DNA from: a phage | Strand: one strand, 5' to 3' | NCBI GenBank assembly: GCA_033697325.1 | Contig: GCA_033697325.1_4854.1 | Length of the DNA stretch: 46,335 nt | Shown: one piece after another, positions 1 through 46,335 of the stretch | How the letters are laid out: the number at the start of each line of letters is the position of its first letter | Numbering within the stretch: position 1 is the first letter of the stretch | Position numbers and translations under genes: made by a program | Notes under the pieces: generated by a model | Told to the model about the DNA's origin: nothing | Database searches by the model: none | Seen by the model: only the letters and a program-made list of their open reading frames with translations

Positions 1-792
1 GGTAATGAGAACACAGCTTTCGGTGAATACGCATTACGCGGAGGAAATTCCAGCCTACCTACGGGAACATCCATTCAGTATTCCGTCGCTGTAGGAGCTA
101 AAGCCGGTTTCAACGCGTTAGGTAATAATAATACAGCCATAGGTTACGAGGCACTATATTCTGCATCAGGATCTGATAATGTTGGTATTGGATTCGATGC
201 AGGGTTTAAAGTAACGGCTGGAGCTTTCAATGTATTTTTAGGTTCTAATTCTGGTAACGTGTCAGAGCAGGCTACAGATGTGACAAACTGCGTCCTTCTC
301 GGAGATAATACAAAATCAACCGGAAGTAACGCAGTAGCTATCGGTAGTGGGGTAACCGCGGCGCAAAACACGGTCGCAATCGGCAACAGCAGTCACACAG
401 ACATTTTCCAGTACGGAAATATAAAGCCGCAAATAGATAACACCTTTAGTATAGGAAGTTCTTCGGCAAGGTACTCACAAGTTTACGCGACTAACGGCAC
501 CATTAATACCTCTGACGAGCGGTTAAAAACCCCACTCGATTTCGACCTGTTAGACGCTGAAAAAAGAGCCGCCGTTGAGATAAAAAAACATATCGGTAAA
601 TTCAGGTGGCTAGACTCTGGCGGCAGTAAAATGCATTTTGGTGTTGGCGCTCAGACAGTTATTAGCATCTTACTTAAACATGAATTAAATCCTGAAGAGT
701 ATGGTTTCGTAATCCACGAAAAGTGGGACGCTGGTGATGGATACGGCATCAACTACGGCGAGCTGGCTATGTTTATATTAATGGCGATTTAA
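1..792 (+). CDS. Tail fiber protein, C-terminal part (5' end lies outside window), with C-terminal intramolecular chaperone (peptidase S74-like) domain
   Basis: Frame 1 is open from position 1 to stop at 790-792. Gly/Asn/Thr/Ala-rich repeats (GNxNTAxG) typical of fibers. TSDERLK motif at 508-528 followed by about 90 aa resembles the auto-cleaving chaperone domain of endosialidase and T5 pb1-type fibers. Confidence 0.75.
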   Translation, partial: GNENTAFGEYALRGGNSSLPTGTSIQYSVAVGAKAGFNALGNNNTAIGYEALYSASGSDNVGIGFDAGFKVTAGAFNVFLGSNSGNVSEQATDVTNCVLLGDNTKSTGSNAVAIGSGVTAAQNTVAIGNSSHTDIFQYGNIKPQIDNTFSIGSSSARYSQVYATNGTINTSDERLKTPLDFDLLDAEKRAAVEIKKHIGKFRWLDSGGSKMHFGVGAQTVISILLKHELNPEEYGFVIHEKWDAGDGYGINYGELAMFILMAI

Positions 793-793
793 A

Positions 794-813
794 AACCCTG
801 CCGAAACAGGGTT
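794..813. terminator. Hairpin directly after tail fiber stop; T-run is on the minus strand, so probably terminates leftward transcripts
   Basis: aaccctg-ccgaaa-cagggtt stem-loop; the reverse complement is followed by ttttaaat. Confidence 0.4.
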
Positions 814-1028
814 AATCATCCTGATAATAACGTGCATCGTAATTGATGCACGTTAAACCTACCTGATAGTTATTATCCCTTCCTGACGGTTCCATACTCT
901 GAACAAGCATTGCTACAAGTCAGTTGGTAGTTGTTTCTTTGCTAGGAATTTTAGTTAAGAAGCCATCAGCATTACAGTCTCTTGGGACGACAATATTTGT
1001 TTCAGGAACTTATGCACCAGAATTTCGA

Positions 1029-1060
1029 AACCCCACCCGCTTCGGTGGGGTTAGTTTTAT
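1029..1060. terminator. Putative bidirectional intrinsic terminator
   Basis: ccccacc-cgcttc-ggtgggg hairpin followed by ttagtttta on the plus strand. Confidence 0.45.
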
Positions 1061-1062
1061 CA

Positions 1063-1200
1063 TCAGAAGGGGATGTCGCCGTCGAAGTCCATCGGAGGCT
1101 CATTGCCTCCTTGTGGGCTTTGTTGTTTTGGCGGCTGCTGCTTTTGTTGGTTTATTCCCCATCCACCTTGTGGTTGCTGGCCTGATTGCTGGCGTGGTGG
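1063..1200 (-). pseudogene. SSB C-terminal tail coding remnant (45 codons ending MDFDGDIPF) in frame immediately after the VRR-NUC stop codon
   Basis: Minus-strand translation read codon by codon from 1200 to 1066 gives PPRQQSGQQPQGGWGINQQKQQPPKQQSPQGGNEPPMDFDGDIPF, then TGA at 1063-1065. Closely resembles the E. coli SSB linker and acidic tip. Confidence 0.45.
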
Positions 1201-1656
1201 TTAAAAGCCATCAAATATCAATGGTTCTGATGGTTTGCTATGGTTTGGATAATTCATTGCTCGCCAGTCGTTAAATGCCATCATTGCCGCTTCCCAGCCG
1301 AGACAAACACAAGCGAATGAACCTAATCCTTTTGCTGTCTTAAGGTATGCCATTTGTCCAGGCTGCCATTTTGATAAAGTATGATCCATTCTTTTCATCT
1401 CCATAACGAATGATTGCTTTCCGCTAATAATGATGTCTGACGCCCCGAAGTTTAGCGCGCCTTTTTTCTTCAGGTTTTCAACTTCATACCCTTTACGCTT
1501 TCCTTCATTTGGTACATGAATCATAACTCTTGCAAAGTCAGGGTATAGCTTCCTTATCTGATTAACAAAAGTCTCCAGTTCAGCGTCTTCTGACGGGCAC
1601 TTTTTGTTTCTGTAATCTAAATTTCCATATACCTTAACGCCTTCTGGAAAAATCAT
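1201..1656 (-). CDS. VRR-NUC domain nuclease (PD-(D/E)xK family)
   Basis: Motifs VPNEG..., GASDIII, FVMEMKR, LSKWQ match VRR-NUC. ATG at 1656-1654 overlaps the helicase stop (ATGA coupling). Confidence 0.65.
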   Translation of the reverse strand: MIFPEGVKVYGNLDYRNKKCPSEDAELETFVNQIRKLYPDFARVMIHVPNEGKRKGYEVENLKKKGALNFGASDIIISGKQSFVMEMKRMDHTLSKWQPGQMAYLKTAKGLGSFACVCLGWEAAMMAFNDWRAMNYPNHSKPSEPLIFDGF

Positions 1657-4565
1657 AATACCCCCCAATACATGCCTTTAACGTTGAAATATTTACTACC
1701 CTTATCTCTTCTGAACATAATCACTGATGGCGCGACAGCCTCATCTCTTTTAGATATTGCATCATCAATTGACATGTTATGTTCACCAAAGCACTTCTCA
1801 CAAAATTCTTCCCACTCCTTCTTCATCCATTCCTTTTCAGAGTTTGGATTGTAGAACTTGCTAACAAAAAATGGCTTCTGGTCAATAGCAAATTTTACGT
1901 GCACCAAATCTTCACCACTTGAAACGTAATGCTTCATGATGTTCATCATGGTTACGCTTGATTGCTTGGTTGCATAAGGAGACGAATCAAGCCTGTCAGC
2001 TTCTTCCTTTAGCTTTTGGTTGGGGTCAATGATTTCAGCGCCGCATGATGTGCAGTTTCTTGCCGCTATATCATTTTCAAATCCACAATCAGGACACTCT
2101 TTCACCGACCACTTATAAGTACACCTGTGCATTTCCCTTAATGGCCCGTGCATAACGTAGTTTTTACATCTTCTGCCAAAATGAGCAGGCATAGGTTTGC
2201 TTCCAATTTTTTCACCTGACTTATCAAAAATATCAATCATCACCCTGTCACCAGCCAAATCAAGCCAGTAGCCTTCTTTGTCAACTTCCAGATTTTCCGG
2301 ATTTGGGCGCGCGCCAAATTCATTGATAAAGCCACACAACGGGCATTTTACATCCATTGGTACTGATGGTTTTTTCCTTGTTGCCTTTATTTCTGGGGTA
2401 AACAAGTCTCCAGTTTCTGAAAAGTGACGTTGAATATTTCCGGCGTAATCGCTGACAAGAAAGTCTTCCTTTCCCTCATAAAGACGCGTCCCTCTGCCAA
2501 TTATTTGCTGGTAGAGTCTTGGTGACTCTGTTGCTCTCATTACTGCTATATGATCACAATGAGGAACATCCACCCCTACAGTAAGGATATTCTGATTAAC
2601 GATGTATTTAACTTTTTGTGCCTTGAAGTCTGATATTGCCTTGTTGCGATCTGCTGTTGGCATATCACCAAAAACATAACTATAAGAACCGGGAGGAAGT
2701 GACTCCATTATCTCCATAGCGTGTTTCTTGGTACTGGCAAAAATCATCGTTCCGCGCCGATTAACAGAGCGACGGATAATATCTTCAACAATTCGTGATG
2801 TTTTCCTTCCCTTGCCAACCATCGCCTTTTCAACTGAAGCTGTTGTATACCGACCCAACTTATCCTTTTCAAGACAAGACGTATCATATTCTTCAAAAAC
2901 AGGCTCTGTAACTGGTGGCGTAAGATATCCATTTTCAATGAGGAATTTAGCCTCAAGCTCATAAACAACCTTATCATAATATGGGTCAATGGCAGTTTCT
3001 TCATCCGTAGGGCCATCGAGGTAGTGCTCTTTGTAGATGTATCCAGTTCCAAGGCGGTAAGGAGTGGCGGTCATTCCAATAACACGCAGTTTTTGATTGC
3101 GACGCTTCATTTCATTAATAATAAATTTTATGGTTGGCGTGATACCATCGCACTCGTCAATAATGACAGCACCATACTTATCACCAAACATCTCTATTGA
3201 GTTCTTTATTGTAACTGGTGAACCAAACACCACAGGATGACGCAGGTTTTTGGGGCCAGCCTTTGCACTGAACATGCTGGCTGGTTCTCCTGTTAGAGAA
3301 AGATAACGCTGCCTGTTTTGCACAACTAACTCACTTGTTGGGGCAACACACAAAACGCGCTTGCCAGTATTTTTAAAAACCCAATCGGCGATTGATGCAA
3401 CAACAACGCTTTTTCCGCTGTTATGGTGAATCGTGAAATCGCTGGTCAAATACAGATGGTCCCCATCTAAAGTAAATCCATAGAAATCATCTTCTGGTAA
3501 CTCCTCCACCTTAAAACCAGTACAGAGAACATCTTTTTTTTGCTTTCTCTCTTGTGCCACCTTGTAATCAATAAGCGGTTTAAGCATATCGATATCACCA
3601 CTGATACTTACTCTGTACTTTTTGGATACAAAAACACCGTCAAGAGTCGCGTCTCCTACGCCAATATACGCAGCCAGACCTAGTGATCTCGCAACAAACG
3701 CAATATCATCAGCAAGACGACCGGATACAGTGGTTATTTCGTAATAGTTATTGCCAAGATACCCATCAGTATCAACCAAGCCGGAGAGCAGCTCTATACG
3801 CTGTTCTTTTGACGCTATTTTGTAGCACTCAGGTATAAACACAGTGTAAGAGTTTGTGTATTGCAAACCAAGTTTTTTCACTTCATTAAGAATAGCGTTG
3901 CTTTTGTGTTTTCCTCTACCATTTGTTGCCATAAGATTGTGTGTATTTGTGCCATTTTTAACAGAGTCATTAACACAACAACCAAATGACTCTGACACGC
4001 TTTTGAAGTAGTTTATTAGTACATCCTCAGTTCCTGAAAATGTAACGCTACCGTTAGCTGTGGAACCGTCACCAAGAATCATCCCAACAAAACGCGCAGG
4101 TAAAGCCTGTTTAGCCTCTGGGAAGATAACACCTGTTCTGCATAGCTTATGTATATGCTTATGCCATTTTGCTGAACTTTCGTACTCAGCGACAGTTTCG
4201 TCGATGTACGACACCTCTTGAGATGGATATTTATTCACCTGCTTTTGCTTTACTCTCTTGAGATGAAGAATGTGATTCTTGTTAACAACAAAAGAATCAC
4301 CTTTAACTGGTGTAATTTTTCTCATCTCTTCTCGCCCACGGCACAGAGCAAGCACATTTCGTGGCTTGCTGTCCGGGCCCATTAATCTATCTCCGACTGT
4401 AACATCTTCAACGCTCTTGACGCTTCCATCAAACATAATGACTTTCGTTCCTTTGGCGTGACACCCTGTAGGCAAGATGATCATGCACGATGAAACGCTT
4501 GAACGAATATGACCTATAACAGAATCAACAGCTTCTTGTTGGTATGTTCTAAGCTGTACTTTCAT
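1653..4565 (-). CDS. SF2 (DEAD/DEAH-like) DNA helicase, interrupted by an intein; C-terminal zinc-ribbon region
   Basis: Motif I LPTG|SGKS is split by the intein. DExD-like VIIDECDG and MTATPYR motifs. C-terminal CPLCG...CPDCG...CTSCG. Start chosen at ATG 4565-4563, preceded by SD gagagga. Confidence 0.85.
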   Translation of the reverse strand: MKVQLRTYQQEAVDSVIGHIRSSVSSCMIILPTGCHAKGTKVIMFDGSVKSVEDVTVGDRLMGPDSKPRNVLALCRGREEMRKITPVKGDSFVVNKNHILHLKRVKQKQVNKYPSQEVSYIDETVAEYESSAKWHKHIHKLCRTGVIFPEAKQALPARFVGMILGDGSTANGSVTFSGTEDVLINYFKSVSESFGCCVNDSVKNGTNTHNLMATNGRGKHKSNAILNEVKKLGLQYTNSYTVFIPECYKIASKEQRIELLSGLVDTDGYLGNNYYEITTVSGRLADDIAFVARSLGLAAYIGVGDATLDGVFVSKKYRVSISGDIDMLKPLIDYKVAQERKQKKDVLCTGFKVEELPEDDFYGFTLDGDHLYLTSDFTIHHNSGKSVVVASIADWVFKNTGKRVLCVAPTSELVVQNRQRYLSLTGEPASMFSAKAGPKNLRHPVVFGSPVTIKNSIEMFGDKYGAVIIDECDGITPTIKFIINEMKRRNQKLRVIGMTATPYRLGTGYIYKEHYLDGPTDEETAIDPYYDKVVYELEAKFLIENGYLTPPVTEPVFEEYDTSCLEKDKLGRYTTASVEKAMVGKGRKTSRIVEDIIRRSVNRRGTMIFASTKKHAMEIMESLPPGSYSYVFGDMPTADRNKAISDFKAQKVKYIVNQNILTVGVDVPHCDHIAVMRATESPRLYQQIIGRGTRLYEGKEDFLVSDYAGNIQRHFSETGDLFTPEIKATRKKPSVPMDVKCPLCGFINEFGARPNPENLEVDKEGYWLDLAGDRVMIDIFDKSGEKIGSKPMPAHFGRRCKNYVMHGPLREMHRCTYKWSVKECPDCGFENDIAARNCTSCGAEIIDPNQKLKEEADRLDSSPYATKQSSVTMMNIMKHYVSSGEDLVHVKFAIDQKPFFVSKFYNPNSEKEWMKKEWEEFCEKCFGEHNMSIDDAISKRDEAVAPSVIMFRRDKGSKYFNVKGMYWGVL
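3420..4463 (-). mobile_element. Intein (348 aa) with LAGLIDADG homing endonuclease domain inserted in helicase P-loop
   Basis: Begins with Cys right after LPTG and ends ...TIHHN followed by Ser of SGKS. Two LAGLIDADG-like motifs (VGMILGDGS and LSGLVDTDGYL). Confidence 0.8.
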
Positions 4566-4579
4566 AGTGTCCTCTCGAA

Positions 4580-4602
4580 TAAAAAGGGCCACGAATGGCC
4601 CT
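4580..4602 (-). terminator. Intrinsic terminator/attenuator-like hairpin between SSB-like gene and helicase
   Basis: Minus strand agggcc-attcgt-ggccct followed by ttttt, immediately upstream of the helicase SD. Confidence 0.35.
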
Positions 4603-4618
4603 GTCATTCCAATCTAAA

Positions 4619-5140
4619 TTAAAACGGCACATCATCACTAAAGTCCATAGGCGGCTCGTTAGACGGTGCAGATTGCTTAGGAGCAGGTGCTGCTTTTGTC
4701 TGTTGACGACTGAAAACGCCAGCCACATAGTTACCAGTTTTTTGCTTATCCTCAGACTCCCAAACGCGCAGAAGAAGAATCATTGGGCGATTTGCAAGCG
4801 CACTGGCAATGGCAAAATCAGTCGGCTCTTTCCCTGATGCCATCAGCTTACCACCAGCGTTTGCGTCAATTGCTGCAAGCATAGTGATAGCATTGTCGCG
4901 CTGCTTTTCTTTCGAGCTAAATACTTTCAGCTTCTGGAAGATGATGCGATTTTTATACTCACCCTCAAGGATTCGCCACTTAAGATTGAAGAATCGCTCA
5001 CCTTCCCACTGATCGTCTTTACACTCTTCAACGGCAGCAAGAACACGGCTGCCATCAGGAATTACTTCGAAACCACCACCCAGCTCAAATTCAGATTTAG
5101 ATTCAACAGCTTTACCGTCAGAAAGATTCCAGAAACCCAT
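4619..5140 (-). CDS. Putative ssDNA-binding protein with SSB-type acidic C-terminal tip (…NEPPMDFSDDVPF); fold not a canonical SSB by eye
   Basis: C-terminus APSNEPPMDFSDDVPF resembles the E. coli SSB tail. Sits next to Sak4 and Gp157-like genes. ATG at 5140 with SD gagagga. Confidence 0.55.
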   Translation of the reverse strand: MGFWNLSDGKAVESKSEFELGGGFEVIPDGSRVLAAVEECKDDQWEGERFFNLKWRILEGEYKNRIIFQKLKVFSSKEKQRDNAITMLAAIDANAGGKLMASGKEPTDFAIASALANRPMILLLRVWESEDKQKTGNYVAGVFSRQQTKAAPAPKQSAPSNEPPMDFSDDVPF

Positions 5141-5157
5141 TTTTGTGTCCTCTCGAT

Positions 5158-5637
5158 TTATTTGATGATCAGTTTTGGTTTGCCGTCGGTGATGGCACAA
5201 CCCTTAATTTCAATCCCGGCCTTTATCGCATTTTTAATTGCTGCGTTATCTGCCGACACTTTCACAACTCGGTACTGCTCAGGAAGCTGCTCAACAGGAA
5301 CAAACACATCAAGAACTGGTGACGGTTTGCCAAGAGTGATACTGAACAATTTACCTTTGATATTTGTCTTTCCTGACGCCATCATGTTTTGACGAAGATA
5401 ATCTTTAAGGTTATCTATCTTCGCAACTAAAACACGCTTACGCTCAGAAAGACGGTCAATCTCGGATTTAAGTCCAGCTTCATCAGCTTCAAGCTCACGA
5501 ATGTAAGCAGCAACCATTTCAGCCTTTCCTTCAAACTCCTCTTCAATAAGATTGATGGTATCTTCAATCTGCTCCCGTGGAATATCCTCCATCGCCAGCA
5601 GTTCATTAAGCTGTTTGGTTATCTCGTATAGATGCAT
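5158..5637 (-). CDS. Gp157-like phage protein (Sak4-associated)
   Basis: Coiled-coil N-terminus and overall resemblance to the siphovirus Gp157 family. Position between Sak4 and the SSB-like gene. Start uncertain (ATG 5637 or GTG 5652). Confidence 0.5.
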   Translation of the reverse strand: MHLYEITKQLNELLAMEDIPREQIEDTINLIEEEFEGKAEMVAAYIRELEADEAGLKSEIDRLSERKRVLVAKIDNLKDYLRQNMMASGKTNIKGKLFSITLGKPSPVLDVFVPVEQLPEQYRVVKVSADNAAIKNAIKAGIEIKGCAITDGKPKLIIK

Positions 5638-6448
5638 AATATTTAATCTCACTCAAAAGTGGGTTCTCACCTTTTTCAAAAGGAATTTCAGGTTCAAGGT
5701 TGTATCTGTTTTTAGCATTAACATACCCAATACGACCATCACCAGAGGTGATAAGAACTCGCTGACCAGTCTGAACAACCTTTCCAAACTTGGTTACCTG
5801 CCCTTTCTTATCAGTCTCAGTCCCTTTCACAAACTCCTCATTCCTGATGTAAATTACAGCATCACTAAGATTTACATAACCAGAAACAGAAGCATCATGC
5901 ATGTCAAGTGTGTAAACTGTGTATTCATCAGCATCAGGGCGATTCTTCATCTTTTTAACACCTGCGTGTGCAAGATAAATGATGCTCATCCCTTTTTCTT
6001 TGCGAAGATACTTACATGCATTTATTATTTCAGCGTGCATTTCAGAAACAACAATATATCCTTTGTTGTAACCACCAGCAGCAGAACCAACGTTGTCAAC
6101 ACCGTAATTTTCACAAACCTCATGCTCAAACATTGAATGCAGGCTTGTGATTGAGTCAATTACAAGCGTTTTGTAATTATGTTCCTCAGTAATTAATGCG
6201 CGTAGCTGTGACAGCAAGTCATCTTTTGTGCTTGTTTTTCGTTTAGCATCAGCGCGCTTCAGAACAGGAAATGAGTCAGGTTTCTTTTCATCATCCCAGT
6301 CGTCAAAAACACCAGTTATCTCTTCTGCCTGAATAAAAACTGGGCTTGGAAACAGCGCCGCAAGTGTTGTTTTGCCTACACCTGGAGTACCAACCAATGT
6401 TATGATTGGTGCTGCTGGTTTTGGTTTTTGAATCATTGATAAGCTCAT
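5606..6448 (-). CDS. Sak4-like RecA-type ATPase (ssDNA annealing / recombination)
   Basis: Walker A LVGTPGVGKTT near the N-terminus, RecA-like core, length about 280 aa. SD gagagga before ATG 6448. Confidence 0.7.
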   Translation of the reverse strand: MSLSMIQKPKPAAPIITLVGTPGVGKTTLAALFPSPVFIQAEEITGVFDDWDDEKKPDSFPVLKRADAKRKTSTKDDLLSQLRALITEEHNYKTLVIDSITSLHSMFEHEVCENYGVDNVGSAAGGYNKGYIVVSEMHAEIINACKYLRKEKGMSIIYLAHAGVKKMKNRPDADEYTVYTLDMHDASVSGYVNLSDAVIYIRNEEFVKGTETDKKGQVTKFGKVVQTGQRVLITSGDGRIGYVNAKNRYNLEPEIPFEKGENPLLSEIKYYASIRDNQTA

Positions 6449-6524
6449 AGTGTCCTCTCGATTTAACTCAGCATATCGCTGGTGTAACTTAAAGATACGT
6501 CAACGTGATGGTAAACGCAATACC

Positions 6525-6553
6525 TTGACGAAAATTTTTTTTGAGTTCATTAT
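6525..6553 (+). promoter_or_regulatory. Putative sigma70-like promoter for Cro-like gene
   Basis: TTGACG, 17-nt spacer, CATTAT. Confidence 0.35.
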
Positions 6554-6582
6554 TGCTGCATACAGATAGCAGAGGTAAACAC

Positions 6583-6825
6583 ATGAAAAGCATCGCAGAA
6601 CAGATAAGAGAAATGGAACAGACGAAGCTGTCAGAGCTGATTGATTATGTTGGAGGGCAATCACAACTGGCAAGGTTTCTTGGTGTGTCAAAACAGGCTG
6701 TTAATCAGTGGGTGTCAAGAGGAAGAATTAGCGCTACAGCAGCAATTGATGCCGATAAACTTACTGGTGGAGTTTTCAGAAAGGAAGATTTAAGGCCAGC
6801 CGTTACAAAATGGATTGTTAAATAA
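6583..6825 (+). CDS. Cro/CI-type helix-turn-helix transcriptional regulator
   Basis: HTH segment QSQLARFLGVSKQAVNQW. SD agaggtaa before ATG 6583. Own terminator downstream. Embedded on the opposite strand within the leftward replication operon. Confidence 0.65.
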   Translation: MKSIAEQIREMEQTKLSELIDYVGGQSQLARFLGVSKQAVNQWVSRGRISATAAIDADKLTGGVFRKEDLRPAVTKWIVK

Positions 6826-6828
6826 TAA

Positions 6829-6852
6829 AGCCCGCGTTTGCGGGCTTTTTGT
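6829..6852. terminator. Bidirectional intrinsic terminator
   Basis: agcccgc-gttt-gcgggct hairpin flanked by an A-run and a T-run. Confidence 0.7.
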
Positions 6853-6871
6853 TGTGTTTGCTGCCTCTTTG

Positions 6872-7267
6872 TTAAATCCCTTTCGAACTCAAGCTGTCTT
6901 TCTCTCTCCTGCCTCCGTACTCTTTGTTTACTTCCTCGTACGGAACGCCAAACGCCTTGCAGAAATTAAATAGTGCGTCACCTGCAAACACTTCGCTTGG
7001 ATGCCAGCTTCCTGAATGTCTTGCAACATCCCTGTATGAAGCTGTCACTATGCCGACATTGTTTTTGTATTTTATCCTGCAAAACAAAACGTCATCATCA
7101 ATACAGACTCCCATATTGCAACGGAACACAGGGAACTTCCAGTAGTAAACCTCCATCAGGTGTTTACCTGTCATCAGAGAGATTGCGTTGTGATGCCCAC
7201 CTTCAGGGTCTTCGGATTCAAAGTAATCAAACAATCCCTTCATTACGATGAACTTGTAGTTAATCAT
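6872..7267 (-). CDS. Hypothetical protein
   Basis: ORF of 131 aa. ATG overlaps primase stop (ATGA coupling). Confidence 0.5.
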   Translation of the reverse strand: MINYKFIVMKGLFDYFESEDPEGGHHNAISLMTGKHLMEVYYWKFPVFRCNMGVCIDDDVLFCRIKYKNNVGIVTASYRDVARHSGSWHPSEVFAGDALFNFCKAFGVPYEEVNKEYGGRREKDSLSSKGI

Positions 7268-9597
7268 ATCTCAACCTCATCATTTGTTAATTTGTAAATA
7301 ACTGCCTTGTTGGATGTTCTTTTTGCGCTTTCATCAATACAAATAACCCCATCAGATAGTAACTTATCAACGCACCTCTCAACATCTGCGCGCTTATATC
7401 CACCGTCTTTTGCTACCCCTTTAATCATTGCTGTTTTAGTCATTCCACGTTTCACATATTCTTTAACCATGGAGAACAGTCCTTCAACCCTTTCCTCCAT
7501 TGCTTTAGACTTCGCTCCGGAAATACTGTCAGCACGCATCATCAGGTCGCTTGTTGATTTAATTGTTAATGCTACCGCATATCTCAAGTGCTCCATGGTT
7601 ATAACTCCAGTATCGCACGCGAGAATGCCAGCAATCTTTGCCACCTTCACAGCACATCTGTTTATCAATGGATGATAGCCAGTACCGTTTTCTACATGCT
7701 TTCTTGCAACAGTTTTAATCCATGAGAAGAAATCCTTAGCGAGCTGAGAAACTTCAGGCGTAGCTTTTATAATCCGCCTTTCTTTTTGACTGATGATTGA
7801 GTCTGTCCAGTTTTTGTGCCCAGCTGTTCCGCCATTTATTATTGTTTTTATGGTCAGTTGCATATCCATAGGTAGATCACAGTAGTTTACGTTTTCGTTT
7901 TCGTCAGCAATCTCCTGTAACTCCTGCATAATCATTGCGCGACCCATAAGACCTGACTTAATGTTTTCTTCAGTAATAAGGCGCTTAAACTGATCATCAG
8001 TAGACACACCAAAGATTGAAAAAAATGGATTCCTTATAGCTCCATCAATTCTGTTTATCACATCATCAAACTGACACTTAATGTCAACAGGGTCTGCCTG
8101 TATCTCATTTTCCTCAATAGCCATTAACAGCATAGCCTTTCTTTTTTCGAAAGACTTAATGAAATCCTCAGTAACCCGCTGGTCACAATAAAGAACTTCT
8201 GACGTGTAAGCCTCCATGATCGCACCAGCGGTTGCCATGTTGTACTCGCTTACTTTCTGACCAACAACACTCCCAAGTTTTATCCCAATCTCATCCATGA
8301 TGATATTAAACATCTGGTTAGCGCAAAGACCTTCATATATCGCACGTTCTGAACGTATCTTACCGGCAACCGTCTTACTTAATCCTGAGCAATCAATTAT
8401 CTTTTGTAGCGCTGCAAGAACATCACCTTTACCTGAACCAGAGCCAGCGATACCAACAGCAAAAAGGTTTGGCAAAGCCTTCCTGTTTGTAAGGTAAATA
8501 TCAGATGACGCTCCGCAAATCATGGATGCAGCGTGCAATGCAGCAAGTGCTGCAATATTCTCTCGCTTCTCTGCACAGTTCTTATTAATCCACGCCGTAA
8601 GGCGACCAACAAATCCAGGGGGATAACGGACATCAACACTTTTGTACTCTACAGGGCATTCACCAACACCCATAGCCATCTCTCGCTCGAAAGACTCAAG
8701 TTTCTCAATTTCCTCTGGCGTAGCCTCAAAAGTTACTTGCCTTACCCATCCTCCCTCTTGTGCCAGATAAACAAGAGTTCCTGCGGTTATCTTGTCGTCA
8801 ATTCCATCTTTACCAAATGAATGCCATTTTGCATCCATTTCTTCTGGTCGGTATTTGCTAAACTGTGATGACCAGTTGTTCCACAGATCAAAACCATTAC
8901 CGTCAGTTGCTTCATGGATAGCCATCCCCACATTTATCCACGGATTGTACTCATCACCATCCTTGATGTATTTGAGCATGTCCTCCATTTCAGCAATGCT
9001 GTAATTTTTACTATCGAGCGTGAAAACCTCATCTTCAGATCGCTCAGGACGAAGCAGAAGTTCAATAAGTTGATATGGAGCTTCAGTTATCTCAGAAGGA
9101 GAGCCATGCTCGGCTTCATAAAAATTACCTGACTTATGGAAAGATCCGCAACCAATAACGAAACCAGATGATTTAAAGTCAATGCCATTAAATCTTCTGT
9201 CATGAGATCGCAGCTTCATTCCTTCAGGAAGTTTGTAATAGATATGGCGACCACCTCCACCAGTCTTTACCGTAAAACCAGATTCATCAGCAAGTTCAAC
9301 ATCTAACGCATCACACAACGCCTCATATCCATCATCACCACCATTCCTTGGGTCAATATCAACAACAAGGTACCCATTAACAAGAACGCCGAATGACTGT
9401 AACTTGCCATACTTAGCCATGCTTTCAATCTGCTCATCATCCCACTGAACACCAAGCTGCCAGTTACTCATAATCGGATGCTTTCCCGCAGCCTTGCATT
9501 CCGGATCGCCACAAGTACAGTTGCGCCACTCATCCATCGGATGAATGTCGATAATAGGGAAGCCGCATTTGCGATAATCTTCATAACCAATCATCAT
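7264..9597 (-). CDS. DNA primase/polymerase (prim-pol N-terminal domain) with C-terminal P-loop NTPase-like region
   Basis: VDIDPRNGGDDGYEAL and CxxC motifs resemble bifunctional prim-pol; downstream GIAGSGSGKG P-loop. ATG 9597 overlaps the upstream stop. Confidence 0.7.
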   Translation of the reverse strand: MMIGYEDYRKCGFPIIDIHPMDEWRNCTCGDPECKAAGKHPIMSNWQLGVQWDDEQIESMAKYGKLQSFGVLVNGYLVVDIDPRNGGDDGYEALCDALDVELADESGFTVKTGGGGRHIYYKLPEGMKLRSHDRRFNGIDFKSSGFVIGCGSFHKSGNFYEAEHGSPSEITEAPYQLIELLLRPERSEDEVFTLDSKNYSIAEMEDMLKYIKDGDEYNPWINVGMAIHEATDGNGFDLWNNWSSQFSKYRPEEMDAKWHSFGKDGIDDKITAGTLVYLAQEGGWVRQVTFEATPEEIEKLESFEREMAMGVGECPVEYKSVDVRYPPGFVGRLTAWINKNCAEKRENIAALAALHAASMICGASSDIYLTNRKALPNLFAVGIAGSGSGKGDVLAALQKIIDCSGLSKTVAGKIRSERAIYEGLCANQMFNIIMDEIGIKLGSVVGQKVSEYNMATAGAIMEAYTSEVLYCDQRVTEDFIKSFEKRKAMLLMAIEENEIQADPVDIKCQFDDVINRIDGAIRNPFFSIFGVSTDDQFKRLITEENIKSGLMGRAMIMQELQEIADENENVNYCDLPMDMQLTIKTIINGGTAGHKNWTDSIISQKERRIIKATPEVSQLAKDFFSWIKTVARKHVENGTGYHPLINRCAVKVAKIAGILACDTGVITMEHLRYAVALTIKSTSDLMMRADSISGAKSKAMEERVEGLFSMVKEYVKRGMTKTAMIKGVAKDGGYKRADVERCVDKLLSDGVICIDESAKRTSNKAVIYKLTNDEVEI

Positions 9598-9998
9598 TTA
9601 ATTCTCTCCACATAAGCAGTATCGCGCGTAACCGTCTTGCATCTGTACTCCCTTCTTGTGTACACGCCAACAGCGTACAAAGCATTGCGCAATTGCTTAA
9701 CGTCTTTTATCAACGTAAACTCATCAAACACAAAATGCTTCCTGACACCTTTACCCATCTTTCTCACAAACTGGTAAGTTTCTTCCTGTTTAGTTCCAAT
9801 GGGAAAATCACCACAAAAAAAACCCACCGAAGCGTCAATACCATGGGATTCACGATACTTCTCAGCAGCCTTTCTCGTTGTAAACCGTTTCGCATAATCA
9901 ATATCGTCAGTGTATGTATCATCATCAAAACGTAAATACACCGCACACGCAGAACCATCCGCATCAACACCTGGCTTGTCAAGATAATAAAATTTCAT
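9594..9998 (-). CDS. Hypothetical protein
   Basis: ORF of 134 aa with SD ggggtgag before ATG 9998. Confidence 0.5.
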   Translation of the reverse strand: MKFYYLDKPGVDADGSACAVYLRFDDDTYTDDIDYAKRFTTRKAAEKYRESHGIDASVGFFCGDFPIGTKQEETYQFVRKMGKGVRKHFVFDEFTLIKDVKQLRNALYAVGVYTRREYRCKTVTRDTAYVERIK

Positions 9999-10013
9999 AT
10001 CTCACCCCGCTCT

Positions 10014-10232
10014 TCATTTAATCCGTTTCACCCACAAACCATCTTCCTTAACCCGCGTCTTAAACATCCAGCCGCTCTTTACAGCAATCTTGCTAAGGCT
10101 CATTCTGAAACTTGGCAAATCATTAACAACAAACCGATCAAAATGAAAAACCTTCTCTTCACCAACCAACATTTTGCACACAAAATCGTGAACCTCAGCT
10201 ATCGCACTCCCGAATCGGTATTTAATATTCAT
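10014..10232 (-). CDS. Hypothetical protein
   Basis: ORF; ATG 10232 is preceded by SD agggggaaa. Confidence 0.4.
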   Translation of the reverse strand: MNIKYRFGSAIAEVHDFVCKMLVGEEKVFHFDRFVVNDLPSFRMSLSKIAVKSGWMFKTRVKEDGLWVKRIK

Positions 10233-10422
10233 CACTTTCCCCCTCATGGATTTTGAAATTTGATAAAAGTATAAAAAGATACAAGCGAGCAGTCAACACA
10301 TTTCATCGCCACCAATTGGGTTGACGCCATGTGGAAAACAGCGTATAAAAATACCACAGGAAAGAATTTTCCCTTTCACATCAAAATGTTAGACAAATCC
10401 TAAATTTGCTAATTCCATGTTA

Positions 10423-10545
10423 CGGGAAATAGGAACGTCAAGAAAATCAGATATTTAATCTCTATTTCACATTCCTGAGGAAATAGTGGGGTGGTAAAAA
10501 AAATTGAAGAGGGAAAATTATAAACCACCCTCTCGGGAAATAGGA
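10423..10545. repeat. Iteron-like direct repeats (CGGGAAATAGGA x2 plus a GGAAATAG variant) in the control region
   Basis: Exact 12-mer at 10423-10434 and 10534-10545; related copy at 10479-10486. Spacing about 55 bp. AT-rich stretch 10650-10790 follows. Confidence 0.4.
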
Positions 10546-10821
10546 AAACGGGACAAAACTGGAAGTCTTTAAAAATAAAAGGTTTTCCACTTCCAGTAAC
10601 AAAAGTTTCATGGCTAACACAATTCTTTAACAAATAACCAGCTTAATTGCTGGTTTTTGTGTTTCTGTAGCGTAATGTATTGATATCTATAATAAATATA
10701 AAGAAGATCTTAATATACTTTATAGAGGTAATAAACAAAGGTCACTATTAGTAACACATGTAACTATACATGTAAGCTAGCCTTCACTAACATTTAGTCG
10801 TGCTTTTTCTTTCTCTGTGTG

Positions 10822-10850
10822 TTGACGTAGAATCATCGTTGATGTAGATT
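10822..10850 (+). promoter_or_regulatory. Promoter for rightward small-gene operon, carrying two copies of the recurrent motif
   Basis: TTGACG(TAGA), 17-nt spacer, (TGATG)TAGATT. Confidence 0.5.
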
Positions 10851-10880
10851 GGACTCATCGAAACAAGAGAGGGTGAAGAG

Positions 10881-11027
10881 ATGAAAATCAAAGACCGTGA
10901 AGAATTTGAAGATGCACAGGCTATGGCACGCATTGCAGTTGAGCGCATAAACAACAGTATTCCTGCTGAAGCATTCTGGAATGCAGCGATGCAGGCTTTA
11001 ATATCTGCGTATGGGTTAAGCAAATGA
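10881..11027 (+). CDS. Hypothetical small protein (48 aa)
   Basis: ATG with SD gagagggtgaagag; below the 60-aa ORF track cutoff, found by reading. Confidence 0.4.
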   Translation: MKIKDREEFEDAQAMARIAVERINNSIPAEAFWNAAMQALISAYGLSK

Positions 11028-11119
11028 CAGGCGCATCATTCGAACTTATCGCCAGTCTGGTTATCGTGGCATTCATCATCATTGCAGTGGCAGTTTCTAA
11101 ATCAGGATATAAGGAGTAA
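11024..11119 (+). CDS. Hypothetical small membrane protein (31 aa)
   Basis: ATGA overlap with the upstream stop; hydrophobic core LIASLVIVAFIIIAVAV. Confidence 0.3.
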   Translation: MTGASFELIASLVIVAFIIIAVAVSKSGYKE

Positions 11120-11207
11120 CAAAATGAGAAACTGGCATAACGAACACATCATGCAGTGGTATCGCCGTCGCATCAAGGCAATTACTAACTCTTATGAGGT
11201 TTAATAA

Positions 11208-11408
11208 ATGGCAAAGACTATCTATCGTCGCGAGAAGCTGGAACCAGAACTCGGTCACGTTGGCGCGCAAAACTTTATGAGCAGGCAGGTGGAGCGAGCA
11301 GTGAACTCTCAACGATGCTCGAAGGTATGTCGAGTATGGCACAGAGATGGCGATAAACGCGTGCTGGACGAGGTAATCATCTCTGTACAGGCAAACTATC
11401 AGCTTTGA
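11208..11408 (+). CDS. Hypothetical protein
   Basis: ORF of 66 aa in the operon. Confidence 0.35.
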   Translation: MAKTIYRREKLEPELGHVGAQNFMSRQVERAVNSQRCSKVCRVWHRDGDKRVLDEVIISVQANYQL

Positions 11409-11456
11409 TATGTTTTGTTTAAACGTAAACGATTCAGCTATGTTAATGGTGGTGAT

Positions 11457-11874
11457 ATGAGTGAATTGATCATCAAGAACTGTCCGTTTTGTGGTGGTGA
11501 ACAAAAAGTTAAGCTATTGCGTTCATTTTTGGCATAAAGCTCCATACTTCCTCATTCGATGTCAATGCGGTGTGAGAATGACAAATTTTAAGGATTCAGC
11601 AGCGAAAGCTATTGCAGATTGGAACTCTGAGTCGATGGTGTTTGATATGGCAAAAGTAAAAACATACGAGTTCTGGTTTACGATGAACAGAATGTATGCA
11701 AGCAGGACAATCAGGCGAGTCCGATGGTGGAATAAGTGGCTAATCCTGTCAGGCTGCATCGTGCTGGCAAAGTGCAAATTCAAAGCGATTGACATCACCG
11801 ATGAGGATGCACTCATAATCGCAAAGATTGAGTTTGAAGAAGATGGCTATTACGAAGAAATTATGGGGGGTTAG
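11457..11874 (+). pseudogene. Lar-family restriction alleviation protein homolog, apparently frameshifted in a T5 run (11526-11530)
   Basis: Frame 3 gives MSELIIKNCPFCGGEQKVKLLRSFLA then stop. Frame 1 continues ...HKAPYFLIRCQCGVRMTNFKDSAAKAIADWNSE. Removing one T would fuse them into a Lar-like protein (CPFCGG ... C.CG ... AIxxWN). Confidence 0.55.
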
Positions 11875-11877
11875 GGT

Positions 11878-12093
11878 ATGAACAGAGCATCGCCAGTTGA
11901 ATTAAGGCAGTCGCTTGAAATGGCTAATGCTCTTGCATCAGCAGGCATCAGGTTTGTGCCAGTTCCTGTCATTAATGATGCTGGATTTAACAGATTAATG
12001 GATGAAACCAGAAAGATTCTTGATGATATGCTTGCTGAAGTGGAGCATGACACCACCAACCAGCAATTCGAAAGCCTGGCTAAAAGTGAATAG
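11878..12093 (+). CDS. Hypothetical protein
   Basis: ORF of 71 aa; GTGA overlap with the previous ORF. Confidence 0.45.
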   Translation: MNRASPVELRQSLEMANALASAGIRFVPVPVINDAGFNRLMDETRKILDDMLAEVEHDTTNQQFESLAKSE

Positions 12094-12422
12094 CTACCCG
12101 TTCATATTAATTATCAGTGCGCTCTATGTGGCGCACGCTTTAGTGGAGATGTATCTATGACCAGACACCAACGACGCCGATACACAACTGGCGCTAAAAT
12201 TTTCCTTGCTGTTTATGCGCTGGCACTGGTGACGGCTATTGCTGGGGTTGTGCATTATGTTTAACGATATTAGTGACGCAATGCAAAACATGTGGGAACG
12301 CTACTGGGGCAGTATGAAGACATGTCACTACATGATGGTACAGATAGGCAATTACATTGAGGTTGTTCCTGCCAATGGTGTGCATGACATTAAGTGCATG
12401 TGTTCAACGAGGGCTTTCGCAA

Positions 12423-12596
12423 ATGCAAACAACTAAAGCGAAGGTTTGGCAACTGGCAAAGCAGCATGAGTTGGACGATTTCATAGCGAAGGTTGCCAAA
12501 ACATTCCCTGATGCGCTTGAAATCGTTCATGTGCAGACTAGCAATGAAAACGCATGGTGCTATGCTGGCAAGCGTGATAATGATGGTGTACAATAA
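12423..12596 (+). CDS. Hypothetical small protein
   Basis: ORF with internal ATG; start uncertain. Confidence 0.3.
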   Translation: MQTTKAKVWQLAKQHELDDFIAKVAKTFPDALEIVHVQTSNENAWCYAGKRDNDGVQ

Positions 12597-12641
12597 GTGC
12601 ATAACCACTCATTGCCTCACTCATATCATCACACAACCTTT

Positions 12642-12670
12642 AACCCGCCTTGTGCGGGTTCTTTTTTTTG
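12642..12670 (+). terminator. Intrinsic terminator
   Basis: acccgc-cttgt-gcgggt hairpin followed by a T8 run. Confidence 0.65.
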
Positions 12671-12746
12671 CAATTAACGCTATGGTGTAGAATCTGTTAC
12701 AATATCGAATAACGGAAAAAAAGCGGAATATTGATGGGTTTTATCT

Positions 12747-13169
12747 ATGGCTAAAAAGCTATTCAGTAAAGAAAATCAACCACAAAACAAACGCGGGAAG
12801 GATAAGCGTAAGCTGCTTGTTGAGGCTCTTGAGAGAAAGGGTTTTAGTGAGGAAAAGCTCTATGACACCATTGTTGAGATGGCGATGATTGAGCGCGACA
12901 CTGCAATGATGAAGGAGCTTATCGTTCGGTTCAGTCCGTTGCCGAAACCAGTTGCCCCAGTCTTTGAAGTGGACTTTCCTGATGATGGAACTCCGGTACA
13001 GAAGATTGATGCTGTCATTCGCGGTATAGCCGCTGGCGTTATACCTGTGGACATTGGTAAGACATTTGCCGATGTCATCAGGACTGGGCTTGATATTGCT
13101 GAAGTTACAGAACTCGCCGCGCGCCTTGAGCGACTGGAGAAATTACTGGAGCAGCAGAATGGCTCGTAA
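12747..13169 (+). CDS. Terminase small subunit (putative)
   Basis: 140 aa, basic N-terminus, lies directly upstream of and overlaps the large terminase. Confidence 0.55.
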   Translation: MAKKLFSKENQPQNKRGKDKRKLLVEALERKGFSEEKLYDTIVEMAMIERDTAMMKELIVRFSPLPKPVAPVFEVDFPDDGTPVQKIDAVIRGIAAGVIPVDIGKTFADVIRTGLDIAEVTELAARLERLEKLLEQQNGS

Positions 13170-14583
13170 ACGCCTATCCGCACTGGCAATTGAAAAACTG
13201 GAAGCGCAGGTTGATGATGCAATGACAGATGTCGCAGAGTCTGCCATCTTTGGCATCTGCGACATGCAAAAGAACATCATTAAGCGGTTAAGGATGACAG
13301 CTACTGGCGTTGATGACGTGACCAACGCAACCACTCATGCTGACCACCTGATTCCGGCAAAGCTGGAGCGCCTGCTTTATCCCAAACGATTTAAGTTTGT
13401 CTATGGTGGCCGTGGGTCAGGGAAGACAAGAACGATTATCACCATCCTTACCGAGCGAGCAAGGTTTCGACCTGACCGCTTTGCCTGCTTTCGTGAGATT
13501 CAGCAATCCATTGAGGACTCAAGCTATCAGGAGCTTGTTGACGAAATAGCCCGCAAGGGTGAATCGGCAGAGTTTCGCGTTATCAATAATGAGATAACTC
13601 ACAAAAAGACCAAAGCGAAGTTTCGCTTCAAAGGGTTGTATCGCAATCAGACAACCATTAAGGGCTTTGCTGGTATTACCGTCGGCTGGGTAGAGGAGGC
13701 AGAGAACGTCAGTCAGACAAGCTGGGATATTCTTGTTCCCACCATCCGCGCTGCAAATTCCGAGCTGTGGTGTTCATTCAACCCCAACAAGGAAACAGAC
13801 CCAACATGGAAAAACTGGATTTCACCTTATCACTCACAGATGGTTGATGGCATATTCGAAAACGATGAAATTCTGATTATCGAATGTAACTATTCAGACA
13901 ACCCGTGGTTCTGGGACACTCCCCTGCCGTCCGCTATGGAGCAAATGAAGCGAACTGATTACGACCGTTATCGCTGGATTTGGATGGGAGCATTCAACAA
14001 GCGCAGCGACGAGCAGGTCTTTGGCGGTAAGTGGCACATTGATAACTTTGAGGTTAAGTCTGAATGGCATGGGCCATACTTCGGAATGGACTTCGGGTTT
14101 TCCACGGATCCTACCGCAATGGTTGAGGTTTATATCGAAGAATTACCCGGGGGGCGTCGCAACATTTATATTAATCGCGAGTATGGCAAGGTTGGTCTTG
14201 AGATTACCGATACACCAGCTGCGATGGAGCAATCATTCCCGATGGCTAAGCGTGCGCGATGGTATGCTGACTGCGCGCGTCCCGAAACCATAAGCCACAT
14301 CAAGCGTTCTGGCTTTGATATTCACCCGTGCACGAAATGGCCGGGTAGCGTTGAAGATGGCGTTACGTGGCTGCGCGGCTGTGACAGCATTGTCATTCAC
14401 GAACGATGCAAGGAAATGCAGAATGAGGCAGCAATGTACAGCTACAAGGTTGATAAGCTGACGGGGAATGTGCTGACTGATATTGTTGATGCATATAACC
14501 ACTACTGGGATGCGGTTCGCTACGCACTCAATGATCACATCGTCCAGCGCGGTAGCGGGATGCTAATCCGGCGCAGGCGATAA
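13159..14583 (+). CDS. Terminase large subunit
   Basis: Walker A GGRGSGKT and terminase-type ATPase plus nuclease domain architecture. ATG at 13159 in frame with the longer ORF. Confidence 0.85.
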   Translation: MARKRLSALAIEKLEAQVDDAMTDVAESAIFGICDMQKNIIKRLRMTATGVDDVTNATTHADHLIPAKLERLLYPKRFKFVYGGRGSGKTRTIITILTERARFRPDRFACFREIQQSIEDSSYQELVDEIARKGESAEFRVINNEITHKKTKAKFRFKGLYRNQTTIKGFAGITVGWVEEAENVSQTSWDILVPTIRAANSELWCSFNPNKETDPTWKNWISPYHSQMVDGIFENDEILIIECNYSDNPWFWDTPLPSAMEQMKRTDYDRYRWIWMGAFNKRSDEQVFGGKWHIDNFEVKSEWHGPYFGMDFGFSTDPTAMVEVYIEELPGGRRNIYINREYGKVGLEITDTPAAMEQSFPMAKRARWYADCARPETISHIKRSGFDIHPCTKWPGSVEDGVTWLRGCDSIVIHERCKEMQNEAAMYSYKVDKLTGNVLTDIVDAYNHYWDAVRYALNDHIVQRGSGMLIRRRR

Positions 14584-14599
14584 ATCTGCATCACCACAC

Positions 14600-14628
14600 T
14601 TGACCAATCTACACCGGGCGCATAGTAT
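14600..14628 (+). promoter_or_regulatory. Promoter between terminase and portal, driving two small accessory genes
   Basis: TTGACC, 17-nt spacer, TAGTAT; two motif copies at 14607-14615 and 14629-14638. Confidence 0.45.
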
Positions 14629-14658
14629 ATCTACATCAGGATTACCGGAGATATCACT

Positions 14659-14865
14659 ATGCGCAGCTATGCAGGGTTCACGCAGGAGGAAAAAGAGCAG
14701 GTTTATTCACTGGCGCGGGCTGGTGTGCCTGATGAAGTTATTTGTCGTCGGTATGACATCGACGAGGATTTCCTGCTGCGCGTTCTGGATGATGTCTTCG
14801 TTAACCTGCAAGAGAAGCGCGGTTACAAAGGTATCTGCTGTAAGAATGATTTTTTGAGAGGGTGA
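14659..14865 (+). CDS. Hypothetical protein
   Basis: ORF of 68 aa with SD ggag. Confidence 0.45.
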   Translation: MRSYAGFTQEEKEQVYSLARAGVPDEVICRRYDIDEDFLLRVLDDVFVNLQEKRGYKGICCKNDFLRG

Positions 14866-14869
14866 TGTG

Positions 14870-15037
14870 ATGAAAATTGAGGAAACATCTAACTGTCTGG
14901 CGATTAATGTGTTCACGGATTACGACACTATTTGTGTGCAGGATTTCACTGGAGATTATGTCAGGATTGATAAACATCAAGCTGCGCAGCTAATCGAAGT
15001 CCTGCATCACTGGGTTAATGGTGAGGAGATTGAGTGA
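14870..15037 (+). CDS. Hypothetical small protein (55 aa)
   Basis: ATG with SD gagagggtga; found by reading. Confidence 0.35.
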   Translation: MKIEETSNCLAINVFTDYDTICVQDFTGDYVRIDKHQAAQLIEVLHHWVNGEEIE

Positions 15038-15127
15038 TGAGCGTTTATTTTATGTATCAAGTCAGCAGCCACAGCAAGAAAGGAAGCTGAGCTAAGACAT
15101 GACTTTCACAAGAACCACGGCGCTTGA

Positions 15128-16589
<1,462 letters not shown>

Positions 16590-16683
16590 TATAATCATAA
16601 ATGCAGCTAGTCCGGCCAGACGAAAAGGTGAACGTAGACACCCTGCTGCATCCTCAATCTACGAACCTACTACGGGGTTACTC

Positions 16684-17817
16684 ATGGCAAAAAGACTCAC
16701 CACGGAAGAATTCATTTCTCGCGCCAGACAAAAACATGGCGACAAGTACATTTATCATAAATGTGAATACGTCAACGCAAAAACAAAAATCGTCATAACA
16801 TGTAAAGCGCACGGAGACTTCACTACCATTCCAGCATCGCACTTAAGGGGGCATGAGTGTCTTCGGTGCAGCACTGAACGAGCATCAAAGAGTAGGGTTT
16901 TGGACACTGAAAAGTTCATCATGCGTGCAATGGAAGTTCACGGTGATAGATATAGTTATGAAAATACCAACTACATTTCATCTGATGATAAAGTGGAAAT
17001 AATATGCAGCGAGCATGGGTCGTTTTATCAAAGAGCTGCAGGTCACCTATCAGGGAAAGGATGTTCTGCCTGTGCAGTAATAAGCAAGGCTGCGTCAATG
17101 TCGGTTACTGAGGATTATTTCATTGCCAAATCTATTTCGCGCCATGGCTATAAATACGATTATACGCAATCTTTCCCGCTGATAAAAAAGAAGGCAAAAA
17201 TATCATGCCCTACACATGGGGTTTTTATGCAGTCACCACTTGCACACATGCGCGGGCAAGGATGCCCAGAATGCAGCATTGAAAAGTCCAGATCTACTCT
17301 GCATTCATTTATAGAATCCGCCAGAAGGGTCCATGGATCATCATATATTTATGAAAAAGTTAAATATGTAAACTCAATAACAAAGGTTGTTATCACTTGC
17401 AAGATACATGGCGACTTCCTGCAGCAACCAAATAGACACCTATCTGGGAGGGGTTGCCCTGGTTGTGCTAAAACTGGGTTTGACAAGAACAAGGATGGAT
17501 TCGTTTACTTTCTGATGGGGGATGGCGCTGTGAAGGTTGGCATCACAAACAAACCAAAGCAAAGATTGAGTCAGCTTAAGTCTGAAACCCCATTTGAATT
17601 CTCAGTATTTTCAATTGTCAGGATGTCAGGCGTGGAGGCTATTGAACTTGAAAAATACTATCATAAAAAATATGAGAGAATTGGATTCATTGGATTTAAC
17701 GGCTGTACTGAATGGCTGAAATATTCTAAAGAATTAATGGAAGAGATAATCTATGAGACTTCTAAAAATAAACACAAAGATAACCGCTCAGCCGCGCATA
17801 TCGCAGAGCCTGACTGA
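16684..17817 (+). CDS. Homing-endonuclease-like protein: N-terminal repeat modules plus C-terminal T5orf172/MUG113-type (GIY-YIG-related) domain
   Basis: Four repeats of HGDKY.Y...K..I.C..HG.F...P..HL.G.GCP.C, then GFVYFLMGDGAVKVGITNKPKQRLSQL...EWLKY. Inserted between portal and minor head genes. Confidence 0.6.
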   Translation: MAKRLTTEEFISRARQKHGDKYIYHKCEYVNAKTKIVITCKAHGDFTTIPASHLRGHECLRCSTERASKSRVLDTEKFIMRAMEVHGDRYSYENTNYISSDDKVEIICSEHGSFYQRAAGHLSGKGCSACAVISKAASMSVTEDYFIAKSISRHGYKYDYTQSFPLIKKKAKISCPTHGVFMQSPLAHMRGQGCPECSIEKSRSTLHSFIESARRVHGSSYIYEKVKYVNSITKVVITCKIHGDFLQQPNRHLSGRGCPGCAKTGFDKNKDGFVYFLMGDGAVKVGITNKPKQRLSQLKSETPFEFSVFSIVRMSGVEAIELEKYYHKKYERIGFIGFNGCTEWLKYSKELMEEIIYETSKNKHKDNRSAAHIAEPD

Positions 17818-18706
17818 CCCGTTGGGCGCTGCGGCTCGCCTGTCGAAGATGGATAAGGTGATAACGCGCAAATACAAACAACTCAGGACTCGTGCGCTTG
17901 AGTTGTTTCGCACCATTCCGCATAGCCAGGCTAACGCAGAATCAAGCGGTCTGTATTTCTACGATTTCAGCAGTGCGCGGGCTGCTACATTCATGGATGA
18001 GTTGCAGGCGCTGGTTGACGAGATTCTGCTGGAAGGTGATGATTTTGGTCACGGCAGGATGTGGGCCAATGTGTTCATTGGTGATGCGTATCAGGCCGGA
18101 ACGCAGAAAGCTAACTCAGAACTGTCAAGCCTGTCTCCGGTTTATGCTGAGCAGAGGTCGATTGCCGCGATACTATACAGTGAGCCTTACCTGAATGGAC
18201 TCCGGCTGGCTTACACGCAAGGTTACTCAGACTGGCGCGGATTGAGTGATTATTCCCGTCAGCAGCTGGCGTCCGTCATTATGGAGGGCATTGCCCGTGG
18301 TGCTAATCCTCGCGATGTTGAGGCTGATATTGTCAAGCGTGTTGATGTATCTCACAGTTACGCAAAACAGATAGCGCAGACAGAAATCACAGGAACACTT
18401 CGGCAGGCTAACAGACGAGAGGTTATTGAGGCGCGCGAAGAGTTAGGTATTGAGACGGTGATGCTGTGGCAGTCGGCGCTGATGAAATCAACTAGAGCTT
18501 GGCATGCGTCACGGCATGGCAAGTTCTATACACCGGAAGAGATTGACACGTTTTACAGCGAGGGAGCAAACCGCAGGAACTGCCATTGCGCACAAACTCC
18601 GGCATTGTTAATGGATGGTAAGCCAGTAATTCTTGAGTCTTCGCAGGAAAGGCTTGATAAGCAGCGTGAAGCGTGGCAATCGGCAAACAAAAAGCCCTCT
18701 AAGTGA
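17753..18706 (+). CDS. Minor head / head morphogenesis protein (SPP1 gp7-like)
   Basis: Position after portal and overall resemblance to the Mu F / SPP1 gp7 family. Start uncertain (17753 or 17849). Confidence 0.6.
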   Translation: MRLLKINTKITAQPRISQSLTDPLGAAARLSKMDKVITRKYKQLRTRALELFRTIPHSQANAESSGLYFYDFSSARAATFMDELQALVDEILLEGDDFGHGRMWANVFIGDAYQAGTQKANSELSSLSPVYAEQRSIAAILYSEPYLNGLRLAYTQGYSDWRGLSDYSRQQLASVIMEGIARGANPRDVEADIVKRVDVSHSYAKQIAQTEITGTLRQANRREVIEAREELGIETVMLWQSALMKSTRAWHASRHGKFYTPEEIDTFYSEGANRRNCHCAQTPALLMDGKPVILESSQERLDKQREAWQSANKKPSK

Positions 18707-18720
18707 GGGCTTTGCTTTAT
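18692..18720 (+). terminator. Intrinsic terminator overlapping the stop codon
   Basis: aagccctc-taagt-gagggctt hairpin then tgctttat. Confidence 0.55.
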
Positions 18721-18789
18721 CTTATCAGCATACACAGAACAAATATTATTATCGCATAGCACAATATCTCTACGACGCTGAATATTGTT

Positions 18790-19392
18790 TTAATCATCCA
18801 GTTTAACACCGGGAATCTTGCCTGCTGCGATGGCGTCGTAAATAATTTCGTATTCACTATAAACCCAGTTATCACCCTCATCAGCTTCCTTCTGCATTGC
18901 CTCTATTGCTGCATCTCGCTTTCTTTCTGTTTCTGAATGGGAAGGTCGCAGGAATCTAGCTTCAAAACAACCAAGTCCGTAGCTCATGCGAATAACTGCG
19001 GTATTCTCGACATGAGCAATCACCTCTCCACTTTCACCTTGACCGTACATTAACACTCCGTCAGGGTCTACAATTTCGCAGTGCATTCCAACTGGCGGCA
19101 GACCTTTGCCGTTCCGTGCTGAGTTTTGCGAAGCTGCGAGTGCTGCTTCGTATTGCTTGCGGGTTACGATGCACTCATGCCTGTCATCGGCGAGAATGTC
19201 AATGAATGGGTTGTGCCAATCACCGCTACCCCAATCACCGCCGTACCAGTCTGTTTTTTCTTTGTTCGTATAGACTCCGCTGTGAGAACTAAAGCAAATT
19301 TGAGAGTCAGAATCCTGTACGGCAACTTCAGCAAAATAAGGCCACCCACCACGCTTAGGTAATTCTTGAACTAACAGGTCGATAAGTTTCAT
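18790..19392 (-). CDS. Hypothetical protein (200 aa)
   Basis: SD ggagga; ATGA overlap with the upstream gene. Confidence 0.5.
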   Translation of the reverse strand: MKLIDLLVQELPKRGGWPYFAEVAVQDSDSQICFSSHSGVYTNKEKTDWYGGDWGSGDWHNPFIDILADDRHECIVTRKQYEAALAASQNSARNGKGLPPVGMHCEIVDPDGVLMYGQGESGEVIAHVENTAVIRMSYGLGCFEARFLRPSHSETERKRDAAIEAMQKEADEGDNWVYSEYEIIYDAIAAGKIPGVKLDD

Positions 19393-19598
19393 TTTGTTTC
19401 CTCCACAAACTCAAATTTTGATTCGAATTCCTTTCTGCCAATACAATATTCCATATAAGATTCATTGAACTTTATCATTGGATAGTCAGCAATCAGGATG
19501 TGATTTAACCCTACAGCGGTCACAATGAATCTTGCACCCTCATTCCAATAGTGATAGCTCTTGTAAATGCCACCAACAATTACCTTCTTGTTGCTCAT
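19389..19598 (-). CDS. Hypothetical protein (69 aa)
   Basis: SD gggaga; ATGA overlaps on both sides. Confidence 0.45.
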   Translation of the reverse strand: MSNKKVIVGGIYKSYHYWNEGARFIVTAVGLNHILIADYPMIKFNESYMEYCIGRKEFESKFEFVEETK

Positions 19599-19852
19599 TT
19601 TGTTTCTCCCAATGCTTTGTTGATTGCATCCTGTGCTGATTTAAGCTCTTCTGGGTATGCATCATTCCAGTTTTGCTTATACGCTTTGCTGAGCATTTTC
19701 TGCAAAGCCTCCAGAAGCTCAGGCGCTGCGGCGATGAGGTTGGCATTATCCTTATCGGTAACATCGCACACGAATTGGCCGCCTTTACTATAGACCCCAC
19801 CAAGTTCATCATCGTAATGCCACGACCCCGGGATTCCTTTAAACTCTTTCAT
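19595..19852 (-). CDS. Hypothetical protein (85 aa)
   Basis: SD gtgagg before ATG 19852. Confidence 0.45.
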   Translation of the reverse strand: MKEFKGIPGSWHYDDELGGVYSKGGQFVCDVTDKDNANLIAAAPELLEALQKMLSKAYKQNWNDAYPEELKSAQDAINKALGETK

Positions 19853-19858
19853 GCAACC

Positions 19859-20020
19859 TCACTTAATGTACTCAATAATCTCAACTTCGCGCATCTGCAC
19901 CAGCCCAAATGGCGCAACAACTTTACCGCACGGGAGGATTTTGATTTGCTCAAGACTGAACACTCCGCAGCGTCCGTTTTCTTTGAATTTGACCATTACC
20001 ATGACTTCTTCCTCACTCAT
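19859..20020 (-). CDS. Hypothetical small protein, nearly leaderless
   Basis: ATG about 6 nt downstream of the predicted transcription start of the promoter at 20033-20063. Confidence 0.3.
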   Translation of the reverse strand: MSEEEVMVMVKFKENGRCGVFSLEQIKILPCGKVVAPFGLVQMREVEIIEYIK

Positions 20021-20032
20021 AATTTGATGTAG

Positions 20033-20063
20033 ATACTATGCACCACCACTCAATCTACGTCAA
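20033..20063 (-). promoter_or_regulatory. Leftward promoter with motif pair
   Basis: Minus strand TTGACG, then 17-19 nt, then CATAGT or TAGTAT. Confidence 0.4.
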
Positions 20064-20546
20064 CATTTGTTTCCCATGATTGCTATGAAATCCAAACCGT
20101 CTCTCTGCGTTTTTTCTCGCTGACACCGCAGAATCCTTTGAATCAAATCCGCCAAGGTTAATGTGCTTCCCGTTAACCGTTATCCTTGCAACCCACTTGC
20201 GTCTACTCTTGCACCAATGAACACCAGTCACTCCTGACGTATTCATTCTGTGTGTCTTTTGATTTTTCTGGTTTTCAGCGTGACTCACCAGTCTTAAATT
20301 CTCAATCCTGTTATCAAGCCTGTTATGGTTTATGTGGTCAATCTCCATGCCTTCAGGTATCGGGCCGTTATGCATTTCCCATATGATTCTGTGTGCAAGA
20401 TAGCGCTTACGATTATAGCGAACAATCCTGTATCCGAAATTTGTTACAGAGCCAGCAATGTCTCCGGCTTTTTTAGACGCTAGTGGAGGCATCCTCCATA
20501 GCAGATTGATGCCGTCATAATAGAAAACATCACTCCAATCTTTCAT
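20055..20546 (-). CDS. HNH homing endonuclease with AP2-type DNA-binding domain
   Basis: IDHINHNRLDNRIENLRLVSHAENQ HNH motif; C-terminal GVHWCKSRRKWVARITVNGKHINLGGF AP2-like. SD gggag. Confidence 0.75.
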   Translation of the reverse strand: MKDWSDVFYYDGINLLWRMPPLASKKAGDIAGSVTNFGYRIVRYNRKRYLAHRIIWEMHNGPIPEGMEIDHINHNRLDNRIENLRLVSHAENQKNQKTHRMNTSGVTGVHWCKSRRKWVARITVNGKHINLGGFDSKDSAVSARKNAERRFGFHSNHGKQMLT

Positions 20547-20574
20547 GTTGACTACTCCCAATATCCATACCTTC

Positions 20575-20603
20575 AATCTACATCACCAACTTATCTACGT
20601 CAA
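20575..20603 (-). promoter_or_regulatory. Leftward promoter for the HNH gene
   Basis: Minus strand TTGACG, 17-nt spacer, TAGATT; two motif copies. Confidence 0.5.
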
Positions 20604-20620
20604 CACCATTGTGGTAGAAT
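20598..20620 (+). promoter_or_regulatory. Putative rightward promoter for the lysis cassette (divergent from HNH promoter)
   Basis: TAGAAT -10 at 20615-20620, 27 nt upstream of the SD ggacaggagg. Confidence 0.3.
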
Positions 20621-20646
20621 TAATCATTATTTGGACAGGAGGCAGA

Positions 20647-20925
20647 ATGAAACTATCGCAACGCGGCAAAGAGACCTTTGGAATCACCGATGCCGTGGAT
20701 ATATCGCCTTACATCACCACCGAGACGACACAGAATCAGTTCGACGCGCTAACAAGCCTCGCCGCCGACATTGGCATTGACGCTTTCCGCAAATCAACGC
20801 TTCTTAAGAAACACAATCTACGCTGCTTCTCATGTGCTGTTGCGCATTTCATTGTGTGGGGAGAGAAGACTGGCGATAAAGCAAAACGCAGAACTGAAAA
20901 AGAGGTTTACTGGTATGGCTATTAG
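20647..20925 (+). CDS. GH24 (P22 gp19 / T4 e-type) lysozyme remnant lacking the catalytic core
   Basis: MKLSQRG... then TQNQFDALTSLAADIGIDAFRKSTLLKKHNL matches the N-terminus and C-terminal half of P22-type lysozyme, with about 50 aa of the catalytic region missing. Strong SD. Confidence 0.5.
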   Translation: MKLSQRGKETFGITDAVDISPYITTETTQNQFDALTSLAADIGIDAFRKSTLLKKHNLRCFSCAVAHFIVWGEKTGDKAKRRTEKEVYWYGY

Positions 20926-21379
20926 CAAAAACATGAAGGCATTTCTGGATATGCTGGCGTACAGCGAGGGCACGGATAACGGGCGACAGAAAACCAATAA
21001 TCATGGTTATGATGTGATTGTCGGTGGCTCTCTGTTTACTGATTATGCAGACCACCCACGCAAGCTGATTAGCCTCCCAAAGCTGGGTATCAAGTCCACT
21101 GCCGCCGGTCGCTATCAGGTGCTGGCTAAGTTTTATGATGCGTACAAAAAGCAACTGCGCCTGCCTGACTTCTCTCCTGCATCGCAGGATGCTATTGCAA
21201 TGCAGCTAATCCGCGAATGCAAAGCCACTGCCGACATCGAGGCTGGTCGCATTGCTGATGCCATCCATAAATGCCGTTCTCGCTGGGCTTCACTGCCGGG
21301 CGCTGGCTATGGTCAGCATGAGCAGAAGCTGGATAAGCTGATTGATGTGTATAAGGCCGCTGGTGGTGCTGTGGCATGA
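20915..21379 (+). CDS. Endolysin, lambda R-type lytic transglycosylase
   Basis: KAFLDMLAYSEGTDNGRQKTNNHGYDVIVGG...WASLPGAGYGQHE is near-collinear with lambda R as recalled from memory. Confidence 0.85.
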   Translation: MAISKNMKAFLDMLAYSEGTDNGRQKTNNHGYDVIVGGSLFTDYADHPRKLISLPKLGIKSTAAGRYQVLAKFYDAYKKQLRLPDFSPASQDAIAMQLIRECKATADIEAGRIADAIHKCRSRWASLPGAGYGQHEQKLDKLIDVYKAAGGAVA

Positions 21380-21612
21380 AAAAGCTAAGCAACTGGCTGC
21401 TTGGGGCGTGGATTTCATTCTGTTCGCTGTTGCAGCTGTGGCCTGATGCAATGATGCATGTATGGGTAATGATGCCGGATGACCTGAAAGCGGCGCTACC
21501 GCCAGTCGTGGTGAAAGGTGTGAGCTATTCAATCATGCTGGTTGGAGTTCTCGGCAAGATGCACGGCATGAGGAAGGAAAACCGGAGGCTGCGCGATGAT
21601 GGCAAAAGCTAA
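21376..21612 (+). CDS. Small membrane protein in lysis cassette (possible holin or antiholin)
   Basis: 78 aa with two hydrophobic segments; ATGA overlap with the endolysin stop. Confidence 0.4.
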   Translation: MKKLSNWLLGAWISFCSLLQLWPDAMMHVWVMMPDDLKAALPPVVVKGVSYSIMLVGVLGKMHGMRKENRRLRDDGKS

Positions 21613-21985
21613 ATTAATTATAATTCTGCTATTGACCGGTATTGCTATTGGCTCGCTATCATTTGGCGCTGGCTACCTGAAGGGATGGTATGCTCATAGT
21701 GATAAGGTCAATCTTGATGCCGCCAAGCGCAAACAGAACGCGGAGAATAAACAGGCAAAGTCAACCGCGCAATCACAACAGGTGCGCGTGGTGACGGAAA
21801 CTAAATACAAAACCATTTATCGAGATGTGGTGAAATATGTCTCTGACCCGAATCGTACCATTTGCACTTTTGATGATAACTATATCCGGTTGCGCCAATC
21901 AACTCTCAACGCAGACTCAGCCGTCAGCAGAAATGCTGGGGGAGGTGTGCGAATTATCAAAAGTGGCACCGAAAAACAGCGATGA
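21596..21985 (+). CDS. i-spanin (Rz/LysB-like)
   Basis: N-terminal TM helix LIIILLLTGIAIG followed by a charged coiled-coil region; position after endolysin. Confidence 0.55.
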   Translation: MMAKAKLIIILLLTGIAIGSLSFGAGYLKGWYAHSDKVNLDAAKRKQNAENKQAKSTAQSQQVRVVTETKYKTIYRDVVKYVSDPNRTICTFDDNYIRLRQSTLNADSAVSRNAGGGVRIIKSGTEKQR

Positions 21986-22082
21986 GAGCATCGTTATAGA
22001 AAACCAGAATACGGAGTGCGCCACCAAAAGGAAGATGACTATTTACGATTGGCAGGAATGGTATCGTGATAACTTCCAATAA
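21837..22082 (+). CDS. o-spanin (Rz1/LysC-like lipoprotein), overlapping the i-spanin in another frame
   Basis: Signal peptide with lipobox ITISGC; starts inside and extends beyond the i-spanin gene. Confidence 0.55.
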   Translation: MSLTRIVPFALLMITISGCANQLSTQTQPSAEMLGEVCELSKVAPKNSDESIVIENQNTECATKRKMTIYDWQEWYRDNFQ

Positions 22083-22110
22083 AAAAGCCCCGTAATGGGG
22101 CTTTTGTTTT
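22082..22110. terminator. Bidirectional intrinsic terminator
   Basis: A-run, gcccc-gtaat-ggggc hairpin, T-run. Confidence 0.7.
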
Positions 22111-22303
22111 ATGTGAGACTAATAGGATTTAGTTTATCGATAAATACATCGAATTTAACCCATGTTTGGATGTTTCTTCCGTTAGATAAGTGAATCTCGC
22201 ACCCATCACGCCCAGCAAGAGGAGTCACATCTACGATATGTGCCGAGTTTACAATAATTGCCCTGTCTTCAGTTGTAGGCCAAATGGTTAAAAACTCATT
22301 CAT
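22109..22303 (-). CDS. Hypothetical protein (64 aa)
   Basis: SD gaggg before ATG 22303. Confidence 0.45.
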   Translation of the reverse strand: MNEFLTIWPTTEDRAIIVNSAHIVDVTPLAGRDGCEIHLSNGRNIQTWVKFDVFIDKLNPISLT

Positions 22304-22413
22304 AAAGTGCCCTCATTTTATAGCCAAACATCTGCGCATTCTCATGCTCAACGCTACCAGAAAACACCAGATAGCGACGACCACGATTATCCGTAACGAT
22401 GTAGGCGGACGGC

Positions 22414-22722
22414 TCACTCTGCTGGCAATGTTGTTGGCTCATCAACAGATTCCTCGACCGCAGCTTCAACGATGCGCACCAAAGAACACTCAAGGTTCGG
22501 CGCATTATAATTGCCAGCCAGAAACAGCACGCTACCAGTGCTAATCAGCACCTGCTTTGCGTTCGCCTGAGACAGATTCTGCACGATGAATTGCGCTATC
22601 TCGGTGCCGATTTTCAGCACTGCGCTGCCGTCGCTGTTCAGTGATACCAGTTGTGCGGATGTGTCAGTAATGTTGGTGTAGTTCGCGTTTCGTTGCGCGA
22701 TTGTGATGTCGCAGAATGACAT
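22414..22722 (-). CDS. Hypothetical protein (102 aa)
   Basis: SD ggagag; stop/start overlap with the upstream gene. Confidence 0.45.
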   Translation of the reverse strand: MSFCDITIAQRNANYTNITDTSAQLVSLNSDGSAVLKIGTEIAQFIVQNLSQANAKQVLISTGSVLFLAGNYNAPNLECSLVRIVEAAVEESVDEPTTLPAE

Positions 22723-23213
22723 TATTTAATCTCTCCATTCAGTTCATTAACAATTAACGTCGCATAGCCAGCAATATCTTTCCAGCTATCATCATAAGTC
22801 GGGTCGCCATTCAGAATGCGCCCAATCTTGTGCTGAATCATATCGAGTGCCTCGCGTTGGCTTGGTGTGAGATTGTGCCAGCCATCCACTTCGCGCATGA
22901 CGAATTTTAGTTCCTGCATGATGGCTGCGCCATCTTTGAATTTGCCATAGCGGCTACCGCGCTCGGTAATGAGTTGCTCTGTTGCATCCGATTCCGGCGC
23001 GCCAATGCAATCGTTGAGGTCTTGTTCGTCATTCACCGGTATGCGAATAGCAATTACGATATCTCCAGCACCTTCGATGGTGCTGACTTTTCCTACGTAA
23101 TAGTGACCCAGGTAGTAAATTATACCTGTGAGTCCTGACTTAACTACGACGGAAGCCGTTTTATGACCATCAAAATCCTTCTCGCAACCCTTCAGATATT
23201 CCCAATTACTCAT
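22722..23213 (-). CDS. Hypothetical protein (about 163 aa)
   Basis: ATG 23213 with SD ggaga; no family recognised by eye. Confidence 0.5.
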   Translation of the reverse strand: MSNWEYLKGCEKDFDGHKTASVVVKSGLTGIIYYLGHYYVGKVSTIEGAGDIVIAIRIPVNDEQDLNDCIGAPESDATEQLITERGSRYGKFKDGAAIMQELKFVMREVDGWHNLTPSQREALDMIQHKIGRILNGDPTYDDSWKDIAGYATLIVNELNGEIK

Positions 23214-23225
23214 CACTTTCTCCAC

Positions 23226-23435
23226 TTAATCATTTTCGCGTCGCGGCATTGTGACGCGGTTGTATTCATCAACATTAAAATTGGCCCGAATCAAATCATA
23301 CATATCATCCTTTGGCATATCAGCCAGCGCCACATAGCAGCGGGCAAAGTAGCGAACATCACGGAGTGTTAGCGGCTGCCGCTTCTCCACAATACTGGTG
23401 ATAATGTCCATCGGTTCGCGTCGTGGTCTTGGCAT
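23226..23435 (-). CDS. Hypothetical protein (69 aa)
   Basis: SD aaggag before ATG 23435. Confidence 0.45.
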   Translation of the reverse strand: MPRPRREPMDIITSIVEKRQPLTLRDVRYFARCYVALADMPKDDMYDLIRANFNVDEYNRVTMPRREND

Positions 23436-23463
23436 ATTTACTACTCCTTCTCGAAAAACATCT

Positions 23464-23506
23464 TGACGTTTCTACATCACTTAGTCAATACTTATTGATG
23501 TAGATT
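23464..23506. promoter_or_regulatory. Divergent regulatory region with inverted motif pair
   Basis: TTGACG at 23464, tctacatca at 23471-23479, gatgtagatt at 23497-23506; lies between leftward and rightward operons. Confidence 0.35.
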
Positions 23507-23534
23507 GTACCACAACGGAAAAGGTGATGTGGAA

Positions 23535-23732
23535 ATGAGATACAAAGAAATAGCAGCGAGATATCAGAAAGAGGTGCGCGAGGTTATGGAAATCCTTAAC
23601 GTTCGCGAGGATACCATTAAGTTTGTGGAAACTGCCATGTGTTCACTGGCGCTTGAAGCGGAGGTTGCTGGTCGTGAAAAAGCTGACGAACTTATATCTG
23701 CGGTGGTTTATAGTTCAACCAGTAACGGTTGA
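23535..23732 (+). CDS. Hypothetical protein
   Basis: ATG with SD aggtga. Confidence 0.4.
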   Translation: MRYKEIAARYQKEVREVMEILNVREDTIKFVETAMCSLALEAEVAGREKADELISAVVYSSTSNG

Positions 23733-23792
23733 AGATGAAGGTTACCTGTGCGTTGAGCACGTTGTTATTAAATTCTACGGGAGAAATTATAA

Positions 23793-23987
23793 ATGGCGCA
23801 TGACGAACTGTACGAAGAGTCGCTAATCCAGCGACTGAATGAAGTTGATCGTACTCGCGAATGGCTGGAATGTGAGTTGCGGGAAGTGCGCAACAGACTG
23901 CAACGCAAACGCAGCCAGCAAAAAGACGTTATCGACTGGTCAGGTGATACGCCTAAATTTAACAACTTGGGAGAATGGATAAAATGA
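23793..23987 (+). CDS. Hypothetical protein (64 aa)
   Basis: SD gggaga before ATG 23793. Confidence 0.45.
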   Translation: MAHDELYEESLIQRLNEVDRTREWLECELREVRNRLQRKRSQQKDVIDWSGDTPKFNNLGEWIK

Positions 23988-24235
23988 GCGCACCACATAT
24001 GCCGATGATGAATGAACAGGGATTCTTGAGCTGCCCATTCTGTGGTTGTGATGATGTTGGTATTGCCATAGATGAGGATGGGTGGGAATACATAGAATGC
24101 GGAGATTGCTATTGCCGCACAGACGCATTCCGTAACAGAGAGCTAATGACTAAGTCATGGAACACAAGAGGTGGACACCTCTACACCGCAGAAGACTTCA
24201 ATCAGGCAGCAGGGGAACGCGTTCATGGACTATAA
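23984..24235 (+). CDS. Lar-family restriction alleviation protein homolog (intact paralog)
   Basis: SCPFCGCDD...YIECGDCYCRTDAFRNRELMTKSWNTR shows the Lar-like zinc-ribbon pattern; ATGA coupling. Confidence 0.6.
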   Translation: MSAPHMPMMNEQGFLSCPFCGCDDVGIAIDEDGWEYIECGDCYCRTDAFRNRELMTKSWNTRGGHLYTAEDFNQAAGERVHGL

Positions 24236-24713
24236 ATCACAAATCATGCACGTGATTATGATGCATCCCGGCGCAACGCGCGCATATATTGAAAAGCATT
24301 GCGGCGGCAAGCATTCAAGCACAACTACGCATCGTTTGCACGAGATGCTTGCGCTTGGCTTCATTCGGCGCGAGAGGTCAGTGATTCGTGGTGGTAAGTG
24401 GCAGTATAAATATTTCATCTCTGATGATGCCGCAGGCATTGATGATGCAATTAAGTGTTATTTGCTTGATAACGCTGGCGCAGAGGTGAAAGAGATTAGC
24501 ACCGTCACTGGCATTGATTATCGCATCGTGAAAAGCCGCATCCGCATTATGTTTCATAACGGCGACGTGACGCGAAGCTATGACCATCATAAGAAGCTGT
24601 GGCGCTACACATGGAAGGAGCAGGAAGTGAATATGAGCAATCTGTTTAATTCACTTCTTCGCAACGCAAGAGGTCATCATGGGGAAAGCGAAACGCAAGA
24701 AGCAAGAATATGA
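24225..24713 (+). CDS. Hypothetical protein (possible winged-helix DNA-binding)
   Basis: ORF of 162 aa; SD agggga. Confidence 0.45.
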   Translation: MDYKSQIMHVIMMHPGATRAYIEKHCGGKHSSTTTHRLHEMLALGFIRRERSVIRGGKWQYKYFISDDAAGIDDAIKCYLLDNAGAEVKEISTVTGIDYRIVKSRIRIMFHNGDVTRSYDHHKKLWRYTWKEQEVNMSNLFNSLLRNARGHHGESETQEARI

Positions 24714-24838
24714 ACCACTTCCGCCATGCGAAATGTCAGGAATTCCGCAACAGGAGGATGTGATTCTCACCGAAGCTGAATGGCGCAAGGTGGCAAGGGT
24801 GCAAATCATGTTCCGAAAACTTGCTGAGGACGTACTAA

Positions 24839-25351
24839 ATGAGATGGGCTATTAAGCATAAATCTGGCAGAACTCTGTTTGTAACATCGGATGAGTTTAT
24901 TGCCAATAACCGTAGAAAGATGGACTGGATAGTGGAGGAAGTGAAAATGACGAGCAGAGAGCAGTTTGAAGCAAGTTGGTTGCGACGCGGTGGTGAGACA
25001 TCAGACCTTGTCCGTTACCCTGAAAATCACCATGAGGCTGGAAGTGGTAACGTTGGCGGTCAGTACGTACTTGATGATGTACAAGGTCACTGGCAAACGT
25101 GGCAGGCATCACGCGCGGCGATTGAGATTGAGTTGCTTGCCGATAAGCGAAGGATGGACTGGCTGGTATCTAAAGCGGTTAATGTCAGAGAACCAATGGT
25201 TTATGGAAGTCACAGCATGTTTTGGTCTCAAGCCATCACGGATGAAGAAGATGATTATTACGTAACTAAACTACGTGAACAAATCGACGTAGCTATGGAA
25301 TCTGAGAAGCAATCCTCACATCTTGAATCCGTATTAAAGGTGAAAAAATGA
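24839..25351 (+). CDS. Hypothetical protein
   Basis: ORF of 170 aa; SD gagga; internal repeat MDWIVEE / MDWLVSK. Confidence 0.5.
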   Translation: MRWAIKHKSGRTLFVTSDEFIANNRRKMDWIVEEVKMTSREQFEASWLRRGGETSDLVRYPENHHEAGSGNVGGQYVLDDVQGHWQTWQASRAAIEIELLADKRRMDWLVSKAVNVREPMVYGSHSMFWSQAITDEEDDYYVTKLREQIDVAMESEKQSSHLESVLKVKK

Positions 25352-25674
25352 TCATCCCATTAAACGACATTATGAAGGCAGACATCATTCAACTCGAAGA
25401 TTATGATATGCAACTGGCGTTTGAAATCGAAACCGTTGAGCGGCAACTGCAATATGCTGACAAGAAGAATGACCGCGTATGGCATGAGAAAGCACTTAAG
25501 GCGCGCGACCACATGAAGCGCACGCGAGCACTTATTAAAACTCGTCTGGATAAGCTGTATTACGGCGAAGAAAGGATGCTTCACGGGGCGATTCTTGCGC
25601 AAATACGCAAGGAAATGCCTATTGGCAAGTTCATGTCATATGTTCATCGCGCAAAACAGGAGGCTGGGTTATGA
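25348..25674 (+). CDS. Hypothetical protein
   Basis: ORF of 108 aa; ATGA coupling. Confidence 0.5.
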   Translation: MIIPLNDIMKADIIQLEDYDMQLAFEIETVERQLQYADKKNDRVWHEKALKARDHMKRTRALIKTRLDKLYYGEERMLHGAILAQIRKEMPIGKFMSYVHRAKQEAGL

Positions 25675-25859
25675 GTGAGCCAAAATTTCCAGAGCTGCCT
25701 GTTGAGGTTCAGGTTGCATTGATTAATGCAGCAAGTGCAATGGCGACAAAGAAGATTGAGGCAATAGGCAGTGATTACAACAGGAACATAGACTGGTTTC
25801 AGAGGGAGTATCAAAAAATCTGCGACGCACTCTACAAAGAAAACAGGGGTAGACCATGA
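25671..25859 (+). CDS. Hypothetical protein
   Basis: ORF of 62 aa; ATGA coupling. Confidence 0.4.
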   Translation: MSEPKFPELPVEVQVALINAASAMATKKIEAIGSDYNRNIDWFQREYQKICDALYKENRGRP

Positions 25860-26196
25860 TTCCATTAGTGTGGATATTATCAGCCTACGCATTCGCGAGG
25901 GTATTTGAGGCTGACACTCTGTACCAGGTGATTTGCTATGGCGTTCTGTTCTGCCTTTCAGGCGCTGCGATCGCATTTATGGATGATGTGATTTCAGACT
26001 AACTCCGTATATCTTTTGTTCATCATGGGCTGCTATCATTTAATCAGGAGGTAGCCCATGAATATAATCCCTATCACTTACTTTCTCACGCTATACGCAC
26101 TCACCGACTCGCCATTATTTGCGCTAGCTACCGCCTCATGGTGCTATATCTCCCTGTGTTATAATTCGACCACAAACTAACCGTGGAGAGTTAACC

Positions 26197-28076
<1,880 letters not shown>

Positions 28077-28078
28077 TA

Positions 28079-29149
28079 ATGGAAAAGATTATTTTTACCA
28101 AAGATTTGGTAGCCAACTCCGCAGTAGTGGCTGACCAGTGGAAACATCTCACCATCGACCGTAAAGTGTTCTGCAACGCAGAAGCTGAACTGGCGAAAAC
28201 CTACGGTGTTAACGCCACCGCACTGGTAACGAAAGATTACTGGCGCGACGTGGATAACGTTACCACCCGCGTTTTCCGCAACGAAGCTGGTCAGGACATG
28301 ATGGCTGACCTGATGGGTATCGCGGCAAACATCAACATCGGCAAGACTGTGGCAATCAGCCGCATCGCTTCCGATGCTGGTAAGGTCGTCCGCACCCTGT
28401 CTGGTCAGGAGCCGGAAGATTTGGATAAAACTCGCTACGATTACACTGGCGATGTGATTCCAATCTTCAAAACTGGCTACAGCCGCGAATGGCGCGAACT
28501 GCTGGGTATGCAATCTGAAGGTTTTGACCCGCTGCTGGACGATCAGGCCAACGTCACCTTCAACCTGCGTTCCGATATGGCGCAGTATCTGTTGACTGGC
28601 GACCAGACTCTAAACGTGAATGGCGTTTACACTGGTTACGGCATCACTAACCACCCGAACACCGTTCAGGTTAACCTGAGCACTTCACCAGGCCTGAATA
28701 TCGACCTGCAAACCGCAACGCCTGACCAAATCGTGACCTTCTTCAATCAGGATTTCCAGGCTATTCTGGATGCGCAGAACGTATTTGAGCAGGTGACTCT
28801 GTGGGTTTCCCCGGCAGTACGTCGCAGCTTCATGCGTCCGTATTCTAACGCAGCTGGCTTCAAAGGCGGCACGGTTGAGCAGTACATCACTCAGTTCGGC
28901 AATGGTCGCATCGGTAAGATTGGCACCAACTTCCTGCTGACTGGTAACCATTTCGTTGGCTACGTTCGCAACGACATGTACATCCGTCCGCGTGTTGCTC
29001 AGCCTGTTTCCACCTATGCGGCAGCCCGCGTCAACCCGCACGATAACTTTAACTTTATGGTATGGTCTGCTTACGGAATCCAGATACGCAAGGATTTCGC
29101 TGGTCGTTCGAAAGTATTTAACGGCTATGGGACGCAACCCCCGCTGTAA
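28079..29149 (+). CDS. Major capsid protein
   Basis: 356 aa, position and composition consistent with an HK97-fold major capsid protein; followed by a strong terminator. Confidence 0.7.
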   Translation: MEKIIFTKDLVANSAVVADQWKHLTIDRKVFCNAEAELAKTYGVNATALVTKDYWRDVDNVTTRVFRNEAGQDMMADLMGIAANINIGKTVAISRIASDAGKVVRTLSGQEPEDLDKTRYDYTGDVIPIFKTGYSREWRELLGMQSEGFDPLLDDQANVTFNLRSDMAQYLLTGDQTLNVNGVYTGYGITNHPNTVQVNLSTSPGLNIDLQTATPDQIVTFFNQDFQAILDAQNVFEQVTLWVSPAVRRSFMRPYSNAAGFKGGTVEQYITQFGNGRIGKIGTNFLLTGNHFVGYVRNDMYIRPRVAQPVSTYAAARVNPHDNFNFMVWSAYGIQIRKDFAGRSKVFNGYGTQPPL

Positions 29150-29150
29150 T

Positions 29151-29177
29151 AAAAAAAGGGGCGAAAGCCCCTTTGTG
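29151..29177 (+). terminator. Intrinsic terminator after major capsid gene
   Basis: A7 run, gggg-cgaaag-cccc hairpin, tttgtg. Confidence 0.65.
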
Positions 29178-29192
29178 AATTTGAGGTGAATA

Positions 29193-29414
29193 ATGGCTAA
29201 ATACGAAGTCATCGCTCGCGGAATCTTTGTTAAAGAGAAAGGCAAGATTCGTGAATTGCAGCTTGGCGAGGTGATTACCGAACCAGACGAGCATCTGCTG
29301 CCAAAACTGCGCATCATGCCTGACCTGCCAAAGACGTTTGAGGTTGCCACGCATACAAAAGAAGGTGACAGCAAACAAAAACGCCGTCGTCACGCAGGTA
29401 GCGAAGATGAATAA
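29193..29414 (+). CDS. Hypothetical protein (73 aa)
   Basis: SD gaggtga before ATG 29193. Confidence 0.45.
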   Translation: MAKYEVIARGIFVKEKGKIRELQLGEVITEPDEHLLPKLRIMPDLPKTFEVATHTKEGDSKQKRRRHAGSEDE

Positions 29415-29417
29415 ATA

Positions 29418-29440
29418 AAGCCCTCGATTGAGGGCTTGTC
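29418..29440. terminator. Bidirectional intrinsic terminator
   Basis: aagccctc-gatt-gagggctt hairpin; T-rich on the minus strand after the PP-loop gene stop. Confidence 0.55.
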
Positions 29441-29441
29441 A

Positions 29442-30254
29442 TTAATTCTCATTAGAAAATGCTTCGCAACTCTCGCTGCATGAACCAGTATCGTACTGGC
29501 GCATTGACGTCATTCGTGATGCCAGTTCATCCCTGCTTACATCGTTAAATAAAACTATAACGTCGCCAAGACTTCTGTTTGAGCGATACATTATCTTGTC
29601 TGATTTTTTATCTTCATCCTGAATCATCTTCCAAAACTCAGCAGCAAGTTCCGGCTCATCCTTTGCAGCAAGTGCAACTTTCTGCAGGCTCTTCTTGATG
29701 CAGAAAACGCAATTACCAAGATGCTCCTGAATACCAAGGTCGAATGGTTGCATTGACCACCAGTCAAGGATATCCTGCTTTTCAAAGTCGCTAATGTCTG
29801 CAAGGTAATGAAAACCGTCACCTCGGTTCTTTAACCGGTTTGGTTCATCGGACCTGATGCCAAGCCATCTTTCGTAGTTTCCTTTCCCGTATTTTTCATT
29901 ACAGTATTTAGTGAATGGCACGGTCTTCATTCTGTCGGTGCAGAATGCTCCACCAACGTATGGATGACCATACTTACGCAACATTCTCCGCCACGGCTCA
30001 AGGTCTGGACCAATCTCATCGACGGTTAGCTGCTCATACGTACTTGCCTTACGCATTTGCATATTTGGAACCACGCGAATACATGTCACGGCGACATTGA
30101 AATGCTTTGCGAAGTTGCGAATAAACTCATACGTTTTTGGGTGCTCTGCTCCAGTATCCATAAAGATAATTTCGGCTTCTGGGTGTATCTTTAGCACCTC
30201 CAGCGTCATAAACGCTGAAGTTCTACCGCCTGAAAAGCTAATAACTTGATTCAT
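29442..30254 (-). CDS. PP-loop ATP pyrophosphatase, PAPS reductase-like (DndC/IbrA-like N-domain)
   Basis: N-terminal SFSGGRTS PP-loop motif; 270 aa; SD aaaggag; own promoter. Confidence 0.7.
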   Translation of the reverse strand: MNQVISFSGGRTSAFMTLEVLKIHPEAEIIFMDTGAEHPKTYEFIRNFAKHFNVAVTCIRVVPNMQMRKASTYEQLTVDEIGPDLEPWRRMLRKYGHPYVGGAFCTDRMKTVPFTKYCNEKYGKGNYERWLGIRSDEPNRLKNRGDGFHYLADISDFEKQDILDWWSMQPFDLGIQEHLGNCVFCIKKSLQKVALAAKDEPELAAEFWKMIQDEDKKSDKIMYRSNRSLGDVIVLFNDVSRDELASRMTSMRQYDTGSCSESCEAFSNEN

Positions 30255-30287
30255 GTCCGTCGCTCCTTTCTTATATCTACATCACTC

Positions 30288-30316
30288 ATATTGCGGTCAT
30301 TAGGTATCTACGTCAA
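30288..30316 (-). promoter_or_regulatory. Leftward promoter for PP-loop gene with motif pair
   Basis: Minus strand TTGACG, 17-nt spacer, CAATAT; motif copies at 30275-30284 and 30306-30315. Confidence 0.35.
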
Positions 30317-30358
30317 TATTTATTATAAACAAAACACCTAGTCAGGGTCTTTTGATTG

Positions 30359-30901
30359 CTACAGACGCATAGGCATAACAACAATCTTCGCAGTCTCGCC
30401 AGATGGCGCGCTAAGGCAGCAAACTGCGGCATTTGTGTTTCCATTCAGTTCAAACTTAACGCTACTGAATTTATGGTTAAACAGCTTCGCCACTTTCTCA
30501 ATATCAACAAGGTAGCCAGCATTGAAGCCAATTTCCTCTGTTGGTAAGGTCTGCTTCGGTATAACACGATCAATATCAGGGAATCGACCATCAATCTCTT
30601 CACAGATACCAGCGCCCACAATTGTGTCCATATGGCCAAAATGATAGGTAACGATTCCAGATTTTGTATCGATTATCGCATGGTTATATTTCTTTGTCGG
30701 AGACTTGCTGACCTTTACAATTATATTTTCAGCAATCTCGTTGTCATGACCGCCACCAATGAATGCGCGATGACCGTCAGTTGACGCAATGCGACCATCA
30801 GTCATGAAGCAGATGCCGTTCAGGTAGTAGCGCGCATCATTGCGCGCCTGAAATATTAATGCTGACTCAAGTAATAATTTGCTGATTTTTAGTTTCATCA
30901 T
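30359..30901 (-). CDS. Truncated DNA polymerase III beta sliding clamp (DnaN) homolog: domain II plus C-terminal half of domain III
   Basis: DARYYLNG...ASTDGHRA, DGRFPDIDRVIPK, EEIGFNAGYLVD and C-terminal IVVMPMRL line up with E. coli DnaN residues about 130-366 as recalled from memory. Domain I is absent. Confidence 0.65.
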   Translation of the reverse strand: MMKLKISKLLLESALIFQARNDARYYLNGICFMTDGRIASTDGHRAFIGGGHDNEIAENIIVKVSKSPTKKYNHAIIDTKSGIVTYHFGHMDTIVGAGICEEIDGRFPDIDRVIPKQTLPTEEIGFNAGYLVDIEKVAKLFNHKFSSVKFELNGNTNAAVCCLSAPSGETAKIVVMPMRL

Positions 30902-31071
30902 TTCACCTTAATCATGTGCTGTTTTGCAACCTTCAGGCATTCTTCAAAAATGCCACCTTTCTTAGCGCTCTGATTGCGCTTGTAATACTGAATTGCCGCA
31001 TCAATTGCCATCTGGTCGATATCAGGCAGCTTGGTGCGAAGTTGTTTTTCGATGAATTGTTCTGGTGTCAT
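30898..31071 (-). CDS. Hypothetical small protein (57 aa)
   Basis: Translationally coupled on both sides; below the ORF track cutoff. Confidence 0.4.
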   Translation of the reverse strand: MTPEQFIEKQLRTKLPDIDQMAIDAAIQYYKRNQSAKKGGIFEECLKVAKQHMIKVK

Positions 31072-31880
31072 CACATCTTCTCCAGAATTGCCATAACCTC
31101 GTGAATGTCAGCAACAGGAATCTGGATAAATTCCTCATCCTCTGCCACAACATGGCCAGCAGGTAGAATCACGTGTTCTGCCGGCTTCAATAACTCAATC
31201 AGGCGGTCTACTGGCTTAATCTTTTTCGACTTCAGCACTTTTGCTGTGACCTTGTCTTTGCCTTGCGCCTTCGCTTCTTCCACGGCCTCGTCGATAACTT
31301 TTACCGCATCATCGCCATGCTCGCGCGTTACTGCTACGGCATTTGCATAGCTGATTTGTCCGGCACTGATGCGCGCTTTCACTTCCGCTGGCACATCACC
31401 CAGCGACAGGTGCATTTGCACGTCAGATACTGAGCGACCTACCTTTTTGGCTATTTCCTCGTTGGTCCAGCCAAATCCTTTCAGTCGCGTGTAAGCCTTT
31501 GCGCGCTCAAACGGGTCAAGTTGCTTGCCCTGACTTGATGACACCATGAAGGCGATTTTGTCCGCCTCGTCGCCAGTGAAATCCTTACATTCAATGCGAA
31601 CGATTGGCGCACCACGCTCAATGGCACGCAATGCGCCGAGATAGCGGTGCTGACCGTCAAGAATGCGGATTCCCTTCTCATCTGGAATAACTGTTAACGC
31701 TGGTAATGGCTGACCGGACTCCCAGCACTGCGCGAAATATTCGACATGCTGTTCATCTGCTTCACGGATGTTGTATCCCGGCTCAAGATAGATTTGCTCC
31801 ACTGGAACGAGATAGGTTTTGTTTACCGCGATGCCGTTGCGCGTCTCTTTGTCTGAATAGATTTTGCTGAGTGTTTTCAT
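31071..31880 (-). CDS. DGQHR-domain / ParB-like protein with HTH
   Basis: Exact DGQHR motif in IRILDGQHRYLGAL; HTH-like WTNEEIAKKVGRSVSDVQMHL; SD aagga. Confidence 0.7.
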   Translation of the reverse strand: MKTLSKIYSDKETRNGIAVNKTYLVPVEQIYLEPGYNIREADEQHVEYFAQCWESGQPLPALTVIPDEKGIRILDGQHRYLGALRAIERGAPIVRIECKDFTGDEADKIAFMVSSSQGKQLDPFERAKAYTRLKGFGWTNEEIAKKVGRSVSDVQMHLSLGDVPAEVKARISAGQISYANAVAVTREHGDDAVKVIDEAVEEAKAQGKDKVTAKVLKSKKIKPVDRLIELLKPAEHVILPAGHVVAEDEEFIQIPVADIHEVMAILEKM

Positions 31881-31883
31881 TGT

Positions 31884-32063
31884 TTATCCTTGAAATCCAT
31901 GTGAGTAAGCATAGTTATATGCATCTTCTGAGTTATCAAAATATTCATAATCAGTCCATCCATCGCGAATAAACTGGCAGCACCAGTGGGCTGGAATGCC
32001 TTCGTCTGATGCTTGATAAAAAACATCAACAACCACAACTTCTGTTTCACCTTCCATTTTCAT
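31884..32063 (-). CDS. Hypothetical small acidic protein
   Basis: First gene of the leftward island operon; ATG 32063 with SD agaggtg. Confidence 0.4.
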   Translation of the reverse strand: MKMEGETEVVVVDVFYQASDEGIPAHWCCQFIRDGWTDYEYFDNSEDAYNYAYSHGFQG

Positions 32064-32098
32064 CACCTCTAACATTTATTGTTGTTTCTACGTCACTA

Positions 32099-32127
32099 AC
32101 TATAAACACCTCATCAATCTACGTCAA
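32099..32127 (-). promoter_or_regulatory. Leftward promoter for the island operon
   Basis: Minus strand TTGACG, 17-nt spacer, TATAGT; motif copies at 32086-32095 and 32117-32126. Confidence 0.5.
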
Positions 32128-32144
32128 CAGGAATATGCTAAAAT
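32122..32144 (+). promoter_or_regulatory. Rightward extended -10 promoter
   Basis: TGcTAAAAT at 32136-32144. Confidence 0.4.
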
Positions 32145-32293
32145 CATGCTAATCAAACAACAGGAGATTCAAACATGGGTTCAACAAATGGTCCTTCCCG
32201 TTCACGCGCTACTGGCAACACTAAAACTGGCGGCAAAACTGGCGCAGTGGAGCCAAACGGCTCTACCCGCTCACCATCGCGCGGTAAAAAATA

Positions 32294-32734
32294 ATGTTCG
32301 GCGCAGACATTGCCATCATGATCATGTATGTGTTGGGATTCGCCTGCACGGGCATGATTGCGTTTCTGGTGTTCATTCCGGCAATGGTGATGTCTGCGTA
32401 TCTTGGATGGGTGCTTGTTGGTTCATTTCCCGCCGAATATCTGTATTACCTTGCGCAGTCTATGGTCTGGTTATTTCCGGCTATTGCCTTGCGCAAAAGT
32501 ACAAAGATGGCGATCTGCGTGCTGACGATGAGCCTTTACGAATGGCTGGTTGCGATAGAGTCATTCGTATGGGAATTTATCACGCCTGTAGAAACGCCGC
32601 TTCATGCGCAGTACGCATTTATTATTATCGGCATCCATCTGTTCATCCTTTCCATCACTTTTAAATGGGGCGGCGAAATTGGACATTATTCTTGGCGTGG
32701 TCGCCATTGTTTTTTCGCTGATTCAAATCTATAA
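32294..32734 (+). CDS. Putative membrane protein (frame and extent uncertain)
   Basis: Several hydrophobic helices; overlaps two other hydrophobic ORFs in different frames. Confidence 0.3.
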   Translation: MFGADIAIMIMYVLGFACTGMIAFLVFIPAMVMSAYLGWVLVGSFPAEYLYYLAQSMVWLFPAIALRKSTKMAICVLTMSLYEWLVAIESFVWEFITPVETPLHAQYAFIIIGIHLFILSITFKWGGEIGHYSWRGRHCFFADSNL

Positions 32735-32766
32735 GTGCTGGAAACATATCATCAGCGAGACACGCA

Positions 32767-33051
32767 ATGAACGGAGCACTAAGGCAATTCGCAGAGCAGA
32801 TTATAAGCGGAACGACAGGACAGGTGATTGATAAGGCTGGATATGCTTCTATTGGCACCGGTATCGGTCTGAAAGTTGCAGAACAAACACCTGTCACGCA
32901 ATCTTATTTTGAGGCTATGATTCCACACAGCCTGACAGAGTGGGCGGCAGTAGCGTCAATCCTCGGCGCTCTTTCTCTGGTAATAAAGAACCTGTTTGAA
33001 ATGTGGTGGAAAGTACGGGAGTCGAAAAAAAATGGCAGCACCAACACCTGA
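32767..33051 (+). CDS. Putative small membrane protein (holin-like topology)
   Basis: C-terminal TM AAVASILGALSLVI followed by a charged tail. Confidence 0.3.
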   Translation: MNGALRQFAEQIISGTTGQVIDKAGYASIGTGIGLKVAEQTPVTQSYFEAMIPHSLTEWAAVASILGALSLVIKNLFEMWWKVRESKKNGSTNT

Positions 33052-33424
33052 AGAATTAGTAAGCCAGATGGCATCCCGTGGAATGACTATCACCACAACG
33101 GATGCGTCTGGCATTCTGTGCCTTGTGGCATCAATCAGCGAATGCCTTGAGCTGAATTACCCCAATGATGAATGCCGACAAAATGCGATCATGTTGTGGG
33201 CTTCAATCCTGATTGGGGCTAATACCGCAGGCCGCTACGTCACTAGTCAGAGTGCACCATCCGGAGCGTCGCAATCATTCGCTTATGGCAGCAAGCCGTG
33301 GGTGGCACTTTATAACCAGATGAAATTACTGGACAGCGCGGGATGCACTGGCGATTTAGTGGAAGACCCTGACGGAAGCGGTAAGCCGTGGTTTGCGGTT
33401 GTGCGTGGGAGTAAATGCAAATGA
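33032..33424 (+). CDS. Putative head-tail connector protein (gp6-like)
   Basis: Size and position immediately upstream of head-tail joining genes; N-terminal PTPEEL region. Confidence 0.4.
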   Translation: MAAPTPEELVSQMASRGMTITTTDASGILCLVASISECLELNYPNDECRQNAIMLWASILIGANTAGRYVTSQSAPSGASQSFAYGSKPWVALYNQMKLLDSAGCTGDLVEDPDGSGKPWFAVVRGSKCK

Positions 33425-33762
33425 CTTCGCTGGCTCGGTTCTCCTACACACAACCATGCACCATCTGGCACAAAAGCGGCACTGATAAGTACGGCAAGCC
33501 AACTTTTGACGCCCCAGTGAGCATCATGTGCGATTATGGATTTAACGATGATGTATCGACTGACGCGAAAGGCAATGAGATTGTGCAGAAAAATACCTTC
33601 TGGACAGAATACACTGGCGCTAAAGTGGGTGATTACATCATGATTGGAACAGTGACAGAAGTTGACCCGCTGGCGGCTGGCGCAAACCAGATTCTGAACG
33701 TGATTAATTATGGCAACACCCTGAATAGGGCAGAGCCACCCGACTTTGCACTGGTGACATAA
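33421..33762 (+). CDS. Putative head-tail joining / head closure protein
   Basis: ATGA coupling; size and position. Confidence 0.4.
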   Translation: MTSLARFSYTQPCTIWHKSGTDKYGKPTFDAPVSIMCDYGFNDDVSTDAKGNEIVQKNTFWTEYTGAKVGDYIMIGTVTEVDPLAAGANQILNVINYGNTLNRAEPPDFALVT

Positions 33763-34160
33763 TGCCAGCGAAATTAAGAGGCATCCGGCAGGCAGTAGAA
33801 AGAACATCGCAGATTGTGGATGAGATAATCGCCACAAAAGCTGTACGTGCAATCAAGTCAGCGACATACATCATCCGCACCGAATCAGCAACGCTAACGC
33901 CAATTGATACATCGACGCTGATTAACAGTCAGTTTGATACCGTGGAAGTTAGCGGAACGCGAATCACTGGCAAAGTTGGCTACTCTGCAAAATATGCGCT
34001 GTACGTTCACAATGCCAGTGGCAAACTTGCAGGTAAGCCGCGCAGCAACGGCAATGGCACATACTGGTCACCGGGCGCTGAACCGCAATTTTTAACCAAA
34101 GGGGCGCAGCGCACGAAAGACCTTGTTGATAGCGTGATTAAGGAGGAGATGAAACTGTGA
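33762..34160 (+). CDS. Putative tail component (HK97 gp10-like)
   Basis: Size and position; stop/start overlap. Confidence 0.4.
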   Translation: MPAKLRGIRQAVERTSQIVDEIIATKAVRAIKSATYIIRTESATLTPIDTSTLINSQFDTVEVSGTRITGKVGYSAKYALYVHNASGKLAGKPRSNGNGTYWSPGAEPQFLTKGAQRTKDLVDSVIKEEMKL

Positions 34161-34531
34161 ATATGCTTGAACTGGTTGACGCATATCTTCAGGATGCCGG
34201 ATTATACGATGGCTGGACTTCGCAGTTGCAGTTCTGGAATGATACCGGAGATGGCAGCGAGCAATTTATTGTCCTGCAATCCAATGGTGGTACGCAGGTG
34301 ATGGATGGCCTCGGCGGTGACTTCTATTTCTCATTATATATTGTCGGCAAACATGGACAGTATAACGTTTCGGATGTTGACGCTAAAGCCAATGAGATTA
34401 TCGAATACATCAAAACCCATCCGATTGATTCATGCGTTAACTACATCCAGTTGCAGGCACCACTCGGAAGACCAATGCTGACGGAAGAGAAGCGACCTGT
34501 GCATGAGTTGCTTTTGCGGGTTGTGAAATAA
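34157..34531 (+). CDS. Putative tail completion / terminator protein
   Basis: Size and position upstream of the major tail gene; GTGA overlap with SD aggagg. Confidence 0.4.
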   Translation: MNMLELVDAYLQDAGLYDGWTSQLQFWNDTGDGSEQFIVLQSNGGTQVMDGLGGDFYFSLYIVGKHGQYNVSDVDAKANEIIEYIKTHPIDSCVNYIQLQAPLGRPMLTEEKRPVHELLLRVVK

Positions 34532-34534
34532 ATA

Positions 34535-34556
34535 AAGCCGCATAAAGCGGCTTTTA
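34535..34556. terminator. Bidirectional intrinsic terminator
   Basis: agccgc-ataaa-gcggct hairpin then tttt; also sits right after the tRNA 3' end on the minus strand. Confidence 0.6.
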
Positions 34557-34559
34557 ATT

Positions 34560-34636
34560 TGGTGGACACGGACGGATTTGAACCTTCAATCAGCCGATTA
34601 TGAGTCGGTTGCTTTAACCAATTAAGCTACGCGTCC
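34560..34636 (-). tRNA. tRNA with CAU anticodon (elongator Met or lysidine-modified Ile2; not initiator-like)
   Basis: 77-nt cloverleaf folded by hand: 7-bp acceptor stem including one GU, D-arm with GG, anticodon loop CUCAUAA, T-loop GGTTCAAATCC, discriminator A, encoded CCA. G1-C72 pair argues against initiator. Confidence 0.75.
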
Positions 34637-34660
34637 ATAAGTGCTGGTTTAAGCATTGCC

Positions 34661-34726
34661 AGCGTGCTTTCTTAATATCCAGCCCCGTAACCCATACATA
34701 CCCCTATATATGATTGCGATAATGCT
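34661..34726. repeat. 13-bp perfect inverted repeat (cttaatatccagc / gctggatattaag) with 40-nt loop
   Basis: Lies in the non-coding stretch between the tRNA and the leftward promoter at 35067-35095. Confidence 0.5.
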
Positions 34727-35066
34727 GGATATTAAGTGTTGTGGCGTTTCGCGATTAACTGAAACTGGCATAACAATGGATGCAAACCTATCCAAATAAT
34801 CAAGATGGCATTACCACAACGGAAAGAGCACTGGCTAACCAAGCGCGCCGACTCTTCACGATTATCGACTCAATGCTCTTACCTGTTGTGTGCCCATTAT
34901 TAATCACACCGGGCCAGTGCGCCGAATTTGTTTACAAGGAATCGGAAGACCTTGCTGACTTACAGGCTATTACGCCGCCATCAGAACAACATCATCGTTT
35001 GCATTTATCTTTGTGGTCAGTTTCTAAAAAGTCCGCAAAGTCGCTCACGAAAACTATCTGAAATAC

Positions 35067-35095
35067 AATCTACACCACAAAATAATCACTGTCAA
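35067..35095 (-). promoter_or_regulatory. Leftward promoter pointing at the non-coding region and tRNA
   Basis: Minus strand TTGACA, 17-nt spacer, TAGATT. Confidence 0.5.
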
Positions 35096-35110
35096 CACCT
35101 GTGATATAAT
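35090..35110 (+). promoter_or_regulatory. Rightward extended -10 promoter for tail genes
   Basis: TGaTATAAT at 35102-35110. Confidence 0.5.
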
Positions 35111-35146
35111 CACCACGTTAGCAGCTAACACAATTCGGAGATCGAA

Positions 35147-35863
35147 ATGGCTATTTGTGCAAATGATAAGGGCGTTCTGGTCGGTCGCATGACACGACTG
35201 TTCCTTGCTGAGGGGTGCGGCGACGCAGTTCCGGAGGCAGGAGACTGGAAGTATTTAGGCTCAACCACCAGTAAAGGCGTTGACTACTCGCCGCAGACCA
35301 CCACGTCGGAGGCAGATACCGCTGGCGGTTTTGTTTCCACTCTCGTTACCAGCTCTGATATGACCATCAGCGCAGAGGTGGAAATCCGCAAGAATGACCC
35401 AAGCGATGAATTTGGCTTCCACCGTCTGGTTGAGATTTACGCCACTGAACTGAAAGCGCGTCGTCAGCCTTCTTTGTGGGTACGCGAGGTAACTGGCGCA
35501 ACTATCGTTACTGCGTACTGCAACATTACCAGCATCAGCTACGAAGGTGGCACTAACGACATCGTGACTGGCAGCCTTGAGTTCAAGGTTTACGATTCTG
35601 ACAGCGTTACCGTCGAAAGCCTTGAACCTCTGGCGTTCACCACCGACCTGCCATCAACTGGCAGCACTGGCAGTCCGTTAACGGTTGCTGTTGAAGGTGG
35701 CGTCGCACCATACACCTACGTCTGGCGCAAAGATGGTGTGGTTGTTGGTGGTGAGTCTGGCTCATCACTGGCAAGCCCTACAGCTGGCGTATACACCGTC
35801 ACGGTAACAGATTCATCTACTGACCCGGAAGTTATTATCAGCACGGCGTGCACCGTATCCTGA
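35147..35863 (+). CDS. Major tail protein with C-terminal Ig-like domain
   Basis: 238 aa; C-terminal PYTYVWRKDGVVVGG...AGVYTVTVTDSS is Ig-like; SD ggaga; position before chaperone and tape measure genes. Confidence 0.6.
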   Translation: MAICANDKGVLVGRMTRLFLAEGCGDAVPEAGDWKYLGSTTSKGVDYSPQTTTSEADTAGGFVSTLVTSSDMTISAEVEIRKNDPSDEFGFHRLVEIYATELKARRQPSLWVREVTGATIVTAYCNITSISYEGGTNDIVTGSLEFKVYDSDSVTVESLEPLAFTTDLPSTGSTGSPLTVAVEGGVAPYTYVWRKDGVVVGGESGSSLASPTAGVYTVTVTDSSTDPEVIISTACTVS

Positions 35864-35867
35864 TAAA

Positions 35868-35896
35868 GAAAAAGCCCCGAAAGGGGCTTTGTTTTA
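35868..35896. terminator. Bidirectional intrinsic terminator
   Basis: agcccc-gaaa-ggggct hairpin with A-run before and T-run after. Confidence 0.65.
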
Positions 35897-36100
35897 TTCT
35901 TGTGGTGGTTCCGGTAGTGGCATCCAGTGGGTCACATTAACTTCATCATAATATGATTGGTCGTAAGAATAAATATCCCAACTAACATGCTCTCCATATC
36001 GTAGATAAAAGCCTTCATGAACTTGCTTTAAATTATCGTAAACAATTACATCCTCGCCTTCTTCAGGCATTCGCTCACTACACTTAATCCACTGGCTCAT
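35894..36100 (-). CDS. DUF551-like phage protein
   Basis: MSQWIKC..ERMPEEGE...THWMPLPEPP hallmark as recalled; ATGA coupling. Confidence 0.5.
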   Translation of the reverse strand: MSQWIKCSERMPEEGEDVIVYDNLKQVHEGFYLRYGEHVSWDIYSYDQSYYDEVNVTHWMPLPEPPQE

Positions 36101-36429
36101 AATTTATCCTCATTCATTTCCAGAAAGACAATCATGGCAGCGCGGAGTGGGTTTGTATCGAATGTTGTCTCTCCACCTTGACCATCTGCAAACCATATAT
36201 CTCGATGGGCGCTTGGGATTACCGATATAAAATTATTTGTAATAATCGGCCATGCATCAGCTGGGTTGTTGCATGGGTCAAACTTTCGCTTAATATTTTT
36301 GTCATCAAAAAAGAAGAATCCATCGGAACATATGTGAGCCAACCCACCATTGGGGCAAAGGTTACTACTAACAAAAAAGAAAACCTTTTGCGCTATTTCC
36401 AAGTCACTCATATCTTCATAATTTTTCAT
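36097..36429 (-). CDS. Hypothetical protein (110 aa)
   Basis: SD aaggtga; ATGA coupling. Confidence 0.45.
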   Translation of the reverse strand: MKNYEDMSDLEIAQKVFFFVSSNLCPNGGLAHICSDGFFFFDDKNIKRKFDPCNNPADAWPIITNNFISVIPSAHRDIWFADGQGGETTFDTNPLRAAMIVFLEMNEDKL

Positions 36430-36569
36430 ATCACCTTATCCTCATCAAAAATCACACCAATCACACGAAGCAAATCTTTCGCCATGCGCTCTGCTTCTTC
36501 GTAATCGTAACCTGCATCGACATACAAATCAGTATAAAAAATCAAGTCAGCTTTTGTTTGTTCGTTCAT
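36426..36569 (-). CDS. Hypothetical small protein (47 aa)
   Basis: ATGA coupling at both ends; found by reading. Confidence 0.35.
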   Translation of the reverse strand: MNEQTKADLIFYTDLYVDAGYDYEEAERMAKDLLRVIGVIFDEDKVI

Positions 36570-36760
36570 TTTTTATCGTCACTCTTAACTAATGCCCAAA
36601 CAAGCGCCGCAACCCAGCCAATAAAACTCCATCCTACAAGAATATTCAGCACACAGATTGCTGTCGTGTTTGTGTGCTTTCTTTGCAATGCCACAAATGA
36701 TGGGAGAAGATAAGCAAATACAACAAACCCAGCGAAAAGCAACAAAATAACAACATCCAT
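36566..36760 (-). CDS. Small membrane protein (64 aa, two TM helices)
   Basis: SD gaggtga; hydrophobic segments. Confidence 0.45.
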   Translation of the reverse strand: MDVVILLLFAGFVVFAYLLPSFVALQRKHTNTTAICVLNILVGWSFIGWVAALVWALVKSDDKK

Positions 36761-36795
36761 AACTCACCTCAGTCATATCTCGTTTCGATGACTTG

Positions 36796-36824
36796 AATCT
36801 ACATCACCGCCTAGCAGGTGTCAA
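36796..36824 (-). promoter_or_regulatory. Leftward promoter for accessory operon
   Basis: Minus strand TTGACA, 17-nt spacer, TAGATT; motif at 36797-36806. Confidence 0.5.
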
Positions 36825-36844
36825 CACCACTGAGATGATATAAT
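36819..36844 (+). promoter_or_regulatory. Rightward extended -10 promoter
   Basis: TGaTATAAT at 36836-36844. Confidence 0.45.
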
Positions 36845-36873
36845 CAACATCAGTTAAATTCAGGATGCAAAAC

Positions 36874-37581
36874 ATGAGCAATCGCACGCCACTAACAGAA
36901 ATCGGAGAGATGCGCATCTCGCTTTCCGACAGGAGTTTTTTCTTCAAGCCATCATTCCGCGCCATGAATGAAATCGGCACACCAAAAGAAATCGTCGAGG
37001 TGTACGCTAAGCTCAATGGCATTGATTATGTTGCGCCATTGCAGCACGTTGAGTACTTACCATTTGGCGCGCAGATGCAGGTCATGAAGACTATCAGTAA
37101 GCCAGTATATGGTCGACATGTACTGAGCGCAGCCTATATCGTCATGCAGTCATGCTGTGAAGATGATATTTCCATGCTGATTGGTGGATGGAAGCCAACT
37201 CCGCGCGGCGTGCGATACGTTCCCGGCATCATGCCAGTGAACGACATTATTATTATTGCGCGCAACCTGATGGAGCATGGCATCATCGGCAAATCACCAC
37301 TCAAAGTTCCTGAACGTCTGGAAGAGCATGGCAAGAAAACCACAAACGAGTTTCATGCATCGCAATACATTATCTCAGCACGCACGCATTTCGATATGAC
37401 GCGCGATGAAGCCGAAAACCTGTCCATGACAGAGTTTCAGATGATGATTAAAAATAAATATCCAGAGCCAAAAGGATTAACGAAAGAAGAGCGCGCGGCA
37501 GAGTACGATCAGGCTAAAGCAGACCGTGAGCGCATGAAGGCACTGGCTGAACGCAAAGCGAAAAAAGCGAGGAATACATAA
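36874..37581 (+). CDS. Putative tail assembly chaperone (position-based)
   Basis: Directly upstream of the tape measure gene with a basic C-terminus; no second frameshift ORF seen. Confidence 0.35.
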   Translation: MSNRTPLTEIGEMRISLSDRSFFFKPSFRAMNEIGTPKEIVEVYAKLNGIDYVAPLQHVEYLPFGAQMQVMKTISKPVYGRHVLSAAYIVMQSCCEDDISMLIGGWKPTPRGVRYVPGIMPVNDIIIIARNLMEHGIIGKSPLKVPERLEEHGKKTTNEFHASQYIISARTHFDMTRDEAENLSMTEFQMMIKNKYPEPKGLTKEERAAEYDQAKADRERMKALAERKAKKARNT

Positions 37582-39953
37582 TGGCTGAAGAAGTCGGCGG
37601 AATTGTCTATGAAGTCGGGATGGATGTTAAAGGCCTGAAAGCTGGCGCGACAACAGCCAATAAGACTTTGGACGACCTTGAATCATCAACCAACAAAACC
37701 ACAAATGCGCTTGGCAAGTTGGATAAAAACGCCAGAAATGCTGGCAACGGGATGAAGAATGCTGGCGGCGCAGCTTCAGGGCTTAAAACCAGCATGTCGA
37801 TGCTTGCTGGCGCAATATCCGTGTCACTGATTATCGAATGGGGCAAGCGATTCCTTGAGGTTGCCGATAACATGACACAGCTTCAGGCAAGGATAAAAAG
37901 GTTAACAGGAGATGCTGAGACCGCGAAGGAAACCTTCAATTCGCTGACAAACATCGCCTCAACCACTGGCGCAAGCCTAAGTGATACCACGGGGCTGTGG
38001 GAAACATTGACGTCATCACTGAAAGAGGCAGGCGCGACAAATGCGCAGGTTCTTAACCTTACAGATACCCTGCAAAAAATAGGTAGAATCGGCGGGTCAT
38101 CAACCGAAGAAATGGCGAACGCATTACGTCAGTTCGGTCAGTCAATCGCATCTGGCACAATCCGCGCCGAAGAATTTAACTCCATCCTTGAACAGATGCC
38201 TGAACTTGCACGCCAGATAGCCGCTGGACTTGGCATTTCAATGGGTGAACTTCGCGCCAGAATGCTTGACGGAAAACTGACGGCGGAAGATGCGCTAAAT
38301 GCCATTCAGGACAGAACAAGCGTAGTTAACGCTGAGTTCGCAAAACTACCGCGCTCTATATCTCAGGCGACTGGTAGTCTTGAAACATCATTTGCAAAAA
38401 TGATAGCAAGCATAAACGACGCAACAGGAGCTAGTTCTGCCTTCGTTTCAGTTATTGACTCTATTACCTCAGCAATCAACAGACTAACTGGTCAAACTGT
38501 AAGTGCGGCAGAGGTTATTTCTGATTTGACGTCAACTGCCGAAATGTTCAGTCGCAGGGCGAGAACTTGGTCATGGGTTGGCATTGACGGATGGGCGGCA
38601 CAAAATCAGGCAATAGCCGCGGTAGCAAATCAGGCTGCAACTTTGGTTTCAGACATGGATGCCGTAACGAAGTCAACAGGAGAAGCAGCAGAAGCGCAGG
38701 CGCATTTGACAGTGCCGCAAACACCACCAAAGGACGGGAAAGGAAAGGGCAAAAGCGCCGAAGAGAGACAAGCTGAATCAGTAGCTGAAAAGCTGGAAAA
38801 ATTACGCCAGCAAACCATGCTCAATGCCACATCTACCAGCGAACTATCACGCGAGCAAGCAATTCTCAATGCGCAGCAATCGCTTGGCAAGGCCGCCACT
38901 CAGGAGCAAATAAAACTGGCTGGCGAGTACGCTGCGAAGATTTGGGACCAGAAAAATGCACTGAAGGAGCAGGCGGAAGCGGAGAAAGAAAGGCAGCGCG
39001 TAGAAAAATCATATCAGGGATTACGTGCCATTGCGTCACCAACGACTGGCATTGACAGTGAATACCAGCAACGCATGGCTGACCTTGATGCCTACGCCGC
39101 AGCATATCCGCAAAAAATCACGGAGATTGAACAGACTCGCTCAGCAATAGAGGCTCAGTACCGCCAGCAACGAATTGATGCCATGTGGGCTGAATGGCAG
39201 CAACAAAGCCTCGGTGCGCAACTGTTCGGCACCGCGCTTGATTCAGCAATGAGCACAGCATCAAACAGCATAACCGGATTGTTGACAGGCACAATGAGCG
39301 TTCAGGATGCCATGCGCAGTCTCGGCTCTACGGTGCTGAACTCTCTGGTAAACAGTTTCGTCGAAATGGGCGTGCAGTGGGTAAAATCTGCGGTCATGGG
39401 ACAGACTGCACAGGTTGCGGCTACAGCAACTACAACGGCGGCGCAAACGGCAGGACTGGCAACCACAACAGCAGCATCCACTGCGGCGGCAGCCACCACC
39501 ACGGCGGCATGGACTCCTGCGGCGATCGTAGCATCAATCGGCTCATTCGGTGGGGCGGCTGCAATTGGGGTTGGTGCCGTTCTAGGGGCGCTGGCGATGG
39601 GTATTGCTGGAAAGCGTAAAAATGGCGGCCCAGTTAGCGCAGGAAGTATGTACGAAGTTGGCGAGGGAAACGCACCAGAAATATTCCAGGCAAGCACAGG
39701 CAGGCAATACATGATACCTGGTAACTCAGGAAAGGTTATCAGCAATAAGGATATTTCCGGTGGAGGTGGCGGAGTTGTGGTTTATAATAATGTTTACAAT
39801 AATTCAAGCAATGCCAGCGCAACAAGCAGAGCCACTGATAACGGTGATGGTTCGATAACTATTGAGACATTTATATCCGATATGAATGAAGGCGGACCGA
39901 TGAGCCAATCTATCTCAAGGAACTTTAATACCAACAGGAGAGCAACCGAATAA
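37581..39953 (+). CDS. Tail tape measure protein
   Basis: 790 aa, alpha-helical Ala/Thr/Gln-rich, lambda-family tape-measure-like N-terminus; TAATG junction. Confidence 0.85.
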   Translation: MAEEVGGIVYEVGMDVKGLKAGATTANKTLDDLESSTNKTTNALGKLDKNARNAGNGMKNAGGAASGLKTSMSMLAGAISVSLIIEWGKRFLEVADNMTQLQARIKRLTGDAETAKETFNSLTNIASTTGASLSDTTGLWETLTSSLKEAGATNAQVLNLTDTLQKIGRIGGSSTEEMANALRQFGQSIASGTIRAEEFNSILEQMPELARQIAAGLGISMGELRARMLDGKLTAEDALNAIQDRTSVVNAEFAKLPRSISQATGSLETSFAKMIASINDATGASSAFVSVIDSITSAINRLTGQTVSAAEVISDLTSTAEMFSRRARTWSWVGIDGWAAQNQAIAAVANQAATLVSDMDAVTKSTGEAAEAQAHLTVPQTPPKDGKGKGKSAEERQAESVAEKLEKLRQQTMLNATSTSELSREQAILNAQQSLGKAATQEQIKLAGEYAAKIWDQKNALKEQAEAEKERQRVEKSYQGLRAIASPTTGIDSEYQQRMADLDAYAAAYPQKITEIEQTRSAIEAQYRQQRIDAMWAEWQQQSLGAQLFGTALDSAMSTASNSITGLLTGTMSVQDAMRSLGSTVLNSLVNSFVEMGVQWVKSAVMGQTAQVAATATTTAAQTAGLATTTAASTAAAATTTAAWTPAAIVASIGSFGGAAAIGVGAVLGALAMGIAGKRKNGGPVSAGSMYEVGEGNAPEIFQASTGRQYMIPGNSGKVISNKDISGGGGGVVVYNNVYNNSSNASATSRATDNGDGSITIETFISDMNEGGPMSQSISRNFNTNRRATE

Positions 39954-39954
39954 A

Positions 39955-39982
39955 AAGAAGCCCCTTATGGGGCTTTGTTTTA
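39955..39982. terminator. Bidirectional intrinsic terminator
   Basis: aagcccc-ttat-ggggctt hairpin with A-run and T-run. Confidence 0.65.
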
Positions 39983-40630
39983 AATCTTATCAGCGCATTT
40001 ACGTACGACCCTCGGTATCGTTTCTTTCAGTTCATCCCATGAGTTGACCGCTTCCATATCCAGAAGTGTGACAAGAGACTTCTGGATATCACTGCGTAAC
40101 TGGTTAGTTTTTGCATCCTGAGAGTCCCATGTGTCAAACCCAGTAACTTCACGGATATCTATCGACTCCTTGACTGACTTTGCCACCTGAATGAAATGCC
40201 CACTATGACCAATTCTACCCTCAGTACGTTCAAGCATTCTGCTGACGGCAGCATTAAGTTCCACGAAACTTACCGCACCAATATTTCGCAACTCAACCTG
40301 TCTCTGCGTAATGAATCGGTCGATGACAAGGAAATGGAAATATGTGCTGTATTGCTCTGCTATATATACAGCCAGATGCAAGCAAGCAAAAGTGGAACCA
40401 TTCCTGCCTCGCGTTGATTTTATTGCGCTATCGATACCAAGTTGCTTTTCGCACTCAGCCTTGAAATCCTTAAATGCATCAGTTGCCATTACCTGTCGTA
40501 TTTCTCTTGTCCTCATCCCATTATCCAGTCTCCAGCGGTTCATCTGGTTAACAAGCTCATTAACGTTAATAAAATTTTCACGGTCGAAAGTGATCTCTCC
40601 GTACGGAAACTCTAATGTTTGCAGTTTCAT
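39980..40630 (-). CDS. KilA-N domain protein (antirepressor/kil-like accessory gene)
   Basis: N-terminal FINVNEL...NGSTFACLHLAVYIAEQYS resembles KilA-N; SD aggaga. Confidence 0.5.
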   Translation of the reverse strand: MKLQTLEFPYGEITFDRENFINVNELVNQMNRWRLDNGMRTREIRQVMATDAFKDFKAECEKQLGIDSAIKSTRGRNGSTFACLHLAVYIAEQYSTYFHFLVIDRFITQRQVELRNIGAVSFVELNAAVSRMLERTEGRIGHSGHFIQVAKSVKESIDIREVTGFDTWDSQDAKTNQLRSDIQKSLVTLLDMEAVNSWDELKETIPRVVRKCADKI

Positions 40631-40660
40631 GATTATTTCTCCTGTTTAATGTGACAATTA

Positions 40661-40684
40661 AATTCTACATTCAAATGTAGAATT
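40661..40684. promoter_or_regulatory. Perfect palindrome AATTCTACATT-CA-AATGTAGAATT (candidate operator) overlapping the leftward promoter
   Basis: 11-bp inverted repeat with 2-bp spacer built from the TCTACAT core of the recurrent motif; TAGAAT -10 and palindromic TTGCAA -35 (18-nt spacer) on the minus strand. Confidence 0.45.
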
Positions 40685-40749
40685 TTTGCAAGCTATTTTA
40701 GATGGCAAAACATCATGGAACGAATGCATTTTAAACCAGCTCATGATGG

Positions 40750-40777
40750 AGTGGTGAAACTTGCGCCGTGCTAAAAT
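40750..40777 (+). promoter_or_regulatory. Rightward extended -10 promoter for tail tip genes
   Basis: TGcTAAAAT at 40769-40777, 27 nt before ATG 40805. Confidence 0.35.
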
Positions 40778-40804
40778 ACATCAACAAAGCGAAGAGGATT
40801 TCAC

Positions 40805-44597
<3,793 letters not shown>

Positions 44598-44608
44598 TTA
44601 AATTTGCT

Positions 44609-44632
44609 GAAGCCCCTCACGGGGCTTTGTTC
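44609..44632. terminator. Bidirectional intrinsic terminator
   Basis: agcccc-tcac-ggggct hairpin; the loop contains the stop codon of the leftward T5orf172-type gene. Confidence 0.6.
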
Positions 44633-45492
44633 ATTATCTCATCCATTAATTCAGATGAATACTTAAGCCACTCAGTTGCGCCATCAAACCCCGTCAGTCC
44701 TGCACTTTCGTATTTCTTATGAAAATACTTCTCCAATGCTGCTGCGTTAACTCCCGTCATTTTAATATGATGAATTTCATTGAAATTGAACGGAGTCTCC
44801 CTCTTAAGAGTTGCTAGCCGCTGGGTGATCTTATTTGTTATCCCGACCTTTATCCCATACTCACTAATTAAAAAGTAAACATAAGCATTTTTTGTCTTGT
44901 CAAATCCACTCTTTGCACAACCAGGGCAACCGCGCCCCTTAAGGTGATTGGAAGGAGTAACCATGAAATCACCATGAATACCACATGTGACAATGACTTT
45001 CTCTGATACCTTTTTGCATATTGTTTTATCATATTTATACCTAAAAGAGTGAATCAGATTAGATTTAAAAACAAAGTCATGTGTATTAACCCTTCCTTTA
45101 CCAGAGCATTTTTGGCAACCTTGACCACTCAAGTGCTTATCTGGAGATTTCAAAAAATCACCATGCTTTTTGCATGTTATTATTATCTTACTGGTTCCGT
45201 TTTTATATACTGTTTTTCCGTAATCATACAAATCACCATGCTTTAACTTTGCTTTCATTATGAACTCTTCGGTGTTCATCGTCATCCTTGATGATGCGCA
45301 CTCAGCTTGACATTTAATGCATCCTCGACCAAGTAGGTGGTTAGCAGCCCTCTGCTTAAACTCTCCGTGTTTCTTGCAAATTATTGTTACGTAAGATTTA
45401 TTGCCGTTGTATTCAACCATTGAGTAATCATACTTATCCCCATGGATCAATATCGACTTTGACACAAAGTCATTAGTTGTCATTCTTTTCAT
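44617..45492 (-). CDS. Homing-endonuclease-like protein, paralog of 16684-17817 (repeat modules plus T5orf172/MUG113-type domain)
   Basis: Three repeats of HGDKYDY...I.C.KHG.F...P..HL.G.GC.KC, then AYVYFLISEYGIKVGITNKITQRLATL...EWLKY. Confidence 0.6.
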   Translation of the reverse strand: MKRMTTNDFVSKSILIHGDKYDYSMVEYNGNKSYVTIICKKHGEFKQRAANHLLGRGCIKCQAECASSRMTMNTEEFIMKAKLKHGDLYDYGKTVYKNGTSKIIITCKKHGDFLKSPDKHLSGQGCQKCSGKGRVNTHDFVFKSNLIHSFRYKYDKTICKKVSEKVIVTCGIHGDFMVTPSNHLKGRGCPGCAKSGFDKTKNAYVYFLISEYGIKVGITNKITQRLATLKRETPFNFNEIHHIKMTGVNAAALEKYFHKKYESAGLTGFDGATEWLKYSSELMDEIMNKAP

Positions 45493-45569
45493 ATTTGGCT
45501 TTCATTGCTGGACAATATTATCATGATACAATCCTAGCAATAGTTGCGCAACGATCAAATGAGGACGTT

Positions 45570-46335
45570 ATGACCACACAGCCTACGAATTTACCAATTC
45601 CTAGCGAAAACCCTAGAGATTTAAAGTTCAACTCCGGGTGCTTCGATAAAGTGATTAACTCAAATGAAAATTATTATATAGACAGGTTTGGGGTAAGAAG
45701 GTTTACGATTGCTGGCTTTCAGTACACAGCAGAAGAAGCGATTCGTAAATTCGGATATATCACGATGGACAGCTTCGAAGATGGTGCGACACTGACGCTT
45801 CCCAATCAGACCCTGCGTTATGAAGCGAACGGAGAATATTATCGCTGGGATGGGGAGTTTCCAAAAATAGTTCCAGCTGGTTCAACTCCAGATAGCACAG
45901 GCGAGGTTAAATTAGGAGCGTGGGTTAGTGTTGGTGATGCATCTTTGCGCAGTGACTTAGCAAAAACAAATGGTGCAGGATTAATCGGAGGTTTATCAAA
46001 ACCGATTACGTCCTGGGGTGCTGTAGGTGATGGTGTTACAAATAACACATCAGCATTCAATTCTGCTGAGGATTCACAGTTTAATGATATATACATACCT
46101 GAAGGTAACTTCAAGGTTGATAATATTACCTTTAATAAACGGTATTGGGGGCCAGGTATTGTGGTAATCGATCACAAATCTGATTTCACTGGCGTGGGAA
46201 TTAACGACATGACCGTGTCAGGAATATACAATGGACAGCAAGATCTAAATGCAATTGTAAGAATAAAAGAAGCTTCAAATCCTGATAAGCTTGAATTCAG
46301 TACAGATAATGGAGTTACATGGCATGACACGATAG
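45570..46335 (+). CDS. Second tail fiber / tailspike gene, N-terminal part (3' end outside window)
   Basis: ATG 45570 with SD gagga; open to the end of the window. Conserved fiber N-terminus (ENPRDLKFNSG) and GAVGDGVTNNTSAFNSAE resembling the start of a beta-helix depolymerase domain. Confidence 0.7.
   Translation, partial: MTTQPTNLPIPSENPRDLKFNSGCFDKVINSNENYYIDRFGVRRFTIAGFQYTAEEAIRKFGYITMDSFEDGATLTLPNQTLRYEANGEYYRWDGEFPKIVPAGSTPDSTGEVKLGAWVSVGDASLRSDLAKTNGAGLIGGLSKPITSWGAVGDGVTNNTSAFNSAEDSQFNDIYIPEGNFKVDNITFNKRYWGPGIVVIDHKSDFTGVGINDMTVSGIYNGQQDLNAIVRIKEASNPDKLEFSTDNGVTWHDTI

What the first reader, a model, noticed from the sequence alone, without database searches (positions are those of the whole stretch)
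16684..45492. Two paralogous T5orf172-type repeat proteins at module junctions
The genes at 16684-17817 and 44617-45492 share the same repeat module and C-terminal T5orf172/MUG113-like domain. Both sit at junctions between conserved structural genes (portal/minor head and tail tip/fiber). This is the usual behaviour of free-standing homing endonucleases. Along with the intein and the HNH gene, that makes four selfish nuclease elements in 46 kb.
Basis: partly seen in the sequence, partly recalled or inferred. Interest (0 to 1): 0.5.

Follow-up and report, generated by a model that had tools for sequence, protein, structure and literature searches.

The report
Two mobile phage homing-nuclease genes
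Two related nuclease genes wedged between essential head and tail genes of this Salmonella/E. coli-type phage behave like selfish "homing" genes, a known kind; one of them sits behind a conserved folded RNA leader that also precedes many other phage homing-nuclease genes.

Summary
ORFs 16684-17817(+) and 44617-45492(-) are paralogues (47% identity over 285 aa, E 4e-96). They carry 4 and 3 zinc-finger repeats (DUF723/DUF4379/CapR type) plus a C-terminal T5orf172 (GIY-YIG-fold) domain with intact catalytic residues.

Both are insertions at gene junctions that are empty in many relatives: portal|head-morphogenesis and tail protein|tailspike.

- A 99%-identical copy of the second gene lies at the same junction in another phage. 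It sits inside a ~1.1 kb tract with 1.9% mismatches, against 12.2% in the flanks (p~1e-20).
- The gene at the first junction was deleted in viable engineered seszw mutants.
- Both genes are under purifying selection.

The free-standing homing-endonuclease reading is therefore supported. This gene class has already been described (Barth et al. 2023), so these are new members of a known kind. Cleavage and homing remain untested.

Unexpected extra: the 95-nt leader of the first gene is an int-alpA-type RNA (Rfam RF02996). It has strong covariation, starts right after a -10 box, and one hairpin loop is complementary to two sites next to the ribosome-binding site. In viral contigs this leader precedes homing-nuclease ORFs of several families (at least 47 of 90). 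It may be a dedicated expression controller.

The parts
16684..17817 (+). HEG1: free-standing T5orf172 nuclease gene, 377 aa. Zinc-finger repeats R1 16693-16869, R2 16900-17073, R3 17104-17274, R4 17293-17466; T5orf172 domain about 17497-17751. An alternative in-frame upstream start lies at 16525.
   Evidence: A 92%-identical orthologue sits at the same site in metagenomic phages.
16542..16589 (+). Variant 3' end of the portal gene that travels with the HEG cassette. It encodes ...[15 protein letters not shown] in place of ...TPQEDENEDTPV* of empty-site phages.
16587..16683 (+). HEG1 leader. Extended -10 box TGATATAAT at 16587-16595 (its TG lies in the portal stop codon). int-alpA-type RNA fold at 16600-16664: P1 16601-16607/16645-16651, P2 16610-16621, P3 16627-16642 with loop AACGTAGA at 16631-16638. 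Site A TCTACG 16658-16663. Small hairpin AACC 16664-16667 / GGTT 16676-16679 around site B CTACG 16670-16674. Start codon at 16684.
   Evidence: Rfam RF02996, 32.5 bits (gathering score 35.8), E 2.4e-5. Covariation on 55 copies. Promoter position. Loop-to-target complementarity.
17753..17817 (+). Overlap of the HEG1 3' end with the start of the head-morphogenesis gene. The first 12 codons of that gene are recoded here (MRLLKINTKITAQ against MKILRFNARLSQ in the empty-site phage SB28).
44617..45492 (-). HEG2: free-standing T5orf172 nuclease gene, 291 aa. Repeats R1 45310-45486, R2 45106-45279, R3 44917-45090; T5orf172 domain about 44626-44883.
   Evidence: Orthologues of 99% and 80% identity sit at the same junction in contigs L090 and L091.
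44608..44629 (.). G+C-rich hairpin between the convergent tail-protein gene and HEG2, overlapping the last HEG2 codons. Terminator-like. It marks the 3' edge of the cassette shared with HEGs at the tape-measure junction of other phages.
   Evidence: Window 44610-44733 is 93.5% identical to the 3' end of the swi2 tape-measure-junction HEG.
45493..45569 (.). Spacer between HEG2 and the tailspike gene (which starts at 45570). It contains TGATACAAT (45532-45540, + strand), also present before the tailspike gene in empty-site phages, and an extended -10-like TGATAATAT on the - strand upstream of HEG2. No int-alpA fold.
   Evidence: The promoter assignments are read from the sequence, not tested.
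44574..45706 (.). High-identity tract shared with metagenomic phage contig L090. It covers the last codons of the tail gene, HEG2, the spacer and the first ~45 tailspike codons. It marks a recent exchange or co-conversion tract.
   Evidence: 21 mismatches in 1115 nt inside 44586-45700 against 99 in 810 nt outside; Fisher p about 1e-20.
3423..4466 (-). Approximate extent of the Hint + LAGLIDADG intein inside the helicase gene 1653-4607.
   Evidence: Intein-less helicases of 621-649 aa occur in relatives.
20055..20576 (-). HNH_3 + AP2 endonuclease gene, about a 530-bp insertion relative to relatives.

Best explanation
Both genes are free-standing homing endonuclease genes of the T5orf172 (GIY-YIG superfamily) class.

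Inferred mechanism:
1. The array of 3-4 zinc-finger repeats reads a long DNA site in phage genomes that lack the gene.
2. The C-terminal T5orf172 domain cuts nearby.
3. During mixed infection the break is repaired from the gene-carrying genome. This copies the cassette, plus a short stretch of flanking essential genes, into the empty junction.

Shown here:
- The domain architecture and an intact catalytic core.
- Insertion/empty polymorphism at both junctions.
- Relatives of the gene at other junctions.
- A sharp conversion-tract signature for HEG2.
- Purifying selection on both genes.
- Dispensability of the site-1 gene in a related phage.

Inferred only: DNA cleavage, the target sequences, and unidirectional inheritance.

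Each cassette brings replacement terminal codons for the upstream essential gene. HEG1's 3' end overlaps the head-morphogenesis start, as the portal gene's 3' end does at empty sites. HEG1 is expressed from its own extended -10 promoter through an int-alpA-type structured leader, which probably limits its translation.
For: Architecture:
- Pfam and PHROG assignments.
- Invariant Y206, K215, G217, R225, E254, H258, E274, W275 and all Cys/His ligands across 40 homologues.

Site 1 polymorphism:
- Empty in SB28 and DS8, and apparently in other natural phages.
- Occupied by different alleles in Skate, LPST49, Seszw_1, L096 and L101.

Site 2 polymorphism:
- 141/203 records are contiguous across the junction.
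- Junction anatomy.
- Orthologues at the same junction.

Other junctions: after the head-morphogenesis gene and after the tape-measure gene in sal3, swi2 and SeLz-2.

Identity step for HEG2: 98.3% against 89% in the flanks, p~1e-20.

Selection and divergence:
- HEG1 dS 0.25 against portal 0.45 and head-morphogenesis 0.66.
- dN/dS 0.06 (HEG2 vs L090), 0.145 and 0.27 (HEG1 vs L096 and L101).

Module swapping:
- L101 has the same DNA-binding region (93-98% nt) but a different nuclease domain (60-83%).
- The HEG2 3' end matches the swi2 tape-measure-site HEG.
- SB28 and KE12 carry related repeats with a non-T5orf172 C-terminal domain at site 2.

Dispensability: seszw_70S is a clean deletion of the site-1 gene in a viable CRISPR-reduced mutant (PMC9825161).

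Family context: 829 phage records and 1637 places by tblastn. The class is described in PMC10448857. Odn, a T5orf172 protein, cleaves DNA in vitro in a glutamate-dependent way (PMC8263062).
Against: - No biochemical or genetic test of cleavage or homing exists for these two proteins. For the ICP1 T5orf172 genes, homing 'has not been experimentally verified'.
- HEG1 shows no sharp identity step against L096 or L101, so vertical inheritance explains its recent history about as well.
- The identity step around HEG2 proves recent recombinational exchange, not that a nuclease caused it.
- Target sites are not identified.
Confidence: 0.8

Rival explanations
1. The proteins are domesticated derivatives that no longer home. 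They would act either as sequence-specific DNA-binding regulators (like the satellite protein CapR) or as nucleases aimed at competitors or satellites (like Odn) that benefit the phage.
For: The same zinc-finger domain acts as a repressor in CapR (PMC8096241). A T5orf172 nuclease acts as an anti-satellite weapon in ICP1 (PMC8263062). Both genes are under purifying selection. HEG1 has persisted at its site across diverged phages without a sharp identity step.
Against: - The catalytic residues are invariant, which argues against a pure repressor.
- Distribution is sporadic, with many empty sites, and the seszw gene is dispensable.
- The family hops between junctions next to essential genes.
- HEG2 has a conversion-tract footprint.
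- No match to known defence-system models.
Confidence: 0.1
2. The genes are passive cargo (moron-like insertions) spread only by ordinary homologous or illegitimate recombination between mosaic phages. Any nuclease activity plays no part in their spread.
For: These phages are highly mosaic. The replication module 1199-10814 is unrelated at DNA level to that of Seszw_1, sal3 and LPST49. A mosaic boundary lies at site 1 even in the empty-site phage DS8. Non-nuclease insertions occupy the same hot spots, such as the KilA-N ORF at the tape-measure junction.
Against: - Several junctions are repeatedly occupied by one nuclease family and by other nuclease families.
- The catalytic cores are conserved under purifying selection.
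- The exchanged tract around HEG2 is tight and centred on the gene.
Confidence: 0.08
3. The proteins have a required role in head or tail assembly because of their positions inside structural operons.
For: Position only. HEG1's stop overlaps the head-morphogenesis start.
Against: Many relatives lack them at both sites. Viable seszw mutants lack the site-1 gene. No structural-protein domains were found.
Confidence: 0.02

Closest known systems
T5orf172 putative homing endonuclease genes of ICP1, T5-like and other phages (Barth, Dunham & Seed 2023, PMC10448857)
   Same: C-terminal T5orf172 domain, N-terminal arrays of CapR/DUF723/DUF4379 zinc fingers ('beads on a string'), position next to essential structural genes, module swapping between paralogues, location at boundaries of exchange.
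   Different: A different phage lineage (Skatevirus-like enterobacterial siphophages) and different insertion sites. This case adds a defined donor/recipient-like pair with a ~1.1 kb conversion tract, and a structured RNA leader on one gene. I did not find such a leader in the sections of the paper I read.
Free-standing GIY-YIG homing endonucleases of phage T4 (Seg proteins, e.g. SegG) and I-TevI
   Same: GIY-YIG-fold catalytic domain tethered to a separate DNA-binding region. Intergenic insertion between conserved genes. Co-conversion of flanking markers. I-TevI is among the top structural matches. The biology is from established literature, cited in PMC10448857.
   Different: Here the nuclease domain is C-terminal, not N-terminal. 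DNA binding uses tandem zinc-finger repeats rather than an I-TevI-type linker plus helix-turn-helix. Sequence similarity to Seg/Tev proteins is not detectable (PDB sequence search empty).
CapR (PLE satellite repressor) and Odn (ICP1 origin-directed nuclease)
   Same: CapR shares the zinc-finger DNA-binding domain. Odn shares the T5orf172 nuclease domain with a catalytic Glu.
   Different: CapR is the DNA-binding portion used as a repressor. Odn has a RepA_N DNA-binding domain and targets a satellite origin. The window proteins keep both modules and behave as insertions.
int-alpA RNA motif (Rfam RF02996) and, by analogy of logic, the c4 (P1/P7) and CI (P4) immunity antisense RNAs
   Same: The HEG1 leader matches the int-alpA covariance model in sequence and in its three-helix fold. 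A copy in phage sal3 passes the gathering score. As I recall for c4/CI RNAs, a loop sequence is complementary to two short sites on the same transcript near a ribosome-binding site.
   Different: The window copy scores 32.5 bits, below the 35.8 gathering score. Rfam files int-alpA as an sRNA of unknown function. The link to homing-nuclease ORFs, the -10 box position and the loop-to-target complementarity are my observations. No match to the Rfam C4 model was found.

Membership tests
T5orf172 / GIY-YIG superfamily nuclease domain | Match to the Pfam T5orf172 (PF10544) and MUG113 (PF13455) profiles above their curated cut-offs | tested here: met
   33.3 and 30.9 bits against 20; 31.9 and 42.3 bits against 22.3.
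T5orf172 / GIY-YIG superfamily nuclease domain | Conserved core residues: Tyr of 'GIY', the K-V-G ('YIG') strand, catalytic Arg, catalytic Glu | tested here: met
   Y206, K215, G217, R225, E254, H258, E274 and W275 are invariant in 40 homologues including both window proteins.
T5orf172 / GIY-YIG superfamily nuclease domain | GIY-YIG alpha/beta fold | tested here: met
T5orf172 / GIY-YIG superfamily nuclease domain | Metal-dependent DNA cleavage | not testable with these tools
   Shown only for the relative Odn (PMC8263062).
Free-standing homing endonuclease gene | Presence/absence polymorphism at the same locus among related genomes, with the flanking genes intact | tested here: met
   Site 1. 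Site 2.
Free-standing homing endonuclease gene | The element is more similar between genomes than its flanks (recent lateral spread with a co-conversion tract) | tested here: met
   HEG2: 1.9% against 12.2% mismatches, p~1e-20. HEG1: weak only, dS 0.25 against 0.45 and 0.66 with no sharp step.
Free-standing homing endonuclease gene | Dispensable for phage growth | tested here: met
   Shown for the site-1 gene of phage seszw, a different allele: it is cleanly deleted in the viable mutant seszw_70S (PMC9825161). Not tested for the window's own genes.
Free-standing homing endonuclease gene | Site-specific cleavage of the gene-less allele and super-Mendelian inheritance in mixed infection | not testable with these tools
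Also unverified for the ICP1 T5orf172 genes.
CapR / DUF723 / DUF4379 zinc-finger DNA-binding repeats | Profile matches and conserved Cys/His ligands in each repeat | tested here: met
CapR / DUF723 / DUF4379 zinc-finger DNA-binding repeats | Sequence-specific DNA binding | not testable with these tools
   Shown for CapR only (PMC8096241).
int-alpA RNA (Rfam RF02996), for the HEG1 leader | Score at or above the Rfam gathering threshold | tested here: not met
   The window copy scores 32.5 bits against 35.8 (E 2.4e-5 local, 0.0056 window-wide). A sister copy in phage sal3 scores 42.6 bits.
int-alpA RNA (Rfam RF02996), for the HEG1 leader | Three-helix fold supported by covariation | tested here: met
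   On 55 distinct copies, 90.5% of cells are paired against 29-54% when partners are slid. Covariation score 0.514 against at most 0.12. 176 compensatory cells.

The most novel reading that the evidence does not exclude
The int-alpA RNA motif, filed in Rfam as an sRNA of unknown function, may be the promoter-proximal 5' leader of a portable expression cassette used by phage homing-endonuclease genes of several unrelated nuclease families (T5orf172, HNH_3/NUMOD4, HNH, Endonuclease VII).

Its third hairpin loop co-varies with two short sites placed just before and at the ribosome-binding site. This suggests a c4/CI-like kissing-loop or antisense switch that throttles translation of the nuclease. 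It could act in cis or between co-infecting genomes. HEG1 in this window would be one example.
Probability: 0.4. Interest if true: 0.7.

Novelty: new member of a known kind. Interest (0 to 1): 0.42.

Why it matters
The two genes themselves are ordinary for the field. T5orf172 genes with zinc-finger arrays next to essential phage genes were catalogued in 2023.

What this window adds is practical. Homing by this class has never been demonstrated. Here the pieces for a direct test are laid out:
- a gene-carrying allele;
- natural empty alleles with a conserved 39-nt junction;
- a mapped ~1.1 kb conversion tract;
- a closely related phage (seszw) that is already tractable by CRISPR editing.

HEG2 also abuts the conserved N-terminal anchor of the tailspike, just before the point where tailspikes diverge. 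Breaks made there could promote exchange of host-range modules.

The side observation may matter more. A structured RNA of unknown function turns out to sit, at the start of a transcript, in front of homing-nuclease ORFs of several families. Its built-in complementarity to the ribosome-binding region gives a testable function for int-alpA RNAs. It also suggests a general answer to how selfish nucleases keep their own expression low.

Tried and rejected
- Single-sequence RNA folding of both upstream regions gave no signal (z +0.93 and -1.58), so I first dismissed any structure. Only the recurrence of the leader at other sites and the Rfam hit revealed it.
- I first concluded that no phage record carries a homing gene at site 2. 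That was wrong. SB28 and KE12 carry a different one there, with related zinc-finger repeats but a non-T5orf172 C-terminal domain.
- IMG/VR held no close relatives of either protein (at most 47% identity). The large protein collection did.
- Foldseek against the PDB found nothing significant for the whole model.
- A PDB sequence-profile search was empty.
- PADLOC and NCBIfam gave no meaningful hits for the two proteins.
- The consensus promoter scan did not flag the extended -10 boxes. Those are read from the sequence and from their fixed position in 83 of 100 leader copies.
- The upstream start at 16525 is disfavoured. The extension is absent from all other family members and overlaps the leader RNA. 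It is not excluded.
- The supplement of the paper that described int-alpA is not held. I therefore could not check whether its authors noted nuclease genes nearby.
Full report
WHAT THE WINDOW IS. The window is a Skatevirus-like siphophage genome of the Salmonella/E. coli/Klebsiella group. About 170 phage records share 80-95% identical DNA over the structural genes. It starts and ends inside the tailspike gene. The replication module 1199-10814 is unrelated at DNA level to that of Seszw_1, sal3 and LPST49. It is shared with ECO111 5-P, YX3973 and Sf11, so the genome is mosaic.

THE OBSERVATION. ORF 16684-17817(+) (377 aa, HEG1) and ORF 44617-45492(-) (291 aa, HEG2) are real. They are clear paralogues: 47% identity over 285 residues, E 4e-96.
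- Both end in a T5orf172/MUG113 domain above the Pfam cut-offs.
- Both begin with tandem ~65-residue repeats matching DUF4379 and DUF723, with a weak CapR match.
- HEG1 has four repeats and HEG2 three. All seven keep the pattern F, H, Y-x-Y, C-x2-H-G-x-F, H, G, C-x2-C.
- Both fall in phrog_681 'endonuclease'.
- The window has no other copy.
- The neighbours are as stated: portal and Mu-F-like head-morphogenesis genes at site 1, and the large tail protein and the tailspike (Tail_spike_N) at site 2.
- The intein (Hint + LAGLIDADG in the helicase) and the HNH_3-AP2 gene are also real.

SITE 1, PORTAL|HEAD MORPHOGENESIS.
- Empty alleles. In SB28 and DS8 the portal gene overlaps the head-morphogenesis gene by 20 nt with nothing between. 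An empty-site probe is contiguous in other natural phages, for example INT55, Segz_1, KFSST1, ECO111 5-P and Sf11. It also matches, across the junction only, phages whose portal gene is a different allele: DS8 (checked) and, judged only from the search table, swi2, IME207 and C1.
- Insertion anatomy. Base-level comparison shows that the cassette replaces 19 nt of SB28 (...ATGGAAGAC|ACACCACAGGAAGATGAAA|ATGAAGATACTCCGG...). It supplies a new portal tail ([15 protein letters not shown]), a 94-nt spacer and the nuclease ORF.
- Right-hand junction. In Skate and LPST49 the nuclease ORF runs into the old portal tail and stop (...NEDTPV*), keeping the overlapped head-morphogenesis start. In the window and in L096 the right junction differs: the first 12 head-morphogenesis codons are recoded, and the nuclease ORF ends 65 nt into that gene.
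- Alleles. At least three nuclease alleles share the same 5' end at this site: the window/L096 type with four repeats, the Skate/LPST49 type with three, and the Seszw_1 type.
- Orthologues. Proteins 92% and 86% identical to HEG1 sit at the same site in metagenomic phages. In L101 the DNA-binding part is 93-98% identical at DNA level, but the nuclease part only 60-83%. That indicates a module swap.
- Dispensability. The seszw gene at this site is cleanly deleted in viable genome-reduced mutants made by CRISPR.

SITE 2, TAIL PROTEIN|TAILSPIKE.
- Empty alleles. In DS8, swi2, sal3 and Seszw_1 the two genes are separated by an identical 39-nt spacer, TACAATATACATCAAATTCACAAAGGAGCATTTATTATA. 141 of 203 matching records are contiguous across this junction.
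- The insertion. The window instead carries different last codons of the tail gene, a hairpin (44608-44629), HEG2 on the opposite strand, and a 77-nt spacer. The spacer retains TGATACAAT before the tailspike gene.
- Orthologues. No phage genome record carries HEG2 itself; the best tblastn match is 53%. The large protein collection holds a 99% and an 80% orthologue, each at the same junction in a different phage.
- Identity step. Against the first of these (L090), the cassette region has 21 mismatches in 1115 nt (window 44586-45700). The flanks have 99 in 810 nt (Fisher p about 1e-20). The boundaries lie between 44573 and 44661, and near 45706. Beyond 45940 the two tailspikes are unrelated. This is the footprint expected of recent lateral transfer with a short co-conversion tract. 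The tract reaches further on the tailspike side, so I infer that the cut site lies there.
- Other occupants. SB28 and KE12 hold a different gene in the same place and orientation. It has four related zinc-finger repeats (40-44% identity) fused to a non-T5orf172 C-terminal domain (phrog_559/3339). The junction is therefore a hot spot for more than one nuclease type.

FAMILY BEHAVIOUR. In sal3, members lie after the head-morphogenesis gene and after the tape-measure gene. In swi2 and SeLz-2 they lie after the tape-measure gene. The last 124 nt of HEG2 plus its hairpin are 93.5% identical to the swi2 tape-measure-site gene, while the rest is about 47% identical at protein level. tblastn finds the family in 829 phage records at 1637 places, with up to 16 places per genome.

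SELECTION. Simple Nei-Gojobori estimates show purifying selection: dN/dS 0.06 (HEG2 vs L090), 0.145 (HEG1 vs L096) and 0.27 (HEG1 vs L101). The portal gives 0.08 and head morphogenesis 0.075. HEG1's synonymous divergence from L096 (0.25) is lower than that of its neighbours (0.45 and 0.66).

COMPARISON WITH WHAT IS KNOWN. Barth, Dunham and Seed (2023) described exactly this class. They reported T5orf172 genes with repeated CapR/DUF723/DUF4379 zinc fingers, near essential phage genes, with domain swapping and location at exchange boundaries. They also note that homing of the ICP1 genes 'has not been experimentally verified'. Nuclease activity dependent on the conserved glutamate has been shown for the T5orf172 protein Odn. 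DNA binding by the zinc-finger domain has been shown for CapR. The window's genes are therefore new members of a known kind.
- The intein is absent from the helicases of Seszw_1, sal3, LPST49 and L091.
- The HNH gene is a ~530-bp insertion absent from L096, Skate and Seszw_1. A 74%-identical relative sits at another site in Seszw_1.

AN UNEXPECTED PART OF THE HEG1 CASSETTE. The spacer before HEG1 is not site-specific.
- Recurrence. Its core recurs before family members at other junctions, and before an HNH gene in Seszw_1.
- Identity. It matches Rfam RF02996, int-alpA RNA, at 16600-16664 with 32.5 bits. That is just below the 35.8 gathering score (E 2.4e-5 locally, 0.0056 for the whole window). 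A copy in sal3 scores 42.6 bits.
- Abundance.
- Covariation. On 55 distinct copies the three-helix fold is strongly supported. 90.5% of cells are paired against 29-54% when partners are slid. The covariation score is 0.514 against at most 0.12. Pairs lying outside the fixed bases of the search pattern switch freely, for example GC 37 / AU 9 / UA 7 / CG 2 with none unpaired.
- Promoter. In 83 of 100 distinct contexts a TAnnnT box ends 8-13 nt before the motif (2 of 100 in a control window), and 40 have the TG of an extended -10. In the window this is TGATATAAT at 16587-16595, whose TG lies in the portal stop codon. The fold therefore sits at the very 5' end of a transcript.
- Downstream ORFs. 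An ORF of at least 60 aa starts within 200 nt in 112 of 121 copies, at a median of 31 nt. Of 90 non-redundant ORFs, 34 match HNH_3, 13 T5orf172, 5 HNH, 4 HNH_5 and 3 Endonuclease VII. So at least 47, and up to 59, are homing-nuclease types. The rest include helix-turn-helix proteins, a primase-polymerase, a replication protein and a terminase.
- Loop-to-target complementarity. The loop of the third hairpin is complementary to downstream sequence. Taking one copy per distinct loop (n = 46), the mean longest match is 5.26 nt against 3.45 nt (sd 0.17, maximum 3.87) in 300 permutations. In 38 of 46 there are two separate sites, one about 8 nt after the fold and one next to the Shine-Dalgarno sequence, often inside a small hairpin. 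In the window the loop AACGUAGA faces UCUACG (16658-16663) and CUACG (16670-16674).
- Interpretation. From memory, this logic resembles the c4 RNA of P1/P7 and the CI RNA of P4, where a loop pairs with two sites on the same transcript. I propose, as inference only, that the leader throttles translation of the nuclease. HEG2 and its orthologues lack this leader.
- Limits. I could not check whether the authors of int-alpA noted nuclease genes nearby. The main text does not mention them, and the supplement is not held. The copies were collected with a pattern derived from the leader, and the scan was truncated. The 52-66% figure therefore comes from a sample, not a census.

VERDICT. The two genes are new members of a described class of putative homing endonucleases. 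The evidence for mobility is good for HEG2 and adequate for HEG1. Direct evidence for cleavage is absent. The main added values are a ready-made experimental system for testing T5orf172 homing, and the link between int-alpA-type RNA leaders and homing-nuclease genes.

Noticed in passing
window 16587-16683 (+); also L093 3376-3480, 27150-27258(-), 45148-45221; L092 44643-44745; L006, L007, L009, L086, L089; IMG/VR loci L105-L224: The HEG1 leader is an int-alpA-type structured RNA (Rfam RF02996) placed right after a -10 box. The same leader precedes homing-nuclease ORFs of several families (HNH_3, T5orf172, HNH, Endonuclease VII) in viral contigs. Its third hairpin loop is complementary to two sites near the ribosome-binding site.
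   Followed up: partly
L103 2817-4487(-) (phage SB28) and L104 3934-5382(-) (phage KE12): A different 'homing endonuclease' occupies the same tail-protein|tail-fibre junction, in the same orientation as HEG2. It has four related zinc-finger repeats but a non-T5orf172 C-terminal domain (phrog_559/3339). This suggests interchangeable nuclease modules on one type of DNA-binding array.
   Followed up: partly
window 39980-40630 (-): A 216-aa ORF with an N-terminal KilA-N domain (phrog_6095, labelled 'amidase') fills the junction after the tape-measure gene. That junction is empty in DS8 and holds T5orf172 genes in sal3, swi2 and SeLz-2, so it is a third insertion hot spot.
   Followed up: partly
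window 20055-20576 (-): The HNH_3 + AP2 endonuclease gene is a ~530-bp insertion absent from L096, Skate and Seszw_1. A 74%-identical relative lies upstream of the portal gene in Seszw_1 and LPST49.
   Followed up: partly
window 1653-4607 (-); L096 50-2569: The helicase carries a Hint + LAGLIDADG intein that is missing from the helicases of Seszw_1, sal3, LPST49 and L091. A related metagenomic phage (L096) has a similar intein in its large terminase instead.
   Followed up: partly
L102 1501-1545 (phage DS8), equivalent to window ~16520-16590: In empty-site phages of the DS8/swi2/IME207/C1 type, DNA similarity to SB28 starts only ~25 nt before the head-morphogenesis start, because the portal gene is a different allele. 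A mosaic boundary therefore coincides with the HEG insertion point even where no HEG is present.
   Followed up: partly
window 1199-10814: The whole replication module (helicase, AAA_24, DUF669, primase-polymerase) has no DNA match in Seszw_1, sal3 or LPST49. It is 90-93% identical to ECO111 5-P, YX3973, gmqsjt-1 and Sf11. This is module-level mosaicism.
   Followed up: partly
window 1-789 (+) and 45570-46335 (+): The window begins in the C-terminal (endosialidase-like) part and ends in the N-terminal (Tail_spike_N) part of a tailspike gene. The reading frames do not join, so the window looks like a circularly permuted genome lacking a piece of that gene.
   Followed up: no
window 34563-34636 (-): A tRNA gene (Rfam 63.4 bits) lies on the minus strand inside the tail-gene region. 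It is also present in Seszw_1 and sal3.
   Followed up: no
window 29442-30254 (-): A 270-aa ORF with a PAPS-reductase-like domain lies in a ~900-bp segment (29424-30324) that has no DNA match in Seszw_1, sal3 or LPST49.
   Followed up: no

Follow-up and report, generated by a model that had tools for sequence, protein, structure and literature searches.

The 46,335-nt stretch studied here (the window) belongs to a virulent siphovirus in the Skatevirus cluster (Skatevirus, Shuimuvirus, Roufvirus) and is ~90% identical in nucleotides to the phages ASO78B, swi2, Bas77-81, IME207 and seszw. One of these relatives, seszw, has been reduced by CiPGr to a minimal genome of 36.7 kb (PMC9825161).

From 18.7 to 40.7 kb, rightward structural and lysis genes are broken up by leftward units, with leftward genes accounting for 32% of the interval 18790-40630. 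The units are C1, C2, the island, C3 and C4 (slots S1, S2, island, S3 and S4), together with an HNH unit, a NinC sub-unit and a tRNA-Met unit. A preliminary description of this DNA had placed leftward blocks at 18790-20020, 22109-23435, 35894-36760 and 39980-40630 besides the island, and all were found there; the HNH unit with its own promoter, the tRNA-Met unit and the two-unit make-up of the island had escaped it.

18790-20020, minus strand, C1 block of four genes (gene map)
22109-23435, minus strand, C2 block of five genes (gene map)
29442-32075, minus strand, island (gene map)
34534..35095, minus strand, tRNA-Met leftward unit (promoter 35067-35095, tRNA 34560-34636, terminator 34534-34554)
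35894..36760, minus strand, C3 with four genes: DUF551, NinX-family, C3_47 and Imm_superinfect (membrane protein)
39980..40691, minus strand, C4 with one 216-aa gene (block 39980-40630) and its promoter region

The leftward cassette genes are mostly small (median 85 aa) and more AT-rich than the structural core (GC of 0.444 vs 0.495). The ATGA chaining reported earlier is borne out, as 4-nt start/stop overlaps occur at 7 of 12 internal gene junctions, six being ATGA and one GTGA. Recognisable products, previously thought to be few, include HNH, DUF6378, NinC (PAPS-reductase-like), clamp-like, ParB, DUF551, NinX and Imm_superinfect proteins; the KilA-N match of the C4 product (C4_216) is below the Pfam threshold.

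We consider it quite probable that the virion half of the genome is built of conserved leftward slots with a shared promoter and terminators, each slot combining conserved small genes with fluid cargo. Each slot would be an independent transcription unit with its 5′ end in a divergent control region. There, at S1, the island and S3, a leftward promoter with one or two copies of TGAYGTAGA would stand back-to-back with a rightward extended −10 starting the next structural block. A GC-rich hairpin at the 3′ end would stop the leftward unit and, in most slots, the preceding rightward block too. The sequence organization supports that the blocks are autonomous opposite-strand transcription units, at least as predicted.

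Framing by terminators, as claimed earlier, holds in that the convergent junctions all carry GC-rich hairpins exactly there, with stems of 8-10 bp.

18691..18713, unstranded, bidirectional terminator at the convergent junction of the head-morphogenesis gene and C1 (both strands score; 9-bp stem, 5 GC pairs)
22083..22105, unstranded, terminator at the convergent junction of the lysis genes and C2 (10-bp stem)
29418..29437, minus strand, terminator ending the NinC unit and the island (8-bp stem, 5 GC pairs)
35871..35890, unstranded, bidirectional terminator at the junction of the major tail protein gene and C3 (both strands score)
39957..39976, unstranded, bidirectional terminator at the convergent junction of the tape-measure gene and C4

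A comparable hairpin is present at the C1 junction in 54 of 61 relatives, at the C2 junction in 63/63, at the S3 junction (again bidirectional) in 69/69, and at the C4 junction in all 14 relatives that span the slot. Terminator-like sites are also enriched overall (31 vs 18.9 ± 4.6 expected, and 14 vs 7.4 ± 2.6 expected).

Most 5′ ends of leftward units share one promoter family of the sigma-70 type, TTGACR-N17-TAGATT, as in the promoter framing stated earlier, with atypical promoters lacking the canonical module at C2 and C4. The specific extended promoter occurs at 8 sites (0.7 expected), and generic sigma-70 matches are not enriched (36 vs 31.3 expected). Its core 9-mer, TGAYGTAGA, occurs in 14 copies, all intergenic, vs 0.49 expected. 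The complete seszw genome has 11 copies (0.6 expected), and the 9-mer recurs at the corresponding junctions of 78 close loci and 29 loci at Roufvirus level. Beyond the structural region, small-gene units at 10822 and 14600 have the same promoter class.

10822..10850, plus strand, rightward copy of the promoter-plus-leader module in the AT-rich main control region, outside the present finding

This copy heads a run of small genes, and in seszw a homologous pair of tandem 9-mers is spaced by the same 17 nt.

Slot S1 contains the following features.

18790..19392, minus strand, C1_200, 200 aa (phrog_7798)
19389..20020, minus strand, three small C1 genes of 69 aa, 85 aa (phrog_1273) and 53 aa (C1_53), with ATGA overlaps
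20035..20063, minus strand, promoter module B, predicted to drive C1, TTGACGtagat-N-CATAGT (promoter scan)
20055..20546, minus strand, HNH homing endonuclease, a cargo insertion (Pfam HNH_3, E=5e-25)
20575..20620, unstranded, divergent control region of S1 with leftward module A and a rightward extended −10, back-to-back

C1_200 is a mosaic whose ends and linker are invariant, with swappable variable modules between them (mosaic alignment; 2,749 homologues). It occurs in 25/35 and in 11/26 relatives, with identity of only 32-40%. In its AF2 model (mean pLDDT of 71.6), the variable modules look like small beta-barrels, with fold matches to SH3/Tudor/KOW-like folds and otherwise to uncharacterised phage proteins only. 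C1_53 is the conserved member of the slot (28/35 close relatives), and C1_69 is rare (2/35 close relatives, 2/61 relatives overall). Module A (20575-20603) has two 9-mers, and the rightward TGgTAGAAT (20612-20620) is the predicted promoter of the lysis genes; an extended −10 is present at this junction in 29/35 close relatives against a background of 0.13.

The HNH gene is accompanied on both sides by a shared TTGACGTAGAT element, each copy within a promoter module. Relatives have one hybrid module where the insert here has two flanking modules, and module B is identical to the single promoter of relatives without the HNH gene. This comparison of predicted modules shows an insertion bounded by promoter elements. 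Three endonuclease genes lie in the window, namely HNH and two T5orf172-like genes (16525-17817 and 44617-45492).

Homing endonucleases inserting with neighbouring DNA could themselves generate the whole pattern, the other small ORFs being passengers or decayed remnants. The three genes in the window fit this account, as do the spread of the HNH family over four different slots and the four homing endonucleases of seszw, all deletable and none left in the minimal genome (PMC9825161). However, endonucleases are rare cargo (3/61 relatives at S1) and missing from most slots in the majority of relatives, and two clades share fixed slot positions, promoters and terminators, which leaves this account very improbable.

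Slot S2 is likewise composed of variable genes and a conserved one.

22109..23225, minus strand, C2 distal genes of 64 aa, 48 aa, 102 aa and 167 aa (DUF6378)
23226..23435, minus strand, C2_69, first gene of C2 (63/63 relatives)
23436..23534, unstranded, C2/R-gene control region, where the 9-mers are inverted and promoter candidates facing both ways overlap

The 48-aa gene (22296-22442) overlaps its neighbour. C2_64 is unique to the present phage (0/63 relatives), C2_102 is confined to close relatives (28/37), and C2_167 is present in 43/63. C2_69 has 24 invariant positions in the alignment and a confident AF2 model (mean pLDDT of 88.6), whose top fold matches, none significant, are mostly winged-helix DNA-binding domains; only 15 representatives were found among 1.8 billion clusters. 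C2_69 is a universal but lineage-restricted protein with a winged-helix-like predicted fold. The control region has 9-mers at 23471-23479 (minus strand) and 23496-23504 (plus strand), and its footprint is conserved in both clades. It is a conserved bidirectional control region, but its organization differs from that of S1, the island and S3.

The island consists of two units, NinC alone and a clamp-like/58-aa/ParB/63-aa unit.

29442..30316, minus strand, NinC moron with promoter-like module, gene and terminator (Pfam PAPS_reduct)
30359..32075, minus strand, island core with clamp-like gene (180 aa), I_58, ParB/KorB-family gene (31071-31880) and 63-aa tip gene
32087..32144, unstranded, island control region with leftward promoter, 9-mers and rightward extended −10

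The NinC gene (29442-30254) comes with a separate promoter-like module (30276-30316, two 9-mers) and follows a degenerate island-terminator copy. Its product is 65-68% identical to P22-like NinC and 97-99% identical to that of EcoIv28_Lewi and AB4P2 only, and was not found in any of 67 related loci. Among core genes, ParB and I_58 are each present in 66/67 relatives, the clamp-like gene in 51/67 and I_63 in 3/67. The leftward promoter is TTGACG-N17-TATAGT (32099-32127) with 9-mers at −35 and +1, the rightward extended −10 is TGcTAAAAT, and the junction 9-mers are conserved in both clades. In the tRNA-Met unit, a leader of ~420 nt separates promoter and tRNA; relatives instead have tRNAs of other kinds or a homing endonuclease there.

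C3 has the following control region.

36796..36844, unstranded, C3 control region with a leftward promoter back-to-back with a rightward extended −10

The leftward promoter is TTGACA-N17-TAGATT (36796-36824) with a 9-mer at the −10 position, and the rightward extended −10, TGaTATAAT (36836-36844), is kept in 69/69 relatives. Among 62 distinct junction sequences from both clades, TGAYGTAGATT and ATTATA.CAT are invariant blocks. All three internal junctions of C3 are ATGA overlaps. C3_47, an acidic 47-aa protein, is universal (69/69), and the cargo is DUF551 (35/42 close relatives), NinX (25/69) and Imm_superinfect (29/69). A palindrome of 26 bp (40660-40685) lies in the C4 promoter region, and its half-site, ATGTAGAAT, is similar to the 9-mer. 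C4_216 is present in 5 of 14 relatives spanning S4, a slot left empty in seszw and occupied by an endonuclease in Bas80.

Since the slots are placed between structural genes, and some of their genes are universal and kept in minimal genomes, the leftward blocks might be core morphogenesis or assembly genes that happen to lie on the other strand, the interruptions being only apparent. We regard this as highly unlikely, because no structural family is matched (the matches are HNH, ParB, DUF551, NinX, NinC, Imm and DUF6378), the genes are mostly small, variable among relatives and in many cases deletable, the promoter class is common to the small-gene units at 10822 and 14600, and S4 can be empty.

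The slots, the hairpins and the 9-mer are conserved in ~100 related loci, with capsid identities as low as 79%, and C2_69, C3_47, ParB-like and I_58 genes are near-universal. On the other hand, the major slots hold 24-57 minus-strand ORF families each, many of them singletons, although the crude ORF picker probably included some spurious ORFs, and only 5 of 146 families are found in more than one slot. Four relatives have four unrelated first genes straight after the conserved promoter and leader, and methyltransferases are among the cargo in relatives. In PMC9825161, minimal seszw is without orthologues of the clamp-like gene, I_58, C1_85 (gene 72) and C2_102, and retains those of C1_53 (gene 73), C2_69, ParB and the S3 genes. 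All four retained segments are kept in 59 of the 60 seszw-lineage genomes listed, the smallest included, and one genome lost one. I_58, near-universal but deleted in seszw, is the exception. Being retained in a reduced genome does not prove a gene essential; apparently, each slot has one or two conserved small genes that resist deletion, with optional cargo swapped freely. The comparison establishes slot anatomy, conservation and variability, as well as dispensability of cargo in a relative.

The preliminary description took the cassettes as accessory mini-operons and their unknown genes as prime anti-defence or host-takeover candidates; in its full form, this reading makes the cassettes purely dispensable accessory islands (morons) whose unknown genes are mainly such factors. 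The accessory part stands for the cargo, which is variable (NinC and HNH above), lower in GC than the structural core and deleted in seszw mutants, and which includes accessory or host-interaction families (Imm_superinfect, NinC, NinX, DUF551 and homing endonucleases). Moreover, the island tip of seszw is taken by a PHROG ‘anti-restriction’ family, and C1_200 shows the hypervariable, mosaic make-up common among host-interaction proteins. The accessory reading does not extend to slots, promoters, terminators and one or two genes per slot, as every major slot has genes universal across two clades, whose orthologues, except I_58, persist in the seszw lineage. PADLOC on cassette proteins gave no meaningful defence-system match except a weak SspD/BrxP similarity of NinC and was otherwise uninformative, and in BASEL, Bas77-81 of the same group are markedly sensitive to restriction-modification systems and Old (PMC11990801). 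Conserved core genes with known structural roles would speak against accessory status, but none of the cassette genes has such a role on record. Taken whole, the purely dispensable reading appears unlikely. Some cargo may act in host takeover, exclusion or counter-defence.

In the favoured arrangement of conserved slots with fluid cargo, homing endonucleases, NinC, NinX, DUF551, the superinfection-immunity protein and the mosaic 200-aa protein would be gained, lost and moved between slots, with the repeated promoter element as the recombination boundary for exchange. Leftward units may be early or host-RNA-polymerase transcripts; promoter activity, timing and termination in this phage group we infer from sequence patterns. 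The 9-mer may be an operator coordinating the leftward units, or it could be conserved merely as part of paralogous promoter modules, with no regulator binding.

The promoter-element-bounded insertions recall both the PeSL cassettes of T4 and lambdoid morons, and the slots are a variant of a known way for phages to carry accessory genes.

The leftward gene blocks between 18790 and 40630 lie where the preliminary description had placed them, as an independent gene map reproduces all five, along with additional leftward units. Proteins are named below by block and length in aa (I_ for the island, R_ for small rightward genes).

Leftward units of the window (coordinates; strand; what it is)
18790-20020; minus; block C1 of the gene map
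22109-23435; minus; block C2 of the gene map
29442-32075; minus; the island of the gene map
35894-36760; minus; block C3 of the gene map
39980-40630; minus; block C4 of the gene map
20055-20546; minus; additional unit, HNH endonuclease with its own promoter
34560-34636; minus; additional unit, tRNA-Met with a promoter at 35095 and a terminator at 34554-34534
29418-30316; minus; additional unit, NinC, a separate sub-unit of the island with a promoter-like module and a terminator

The five blocks are located between successive rightward blocks, which are, in order, portal and head morphogenesis; lysis; small genes with capsid decoration and major capsid; head-tail; tail tube; tape measure; and distal tail. 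Leftward genes make up 32% of the region, and the cassettes differ from the structural core in base composition (GC 0.444, with 0.391 in C3, vs 0.495; GC3 0.450 vs 0.516). The region's strongest hairpins sit exactly at convergent junctions. Most of them have an A-run 5′ of the stem and a T-run 3′ of it, so they should work in both directions. Similar hairpins, AAAGCCCC-loop-GGGGCTTT, recur in the window.

Judged by their sequence, the blocks appear to be autonomous leftward units, and the observation of leftward blocks is confirmed, far beyond chance. Two finer points hold in part. Framing of each cassette by a promoter and a bidirectional terminator is borne out by promoter modules at most 5′ ends and hairpins at 3′ ends, but C2 and C4 are without a canonical promoter module. 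Chaining of genes by ATGA overlaps applies to 7 of the 12 internal junctions, which are 4-nt start/stop overlaps (six ATGA and one GTGA), but not to the remaining five.

The 18-41 kb part of the window is ~90% identical in nucleotides to ASO78B, swi2, IME207, Sf11, Akira, SeSz-2 and BASEL phages Bas77-81, a well-sampled group of virulent siphoviruses. The BASEL study assigns the group to Skatevirus and relatives, small siphoviruses dependent on O-antigen (PMC11990801). No lysogeny genes were seen, in line with the group being described as virulent. Relatives cover only 65-79% of this part, which was the first sign of mosaic content. With the capsid protein as query, 158 phage records matched at ≥90% identity; another 45 matched at 60-80% and represent the Roufvirus level (Klebsiella and Vibrio relatives).

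Slot contents were compared in IMG/VR loci that surround the capsid gene (73) or the tail-tube gene (34) and form a close clade (capsid identity of at least 90%) and a Roufvirus-level clade (~79%). The slots S1 to S4 and the island slot, corresponding to the blocks, were delimited by flanking core genes, and gene presence was scored by tblastn inside each homologous slot. This replaced greedy longest-ORF calling, which missed C1_85 and C1_53 as they were shadowed by longer antisense ORFs; family counts from that calling are kept as rough.

Presence of window genes in homologous slots (gene; close clade; Roufvirus-level clade)
C2_69; 37/37; 26/26
C3_47; 42/42; 27/27
ParB-like; 38/39; 28/28
I_58; 39/39; 27/28
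C1_53; 28/35; 0/26
clamp-like (180-aa island protein); 36/39; 15/28
C2_167; 22/37; 21/26
C1_200 (only 32-40% identity); 25/35; 11/26
DUF551; 35/42; 0/27
Imm (Imm_superinfect); 28/42; 1/27
NinX; 14/42; 11/27
HNH; 3/35; 0/26
C1_69; 2/35; 0/26
I_63; 2/39; 1/28
C4_216; 5/14; no loci span S4
NinC; 0/39; 0/28
C2_64; 0/37; 0/26

The slots exist in essentially every locus, with widely varying lengths (S1, 213-2607 nt; island, 1309-5920 nt; S3, 669-1429 nt; S4, 8-1043 nt). Rough clustering of minus-strand ORFs gave 30 families in S1, 37 in S2, 57 in the island, 24 in S3 and 5 in S4, many of them singletons. Five of 146 families were found in more than one slot, and the HNH family in four. With near-universal genes standing beside variable ones, each slot thus combines a conserved frame and one or two conserved genes with cargo that is otherwise fluid. 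The conserved slot genes are probably regulatory.

A hot spot lies at the island's promoter-proximal tip, where the window has a 63-aa gene, seszw a member of the PHROG ‘anti-restriction’ family phrog_14587, and many relatives a C1_85-like gene of 114-115 aa; the tips considered include those of L111 (seszw 30L, 8128-8406), Bas80 and ASO78B. The seszw tip gene persisted in all reduced genomes examined.

Dispensability could be read from seszw, a Skatevirus whose capsid protein is 96.6% identical to that of the window. Yuan et al. reduced its genome by iterative CRISPR deletion, and report that 53 of 81 genes can be removed and that the smallest viable genome has 36,655 bp; by design, none of their CRISPR cassettes targeted annotated structural genes, genes known to be essential or probable regulatory elements (PMC9825161). 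We mapped the window genes onto three deposited mutant genomes. Orthologues of the clamp-like protein, I_58, C1_85, the lipoprotein and all homing endonucleases are absent from reduced clones; that of R_180 is gone from both reduced clones, and those of C2_102, R_64, R_Lar and R_170 only from the smallest. Kept are the orthologues of C1_53, C2_69, the ParB-like gene with its upstream neighbour, the DUF551-like gene and C3_47, as well as seszw gene 31. When four retained segments were used as a query, all four were found in 59 of 60 listed seszw-lineage genomes, down to 36.5 kb. Retention, which is not proof of essentiality, matches comparative conservation for C2_69, C3_47, ParB and C1_53, but not for I_58.

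The view that the leftward operons are accessory is therefore right about their cargo, which is variable, dispensable in seszw and horizontally exchanged, but not about the slots, which are a fixed feature of the whole lineage with a shared control element and conserved genes.

Exchange has left its boundaries in S1. Relatives without HNH have a single S1 promoter, whose upstream flank is that of module A of the window (leftward promoter at 20575-20603) and whose core and leader are those of module B (20035-20063). This hybrid indicates a 540-bp HNH insert bounded on both sides by TTGACGTAGAT. In four relatives, four unrelated first genes directly follow the conserved S1 promoter and leader. 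NinC comes after a degenerate island-terminator copy, with a promoter-like module and a strong terminator of its own; its identity to the NinC of P22-like phages is 65-68%, while copies 97-99% identical to it occur in only two deposited relatives. Breakpoints at a repeated element were demonstrated at S1 and the NinC junction only.

Several loci outside the five blocks also vary. The spanin pair at 21596-22082 (129 aa with an embedded 81-aa lipoprotein) is present in only 2 of 26 close and 4 of 22 distant relatives, while the holin and endolysin genes occur universally; the spanin module is a replacement. Ten small rightward genes upstream of the capsid module (23505-26180, plus strand) are also partly accessory. 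Relatives universally carry two of them, a Lar-like gene for restriction alleviation (23975-24235) and a MarR-like winged-helix gene (24171-24713), whose orthologues could nevertheless be deleted in seszw; R_170 and R_62 are rare in relatives.

The terL-portal gap (14584-15164) is another slot, empty of leftward genes in the window but with one or two of them in seszw (gene 62) and in Bas80 (genes 5 and 6). Here the window has a predicted rightward promoter, TTGACC-N17-TAGTAT, with two reverse-oriented 9-mer-like copies, which would drive a 68-aa HTH-looking gene (14659-14865). The large terminase (13054-14583) is ~61-62% identical to that of seszw, and the adjacent portal (15165-16589) 97%, which marks a sharp mosaic boundary at this gap. 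Two paralogous endonuclease-type genes (16525-17817, plus strand; 44617-45492, minus strand) share repeated CxxC-rich modules and a T5orf172-like C-terminus. The former is wedged between the portal and head-morphogenesis genes, overlapping both; the latter follows the large distal tail gene, behind its own hairpin (44608-44629). Their seszw homologue, gene 67, occupies the portal position and is deletable.

A generic σ70 scan gave 36 matches with 31.3 expected; since these are not enriched, the scan was not relied on as promoter evidence. On the other hand, an extended promoter common to leftward units, gtgTTGAC[G/A]tagat...gatgTAGATT, has 8 sites with 0.7 expected, 5 of them at leftward 5′ ends (20063, 20603, 32127, 35095 and 36824) and one rightward at 10822 in the AT-rich main control region. 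By sequence, leftward promoter modules stand at 20063, 20603, 30316, 32127, 35095 and 36824, and hairpins at unit 3′ ends. A PWM trained on six promoters was overfitted, recovering its own training sites only; the 9-mer and alignment footprints were used instead.

The 9-mer, TGAYGTAGA, is the core of these promoters and occurs in 14 copies with 0.49 expected, all intergenic. It is found at the −35 position (C1 and island), at the −10 position (HNH, C3 and 10822), at +1 (island and NinC), as inverted pairs (C2 region and 20025/20054), and reversed within the rightward promoter at 14600-14640. Because it is free in position and orientation, we infer that the 9-mer may be operator-like. The C2 junction is without the canonical module, yet its footprint is conserved in both clades. 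C4 is also without it; a 26-bp palindrome with perfect 10-bp arms, AAATTCTACATTCAAATGTAGAATTT (40660-40685), overlaps the putative C4 promoter, and its half-site ATGTAGAAT resembles the 9-mer. This palindrome has the look of a classical operator, through which the KilA-N-like product might regulate itself.

Relatives of both clades have 2.4-2.7 copies of the 9-mer per 10 kb; these stand at the same four divergent junctions, nearly all in leftward orientation. The complete seszw genome has 11 copies with 0.6 expected, at homologous junctions. Among 62 distinct sequences of the S3 junction, two blocks are invariant. The first, TGAYGTAGATT, is the −10 region of the leftward promoter; the second, ATTATA.CAT, reads on the opposite strand as ATG.TATAAT, a rightward extended −10. 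The S3 loci all have an extended −10 upstream of the rightward block (69/69), as do 29/35 of the close clade at S1 and 28/28 of the Roufvirus-level clade at the island, with a background rate of 0.13. Hairpins are conserved in relatives at all convergent ends.

The promoters at 10822 (plus strand) and 36824 (minus strand) have a common 5′-UTR, TCATCGAAAC[A/G]AGA, at 10851-10880 and 36761-36795; the repeated unit is thus a promoter-plus-leader module of ~60 nt, more than two hexamers. Nearby, at 10420-10560, three iteron-like repeats, (C/A)GGGAAATAG(G/T)(A/G), lie in an AT-rich segment (GC 0.37) that separates the leftward replication arm from the rightward one and may be a replication origin or a regulatory region. 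The tRNA-Met unit has an untranslated leader of ~420 nt (34637-35066, minus strand) between its promoter at 35095 and the tRNA, with no Rfam match; Rfam over the whole window found only the tRNA. The same slot carries tRNA-Arg and tRNA-Ser in ASO78B, or a homing endonuclease in seszw (gene 26).

Domain matches above threshold were HNH_3, DUF6378, PAPS_reduct (NinC), HTH_ParB/KorB, DUF551, NinX and Imm_superinfect; similarities to DNA-pol-III-beta (clamp-like) and KilA-N (C4_216) were below it. Of the products thought recognisable from the sequence, DUF551 thus stands, but KilA-N is sub-threshold. A PDB sequence search with C4_216 gave no match, and the PHROG label ‘amidase’ (phrog_6095) for it was unsupported.

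The island protein at 31071-31880 matches Spo0J (1vz0; E=6.6e-13) over residues 40-202, covering the N-terminal and HTH domains, and Pfam HTH_ParB (E=2.5e-11), with Noc and KorB matching more weakly. With an N-terminal ParB domain and an HTH domain predicted, it can be assigned to the ParB/KorB family. A search of the genome for a parS-like or operator site found no recurring palindrome. The only 16-bp perfect palindrome (27342-27357) was rejected as parS, being present in 0/29 loci of the Roufvirus-level clade.

C2_69 occurs in this phage lineage only, with 75 clusters at 90% identity and 15 representatives among 1.8 billion clusters, and has 24 invariant positions. Its predicted fold is confident (mean pLDDT 88.6), and its top structural neighbours are mostly winged-helix DNA-binding domains at TM 0.6-0.68, none of them significant (best E ~0.6). 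C1_200 is the opposite kind of protein. It has 2,749 homologues, whose ends and linker are invariant and enclose two segments that come in several unalignable versions. Its moderate-confidence model consists of small beta-barrel modules, and a fold search returned generic small beta-barrels, with full-length matches to uncharacterised phage proteins only.

The cassette genes had been put forward as prime anti-defence or host-takeover candidates. PADLOC on ten cassette proteins returned a weak SspD/BrxP similarity of NinC and nothing else. Within the cassettes, the sole candidate by family is Imm_superinfect, an exclusion function rather than anti-defence; the Lar-like gene lies on the plus strand outside them. 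Relatives carry a PHROG-labelled ‘anti-restriction’ family and methyltransferases. Phages of the group are markedly sensitive to restriction-modification systems and to Old (PMC11990801), and a retron preprint reports Bas81 as sensitive, with no gene mapped. An anti-defence role of the cassettes is suggested neither by the relatives' phenotypes nor by PADLOC.

While the anatomy, conservation, variability and boundaries of the slots are established by the comparison, their operation is proposed as follows. Host RNA polymerase would transcribe the leftward units early from consensus promoters, hairpins would insulate them from the structural blocks, and shared promoter and terminator elements would supply microhomology for cargo exchange. 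A further step is speculative and, in our estimate, rather unlikely: C2_69 or the ParB/KorB-like protein would bind the 9-mer and flip the junctions from leftward to rightward. As the 9-mer lies where a consensus leftward promoter abuts a −35-less rightward promoter, one bound protein could toggle both, shutting off the leftward (early, accessory) units and switching on the adjacent structural block in the manner of phi29 p4. It is likewise doubtful that TGAYGTAGA is the operator of a phage-encoded regulator, for which the best candidates would be the universal C2_69 and the ParB/KorB-family protein, both retained in reduced genomes. If true, the toggle would explain why leftward slots are fixed at structural-block starts across the lineage, and why the 9-mer occurs at −35, −10 or +1 in both orientations.

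Several of these promoters and terminators are already annotated in the GenBank record of ASO78B. In the literature on Skatevirus, Roufvirus and Shuimuvirus, we found no transcriptomics, proteomics or promoter descriptions, and no paper for the group describing the slot architecture, the shared 9-mer, a conserved core gene per slot or promoter-bounded exchange. The group is abundant (~158 deposited genomes with ≥90% capsid-protein identity) and is often suggested for use in therapy or biocontrol. If the reading holds, its architecture is simple and reusable, with fixed landing pads that have a shared promoter and terminators, cargo swaps that spare virion genes, and a handful of tiny conserved genes, probably regulatory. 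For phage engineering, it would mark payload insertion sites and small ORFs to leave in place. Fast-evolving cargo to screen for exclusion or counter-defence includes C1_200, NinC, DUF551, NinX, Imm and C4_216.

The early/late switch of phi29 acts at divergent promoters, where p4 represses A2b/A2c and activates A3. As a functional analogy only, the junctions here also have a consensus −35/−10 promoter back-to-back with a −35-less promoter within ~50 bp, and a short repeated element in the shared region. Unlike in phi29, which has one control region, the arrangement is repeated at several junctions; there is no sequence or protein homology, and binding of a protein to the 9-mer is conjectural here. 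KorB of plasmid RK2, from the ParB family, is a global repressor with many operator sites. The universal protein of the island is likewise full-length ParB-family, with weak KorB/HTH_ParB matches (PDB 8qa8 weak), and a short element recurs at many promoters. However, the 9-mer is non-palindromic, whereas the KorB operator and parS are palindromic, and a link between the ParB-family protein and the 9-mer is pure conjecture.

Lambdoid morons, as reportedly described by Juhala et al. in 2000, are genes that sit between late genes and carry a promoter and a terminator of their own. The NinC unit (29418-30316) resembles them in having, by its sequence, its own promoter-like module and terminator, in not being at that position in 67/67 sampled relatives, and in its homology to a gene of P22-like phages; cassette genes are also compositionally distinct from their flanks. 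Absence from relatives holds for cargo, with NinC present in 0/67, C2_64 in 0/63, HNH in 3/61 and C4_216 in 5/14, but not for the slots, C2_69, C3_47, ParB and I_58. Prophage expression of morons does not apply, as the host phage is virulent. Unlike morons, which are single sporadic insertions, most units here are multi-gene operons at fixed positions with conserved members.

Promoter-early stem-loop (PeSL) cassettes populate the hyperplastic regions found in T4-type phages, and recombination between PeSL motifs gives mini-circles (Arbiol et al. 2010, PMC2839356; Comeau et al. 2014, PMC4122927). As in those, ORFs here are interspersed among conserved core blocks, and insertion or replacement endpoints lie at a repeated motif, as at the HNH insert and after the conserved S1 promoter. 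The HNH and NinC boundaries, together with AT-rich cassettes, are hallmarks of morons and of T4-type PeSL shuffling (PMC2839356, PMC4122927). The ORFs of PeSL cassettes are non-essential, and cargo orthologues were indeed deleted in seszw, yet one or two genes per slot persisted in 59/60 genomes. Unlike the composite motif of PeSLs, in which a σ70-like early promoter is combined with a stem-loop terminator, promoter and hairpin here are at opposite unit ends. The phage is a siphovirus of 46 kb whose units run against the core genes, the leftward promoter has a conserved rightward partner, and each slot also has a universally conserved gene, in most slots kept in reduced genomes. The general kind is already known as morons and PeSL or hyperplastic regions, and no current view is overturned. 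If true, the present reading takes the idea of shuffling by regulatory elements beyond T4-like myoviruses and lambdoid prophages, to virulent siphoviruses of small size.

What the first reader, a model, noticed from the sequence alone, without database searches (positions are those of the whole stretch)
20055..21379. Decayed GH24 lysozyme next to an intact lambda R-type endolysin, flanked by an HNH-AP2 endonuclease
The 92-aa product at 20647-20925 keeps the extreme N-terminus and C-terminal half of a P22 gp19-like lysozyme but lacks the catalytic core, yet has a strong SD. The next gene is a complete lambda R-like transglycosylase. An HNH homing endonuclease on the opposite strand ends where the lysozyme N-terminus would begin. 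This looks like endolysin replacement with residual sequence, possibly mediated by the endonuclease.
Basis: partly seen in the sequence, partly recalled or inferred. Interest (0 to 1): 0.55.

Follow-up and report, generated by a model that had tools for sequence, protein, structure and literature searches.

The report
Conserved half-lysozyme beside the real endolysin
The 92-residue gene is a conserved, selected half of a phage lysozyme that has lost the lobe needed for catalysis, not a decaying leftover, and it opens the lysis operon of many phages while a different, complete enzyme next to it does the wall cutting.

Summary
Window 20647-20925 encodes a 92-aa GH24 (T4/P22-type) lysozyme derivative. 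It keeps the first ~15-19 residues and the C-terminal lobe but lacks about 50 residues, including the catalytic Asp and Thr. A complete lambda R-type endolysin follows (20915-21379), then holin and spanins. An HNH endonuclease lies upstream on the other strand.

Syntenic relatives (Klebsiella phage BUCT610, Salmonella phage gmqsjt-1) carry one full-length GH24 at this position and no R-type gene, so an endolysin replacement did happen.

The remnant is not decaying:
- It is exactly 279 nt, with no indel or stop, in 35 related loci.
- Its dN/dS is 0.11, the same as the holin; off-frame controls give above 1.5.
- 46-55% identical versions exist in other phage lineages, one paired with a GH108 endolysin instead of R.
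- PHROGs already holds it as phrog_10457, labelled "endolysin".

The HNH gene is a sporadic insertion into the promoter region, present here only in this phage and LPST10, so it did not cause the truncation.

Best reading: a non-catalytic accessory lysis protein equivalent to the autonomously folding C-terminal subdomain of T4 lysozyme. Its actual function is unknown.

The parts
20647..20925 (+). 'Mini-GH24' gene: 92 aa, made of helix A, a short linker and the C-terminal lobe of a T4/P22-type lysozyme. The N-lobe (about 50 residues, with the catalytic Asp and Thr) is deleted. It is the first cistron of the lysis operon.
   Evidence: Pfam PF00959 matches residues 19-79 only, to profile positions 55-115 of 125. 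phrog_10457 matches end to end at E 7e-41. Alignments to full-length syntenic GH24s are. dN/dS is 0.11, with no indels in 35 loci.
20915..21379 (+). Complete lambda R-type endolysin (lytic transglycosylase), 154 aa. Its start overlaps the stop of the mini-GH24 gene.
   Evidence: phmmer against PDB 1am7/3d3d gives E 1e-60, residues 3-153 against 4-153, with the SEGT catalytic motif present. dN/dS is 0.035.
21376..21612 (+). Class II holin, 78 aa, two hydrophobic segments.
   Evidence: Pfam DUF7940 at E 3.5e-9. The gene at the same position is annotated as holin in Skate and LPST10.
21596..22082 (+). Probable spanin pair. Rz-like i-spanin at 21596-21985, with an N-terminal transmembrane segment. 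Embedded Rz1-like o-spanin at 21837-22082, with lipobox ...ITISGC.
   Evidence: ORFs and sequences. Spanins are annotated at the same position in relatives. This Rz sequence type is shared with only 2 of 35 loci. No family hit was obtained for this copy.
22083..22105 (+). Terminator-like hairpin, 10 bp stem followed by a T-run, closing the lysis operon.
20573..20646 (+). Promoter and RBS region of the lysis operon. Two copies of the TCAATCTACGTCAACA-like motif at 20573-20588 and 20590-20605. Extended -10 TGgTAGAAT at 20612-20620. SD AGGAGG at 20637-20642.
   Evidence: Read from the sequence. The region is conserved in all 35 relatives. The motif occurs 7 times in the window against 0.48 expected.
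20055..20576 (-). Free-standing HNH_3 homing endonuclease with a sub-threshold AP2-like match. The likely start is the ATG at 20546. It is inserted into the divergent promoter region, and the motif is duplicated on both sides (20050-20065 and 20573-20605).
   Evidence: Pfam HNH_3 at 87 bits and AP2 at 24.9 bits, below its cut-off. It is at this site only in the window and LPST10 (94% aa identity), while paralogues of 35-58% identity lie elsewhere in other genomes. Flanking TTGACG-17-TAGATT and TTGACG-17-CATAGT promoter-like sites are on the - strand.

Best explanation
The window is a Skatevirus-type siphophage. Its lysis operon once began with a full-length GH24 muramidase, as it still does in the relatives BUCT610 and gmqsjt-1.

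**What is shown.**
- A second, unrelated endolysin now sits between that gene and the holin. It is lambda R-type here and GH108-type in a sister lineage.
- The GH24 gene lost about 50 codons in frame. The lost stretch is precisely the N-terminal lobe, with the catalytic Asp and Thr and one wall of the substrate cleft.
- What remains is helix A, a short linker and the C-terminal lobe. This is the natural counterpart of the T4-lysozyme C-terminal subdomain (residues 1-12 plus 75-164), which folds on its own.
- This 92-aa product is kept by purifying selection as the first cistron of the operon. It has a strong SD, and its stop overlaps the start of the true endolysin.

**What is inferred.**
- The protein cannot work as a muramidase.
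- It serves as a non-catalytic accessory of lysis. The most likely role is a peptidoglycan- or envelope-binding or regulatory function that already resided in the C-lobe of this clade's GH24, marked by the clade-specific KHNxxC(F/Y)xCA motif, and that does not depend on which endolysin follows.
- The HNH endonuclease is an unrelated, recent homing insertion into the promoter region.
For: **Architecture.**
- Pfam covers only profile positions 55-115 of 125.
- Alignments to the syntenic full-length GH24s place a 50-residue gap after residues ~15-19.
- No N-lobe-like sequence lies elsewhere in the window.

**Replacement.**
- BUCT610 and gmqsjt-1 have one full GH24 plus the same holin and Rz, and no R-type gene.
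- gmqsjt-1 shares the promoter and the first 9 codons at 94% nt identity.

**Selection.**
- All 35 loci have 279 nt with no gaps or stops.
- dN/dS is 0.11 overall and 0.066 for residues 19-60. R gives 0.035 and the holin 0.11. Off-frame controls give 1.5-2.5. Synonymous divergence is comparable to the neighbouring genes.

**Depth and independence from the partner.**
- 93-aa versions of about 53-55% identity sit next to an R-type endolysin on a BUCT610-like backbone, in L038 and in Flyfo siphovirus Tbat1_6.
- A 98-aa version of 46% identity sits in a syntenic 45-kb phage, followed by a GH108+PG_binding_3 endolysin.
- In every case seen, the mini form comes with another endolysin and the full GH24 stands alone.

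**The motif in the Skate GenBank note.** The 'Ex5Dx8T' look-alike is not conserved across the family. E9 is K or M and T24 is K or V in relatives, and D15 is N in two natural variants.

**Indirect experimental evidence.** All 70 seszw records, wild type plus the CiPGr genome-reduced mutants (the smallest record sampled here is 37.7 kb), keep the gene at 99% identity or more (PMC9825161).

**Structural precedent.** The T4L C-terminal subdomain, which includes helix A, folds autonomously (bioRxiv 10.1101/353649).

**HNH.** It is present at this site in 1 of the 33 other distinct phages compared (LPST10).
Against: - No direct evidence shows that the protein is made or what it binds.
- The AlphaFold model is only moderately confident (pLDDT 72.6, pTM 0.42). 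It superposes poorly on GH24 structures (TM about 0.4), so a compact C-lobe fold is not demonstrated.
- The catalytic-Glu column still holds D or E in most members.
- One paper reports about 1-log killing by TF-tagged 'lysin2' of phage swi2, which is this protein (PMC8185280). Some activity therefore cannot be excluded.
- More distant lambda R-type endolysins work without any such partner.
- Retention in the seszw mutants could reflect polar effects on the downstream endolysin, or the lack of a targeting cassette.
Confidence: 0.7

Rival explanations
1. Decaying pseudogene: residual GH24 sequence left after endolysin replacement, with no function of its own.
For: The catalytic lobe is missing. 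A complete endolysin is adjacent. Relatives with a full GH24 exist.
Against: - No indel or stop in 35 loci at 85-93% nt identity.
- dN/dS is 0.11, against above 1.5 in the off-frames.
- The same architecture survives at 46-55% aa identity in other lineages.
- The apparently frameshifted database versions P0033 and P0029 come from contigs that also carry indels in the R and holin genes, which points to assembly errors.
Confidence: 0.04
2. A genuine second endolysin (muramidase), as annotated in GenBank and PHROGs and as claimed for swi2 'lysin2'.
For: - It is annotated as endolysin or lysozyme in most records and in phrog_10457.
- The swi2 paper reports about 1-log reduction with the TF fusion, inside and outside cells.
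- An acidic residue sits in the catalytic-Glu column.
Against: - The Asp, the Thr and the whole N-lobe that forms half of the cleft are absent.
- D15 is N in two natural variants.
- The substrate-contacting YNIG motif has changed to (A/T)(D/S/A)IG.
- The mini form is never the sole endolysin, whereas the full GH24 is.
- The swi2 assay used 52-kDa trigger-factor fusions, reported marginal P values and saw no EDTA effect. It included no peptidoglycan-cleavage assay.
Confidence: 0.12
3. The ORF is kept only as a translated leader that delivers ribosomes to the overlapping endolysin start (translational coupling). The peptide itself is irrelevant.
For: - The stop of the mini gene overlaps the start of the downstream endolysin in all three cassette types.
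- A strong SD and the promoter lie in front of the mini gene.
Against: - Coupling needs an open frame, not a conserved amino-acid sequence. Synonymous sites diverge almost as fast as in the neighbours (pS 0.28 against 0.36 for R and 0.39 for the holin), while non-synonymous change is about seven times rarer (pN 0.04).
- R has its own GAGG 9 nt upstream of its ATG.
- 55 of 92 residues are invariant in 34 distinct sequences.
Confidence: 0.08
4. The HNH homing endonuclease caused the truncation or the replacement.
For: It lies immediately upstream.
Against: - It is present at this site only in the window and LPST10.
- All HNH-less relatives have the identical 279-nt gene.
- The insertion lies in the intergenic promoter region between duplicated motif copies, not in coding sequence.
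Confidence: 0.02

Closest known systems
GH24 T4/P22-type phage lysozymes (T4 e, P22 gp19; Pfam PF00959). The nearest relatives are the full-length endolysins of Klebsiella phage BUCT610 and Salmonella phage gmqsjt-1.
   Same: Clear homology of the C-terminal lobe (45-50% identity). Identical N-terminus MKLSQRGKE. Shared KHNxxC(F/Y)xCA motif. Same position in the genome.
   Different: About 50 residues are missing, including the catalytic Asp and Thr and the beta-sheet lobe. A further 5-residue loop (KVMNG) is missing. YNIGxG has changed to (A/T)DIGID. There is a new aromatic C-terminus, EVYWYGY.
Engineered C-terminal subdomain fragment of T4 lysozyme (CTF: residues 75-164 plus 1-12; bioRxiv 10.1101/353649 and work cited there).
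   Same: The same parts of the fold are kept: helix A plus everything from the end of helix C onward. That fragment folds autonomously.
   Different: The T4 fragment is a laboratory construct with no biological role. Here evolution made the equivalent and keeps it under selection.
'Lysin2' of Escherichia phage swi2 (PMC8185280) and PHROG phrog_10457 'endolysin'.
   Same: The same protein family and the same gene order.
   Different: Those sources treat it as an active muramidase. Neither notes that the catalytic lobe is absent.
SpmX muramidase domain of Caulobacter/Asticcacaulis (PDB 6h9d): a GH24 domain co-opted for a non-lytic role. The role is from my own knowledge; the structural hit is.
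   Same: A GH24-derived module retained for something other than lysis by hydrolysis.
   Different: SpmX keeps the complete two-lobed domain inside a large cellular protein. Here only one lobe remains, in a phage lysis operon.
Ms6 Gp1, a small chaperone-like protein encoded as the first gene of a mycobacteriophage lysis cassette, overlapping lysA (from my own knowledge).
   Same: A small non-enzymatic protein encoded immediately upstream of the endolysin gene and overlapping it.
   Different: No sequence relationship. Gp1 assists export of its endolysin. No such activity is shown or implied here, and the partner endolysin varies.

Membership tests
GH24 / Pfam PF00959 Phage_lysozyme (as an active enzyme) | Significant match to the family profile | tested here: met
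   42.8 bits against a cut-off of 22.3, E 8e-11. The match covers only profile positions 55-115 of 125.
GH24 / Pfam PF00959 Phage_lysozyme (as an active enzyme) | Catalytic Glu at the end of helix A (T4 E11, in the 'EG' motif) | tested here: inconclusive
   The best-scoring alignment puts D15 in that column here, E in L038, P0075 and P0076, and N in two Skatevirus variants. The EG motif itself is gone.
GH24 / Pfam PF00959 Phage_lysozyme (as an active enzyme) | Catalytic Asp/Cys and Thr downstream of the Glu (T4 D20 and T26) | tested here: not met
   The homologous stretch (full-length residues ~20-69, containing D24 and T33) is deleted. The look-alike D18 and T24 align to the helix that follows the N-lobe and are not conserved in the family.
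GH24 / Pfam PF00959 Phage_lysozyme (as an active enzyme) | Two-lobed fold with the cleft between the lobes | tested here: not met
   The sequence for the N-lobe is absent. The AF2 model has five helices and no beta-sheet.
phrog_10457 (short GH24-derived proteins, labelled 'endolysin') | End-to-end match to the 95-position profile | tested here: met
   E 6.7e-41, residues 1-90 against profile 1-95. P0076 (E 3.5e-18) and P0083 (E 9.9e-20) also match.
Lambda R-type lytic transglycosylase (the neighbouring 154-aa gene) | Full-length similarity to lambda lysozyme, with the catalytic Glu in the SEG motif | tested here: met
   E 1e-60 to 1am7/3d3d over residues 3-153. AYSEGT is present. There is no Pfam-A hit at E up to 1.
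HNH homing endonuclease with AP2 DNA-binding domain | HNH_3 domain plus AP2 domain above threshold | tested here: inconclusive
   HNH_3 at 87.3 bits (cut-off 24.8) is met. AP2 at 24.9 bits is below its cut-off of 33.3. Mobility is supported by its sporadic distribution.
Pseudogene | Neutral evolution: dN/dS near 1, with frameshifts or stops among relatives | tested here: not met
   dN/dS is 0.11, with no indel or stop in 35 loci.

The most novel reading that the evidence does not exclude
The C-terminal lobe of this clade's GH24 endolysin has a second, non-hydrolytic job in lysis. Candidates are binding the wall or envelope, or controlling the holin, the endolysin or lysis timing, possibly through the conserved H-x3-C-x2-C motif. 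Because of that job, the lobe outlives the enzyme as a stand-alone 'pseudo-endolysin' whichever catalytic endolysin (lambda R-type or GH108) is plugged in behind it. That would make it a previously unrecognised class of lysis-cassette component in phages of Gram-negative hosts.
Probability: 0.3. Interest if true: 0.65.

Novelty: new variant of a known kind. Interest (0 to 1): 0.5.

Why it matters
**Annotation.** About 140 deposited phage records (roughly half of them the seszw laboratory series), and a PHROG family, label this gene as a second endolysin. At least one paper builds an 'antibacterial lysin' claim on it. The catalytic lobe is absent, so those labels and claims need re-examination.

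**Biology.** A domain-precise natural excision of one lobe of the textbook T4-lysozyme fold, kept under selection and paired with interchangeable endolysins, suggests that the C-lobe does something on its own during lysis. This can be tested directly in tractable phages, such as the BASEL phages Bas77-80 on E. coli K-12, Skate and seszw.

**Evolution.** It is also a clean case of how endolysin modules are swapped by recombination between the promoter plus first codons on one side and the holin gene on the other.

Tried and rejected
- **Catalytic-triad look-alike.** I first read E9-x8-D18-x5-T24 (and the Skate GenBank note 'Ex5Dx8T') as a retained triad. I rejected this. phmmer aligns D15-T24 to the helix after the N-lobe of P22 lysozyme, and E9 and T24 are not conserved in divergent family members.
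- **N-terminal truncation with a new start.** Rejected. The first 9 residues, the SD and the promoter are homologous to those of full-length gmqsjt-1 GH24.
- **Frame-shifted variants as evidence of relaxed constraint.** P0033, P0029 and P0035 looked frame-shifted. For P0033 and P0029 I rejected this: their contigs carry 4-13 gaps across the mini, R and holin genes, which indicates assembly errors. P0035 was not checked.
- **Split enzyme with the N-lobe encoded elsewhere.** tblastn of five full-length GH24s against the whole window found nothing else.
- **Structure prediction.** The model had only moderate confidence (pTM 0.42). Foldseek found GH24 structures first, but with TM about 0.4 and rmsd about 10.7 Å. 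This is uninformative on the tertiary fold.
- **Other ~90-110-aa library hits as independent mini forms.** Most are fragments, or start inside helix B or C, and some carry junk N-termini. Only P0075, P0076 and P0083 share the architecture.
- **An obligate partnership between R and the mini form.** More distant R-type endolysins (52-70% identity) have no mini form upstream, and P0076 is paired with a GH108 enzyme.
- **CiPGr supplementary tables on gene essentiality.** They are not held as text.
Full report
**What is in the sequence.** Between 20055 and 22105 the window carries, left to right:
- an HNH_3 endonuclease gene on the minus strand (20055-20546, or 20576 from a TTG);
- a ~100-bp promoter and RBS region;
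- a plus-strand operon: a 92-aa ORF (20647-20925), a 154-aa ORF (20915-21379), a 78-aa DUF7940 class II holin (21376-21612), and an Rz-like gene with an embedded lipoprotein ORF (21596-22082);
- a strong terminator-like hairpin (22083-22105).

The 154-aa protein is a full-length lambda R-type lysozyme (E 1e-60 to 1am7/3d3d, catalytic SEG present). The window as a whole is about 90% identical to Skatevirus phages of Salmonella and E. coli such as LPST10, 64795_sal3 and Skate.

**The 92-aa protein is a GH24 lysozyme without its N-terminal lobe.**
- Pfam PF00959 matches residues 19-79 only, to profile positions 55-115 of 125. PDB searches align it to residues ~69-128 of P22 lysozyme.
- The nearest full-length relatives come from phages with the same gene order: Klebsiella phage BUCT610 (145 aa) and Salmonella phage gmqsjt-1 (146 aa).
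- With gmqsjt-1 the protein shares its first nine residues (MKLSQRGKE). It also shares the promoter, SD and first codons at 94% nucleotide identity over 81 nt.
- With both relatives it shares a clade-specific KHNxxC(F/Y)xCA motif.
- A break-point scan with BLOSUM62 places a 50-residue in-frame gap after residues 15-19 of the short protein.
- The lost stretch holds the catalytic Asp (D24), the Thr (T33), the beta-sheet and helix B. The column of the catalytic Glu is still occupied by D15 here and by E in divergent relatives.
- In T4-lysozyme terms, what survives is helix A plus the part from the end of helix C onward. That is the discontinuous C-terminal subdomain (1-12 plus 75-164), which is known to fold on its own (bioRxiv 10.1101/353649).
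- No N-lobe-like sequence is encoded elsewhere in the window.

**It is not decaying.**
- In 35 related loci (33 distinct phages, since the two GenBank loci recur among the 33 IMG/VR loci), at 85-93% nucleotide identity, the gene is always 279 nt with no gap and no stop.
- Pooled Nei-Gojobori dN/dS is 0.11. It is 0.066 for residues 19-60, 0.10 for residues 61-88 and 0.35 for residues 1-18.
- The R-type endolysin gives 0.035 and the holin 0.11. Reading the same DNA in the other two frames gives 1.5-1.9.
- Synonymous divergence is similar to that of the neighbouring genes (pS 0.28 against 0.36 and 0.39). The constraint therefore acts on the protein, not on an RNA or DNA signal.
- 55 of 92 residues are invariant in 34 distinct sequences.
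- Three database proteins looked frameshifted. For the two traced (P0033, P0029), the contigs also have indels in the R and holin genes, which indicates assembly errors.

**The family is older and wider than Skatevirus.**
- An exhaustive profile-free search found two more 50%-cluster representatives with the same architecture: P0075 (93 aa, 53% identity) and P0076 (98 aa, 46%). It also found a more distant candidate, P0083.
- A 93-aa version sits in front of an R-type endolysin on a BUCT610-like backbone. This is seen in L038-L040 and in Flyfo siphovirus Tbat1_6, where the holin is 80/81 identical to BUCT610's.
- P0076 lies in a syntenic 45-kb phage (portal, Mu-F, divergent promoter). There it is followed by a GH108+PG_binding_3 endolysin, a DUF7940 holin and an Rz.
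- PHROGs already has a 95-position family for these proteins, phrog_10457, labelled 'endolysin'.
- The pattern across all cases is complementary. A full-length GH24 stands alone. The short form always comes with another, complete endolysin, of at least two different families.
- More distant lambda R-type endolysins (52-70% identity) have no such gene upstream.

**How the replacement happened.** gmqsjt-1 differs from the window by an exchange of everything between codon ~9 of the first gene and the start of the holin gene. The same alternative, full GH24 or short form plus R, exists on the Klebsiella-phage backbone. This fits module exchange by homologous recombination in the conserved flanks. 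It also fits a single ancient deletion event, because all short forms share the same gap, the same secondary 5-residue loop deletion and the same EVY(W/Y)YGY C-terminus.

**The HNH endonuclease is a bystander.**
- A 94%-identical copy at the same site exists only in LPST10. All other relatives lack it there, and several carry 35-58% paralogues elsewhere.
- Comparison of the 130 nt upstream of the gene in all loci shows that the HNH cassette is inserted into the divergent promoter region.
- It lies between duplicated copies of a TCAATCTACGTCAACA motif. That motif occurs 7 times in the window against 0.48 expected by chance.
- The motif's reverse complement supplies a TTGACG -35 for leftward promoters, both in front of the HNH gene and in front of the older leftward genes.

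**What it most likely does.**
- Shown: the product is a selected protein that lacks two of the three catalytic residues and half of the substrate cleft. It is the first cistron of a late lysis operon, and its stop overlaps the start of the real endolysin.
- Inferred: it is not a muramidase but a non-catalytic accessory. It probably keeps a wall- or envelope-binding or regulatory function that the C-lobe already had in this clade, and that function does not depend on which endolysin follows.
- The changes at the former lobe interface and cleft (YNIGxG to (A/T)DIGID) fit adaptation to life as a free-standing domain (inference).
- Indirect support comes from a genome-reduction experiment. In it, 34 of 81 seszw genes were lost in isolates. 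All 70 seszw records in the phage collection still carry the gene at 99% identity or more.
- I could not see whether the gene was targeted in that experiment, and polar effects on R could also explain its retention.

**What speaks against this reading.**
- The AlphaFold model predicts the expected five helices but has low global confidence (pTM 0.42). It does not superpose well on GH24 structures.
- The swi2 paper reports about 1-log killing by a trigger-factor fusion of this protein, with marginal statistics and no peptidoglycan-cleavage assay.
- An acidic residue remains at the catalytic-Glu position.

I therefore leave about 0.12 for a weakly active enzyme. I give about 0.08 to a pure translational-coupling leader and about 0.04 to a pseudogene.

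**Novelty.** The gene is known as an annotated ORF and as a PHROG family. In the sources I could search, I found no statement of three points:
- that it lacks the catalytic lobe;
- that it is under purifying selection;
- that it is paired with interchangeable endolysins.

I rate it as a new variant of a known kind, namely a GH24-derived pseudo-enzyme kept in the lysis cassette, of moderate interest.

Noticed in passing
window 10820-10852 (-), 20050-20065 (+), 20573-20605 (+), 23493-23508 (-), 32114-32129 (+): A 16-nt motif, TCAATCTACGTCAACA, with up to 3 mismatches, occurs 7 times against 0.48 expected by chance. In the copies examined (20050-20065 and 20573-20605) its reverse complement gives a TTGACG -35-like element, and in the HNH-less relatives it pairs with an inverted partner, TTGATGTAGAT. 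It is probably a phage promoter or operator element.
   Followed up: partly
window 20771-21379 (+): The reading frame of the R-type endolysin stays open for about 48 codons upstream of its real ATG. This gives a 202-aa ORF that overlaps the 92-aa gene. In Flyfo siphovirus Tbat1_6 the equivalent over-long ORF is the annotated 'lysozyme' (L095 2508-3143), which is probably a start-site mis-annotation.
   Followed up: partly
window 21596-22082: The Rz/Rz1 pair of this phage is of a sequence type shared by only 2 of 35 related loci (L017 and L033, 95% identity). The upstream holin, R and mini genes are shared by all. The lysis operon is mosaic at the spanin end too.
   Followed up: no
window 20647-20925, codons 8, 10 and 46: Three sites in the 92-aa protein are hypervariable among close relatives. 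Codon 8 shows K/A/M/V/T/E, codon 10 shows T/A/I/V/M, and codon 46 shows T/V/A/S/E. This might mark a surface under diversifying selection. The R-type endolysin has one comparable site, residue 148.
   Followed up: partly
window 15062-15121 (+): A 20-residue stretch just upstream of the portal gene is 65% identical to the C-terminus of the HNH endonuclease (tblastn E 0.018). No long ORF covers it. It may be a relic of another homing-endonuclease insertion.
   Followed up: no
window 20824-20835 (codons H56, C60, C63 of the 92-aa gene): The motif K-H-N-x-x-C-(F/Y)-x-C-A is conserved in the short forms and in the full-length GH24s of BUCT610 and gmqsjt-1. It is absent from generic GH24 lysozymes, which have KKLNxGDYxGAA there. 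It could be a redox or metal site.
   Followed up: no
window 34560-34636 (-): A single tRNA-Met (CAT) gene.
   Followed up: no
L096 and L097 (ENA contigs ERZ1948697:contig_319 and ERZ1948695:contig_416): These metagenome contigs carry 4-13 gaps across about 960 nt of the lysis operon relative to the window. The gaps break the R, holin and Rz gene calls. The cause is probably long-read assembly error, and it produces spurious 'divergent' protein clusters (P0033, P0029) in the protein collection.
   Followed up: yes

What the first reader, a model, noticed from the sequence alone, without database searches (positions are those of the whole stretch)
29442..32127. Opposite-strand island inside the head-tail module: DGQHR/ParB-like protein, truncated beta-clamp and PP-loop enzyme
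Five tightly coupled leftward genes interrupt the rightward capsid-to-connector gene run between the major capsid gene and the head-tail connector genes. They have their own promoters (32099-32127 and 30288-30316) and a terminator (29418-29440). The three recognisable products are all DNA-associated: a DGQHR-motif ParB-like protein, a DnaN fragment and a PAPS-reductase-like PP-loop enzyme. I do not recognise this combination as a described phage system. It could be a DNA modification, anti-restriction or host-replisome-targeting module.
Basis: partly seen in the sequence, partly recalled or inferred. Interest (0 to 1): 0.88.

Follow-up and report, generated by a model that had tools for sequence, protein, structure and literature searches.

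The report
Phage accessory-gene hotspot with mobile NinC-like gene
The leftward gene block is real but is not one new system: it is a conserved ParB-like plus truncated-clamp operon shared by about 150-190 related phages, with a separately mobile NinC/PAPS-reductase-like gene beside it that most likely protects the phage from sulfur-based (phosphorothioate) DNA restriction.

Summary
Five leftward ORFs, the upstream promoter and the terminator are at the stated coordinates.

The interpretation as one three-part system does not hold. The window is a Skatevirus/Segzyvirus/Deseoctovirus-type siphovirus.
- **Core:** all 32 complete related loci carry ParB-like, a 58-aa ORF and a 180-aa truncated beta-clamp at this position.
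- **Variable slots:** three slots around the core hold DNA methyltransferases, an annotated anti-restriction protein and HNH/EndoVII genes.
- **PP-loop gene:** it occurs at this site in only one other phage. In phage AB4P2 a 97%-identical copy, with its promoter and terminator, lies about 14 kb from that phage's ParB/clamp genes. It is therefore an independent moron cassette of about 0.9 kb.

The PP-loop protein is a lambda NinC homologue. It is 52.5% identical over its full length to the PAPS domain of Vibrio phage 44E38.1 p0018, a gene published as conferring resistance to Dnd defence. It fails the CysH models and gave no NCBIfam DndC match.

The truncated clamp lacks domain I and half of domain III. 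It keeps nearly every residue of the beta-clamp's partner-binding pocket, and those residues are the most conserved in its family. This uncharacterised family is the most interesting lead.

Verdict: new member of known kinds, moderate-to-low interest.

The parts
32086..32127 (-). Promoter of the four-gene operon (TTGACG, 17-nt spacer, TATAGT). It carries two copies of the phage-specific motif TGAYGTAGAW (32117-32126 over the -35, and 32086-32095 just after the -10).
   Evidence: Promoter scan, 10 of 12 matches. The motif occurs 14 times in the window against 0.34 expected. Geometry. The pair is conserved in front of the ParB operon in relatives, including a Klebsiella phage.
31884..32075 (-). 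63-aa ORF of unknown function. It is the first gene of the operon and occupies variable slot C.
   Evidence: phrog_37822, 6e-19. Found in only 3 of the 37 fetched loci. Other phages carry different small genes here, several sharing the first codons MLEV....
31071..31880 (-). ParB/KorB-like DNA-binding protein: a degenerate ParB N-terminal domain (GQHR in place of GERR), a ParB-type HTH and a C-terminal domain.
   Evidence: HTH_ParB 2.5e-11 and KorB 9e-6. phrog_1033 6e-91. PDB Spo0J 1vz0 6.6e-13, with the aligned motifs shown. 98-100% identical in most relatives.
30898..31074 (-). 58-aa conserved ORF, translationally coupled to the genes on both sides (4-nt overlaps).
   Evidence: phrog_4439 4.5e-23. 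Present in every related locus that covers the position.
30359..30901 (-). Truncated beta-clamp ('mini-beta'). It comprises DnaN domain II plus the C-terminal half of domain III and ends in VVMPMRL like E. coli beta. It keeps the partner-binding pocket and lacks domain I and the ring interface.
   Evidence: PDB phmmer to E. coli-type DnaN 1.9e-12; query 8-156 aligns to beta 136-289 and query 122-180 to beta 315-366. AF2 pLDDT 96.7. Foldseek top hits are E. coli DnaN and viral proteins of about 180-200 aa with TM up to 0.90. Family conservation.
29413..30329 (-). Moron cassette of about 0.9 kb (terminator, NinC-like gene, promoter), inserted into the bidirectional terminator between the 73-aa rightward gene and the clamp-like gene.
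   Evidence: blastn: this stretch is 92% identical to AB4P2 924-1842, at another locus. The window flanks 29000-29423 and 30325-31047 are contiguous in AB4P2 at 15045-16172. Junction sequences.
30275..30316 (-). Promoter-like region of the cassette: TTGACG, 17-nt spacer, weak -10 CAATAT, and two TGAYGTAGAT copies 31 bp apart (30306-30315 and 30275-30284). An AGGAG ribosome-binding site lies upstream of the ATG.
   Evidence: Sequence; motif statistics. The same motif pair travels with the cassette in AB4P2 (1788 and 1819). The sigma-70 scan did not call it.
29442..30254 (-). NinC-family PAPS-reductase-like PP-loop protein (270 aa). It has SGGRTS, DTG...PKTY, an Arg loop (R134 D136 E137 R140), invariant C105/C182/C185, and C259/C263 in a disordered tail.
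   Evidence: PAPS_reduct 39.9 bits, cut-off 22.5. phrog_33262 1e-102. PADLOC SspD 1.4e-12 and BrxP 7e-7. 68% identical to P22-like NinC and 52.5% to 44E38.1 PAPS-Dam. Invariant residues. AF2 pLDDT 89.7. Foldseek top hits are APS and PAPS reductases.
29418..29437 (-). Intrinsic terminator of the cassette (AAGCCCTC-AATC-GAGGGCTT followed by TATTTATT).
   Evidence: Terminator scan. It lies inside the stretch shared with AB4P2.

Best explanation
The block is a composite of two parts.

**1. A lineage-wide early operon.** It encodes ParB/KorB-like, a 58-aa protein and a truncated beta-clamp, and is fixed between the capsid and connector genes of this siphovirus group. It also serves as a landing site for accessory genes. 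Relatives carry N6/N4 and C5 DNA methyltransferases, a methyltransferase-remnant/EndoVII fusion, an annotated anti-restriction protein and HNH genes in three slots around the core.

**2. A separately acquired PP-loop gene.** It is not part of that operon. It is a self-contained moron of about 0.9 kb with its own regulated promoter and terminator, and it moves between intergenic sites of these phages.

**How the PP-loop protein most likely works.** It is a stand-alone lambda NinC-family enzyme. Its PAPS-reductase-type nucleotide site, its Fe-S-type cysteines and its flexible cysteine-bearing tail are all invariant across the homologues aligned, so it is most likely catalytic. By homology to the PAPS domain of Vibrio phage 44E38.1 p0018, its most likely role is counter-defence against phosphorothioate-based restriction (Dnd-type, possibly Ssp or BREX type 4).
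- Inferred step: it uses ATP and host-derived sulfur (IscS, possibly host DndD/E) to make phage DNA look like 'self' or to blunt PT-dependent sensing.
- Shown: homology, invariance of the catalytic residues, mobility, and the kind of genes that occupy the site in relatives.
- Not shown: the chemistry and the target.

**How the truncated clamp most likely works.** It cannot form a ring, but it keeps the clamp's peptide-binding cleft. It most likely binds clamp-binding-motif proteins of the host replisome. This phage has no DNA polymerase gene, so it probably depends on host Pol III. This step is inferred.
For: **Core versus cargo.** Of 37 loci fetched, 32 cover the whole interval. All 32 have ParB, the 58-aa ORF and the clamp-like gene in synteny; one (EcoIv28_Lewi) has the PP-loop gene. 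Cargo was typed by PHROGs: 9 of 32 loci carry methyltransferase-type genes and 9 of 32 carry phrog_14587 'anti-restriction protein'.

**Mobility.** AB4P2 has the gene at 955-1773, between terminase and portal, while its ParB/clamp genes are at 15487-17483. The cassette keeps its motif-bearing promoter in both locations.

**Independence elsewhere.** Five homologue contexts were inspected: the nin region beside NinB, a terminase-portal gap, a run of small early genes, a site beside a nucleoside deoxyribosyltransferase, and a site beside a recombination exonuclease. None has ParB or a clamp. Longer homologues show no ParB fusion.

**Function link.** The protein is 52.5% identical over residues 1-270 to 44E38.1 'Dam methyltransferase with PAPS reductase domain'. 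Transferring that gene region gave a phage the ability to infect a Dnd-carrying host (preprint 10.1101/2021.05.05.442762). Later papers cite the published version, Piel et al. 2022, for this.

**Enzyme features.** Invariant residues are, the model, and the fold match.

**Mini-beta.** Nine of the 10 near-invariant family positions map to pocket residues of beta (hypergeometric P = 1.7e-8). No polymerase A/B/C domain was found in the window's replication proteins or annotated in relatives.
Against: **On the anti-Dnd role**
- The experiment used a PAPS-Dam fusion together with a neighbouring gene, so the PAPS domain alone has not been proven sufficient.
- The window protein has no Dam domain.
- One study found vibriophages with a PAPS gene infecting hosts with and without Dnd equally well.
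- Lambda NinC has no assigned function.
- No DNA-modification data exist for this phage.

**On the clamp**
- The pocket-residue list comes from my knowledge of E. coli beta structures, not from a tool.
- No binding or oligomer prediction could be run.

**On independence**
- Insertion next to the ParB/clamp operon in two phages could still reflect a functional preference that 37 loci cannot exclude.
Confidence: 0.7

Rival explanations
1. One reading: ParB-like, truncated clamp and PP-loop enzyme form one co-evolved DNA-modification system. ParB targets the DNA, the clamp module tethers the complex, and the PP-loop enzyme modifies the DNA.
For: All three are DNA-associated and lie on one strand under promoters with the same operator motif. 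ParB-superfamily proteins (DndB) accompany PAPS-reductase-type enzymes in Dnd clusters. Methyltransferase genes sit translationally coupled to ParB in relatives. Mini-beta neighbours modification genes in other phages, namely Nmad5, Dam, Dcm and a C5 methyltransferase.
Against: The PP-loop gene is in 1 of 32 complete related loci, while the core is in all of them. A 97%-identical copy lies 14 kb from ParB/clamp in AB4P2. The five homologue contexts inspected lack both partners. The gene has its own promoter and terminator and a 104-bp gap. The DndB/DGQHR model is not met. No paper describes such a system.
Confidence: 0.06
2. The PP-loop gene is an auxiliary metabolic gene: a true PAPS/APS reductase that boosts host sulfur assimilation during infection.
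For: Pfam PAPS_reduct is met. The closest solved folds are APS and PAPS reductases. DTG...P(E/K)TY and the Arg loop are conserved. This reading is raised in the literature.
Against: The protein scores far below the curated cut-offs of every CysH/APS-reductase model: 18-28 bits against 154-254. Identity to solved reductases is only about 19%, with TM about 0.43. The tail reads SCSESC rather than the ECG(L/I)H motif I recall for CysH (own knowledge). It sits among anti-restriction-type cargo. The closest tested relative acts against Dnd.
Confidence: 0.07
3. The NinC-like protein helps phage recombination or replication, or modifies tRNA or nucleotides, and is not counter-defence. This would fit its classical position beside NinB/Orf in lambdoid nin regions.
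For: Homologues sit next to NinB, exonuclease or recombination genes and a nucleoside deoxyribosyltransferase. Other folds in the hit list include the sulfur transferases LarE and TtuA and GMP synthetase.
Against: No recombination-related domain was found. In this phage group the gene is sporadic (2 of 194 related records at 95% identity or more), which fits an accessory host-range gene better than a replication function. The only experimental link is to Dnd.
Confidence: 0.12
4. The ParB-like/mini-beta core is a plasmid-like maintenance or partition module for a carrier or pseudolysogenic state.
For: There is ParB family homology. Annotators name it 'ParB-like partition protein'.
Against: No ParA-type gene was seen among the proteins scanned. 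There is no repeated parS-like palindrome: 12 palindromes against 8.75 +/- 3.1 in shuffles, none recurring. GERR and ENLQRE are degenerate. The TIGR00180 cut-off is not met. Published relatives are described as strictly lytic.
Confidence: 0.05

Closest known systems
Bacteriophage lambda/P22 NinC (PF01507 phage PAPS-reductase-like proteins; phrog_33262 and phrog_424)
   Same: The length is similar (270 aa here; 281-283 aa in the P22-like and Vibrio K72 copies fetched). It is 68% identical to P22-like NinC and 47% to E. coli lambdoid and Stx-phage NinC. The invariant motifs are the same. It is a single accessory gene.
   Different: It is carried by a lytic siphovirus as a promoter-plus-terminator cassette inside the head module or the terminase-portal gap. 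It is not in a nin region beside NinB.
Vibrio phage 44E38.1 p0018, the PAPS-reductase-Dam fusion implicated in anti-Dnd counter-defence (Piel et al. 2022)
   Same: 52.5% identity across all 270 residues of the window protein. Both are sporadic accessory genes that are exchanged with methyltransferase genes among close relatives.
   Different: The window protein has no Dam domain. The Vibrio experiment transferred two genes, so the PAPS domain's own contribution is not isolated.
DndC / SspD / BrxP, the PP-loop sulfur-insertion enzymes of phosphorothioation systems
   Same: Same superfamily. PADLOC gives SspD 1.4e-12 and BrxP 7e-7. It has a PP-loop and a cysteine set suited to an Fe-S cluster.
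   Different: No DndA/D/E or SspA/B/C partner genes are present. No DndC model matched in NCBIfam at E <= 0.1. It is much shorter than BrxP, whose PADLOC profile has 779 positions.
E. coli beta sliding clamp DnaN. I also recall a UV-induced short form, beta*, made of domains II-III, but I did not check this.
   Same: Homologous to beta 136-289 and 315-366, with an identical C-terminus VVMPMRL. The fold is confirmed. The pocket-residue equivalents R152, Y153, Y154, L155, T172, G174, H175, R176, P242, R246, V247, N320, Y323 and V360-L366 are identical.
   Different: It has 180 aa against 366. Domain I is missing, as is the first half of domain III, which contributes I272/L273 to the dimer interface. 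It therefore cannot make the canonical ring. TIGR00663 scores 37 bits against a cut-off of 137.65.
ParB / Spo0J / Noc / KorB CTP-dependent DNA-binding clamps
   Same: It has a ParB N-terminal domain plus a ParB-type HTH. The best PDB matches are Spo0J, ParB, Noc and KorB.
   Different: GERR is replaced by GQHR and ENLQRE by SSSQGK, so CTP hydrolysis is doubtful. There is no ParA and no parS-like repeat. The TIGR00180 and Noc cut-offs are not met.
Dhillonvirus Nmad5 plus mini-beta island
   Same: It is an opposite-strand two-gene insert beside the capsid genes that ends with a homologous mini-beta (38% identity). The upstream partner is a nucleic-acid-modification-associated protein (Nmad5, 6.8e-55). 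An nmad5 point mutation lets Dhillonvirus escape Tmn defence.
   Different: The partner is Nmad5 rather than ParB-like. There is no PAPS-reductase gene.

Membership tests
PAPS-reductase-like PP-loop superfamily (Pfam PF01507) / phage NinC | Score above the Pfam gathering threshold, plus the N-terminal SGG-type loop and the DTG motif | tested here: met
   39.9 bits against a cut-off of 22.5. SFSGGRTS and FMDTGAEHPKTY are present and conserved. phrog_33262 1e-102. 68% identical to annotated NinC.
Assimilatory PAPS/APS reductase (CysH) | Meets the curated CysH/APS-reductase models and has the C-terminal ECG(L/I)H catalytic motif | tested here: not met
   NF002537 27.6 against 154; TIGR00434 20.4 against 165; TIGR02055 20.3 against 235; TIGR02057 18.3 against 254. 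The tail reads TGSCSESCEAF. The ECG(L/I)H motif itself is from my own knowledge.
DndC / SspD (phosphorothioation writers) | Encoded with the partner genes dndA/D/E or sspA/B/C | tested here: not met
   The gene is a single-gene cassette bounded by its own promoter and terminator. No such partners appeared among the window proteins scanned or in relatives' annotation.
DndC / SspD (phosphorothioation writers) | Sequence match to DndC or SspD models | tested here: inconclusive
   PADLOC SspD 1.4e-12 over residues 3-140 only, with no curated cut-off. No DndC family was reported by NCBIfam at E <= 0.1.
Phage anti-Dnd PAPS-Dam protein (44E38.1 p0018 type) | Homologous PAPS domain | tested here: met
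   52.5% identity, 100% query coverage, E = 6e-91.
Phage anti-Dnd PAPS-Dam protein (44E38.1 p0018 type) | C-terminal Dam methyltransferase domain fused to the PAPS domain | tested here: not met
   The protein ends at residue 270. It matches only positions 1-274 of the 495-position phrog_33262 profile. No methyltransferase domain was found.
Phage anti-Dnd PAPS-Dam protein (44E38.1 p0018 type) | Confers resistance to Dnd restriction | not testable with these tools
   This needs plating assays on hosts with and without Dnd.
Beta sliding clamp DnaN | Three-domain protomer of about 366 aa that meets the equivalog model and can close a head-to-tail dimeric ring | tested here: not met
   It has 180 aa. 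TIGR00663 scores 37.2 against 137.65. Only beta 136-289 and 315-366 are represented. Pfam beta_2 and beta_3 are below cut-off.
Beta sliding clamp DnaN | Hydrophobic partner-binding (clamp-binding-motif) pocket residues | tested here: met
   Alignment to E. coli beta: 20 of 23 pocket positions are identical. Nine of 10 near-invariant family columns fall on pocket positions, P = 1.7e-8. The pocket list is from my knowledge of published beta-peptide structures.
ParB/Spo0J partition proteins | Meets TIGR00180 and has the GERRxR and ENLQR nucleotide-binding boxes | tested here: not met
   TIGR00180 scores 38.9 against 58.45. GERR is GQHR and ENLQRE is SSSQGK in the alignment to 1vz0.
ParB/Spo0J partition proteins | A partner ParA ATPase and parS centromere repeats | tested here: not met
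   No ParA-like domain was found in the proteins scanned. Palindromes are at chance level and none recurs.
ParB/KorB-type HTH DNA-binding proteins | ParB HTH domain above the Pfam threshold | tested here: met
   HTH_ParB 44.1 against 22.6; KorB 26 against 22.3.
DGQHR domain / DndB-like | Meets TIGR03187 | tested here: not met
   16.1 bits against 58.85, matching only residues 61-101 around the motif.

The most novel reading that the evidence does not exclude
The conserved 180-aa 'mini-beta' may represent a widespread, uncharacterised class of phage proteins that keep only the beta-clamp's partner-binding cleft. It occurs in 297 GenBank phage records and in roughly 150 clusters of about 170-245 aa at the 50%-identity level. 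These proteins would act as pocket-only modules that capture host clamp-binding-motif proteins such as Pol III alpha or delta, Hda, translesion polymerases and MutS/L. They would work with a DNA-bound partner encoded just upstream: ParB-like here and in Serratia phage Eta and Pseudomonas phage TC7, and Nmad5 in Dhillonvirus. The outcome would be either recruitment of the host replisome to phage DNA in polymerase-less phages, or disabling of host replication and repair.
Probability: 0.3. Interest if true: 0.65.

Novelty: new member of a known kind. Interest (0 to 1): 0.33.

Why it matters
For annotation, the gap between capsid and connector genes in this common group of Salmonella, E. coli and Klebsiella phages is an exchange site for counter-defence genes. 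Several members of the group are used or proposed for biocontrol. What sits in this gap probably helps decide which restriction-bearing strains a phage can infect.

The NinC-like cassette is a clean natural example of a promoter-plus-terminator moron moving between sites. It extends the one published anti-Dnd PAPS domain from marine vibriophages to enterobacterial phages and to the long-unexplained lambda NinC family. That gives a direct experiment for a 40-year-old orphan gene.

The truncated clamp is mislabelled 'RusA-like Holliday junction resolvase' in PHROG-based annotations. Its conserved pocket makes a testable prediction about how polymerase-less phages engage the host replisome.

Tried and rejected
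- **parS-like site for the ParB-like protein.** I listed all palindromes with 7-bp arms in the window: 12 against 8.75 +/- 3.1 in shuffles, none recurring. Rejected.
- **ParB-PAPS fusions or adjacency (IbrA/IbrB-like).** Ten longer homologues have only PF01507. Five homologue contexts lack ParB. The literature search for IbrA/IbrB/ParB gave nothing usable.
- **DGQHR/DndB identity of the ParB-like protein.** Fails the model.
- **QueC / 7-deazaguanine reading of the PP-loop gene.** Only E = 0.074. Rejected.
- **Neighbourhoods of distant mini-beta relatives.** Exact-sequence look-up returned contigs of only 1-6 kb with no informative Pfam hits. A profile-based scan of viral contigs failed because the alignment had no conserved stretch. 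I used annotated GenBank phages instead.
- **Clamp-binding motif in the ParB-like protein.** A 'QLDPF' string sits in the column of ParB Box III (DLSPVE in 1vz0), so I read it as part of the fold and not a clamp-binding motif.
- **Literature.** I found no description of a ParB + PAPS reductase + clamp system or of truncated phage clamps.

Full report
**Observation**

The five leftward ORFs exist exactly where stated: 31884-32075 (63 aa), 31071-31880 (269 aa), 30898-31074 (58 aa), 30359-30901 (180 aa) and 29442-30254 (270 aa). They sit between the rightward major capsid gene (28079-29149) with a 73-aa gene, and the rightward lipoprotein, membrane-protein and connector genes from 32294. Annotated relatives name these flanking genes.

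- The first four ORFs are translationally coupled (a 3-nt gap, then two 4-nt overlaps).
- The fifth follows a 104-bp gap and has its own AGGAG site.
- The scan found the upstream promoter 32127-32099 (10 of 12 matches) and the terminator 29437-29418.
- The second promoter (30316-30288) has a weak -10 and was not called.
- Promoter-like hits in the region are not enriched over shuffles, so the promoters rest on position and on the motif described under 'Regulation', not on the scan.

**What the genome is**

The region matches 194 phage records. They are Salmonella, E. coli and Klebsiella siphoviruses of the genera Skatevirus, Segzyvirus and Deseoctovirus, such as Skate, SeSz, LPSTLL, C1 and BASEL Bas79-81. 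Only one record (EcoIv28_Lewi, 92% identity) covers 80% or more of the query.

**Core versus cargo**

I fetched 37 related loci and mapped the window proteins onto them.
- ParB-like (98-100% identical in most), the 58-aa ORF and the clamp-like protein (77-86% identical) are present and syntenic in every locus that covers the interval.
- The PP-loop gene is present only in Lewi.
- Three slots vary: capsid to clamp, 58-aa ORF to ParB, and ParB to lipoprotein.
- PHROG typing of the cargo found an N6/N4 methyltransferase, a C5 methyltransferase, a methyltransferase-remnant/EndoVII fusion, HNH endonucleases, a family annotated 'anti-restriction protein' (phrog_14587) and several unknowns.
- Of the 32 complete loci, 9 carry methyltransferase-type cargo, 9 carry phrog_14587 and 1 carries the PP-loop gene.

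**The PP-loop gene is a mobile moron**

Phage AB4P2 belongs to the same group. It has a 97%-identical gene at 955-1773, between terminase and portal. Its ParB/clamp genes lie at 15487-17483.

- Window 29413-30329 aligns to AB4P2 924-1842 at 92% identity.
- The window flanks 29000-29423 and 30325-31047 are contiguous in AB4P2 at 15045-16172.
- The empty site in AB4P2 is a bidirectional terminator hairpin, and the insertion lies within it.
- The unit of about 0.9 kb therefore carries terminator, gene and promoter, and has landed at two different sites.

Five more distant homologues were checked. They lie in the nin region beside NinB (P22-like SE22), in a terminase-portal gap (Vibrio K72), among small early genes, beside a nucleoside deoxyribosyltransferase (Chi-like) and beside a recombination exonuclease. 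None has a ParB or clamp neighbour. Longer homologues have no ParB fusion.

**What the PP-loop protein is**

- It meets Pfam PAPS_reduct (39.9 bits against 22.5) and matches phrog_33262 at 1e-102.
- It matches only positions 1-274 of that 495-position profile.
- It is 68% identical to P22-like NinC and 47% to E. coli lambdoid and Stx-phage NinC. It has relatives in 545 phage records, 341 of them Vibrio phages.
- It is 52.5% identical over all 270 residues to the protein annotated 'Dam methyltransferase with PAPS reductase domain' of Vibrio phage 44E38.1.

That protein is p0018 of Piel et al. Moving p0018 and the adjacent gene into a sensitive phage allowed infection of a Dnd-carrying host (preprint). 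Later papers cite the published version for this.

The window protein is far below every curated CysH/APS-reductase cut-off, and no DndC model matched. PADLOC gives SspD 1.4e-12 and BrxP 7e-7.

In an alignment of 119 homologues, these residues are invariant: T34, G35, E37, H38, T41, R134, D136, E137, R140, C105, C182, C185, C259 and C263. The AF2 model is confident (pLDDT 89.7) except for the tail 253-270, which carries C259 and C263. The nearest solved folds are the [4Fe-4S] APS reductase 2goy and CysH, at TM about 0.43 and 19% identity.

The layout is a nucleotide site, a cysteine cluster and a flexible cysteine-bearing tail. This resembles APS reductase and fits sulfur-transfer chemistry. 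That resemblance is my inference.

**The truncated clamp**

- phmmer against PDB aligns residues 8-156 to E. coli beta 136-289 and residues 122-180 to beta 315-366, ending in the identical VVMPMRL.
- The AF2 model has pLDDT 96.7.
- Foldseek returns E. coli DnaN from PDB. From BFVD it returns many viral proteins of about 180-250 aa with TM up to 0.90.
- The protein lacks domain I and the first half of domain III. In E. coli these supply the two faces of the ring interface (own knowledge), so a canonical ring is excluded.
- 20 of 23 pocket positions of beta are identical.
- In an alignment of 98 family representatives, the near-invariant residues are D22, R24, Y26, L27, G43, H44, P108, Y130, M176 and P177. 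Nine of these ten map to pocket residues R152, Y154, L155, G174, H175, P242, Y323, M362 and P363 (P = 1.7e-8).
- The exhaustive search found 1789 representatives at E <= 0.001. These include full-length DnaN. Most of the 150 listed are about 170-245 aa.
- 297 GenBank phage records carry a homologue.

Neighbours in other lineages are ParB-like (Serratia Eta, adjacent; Pseudomonas TC7, 1.2 kb upstream, with a C5 methyltransferase downstream), Nmad5 (Dhillonvirus, also an opposite-strand insert beside capsid genes), Dam/Dcm methyltransferases (Skarpretter) and an ASCH protein (Proteus PM-CJR).

The window encodes an intein-bearing SF2 helicase, a Prim-Pol/PriCT-2 primase, an AAA_24 ATPase and a DUF669 protein, but no DNA polymerase domain. 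Relatives also list none.

PHROG-derived annotations call this protein 'RusA-like Holliday junction resolvase'. The homology evidence contradicts that name.

**The ParB-like protein**

- It has a ParB-type HTH above threshold. Its best PDB matches are Spo0J, ParB, Noc and KorB.
- GERR is GQHR and ENLQRE is SSSQGK in that alignment.
- The partition and Noc models are not met, and neither is the DGQHR/DndB model.
- No ParA was seen among the proteins scanned, and no recurring palindrome was found.
- I read it as a KorB-like DNA-binding regulator or adaptor rather than a partition protein. Its ligand and its DNA site are unknown.

**Regulation**

A 10-bp motif, TGAYGTAGAW, occurs 14 times in the window against 0.34 expected. 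Twelve copies lie in six pairs at promoter-like regions, and two are single (14629, 36797).
- Both island promoters have one copy over the -35 and one just after the -10, 31 bp apart.
- The motif occurs 12-13 times per genome in Bas79 and AB4P2.
- The pair travels with the cassette in AB4P2.
- The cassette is therefore wired into the phage's own regulatory circuit. The binding factor is unknown, and the ParB-like protein is one candidate.

**Mechanism and rivals**

Best supported (confidence about 0.7 for the architecture): a fixed ParB-like/58-aa/mini-beta operon that doubles as an accessory-gene hotspot, plus an independent NinC-family cassette.

For the cassette I commit to counter-defence against phosphorothioate-based restriction, probably by catalysis on phage DNA using host sulfur donors. 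Homology and context support this. The chemistry is inferred.

| Rival | Confidence | Main evidence against |
|---|---|---|
| One three-part system | 0.06 | Contradicted by distribution and by the AB4P2 location |
| Sulfur-assimilation gene | 0.07 | Fails the CysH models |
| Recombination or other nucleic-acid role | 0.12 | No recombination domain; sporadic distribution |
| Partition module | 0.05 | No ParA, no parS |

**Caveats**
- The anti-Dnd experiment used a fusion protein plus a second gene.
- One study saw no Dnd-specific effect of a vibriophage PAPS gene.
- The pocket-residue list and the dimer-interface residues come from my own knowledge.
- No multimer prediction or wet-lab test was possible.

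**Novelty**

Each component belongs to a catalogued family, and the island is present and annotated in about 150-190 deposited genomes. The finding is a new member of known kinds.

New here are the cassette boundaries and its two insertion sites, the link from lambda NinC to the anti-Dnd PAPS domain in enterobacterial phages, and the observation that the truncated-clamp family is conserved precisely at the clamp's partner-binding pocket.

Noticed in passing
window 10823-10849, 20025-20062, 20576-20602, 23470-23505, 30275-30315, 32086-32126; singles at 14629 and 36797: The 10-bp motif TGAYGTAGAW occurs 14 times against 0.34 expected. Twelve copies lie in six pairs at promoter-like regions (direct pairs 17 or 31 bp apart, or inverted). 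The upstream copy overlaps the -35 (TTGACGTAGAT). It is conserved 12-13 times per genome in Bas79 and AB4P2 and absent from the other mini-beta phage groups checked. It is probably the operator or promoter element of an unidentified phage regulator.
   Followed up: partly
window 1653-4607 (- strand): The 984-aa SF2 helicase (ResIII/Helicase_C) carries an intein: a Hint domain at residues 49-136 and a LAGLIDADG homing endonuclease at 268-339. The helicases annotated in Bas79 and AB4P2 are about 518 aa.
   Followed up: no
window 30359-30901, and phrog_3007 generally: PHROG- and pharokka-based annotations (RefSeq, BASEL records) name this protein 'RusA-like Holliday junction resolvase'. Sequence and structure show it is a truncated DnaN, so this looks like a propagated misannotation.
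   Followed up: yes
window 31071-31880 versus 30359-30901: The ParB-like protein is 98-100% identical across phages whose DNA here is only about 90-92% identical. The adjacent clamp-like protein is only 77-86% identical, even to Lewi, whose flanking PAPS gene is 99% identical. This indicates strong purifying selection on ParB and mosaic exchange within the operon.
   Followed up: partly
window 7264-9597, 5606-6448, 4619-5200 (- strand): The replication module (Prim-Pol/PriCT-2/DUF3987, AAA_24, DUF669) differs from that annotated in Bas79 and AB4P2 (DnaG-type primase, helicase, SSB, exonuclease VIII). The module has been swapped within the group, and neither version has a DNA polymerase.
   Followed up: partly
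window 20055-20576 (- strand) and 44617-45492 (- strand): Free-standing homing-type endonuclease genes. An HNH_3 + AP2 protein sits directly between two motif-bearing promoter regions. A T5orf172/MUG113 (GIY-YIG-like) protein lies near the right end of the window.
   Followed up: no
window 32294-33051 (+ strand): Immediately right of the island lie a 146-aa 'lipoprotein' (phrog_14688) and a 94-aa membrane protein classed as a moron (phrog_13738). Both are still upstream of the connector genes. The whole stretch 29.4-33.0 kb between capsid and connector genes is accessory.
   Followed up: no
L043 (Escherichia phage WF5505, Dhillonvirus) 2676-4010: Dhillonviruses have an analogous opposite-strand insert beside their capsid genes, made of Nmad5 (PF18757, 6.8e-55) followed by a mini-beta. 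An nmad5 point mutation is reported to let Dhillonvirus escape the Tmn defence system (PMC11846954).
   Followed up: partly

What the first reader, a model, noticed from the sequence alone, without database searches (positions are those of the whole stretch)
30359..30901. Phage-encoded truncated beta sliding clamp retaining the partner-binding pocket region
The 180-aa product aligns by eye with E. coli DnaN domain II and the last 50 residues of domain III, down to the C-terminal VVMPMRL. Domain I and the first half of domain III are absent, so it cannot form a normal head-to-tail ring. The retained parts are those that form the hydrophobic cleft binding clamp-binding motifs. It could act as a decoy for clamp-binding proteins, poison host clamp dimers, or serve as an adaptor for the neighbouring island proteins.
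Basis: partly seen in the sequence, partly recalled or inferred. Interest (0 to 1): 0.85.

Follow-up and report, generated by a model that had tools for sequence, protein, structure and literature searches.

The report
Phage half-size beta-clamp keeping the docking pocket
A Skatevirus-like phage encodes a 180-residue cut-down copy of the bacterial DNA sliding clamp that keeps the pocket where polymerases and repair enzymes dock but lacks the parts that close the ring. It belongs to a large, conserved and functionally untested phage protein family that probably hijacks or diverts host clamp-binding proteins.

Summary
The ORF at 30359..30901 (- strand, 180 aa) is a true homologue of DnaN. A family profile aligns to E. 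coli DnaN 137-366 with one gap over about residues 254-312 (hhalign 99.5%, E 1.7e-22). The product is therefore domain II plus the second beta-alpha-beta-beta-beta half of domain III, ending in VVMPMRL.

Domain I and the domain III half that holds dimer-interface residues I272/L273 are absent. Sixteen of 17 mappable pocket residues are identical to E. coli beta, against about 29% identity overall. These positions are also the most conserved in the family.

It is not a one-off truncation. There are 297 phage records, at least about 130 clusters at 50% identity with lengths of 165-225 aa, and dN/dS of 0.12.

AlphaFold2 gives a compact fold (pLDDT 97). A tandem fusion gives pTM 0.75, suggesting a homodimer that does not mimic a beta protomer. 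Family pI is about 8, against 5.25 for DnaN.

GenBank already labels these genes "DNA polymerase III beta subunit", and a 2011 survey noted shorter phage homologues. I found no functional study.

The best reading is a non-ring clamp-derived hub whose pocket captures host clamp-binding proteins during phage replication. A soluble decoy is the main rival. Poisoning host clamp dimers is unlikely.

The parts
30359..30901 (-). CDS of the short beta-clamp homologue (180 aa; probable true start at the second ATG, 30898; stop codon 30359-30361)
   Evidence: phrog_3007 E 1.6e-57 over the full length. dN/dS 0.12 among 51 close homologues.
30551..30901 (-). aa 1-117, the DnaN domain II-like part (DnaN about 129-250). 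In this subfamily the second inner helix is replaced by a 9-residue Lys/Pro loop, aa 65-73.
   Evidence: Alignments. AF2 secondary structure. Segment lengths.
30362..30550 (-). aa 118-180, a single beta-alpha-beta-beta-beta motif equal to the second half of DnaN domain III (about 313-366). The first half (about 254-312) is deleted.
   Evidence: hhalign gap. Second HMMER stretch 122-180 to 315-366. AF2 secondary structure.
30815..30838 (-). DARYYLNG (aa 22-29), equal to DnaN D150-G157. R24 = R152 and L27 = L155 belong to pocket subsite I. D22, R24, Y26, L27 and G29 are at least 90% conserved.
30764..30781 (-). TDGHRA (aa 41-46), equal to DnaN T172-L177 of the pocket. Only L177 to A46 differs.
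30554..30592 (-). DGRFPDIDRVIPK (aa 104-116), equal to DnaN D238-K250. It carries pocket residues P108 = P242, R112 = R246 and V113 = V247.
30503..30535 (-). EIGFNAGYLVD (aa 123-133), equal to DnaN E316-D326. It carries pocket subsite II residues N127 = N320 and Y130 = Y323. This strand becomes regular only in the tandem (dimer) model.
30362..30382 (-). VVMPMRL C-terminus (aa 174-180), identical to DnaN V360-L366. It supplies pocket residues V360, M362, P363, M364 and R365.
30898..31074 (-). 58-aa gene of unknown function (phrog_4439). Its stop overlaps the clamp gene start, so the two may be translationally coupled.
   Evidence: Conserved at the same position in Skate and HC6.
31071..31880 (-). 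ParB-like DNA-binding protein (HTH_ParB, KorB; DGQHR-type motif), the first large gene of the leftward operon
   Evidence: Adjacent to the short clamp also in Serratia phage Eta and a few genes away in Pseudomonas phage TC7.
31884..32075 (-). 63-aa gene of unknown function (phrog_37822), promoter-proximal in the operon
29442..30254 (-). PAPS-reductase-like protein (phrog_33262; weak SspD/BrxP similarity). It is the variable last cassette of the operon and is separated from the clamp gene by 104 bp.
   Evidence: Covered by only 1 of 194 related records.
32099..32127 (-). sigma-70-like promoter match (TTGACG-17-TATAGT, 10/12) upstream of the leftward operon
   Evidence: consensus match only
29418..29437 (-). 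Intrinsic-terminator-like hairpin plus T-run at the end of the leftward operon
   Evidence: Terminators are annotated at the equivalent place in phage Skate.

Best explanation
The gene encodes a non-ring derivative of the bacterial beta sliding clamp. It consists of domain II plus the second half of domain III, which together form the clamp's peptide-docking pocket.

Shown:
- homology to DnaN and the exact architecture;
- loss of domain I and of the domain III half that carries the ring-closing interface;
- near-perfect retention of the pocket residues and their strong conservation;
- purifying selection;
- membership of a large phage and prophage family.

Inferred: the protein folds on its own and probably pairs head-to-head through the orphan half-domain into a homodimer with two pockets. 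It is made from an early, host-type leftward operon. It uses the pockets to capture host proteins that carry clamp-binding motifs, such as Pol III alpha/epsilon, the clamp-loader delta subunit, Pol I, ligase, Hda or MutS/L.

My preferred version is that it acts on phage DNA or at the phage replisome. There it would be a loader-independent docking hub that brings host replication enzymes to a phage lacking its own replicative polymerase. The logic resembles the open herpesvirus clamps UL42/UL44, with less certainty that it confers processivity.
For: Homology and architecture.

Pocket:
- 16 of 17 residues are identical to E. coli beta, against about 29% identity overall.
- The family's near-invariant positions are D22, R24, Y26, L27, G29, T41, G43, H44, P108, Y130, M176 and P177. 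These equal DnaN D150, R152, Y154, L155, G157, T172, G174, H175, P242, Y323, M362 and P363.

Folding and pairing:
- The monomer model has pLDDT 97 and pTM 0.91.
- The tandem fusion gives pTM 0.75, although 70 of its 430 residues are linker or peptide, and the orphan strands 123-127 and 147-153 become regular. By my rough estimate, two unplaced domains would give about 0.46.
- The tandem model does not superpose collinearly on a beta protomer (TMt 0.34, rmsd 21 A). This fits a non-head-to-tail pairing.

Charge: family pI is median 8.0 (query 7.7) against 5.25 for DnaN. Conserved K/R positions lie on both helices (12, 136, 139), in the loop that replaces helix 2 (66, 70) and at the H148-equivalent position 20. 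Higher pI is the criterion Kazlauskas & Venclovas used for non-ring, loader-independent clamps.

Replication contexts:
- cII, short clamp, O-like initiator, then DnaB helicase or a DnaC-like loader;
- short clamp, DUF2800 nuclease, then PolA;
- next to helicase, nuclease, SSB or primase genes in phage Eta, Nafs113, Skarpretter and R20L.

This phage has a Prim-Pol/helicase, an SF2 helicase, Sak4 and SSB, but no replicative polymerase among its ORFs.

No credible clamp-binding motif was found in the phage's own proteins, which points to host ligands.

dN/dS is 0.12.
Against: - There is no experimental data on any family member.
- A fused consensus QLDLF peptide was not docked confidently (peptide block pLDDT about 50).
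- Pocket residues are also the best-conserved part of DnaN itself, and homology searches favour sequences that share them. The conservation argument is therefore partly circular.
- A monomeric E. coli beta (I272A/L273A) binds DNA but cannot tether Pol III processively (review PMC11139829). An open beta derivative may therefore not work as a processivity factor.
- The pI shift is modest, and the query has a net charge of only +1.
- The dimer comes from a tandem-fusion trick with a 27-sequence alignment, and I could not inspect coordinates.
- Some placements look like accessory or moron slots rather than core replication genes. Examples are inside structural modules on the opposite strand in Skatevirus, Kagunavirus and Gorganvirus.
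Confidence: 0.42

Rival explanations
1. Soluble decoy or competitor. The free pocket titrates clamp-binding-motif proteins away from the host beta clamp. Candidate clients are the delta wrench, Hda (blocking RIDA), MutS/MutL, translesion polymerases, or an unknown defence or toxin protein that docks on DnaN. This would reprogramme or shut down host DNA transactions without the protein touching DNA.
For: - The pocket is retained and conserved while the ring is lost.
- The gene sits in an early, host-promoter-type operon in an accessory island with ParB-like and DNA-modification genes.
- Placements are moron-like in several lineages.
- It often neighbours Dam or Dcm methylases, which would fit interference with methyl-directed mismatch repair.
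- Phage manipulation of beta-clamp clients has precedent: MuC titrating the clamp and causing over-initiation (abstracts listed).
Against: - The phage appears to need host Pol III, whose alpha and epsilon subunits would also be titrated.
- A pure decoy has no need for the conserved basic residues on the helices or for dimerisation.
- Many contexts are inside replication modules.
- No client has been identified.
Confidence: 0.3
2. Adaptor for the island's own proteins. It would tether the ParB-like protein and DNA-modifying enzymes (methylases, or here the PAPS reductase) to replicating DNA, much as eukaryotic PCNA tethers DNMT1.
For: - Co-operonic with ParB-like and PAPS reductase here.
- ParB is adjacent in phage Eta and nearby in TC7.
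- Methylases lie within a few genes in HC6, Skarpretter, TC7 and R20L.
- The only clamp-binding-motif-like string in the proteome is QMHLSL in ParB.
Against: - The family occurs without ParB, methylase or PAPS reductase in lambdoid-type prophage contigs, Kagunavirus and Gorganvirus.
- QMHLSL lies in the ParB helix-turn-helix and is not conserved in distant ParB homologues.
- The PAPS reductase is a rare variable cassette.
- A pocket tuned to a phage partner would not need to stay 16/17 identical to the host pocket.
Confidence: 0.1
3. A genuine closed sliding clamp built from more subunits. For example, four 1.5-domain subunits would give six domains, as three copies of the two-domain E. coli beta* are reported to do. 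The host clamp loader would load it.
For: - The clamp fold is retained with high confidence.
- Self-association is predicted.
- 4 x 3 motifs equals the 12 motifs of a ring (arithmetic).
- The delta-binding pocket is retained.
- The beta* precedent is recalled from memory (Skaliter/Livneh 1996).
Against: - Both native ring interfaces are missing.
- One of the three inner helices is replaced by a loop in this subfamily.
- pI is shifted away from that of ring clamps.
- A symmetric ring would need head-to-head and tail-to-tail contacts and would place pockets on both faces.
- It could not be tested here.
Confidence: 0.1
4. A poison subunit that caps or heterodimerises with host beta monomers and breaks host clamps.
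For: It is a homologue of beta with exposed sheet edges.
Against: The segments that make the beta-beta interface (domain I I78/F106; domain III I272/L273 and I305) are exactly those absent. The model prefers self-pairing.
Confidence: 0.05
5. RusA-like Holliday junction resolvase, as labelled by PHROGs and RefSeq.
For: Only the label of phrog_3007, propagated into RefSeq records.
Against: There is no RusA match in Pfam or NCBIfam. Fold and sequence are beta-clamp.
Confidence: 0.01

Closest known systems
Bacterial beta sliding clamp DnaN (E. coli, 366 aa; PF00712/PF02767/PF02768, TIGR00663)
   Same: - Homologous over DnaN 137-253 and 313-366.
- Same clamp fold.
- Same peptide-binding pocket residues (16/17), including the C-terminal VVMPMRL.
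- Closest to enterobacterial DnaN, even for a Pseudomonas phage member.
   Different: - Has 1.5 domains instead of 3.
- Lacks domain I and the first half of domain III, and so both faces of the head-to-tail dimer interface.
- Lacks one inner helix.
- Neutral to basic rather than acidic.
- Scores below the curated family cut-offs.
Short phage polIII-beta homologues (phrog_3007; GenBank 'DNA polymerase III beta subunit' of Skatevirus, Kagunavirus, Jerseyvirus and others; noted by Kazlauskas & Venclovas 2011, PMC3201878)
   Same: This protein is a typical member: full-length match at E 1.6e-57, 297 phage records, and the same length and motifs.
   Different: [quoted passage not shown]
- It does not describe the 1.5-domain architecture, the pocket conservation, the loss of ring interfaces or the predicted self-pairing.
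- No function has been assigned.
E. coli beta* (UV-inducible 26-kDa internal product of dnaN, domains II+III; from memory, Skaliter/Paz-Elizur/Livneh 1996)
   Same: The N-terminal boundary is nearly the same (start of domain II), and the pocket is retained.
   Different: beta* keeps the whole of domain III and was reported to form a trimeric ring-like clamp. The phage protein lacks a further 60 residues and cannot use that geometry.
Herpesvirus non-ring processivity factors UL42 (monomer) and UL44 (head-to-head C-shaped dimer)
   Same: - Clamp fold used without ring closure or a loader.
- More basic than ring clamps.
- UL44 pairs head-to-head, as I infer here.
- Binds its polymerase through a peptide-docking site.
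   Different: - No detectable sequence relationship.
- Two full domains per subunit.
- They partner a virus-encoded polymerase.
- DNA binding and processivity are unproven for the phage protein.
Phage proteins that act on the host clamp system (Mu MuC binding beta; N4 gp8 against the delta subunit and Staphylococcus phage clamp inhibitors, from memory)
   Same: They target the same host interaction network (the clamp pocket and its clients) to favour the phage.
   Different: Those proteins bind the clamp or loader as ligands. This one would imitate the clamp's receptor site itself.

Membership tests
Beta sliding clamp DnaN | Significant sequence homology to DnaN | tested here: met
   phmmer E 1.9e-12; BLASTP 6e-14; hhalign 99.5%, E 1.7e-22
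Beta sliding clamp DnaN | Three clamp-fold domains (about 366 aa) reaching the curated model cut-offs | tested here: not met
   180 aa, equal to domain II plus half of domain III. TIGR00663 scores 37.2 bits against 137.65. PF02767 scores 18.2 and PF02768 scores 16.5 against 27. There is no PF00712 hit.
Beta sliding clamp DnaN | Head-to-tail homodimer interface (domain I I78/F106 with domain III I272/L273) | tested here: not met
   Both segments fall in the parts absent from the alignment. Interface residues are from PMC11139829. The tandem model does not superpose on a beta protomer (TMt 0.34).
Beta sliding clamp DnaN | Peptide (clamp-binding motif) pocket, subsites I and II | tested here: met
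   At sequence level, 16 of 17 mapped residues are identical and strongly conserved in the family. Actual peptide binding was not shown: the fused QLDLF peptide had pLDDT about 50.
Beta sliding clamp DnaN | Encircles DNA after loading by the clamp loader and confers processivity | not testable with these tools
   Needs biochemistry. The loss of interfaces, the loss of one inner helix and the higher pI argue against it.
Short phage polIII-beta-like family (phrog_3007) | Full-length match to the family profile and the family's length class | tested here: met
   E 1.6e-57, residues 2-180 on profile positions 1-186 of 190. 556 clusters at 90% identity. Lengths 169-223 aa.
RusA Holliday junction resolvase (label attached to phrog_3007) | Match to RusA models or fold | tested here: not met
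   No RusA family appears in the Pfam or NCBIfam scans. Structural matches are all DnaN.
E. coli beta*-type two-domain clamp | Complete domains II and III | tested here: not met
   Domain III residues about 254-312 are missing.
Non-ring viral processivity factors (UL42/UL44-like, functional class) | Clamp fold without ring closure | tested here: met
Non-ring viral processivity factors (UL42/UL44-like, functional class) | Basic DNA-binding face, direct DNA binding and stimulation of a polymerase | tested here: inconclusive
   Family pI is median 8.0 against 5.25 for DnaN, with conserved K/R on the helices and the replacement loop. The query has a net charge of only +1. There is no binding data.
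Non-ring viral processivity factors (UL42/UL44-like, functional class) | Head-to-head self-association (UL44) | tested here: inconclusive
   The tandem fusion gives pTM 0.75 and the motif-3 strands become regular. The geometry is not visible because coordinates could not be inspected.

The most novel reading that the evidence does not exclude
The short clamp is a new class of bacterial-virus replication factor: a head-to-head, open, loader-independent dimer derived from DnaN. It would sit on phage DNA and present two authentic beta-type pockets, so hijacking the host Pol III holoenzyme, clamp loader or other clamp clients for a phage that encodes no polymerase. This would be a prokaryotic counterpart of herpesvirus UL44 and a natural receptor mimic of the clamp pocket.
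Probability: 0.3. Interest if true: 0.8.

Novelty: new variant of a known kind. Interest (0 to 1): 0.6.

Why it matters
The beta-clamp pocket is the central docking site of bacterial replication and repair, and it is an antibiotic target. A widespread phage family keeps only that pocket, in a form that cannot make the normal ring. This suggests a natural tool for capturing or diverting clamp clients. If confirmed, it would:
- show how polymerase-less phages commandeer the host replisome, or how they silence host DNA transactions;
- provide a minimal, soluble pocket scaffold for inhibitor screening;
- correct a propagated mis-annotation ('RusA-like resolvase' or full 'DNA polymerase III beta subunit') in hundreds of phage genomes.

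Tried and rejected
- Frame or start error hiding a full-length clamp: rejected. The upstream sequence is a separate conserved gene, and the family length is uniform.
- RusA resolvase label: rejected.
- Anti-phage defence component: no PADLOC hit for the clamp.
- Clamp-binding motifs in phage proteins as the pocket's ligand:
  - Only ParB QMHLSL was found in the window. It lies inside the helix-turn-helix and is not conserved in distant ParB homologues.
  - A 'QIAMF' C-terminal hit turned out to be a spurious antisense ORF over the tail-tube gene.
  - No motif was found in the O-like initiators.
- Fused-peptide docking test: inconclusive.
- Collinear head-to-tail mimic of a beta protomer by two copies: rejected.
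- Context of distant members by exact-protein look-up: only short contigs were returned, so I switched to tblastn on phage genomes and IMG/VR loci.
- E. coli genome search with a prophage version: found only the neighbouring DUF2740/O genes, not the clamp.
- AFDB Foldseek library: unavailable.
- Literature searches for any functional study of truncated or short phage DnaN: none found apart from the 2011 survey sentence.
- Supplement of the 2011 paper: not held.
Full report
**What is there.** The window is a nearly complete genome of a Skatevirus-like siphovirus of Escherichia/Salmonella. The island region is 92.5% identical to Escherichia phage EcoIv28_Lewi, and other parts are about 90% identical to phages C1, Skate, seszw and Sa179lw. 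The ORF at 30359..30901 on the - strand encodes 180 aa. It has an AAGGTG ribosome-binding site and two adjacent ATG codons. Because 92% of homologues start at the position of the second Met, the real start is probably 30898.

**Checking the observation.** The similarity to DnaN is real and extends over the whole protein.
- phmmer against all PDB sequences returns only beta clamps. The best are Enterobacter (E 1.9e-12) and E. coli (2.5e-11). Residues 8-156 align to DnaN 136-289, and a second stretch, 122-180, aligns to DnaN 315-366.
- BLASTP against E. coli DnaN gives the same two segments (6e-14 and 3e-06).
- A profile of 134 diverse family members aligns to DnaN 137-366 in one piece, with a single gap over about 254-312 (99.5%, E 1.7e-22).

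That gap is the first beta-alpha-beta-beta-beta motif of domain III. The protein is therefore domain II plus the second half of domain III, ending in VVMPMRL exactly as E. coli DnaN does. No frame or start correction can restore a full clamp. The upstream sequence is a separate conserved 58-aa gene (phrog_4439) that overlaps the start by 4 nt, and homologues are uniformly short. Curated DnaN models match only below threshold.

**It is a family, not an accident.**
- The protein matches phrog_3007 over its full length (E 1.6e-57).
- A word-indexed search found 556 clusters at 90% identity.
- An exhaustive HMMER search of 1.84 billion cluster representatives found 1789 hits at E up to 1e-3. Of the best 150, 133 are 165-225 aa and only two are full-length DnaN.
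- tblastn finds it in 297 phage genomes infecting Salmonella, Escherichia, Vibrio, Klebsiella, Acinetobacter, Burkholderia, Proteus, Pseudomonas, Pantoea and others.
- BFVD holds about 20 viral structure clusters of 163-250 aa with the same fold (TM 0.7-0.9).
- Among 51 close homologues dN/dS is 0.12.
- A Pseudomonas phage member is still closer to enterobacterial DnaN than to Pseudomonas DnaN. This suggests an old phage lineage rather than repeated capture from each host.

**What is kept and what is lost.** The review PMC11139829 lists the pocket residues. Subsite I is R152, L155, T172, G174, H175, R176, L177, P242, R246, V247, V360 and M362. Subsite II is H175, N320, Y323, V344, M362, P363, M364 and R365. 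I could map 17 of them, and 16 are identical in the phage protein (only L177 becomes A46), against about 29% identity overall.

Across the 134-member alignment, the near-invariant columns are D22, R24, Y26, L27, G29, T41, G43, H44, P108, Y130, M176 and P177. Nine of these twelve are listed pocket residues; the other three (D22, Y26, G29) lie in the DARYYLNG segment beside R24 and L27. Pocket positions have a mean top-residue frequency of 0.76, against 0.36 elsewhere (Mann-Whitney p = 6e-8). One caveat applies: these are also the best-conserved parts of DnaN, and homology searches favour them.

The residues that hold the beta dimer together all lie in the missing parts. These are I78 and F106 in domain I, and I272 and L273 in domain III.

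**Structure.**
- AlphaFold2 with the family alignment gives a very confident compact model (pLDDT 97, pTM 0.91).
- Its best PDB matches are all DnaN (TM 0.65-0.68 on the query).
- In this subfamily the second inner helix of domain II is replaced by a 9-residue Lys/Pro loop. Some distant members keep a helix-like 'PRESIEQL' segment.
- I modelled a tandem construct, protein-GS30-protein-GS30-SGEGQLDLFD, with a 27-sequence alignment. It gave pTM 0.75, with domain pLDDT of 75-93 and linker pLDDT of 32-40. The otherwise irregular strands 123-127 and 147-153 became regular.
- By my rough estimate, two unplaced domains would give pTM of about 0.46. The model therefore predicts self-association, probably through the orphan half-domain.
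- The tandem model does not superpose collinearly on a beta protomer (TMt 0.34, rmsd 21 A), which excludes a simple head-to-tail mimic.
- The fused consensus peptide was not docked with confidence (block pLDDT about 50), so that test is inconclusive.

**Charge.** The family is neutral to basic (median pI 8.0, query 7.7), against 5.25 for E. coli DnaN. Conserved K/R positions lie on both helices, in the loop that replaces helix 2, and at the position equivalent to H148. Kazlauskas & Venclovas (PMC3201878) used exactly this property to separate non-ring, loader-independent viral clamps from ring clamps.

**Genomic context.** In this window the gene lies in a five-gene leftward operon embedded in the rightward structural module. 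In order, the operon is: a sigma-70-like promoter (32127..32099), a 63-aa gene, a ParB-like gene, a 58-aa gene, the short clamp, a 104-bp gap, a PAPS-reductase-like gene, and a terminator (29437..29418).

The PAPS reductase is a rare cassette, covered by only one of 194 related records. Phage HC6 carries a cytosine methylase in the island instead, and phage Skate has neither.

Elsewhere the family sits in these positions:
- between cII and an O-like initiator plus DnaB helicase or DnaC-like loader, in lambdoid-type prophage contigs;
- upstream of a DUF2800 nuclease and PolA;
- next to ParB and an SF2 helicase in Serratia phage Eta;
- next to helicase and nuclease genes in Pantoea phage Nafs113;
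- between Dam and Dcm methylases beside primase and helicase genes in Skarpretter;
- near a methylase and SSB in Vibrio phage R20L;
- near ParB and a cytosine methylase in Pseudomonas phage TC7;
- alone on the opposite strand inside structural genes in Kagunavirus and Gorganvirus.

Replication genes are the most frequent neighbours. Methylases recur, but I did not test that statistically.

This phage encodes a Prim-Pol/PriCT-2/DUF3987 primase-helicase, an SF2 helicase, Sak4 and SSB, but no replicative polymerase. It presumably uses host Pol III (inference).

**Mechanism.** The following are shown: a clamp-derived fold, an intact and conserved pocket, no native ring interfaces, and purifying selection. 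The rest is inferred.

I favour a non-ring, probably dimeric hub whose pockets bind host proteins carrying clamp-binding motifs and which acts at phage DNA or the phage replisome (confidence 0.42). The reasons are the replication contexts, the basic shift, the self-association and the absence of a phage polymerase.

The main rival is a soluble decoy that titrates clamp clients (0.30). It fits the accessory-island placement and the methylase neighbours. However, it would also titrate the Pol III the phage needs, and it does not explain the conserved basic residues.

The other rivals are weaker:
- an adaptor for ParB or the modification enzymes (0.10), contradicted by lineages that lack those genes;
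- a closed ring from four subunits (0.10), disfavoured by the lost interfaces and the lost helix;
- poisoning of host beta dimers (0.05), since the interface segments are absent;
- the RusA label (0.01), which is refuted.

A point against any processivity role: monomeric E. coli beta binds DNA but cannot tether Pol III processively.

**Prior knowledge and novelty.** GenBank records already call these genes 'DNA polymerase III beta subunit', 'sliding clamp' or, wrongly, 'RusA-like Holliday junction resolvase'. [quoted passage not shown]

I found no paper that describes the 1.5-domain architecture, the selective retention of the pocket, the oligomeric state or a function. The library searched is limited to open-access papers and bioRxiv.

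The finding is therefore a real, already-annotated but uncharacterised variant of a known protein kind. It has a clear and testable hypothesis. Interest 0.6.

Noticed in passing
window 1653..4607 (-): The 984-aa SF2 helicase is interrupted by an intein. Pfam finds Hom_end-associated Hint at aa 49-136 and a LAGLIDADG homing endonuclease at aa 268-339, ahead of the ResIII/Helicase_C core.
   Followed up: partly
window 29442..30254 (-): A PAPS-reductase-like gene (phrog_33262; weak SspD/BrxP similarity) follows the clamp gene after a 104-bp gap. Only one of 194 related phage records covers it. Relatives carry a cytosine methylase elsewhere in the island, or nothing, so this end of the island behaves as a swappable DNA-modification cassette.
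   Followed up: partly
window 31071..31880 (-): The ParB-like protein has a DGQHR-type motif (weak TIGR03187 hit), as in DndB-like proteins. Together with the PAPS reductase this resembles ParB/PAPS-reductase pairs such as IbrB/IbrA (from memory). It also carries the only clamp-binding-motif-like string of the proteome (QMHLSL, aa 155), which lies inside its helix-turn-helix.
   Followed up: partly
RefSeq phage records, e.g. NC_054651, NC_054639, NC_031918: The PHROG label 'RusA-like Holliday junction resolvase' for phrog_3007 has been propagated into many RefSeq phage annotations. No RusA similarity supports it.
   Followed up: yes
L033 6001..6543: In one metagenomic Skatevirus-like contig the homologue is split into two ORFs of 80 and 98 aa. 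This is either a pseudogene or a sequencing error.
   Followed up: no
window 34560..34636 (-): A single tRNA with anticodon CAT lies on the - strand among + strand head-tail and tail-region genes. ARAGORN calls it tRNA-Met, while relatives annotate the equivalent gene as tRNA-Ile. It may be a lysidine-type tRNA-Ile2.
   Followed up: no
window, whole proteome: Clamp-binding-motif-like strings (Q-aliphatic-x-L/M-(x)-F/L) are rare. There is 1 in about 14,000 residues of called ORFs, against a rough expectation of about 6 from amino-acid frequencies (the expectation is my estimate).
   Followed up: no
L064/L084 and E. coli genomes: In the lambdoid-type prophage contigs the short clamp lies between cII and the O-like replication gene. 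Only about 140 bp just downstream of it matched E. coli genomes, at loci annotated DUF2740 family protein and replication protein. The clamp gene itself found no E. coli match.
   Followed up: no
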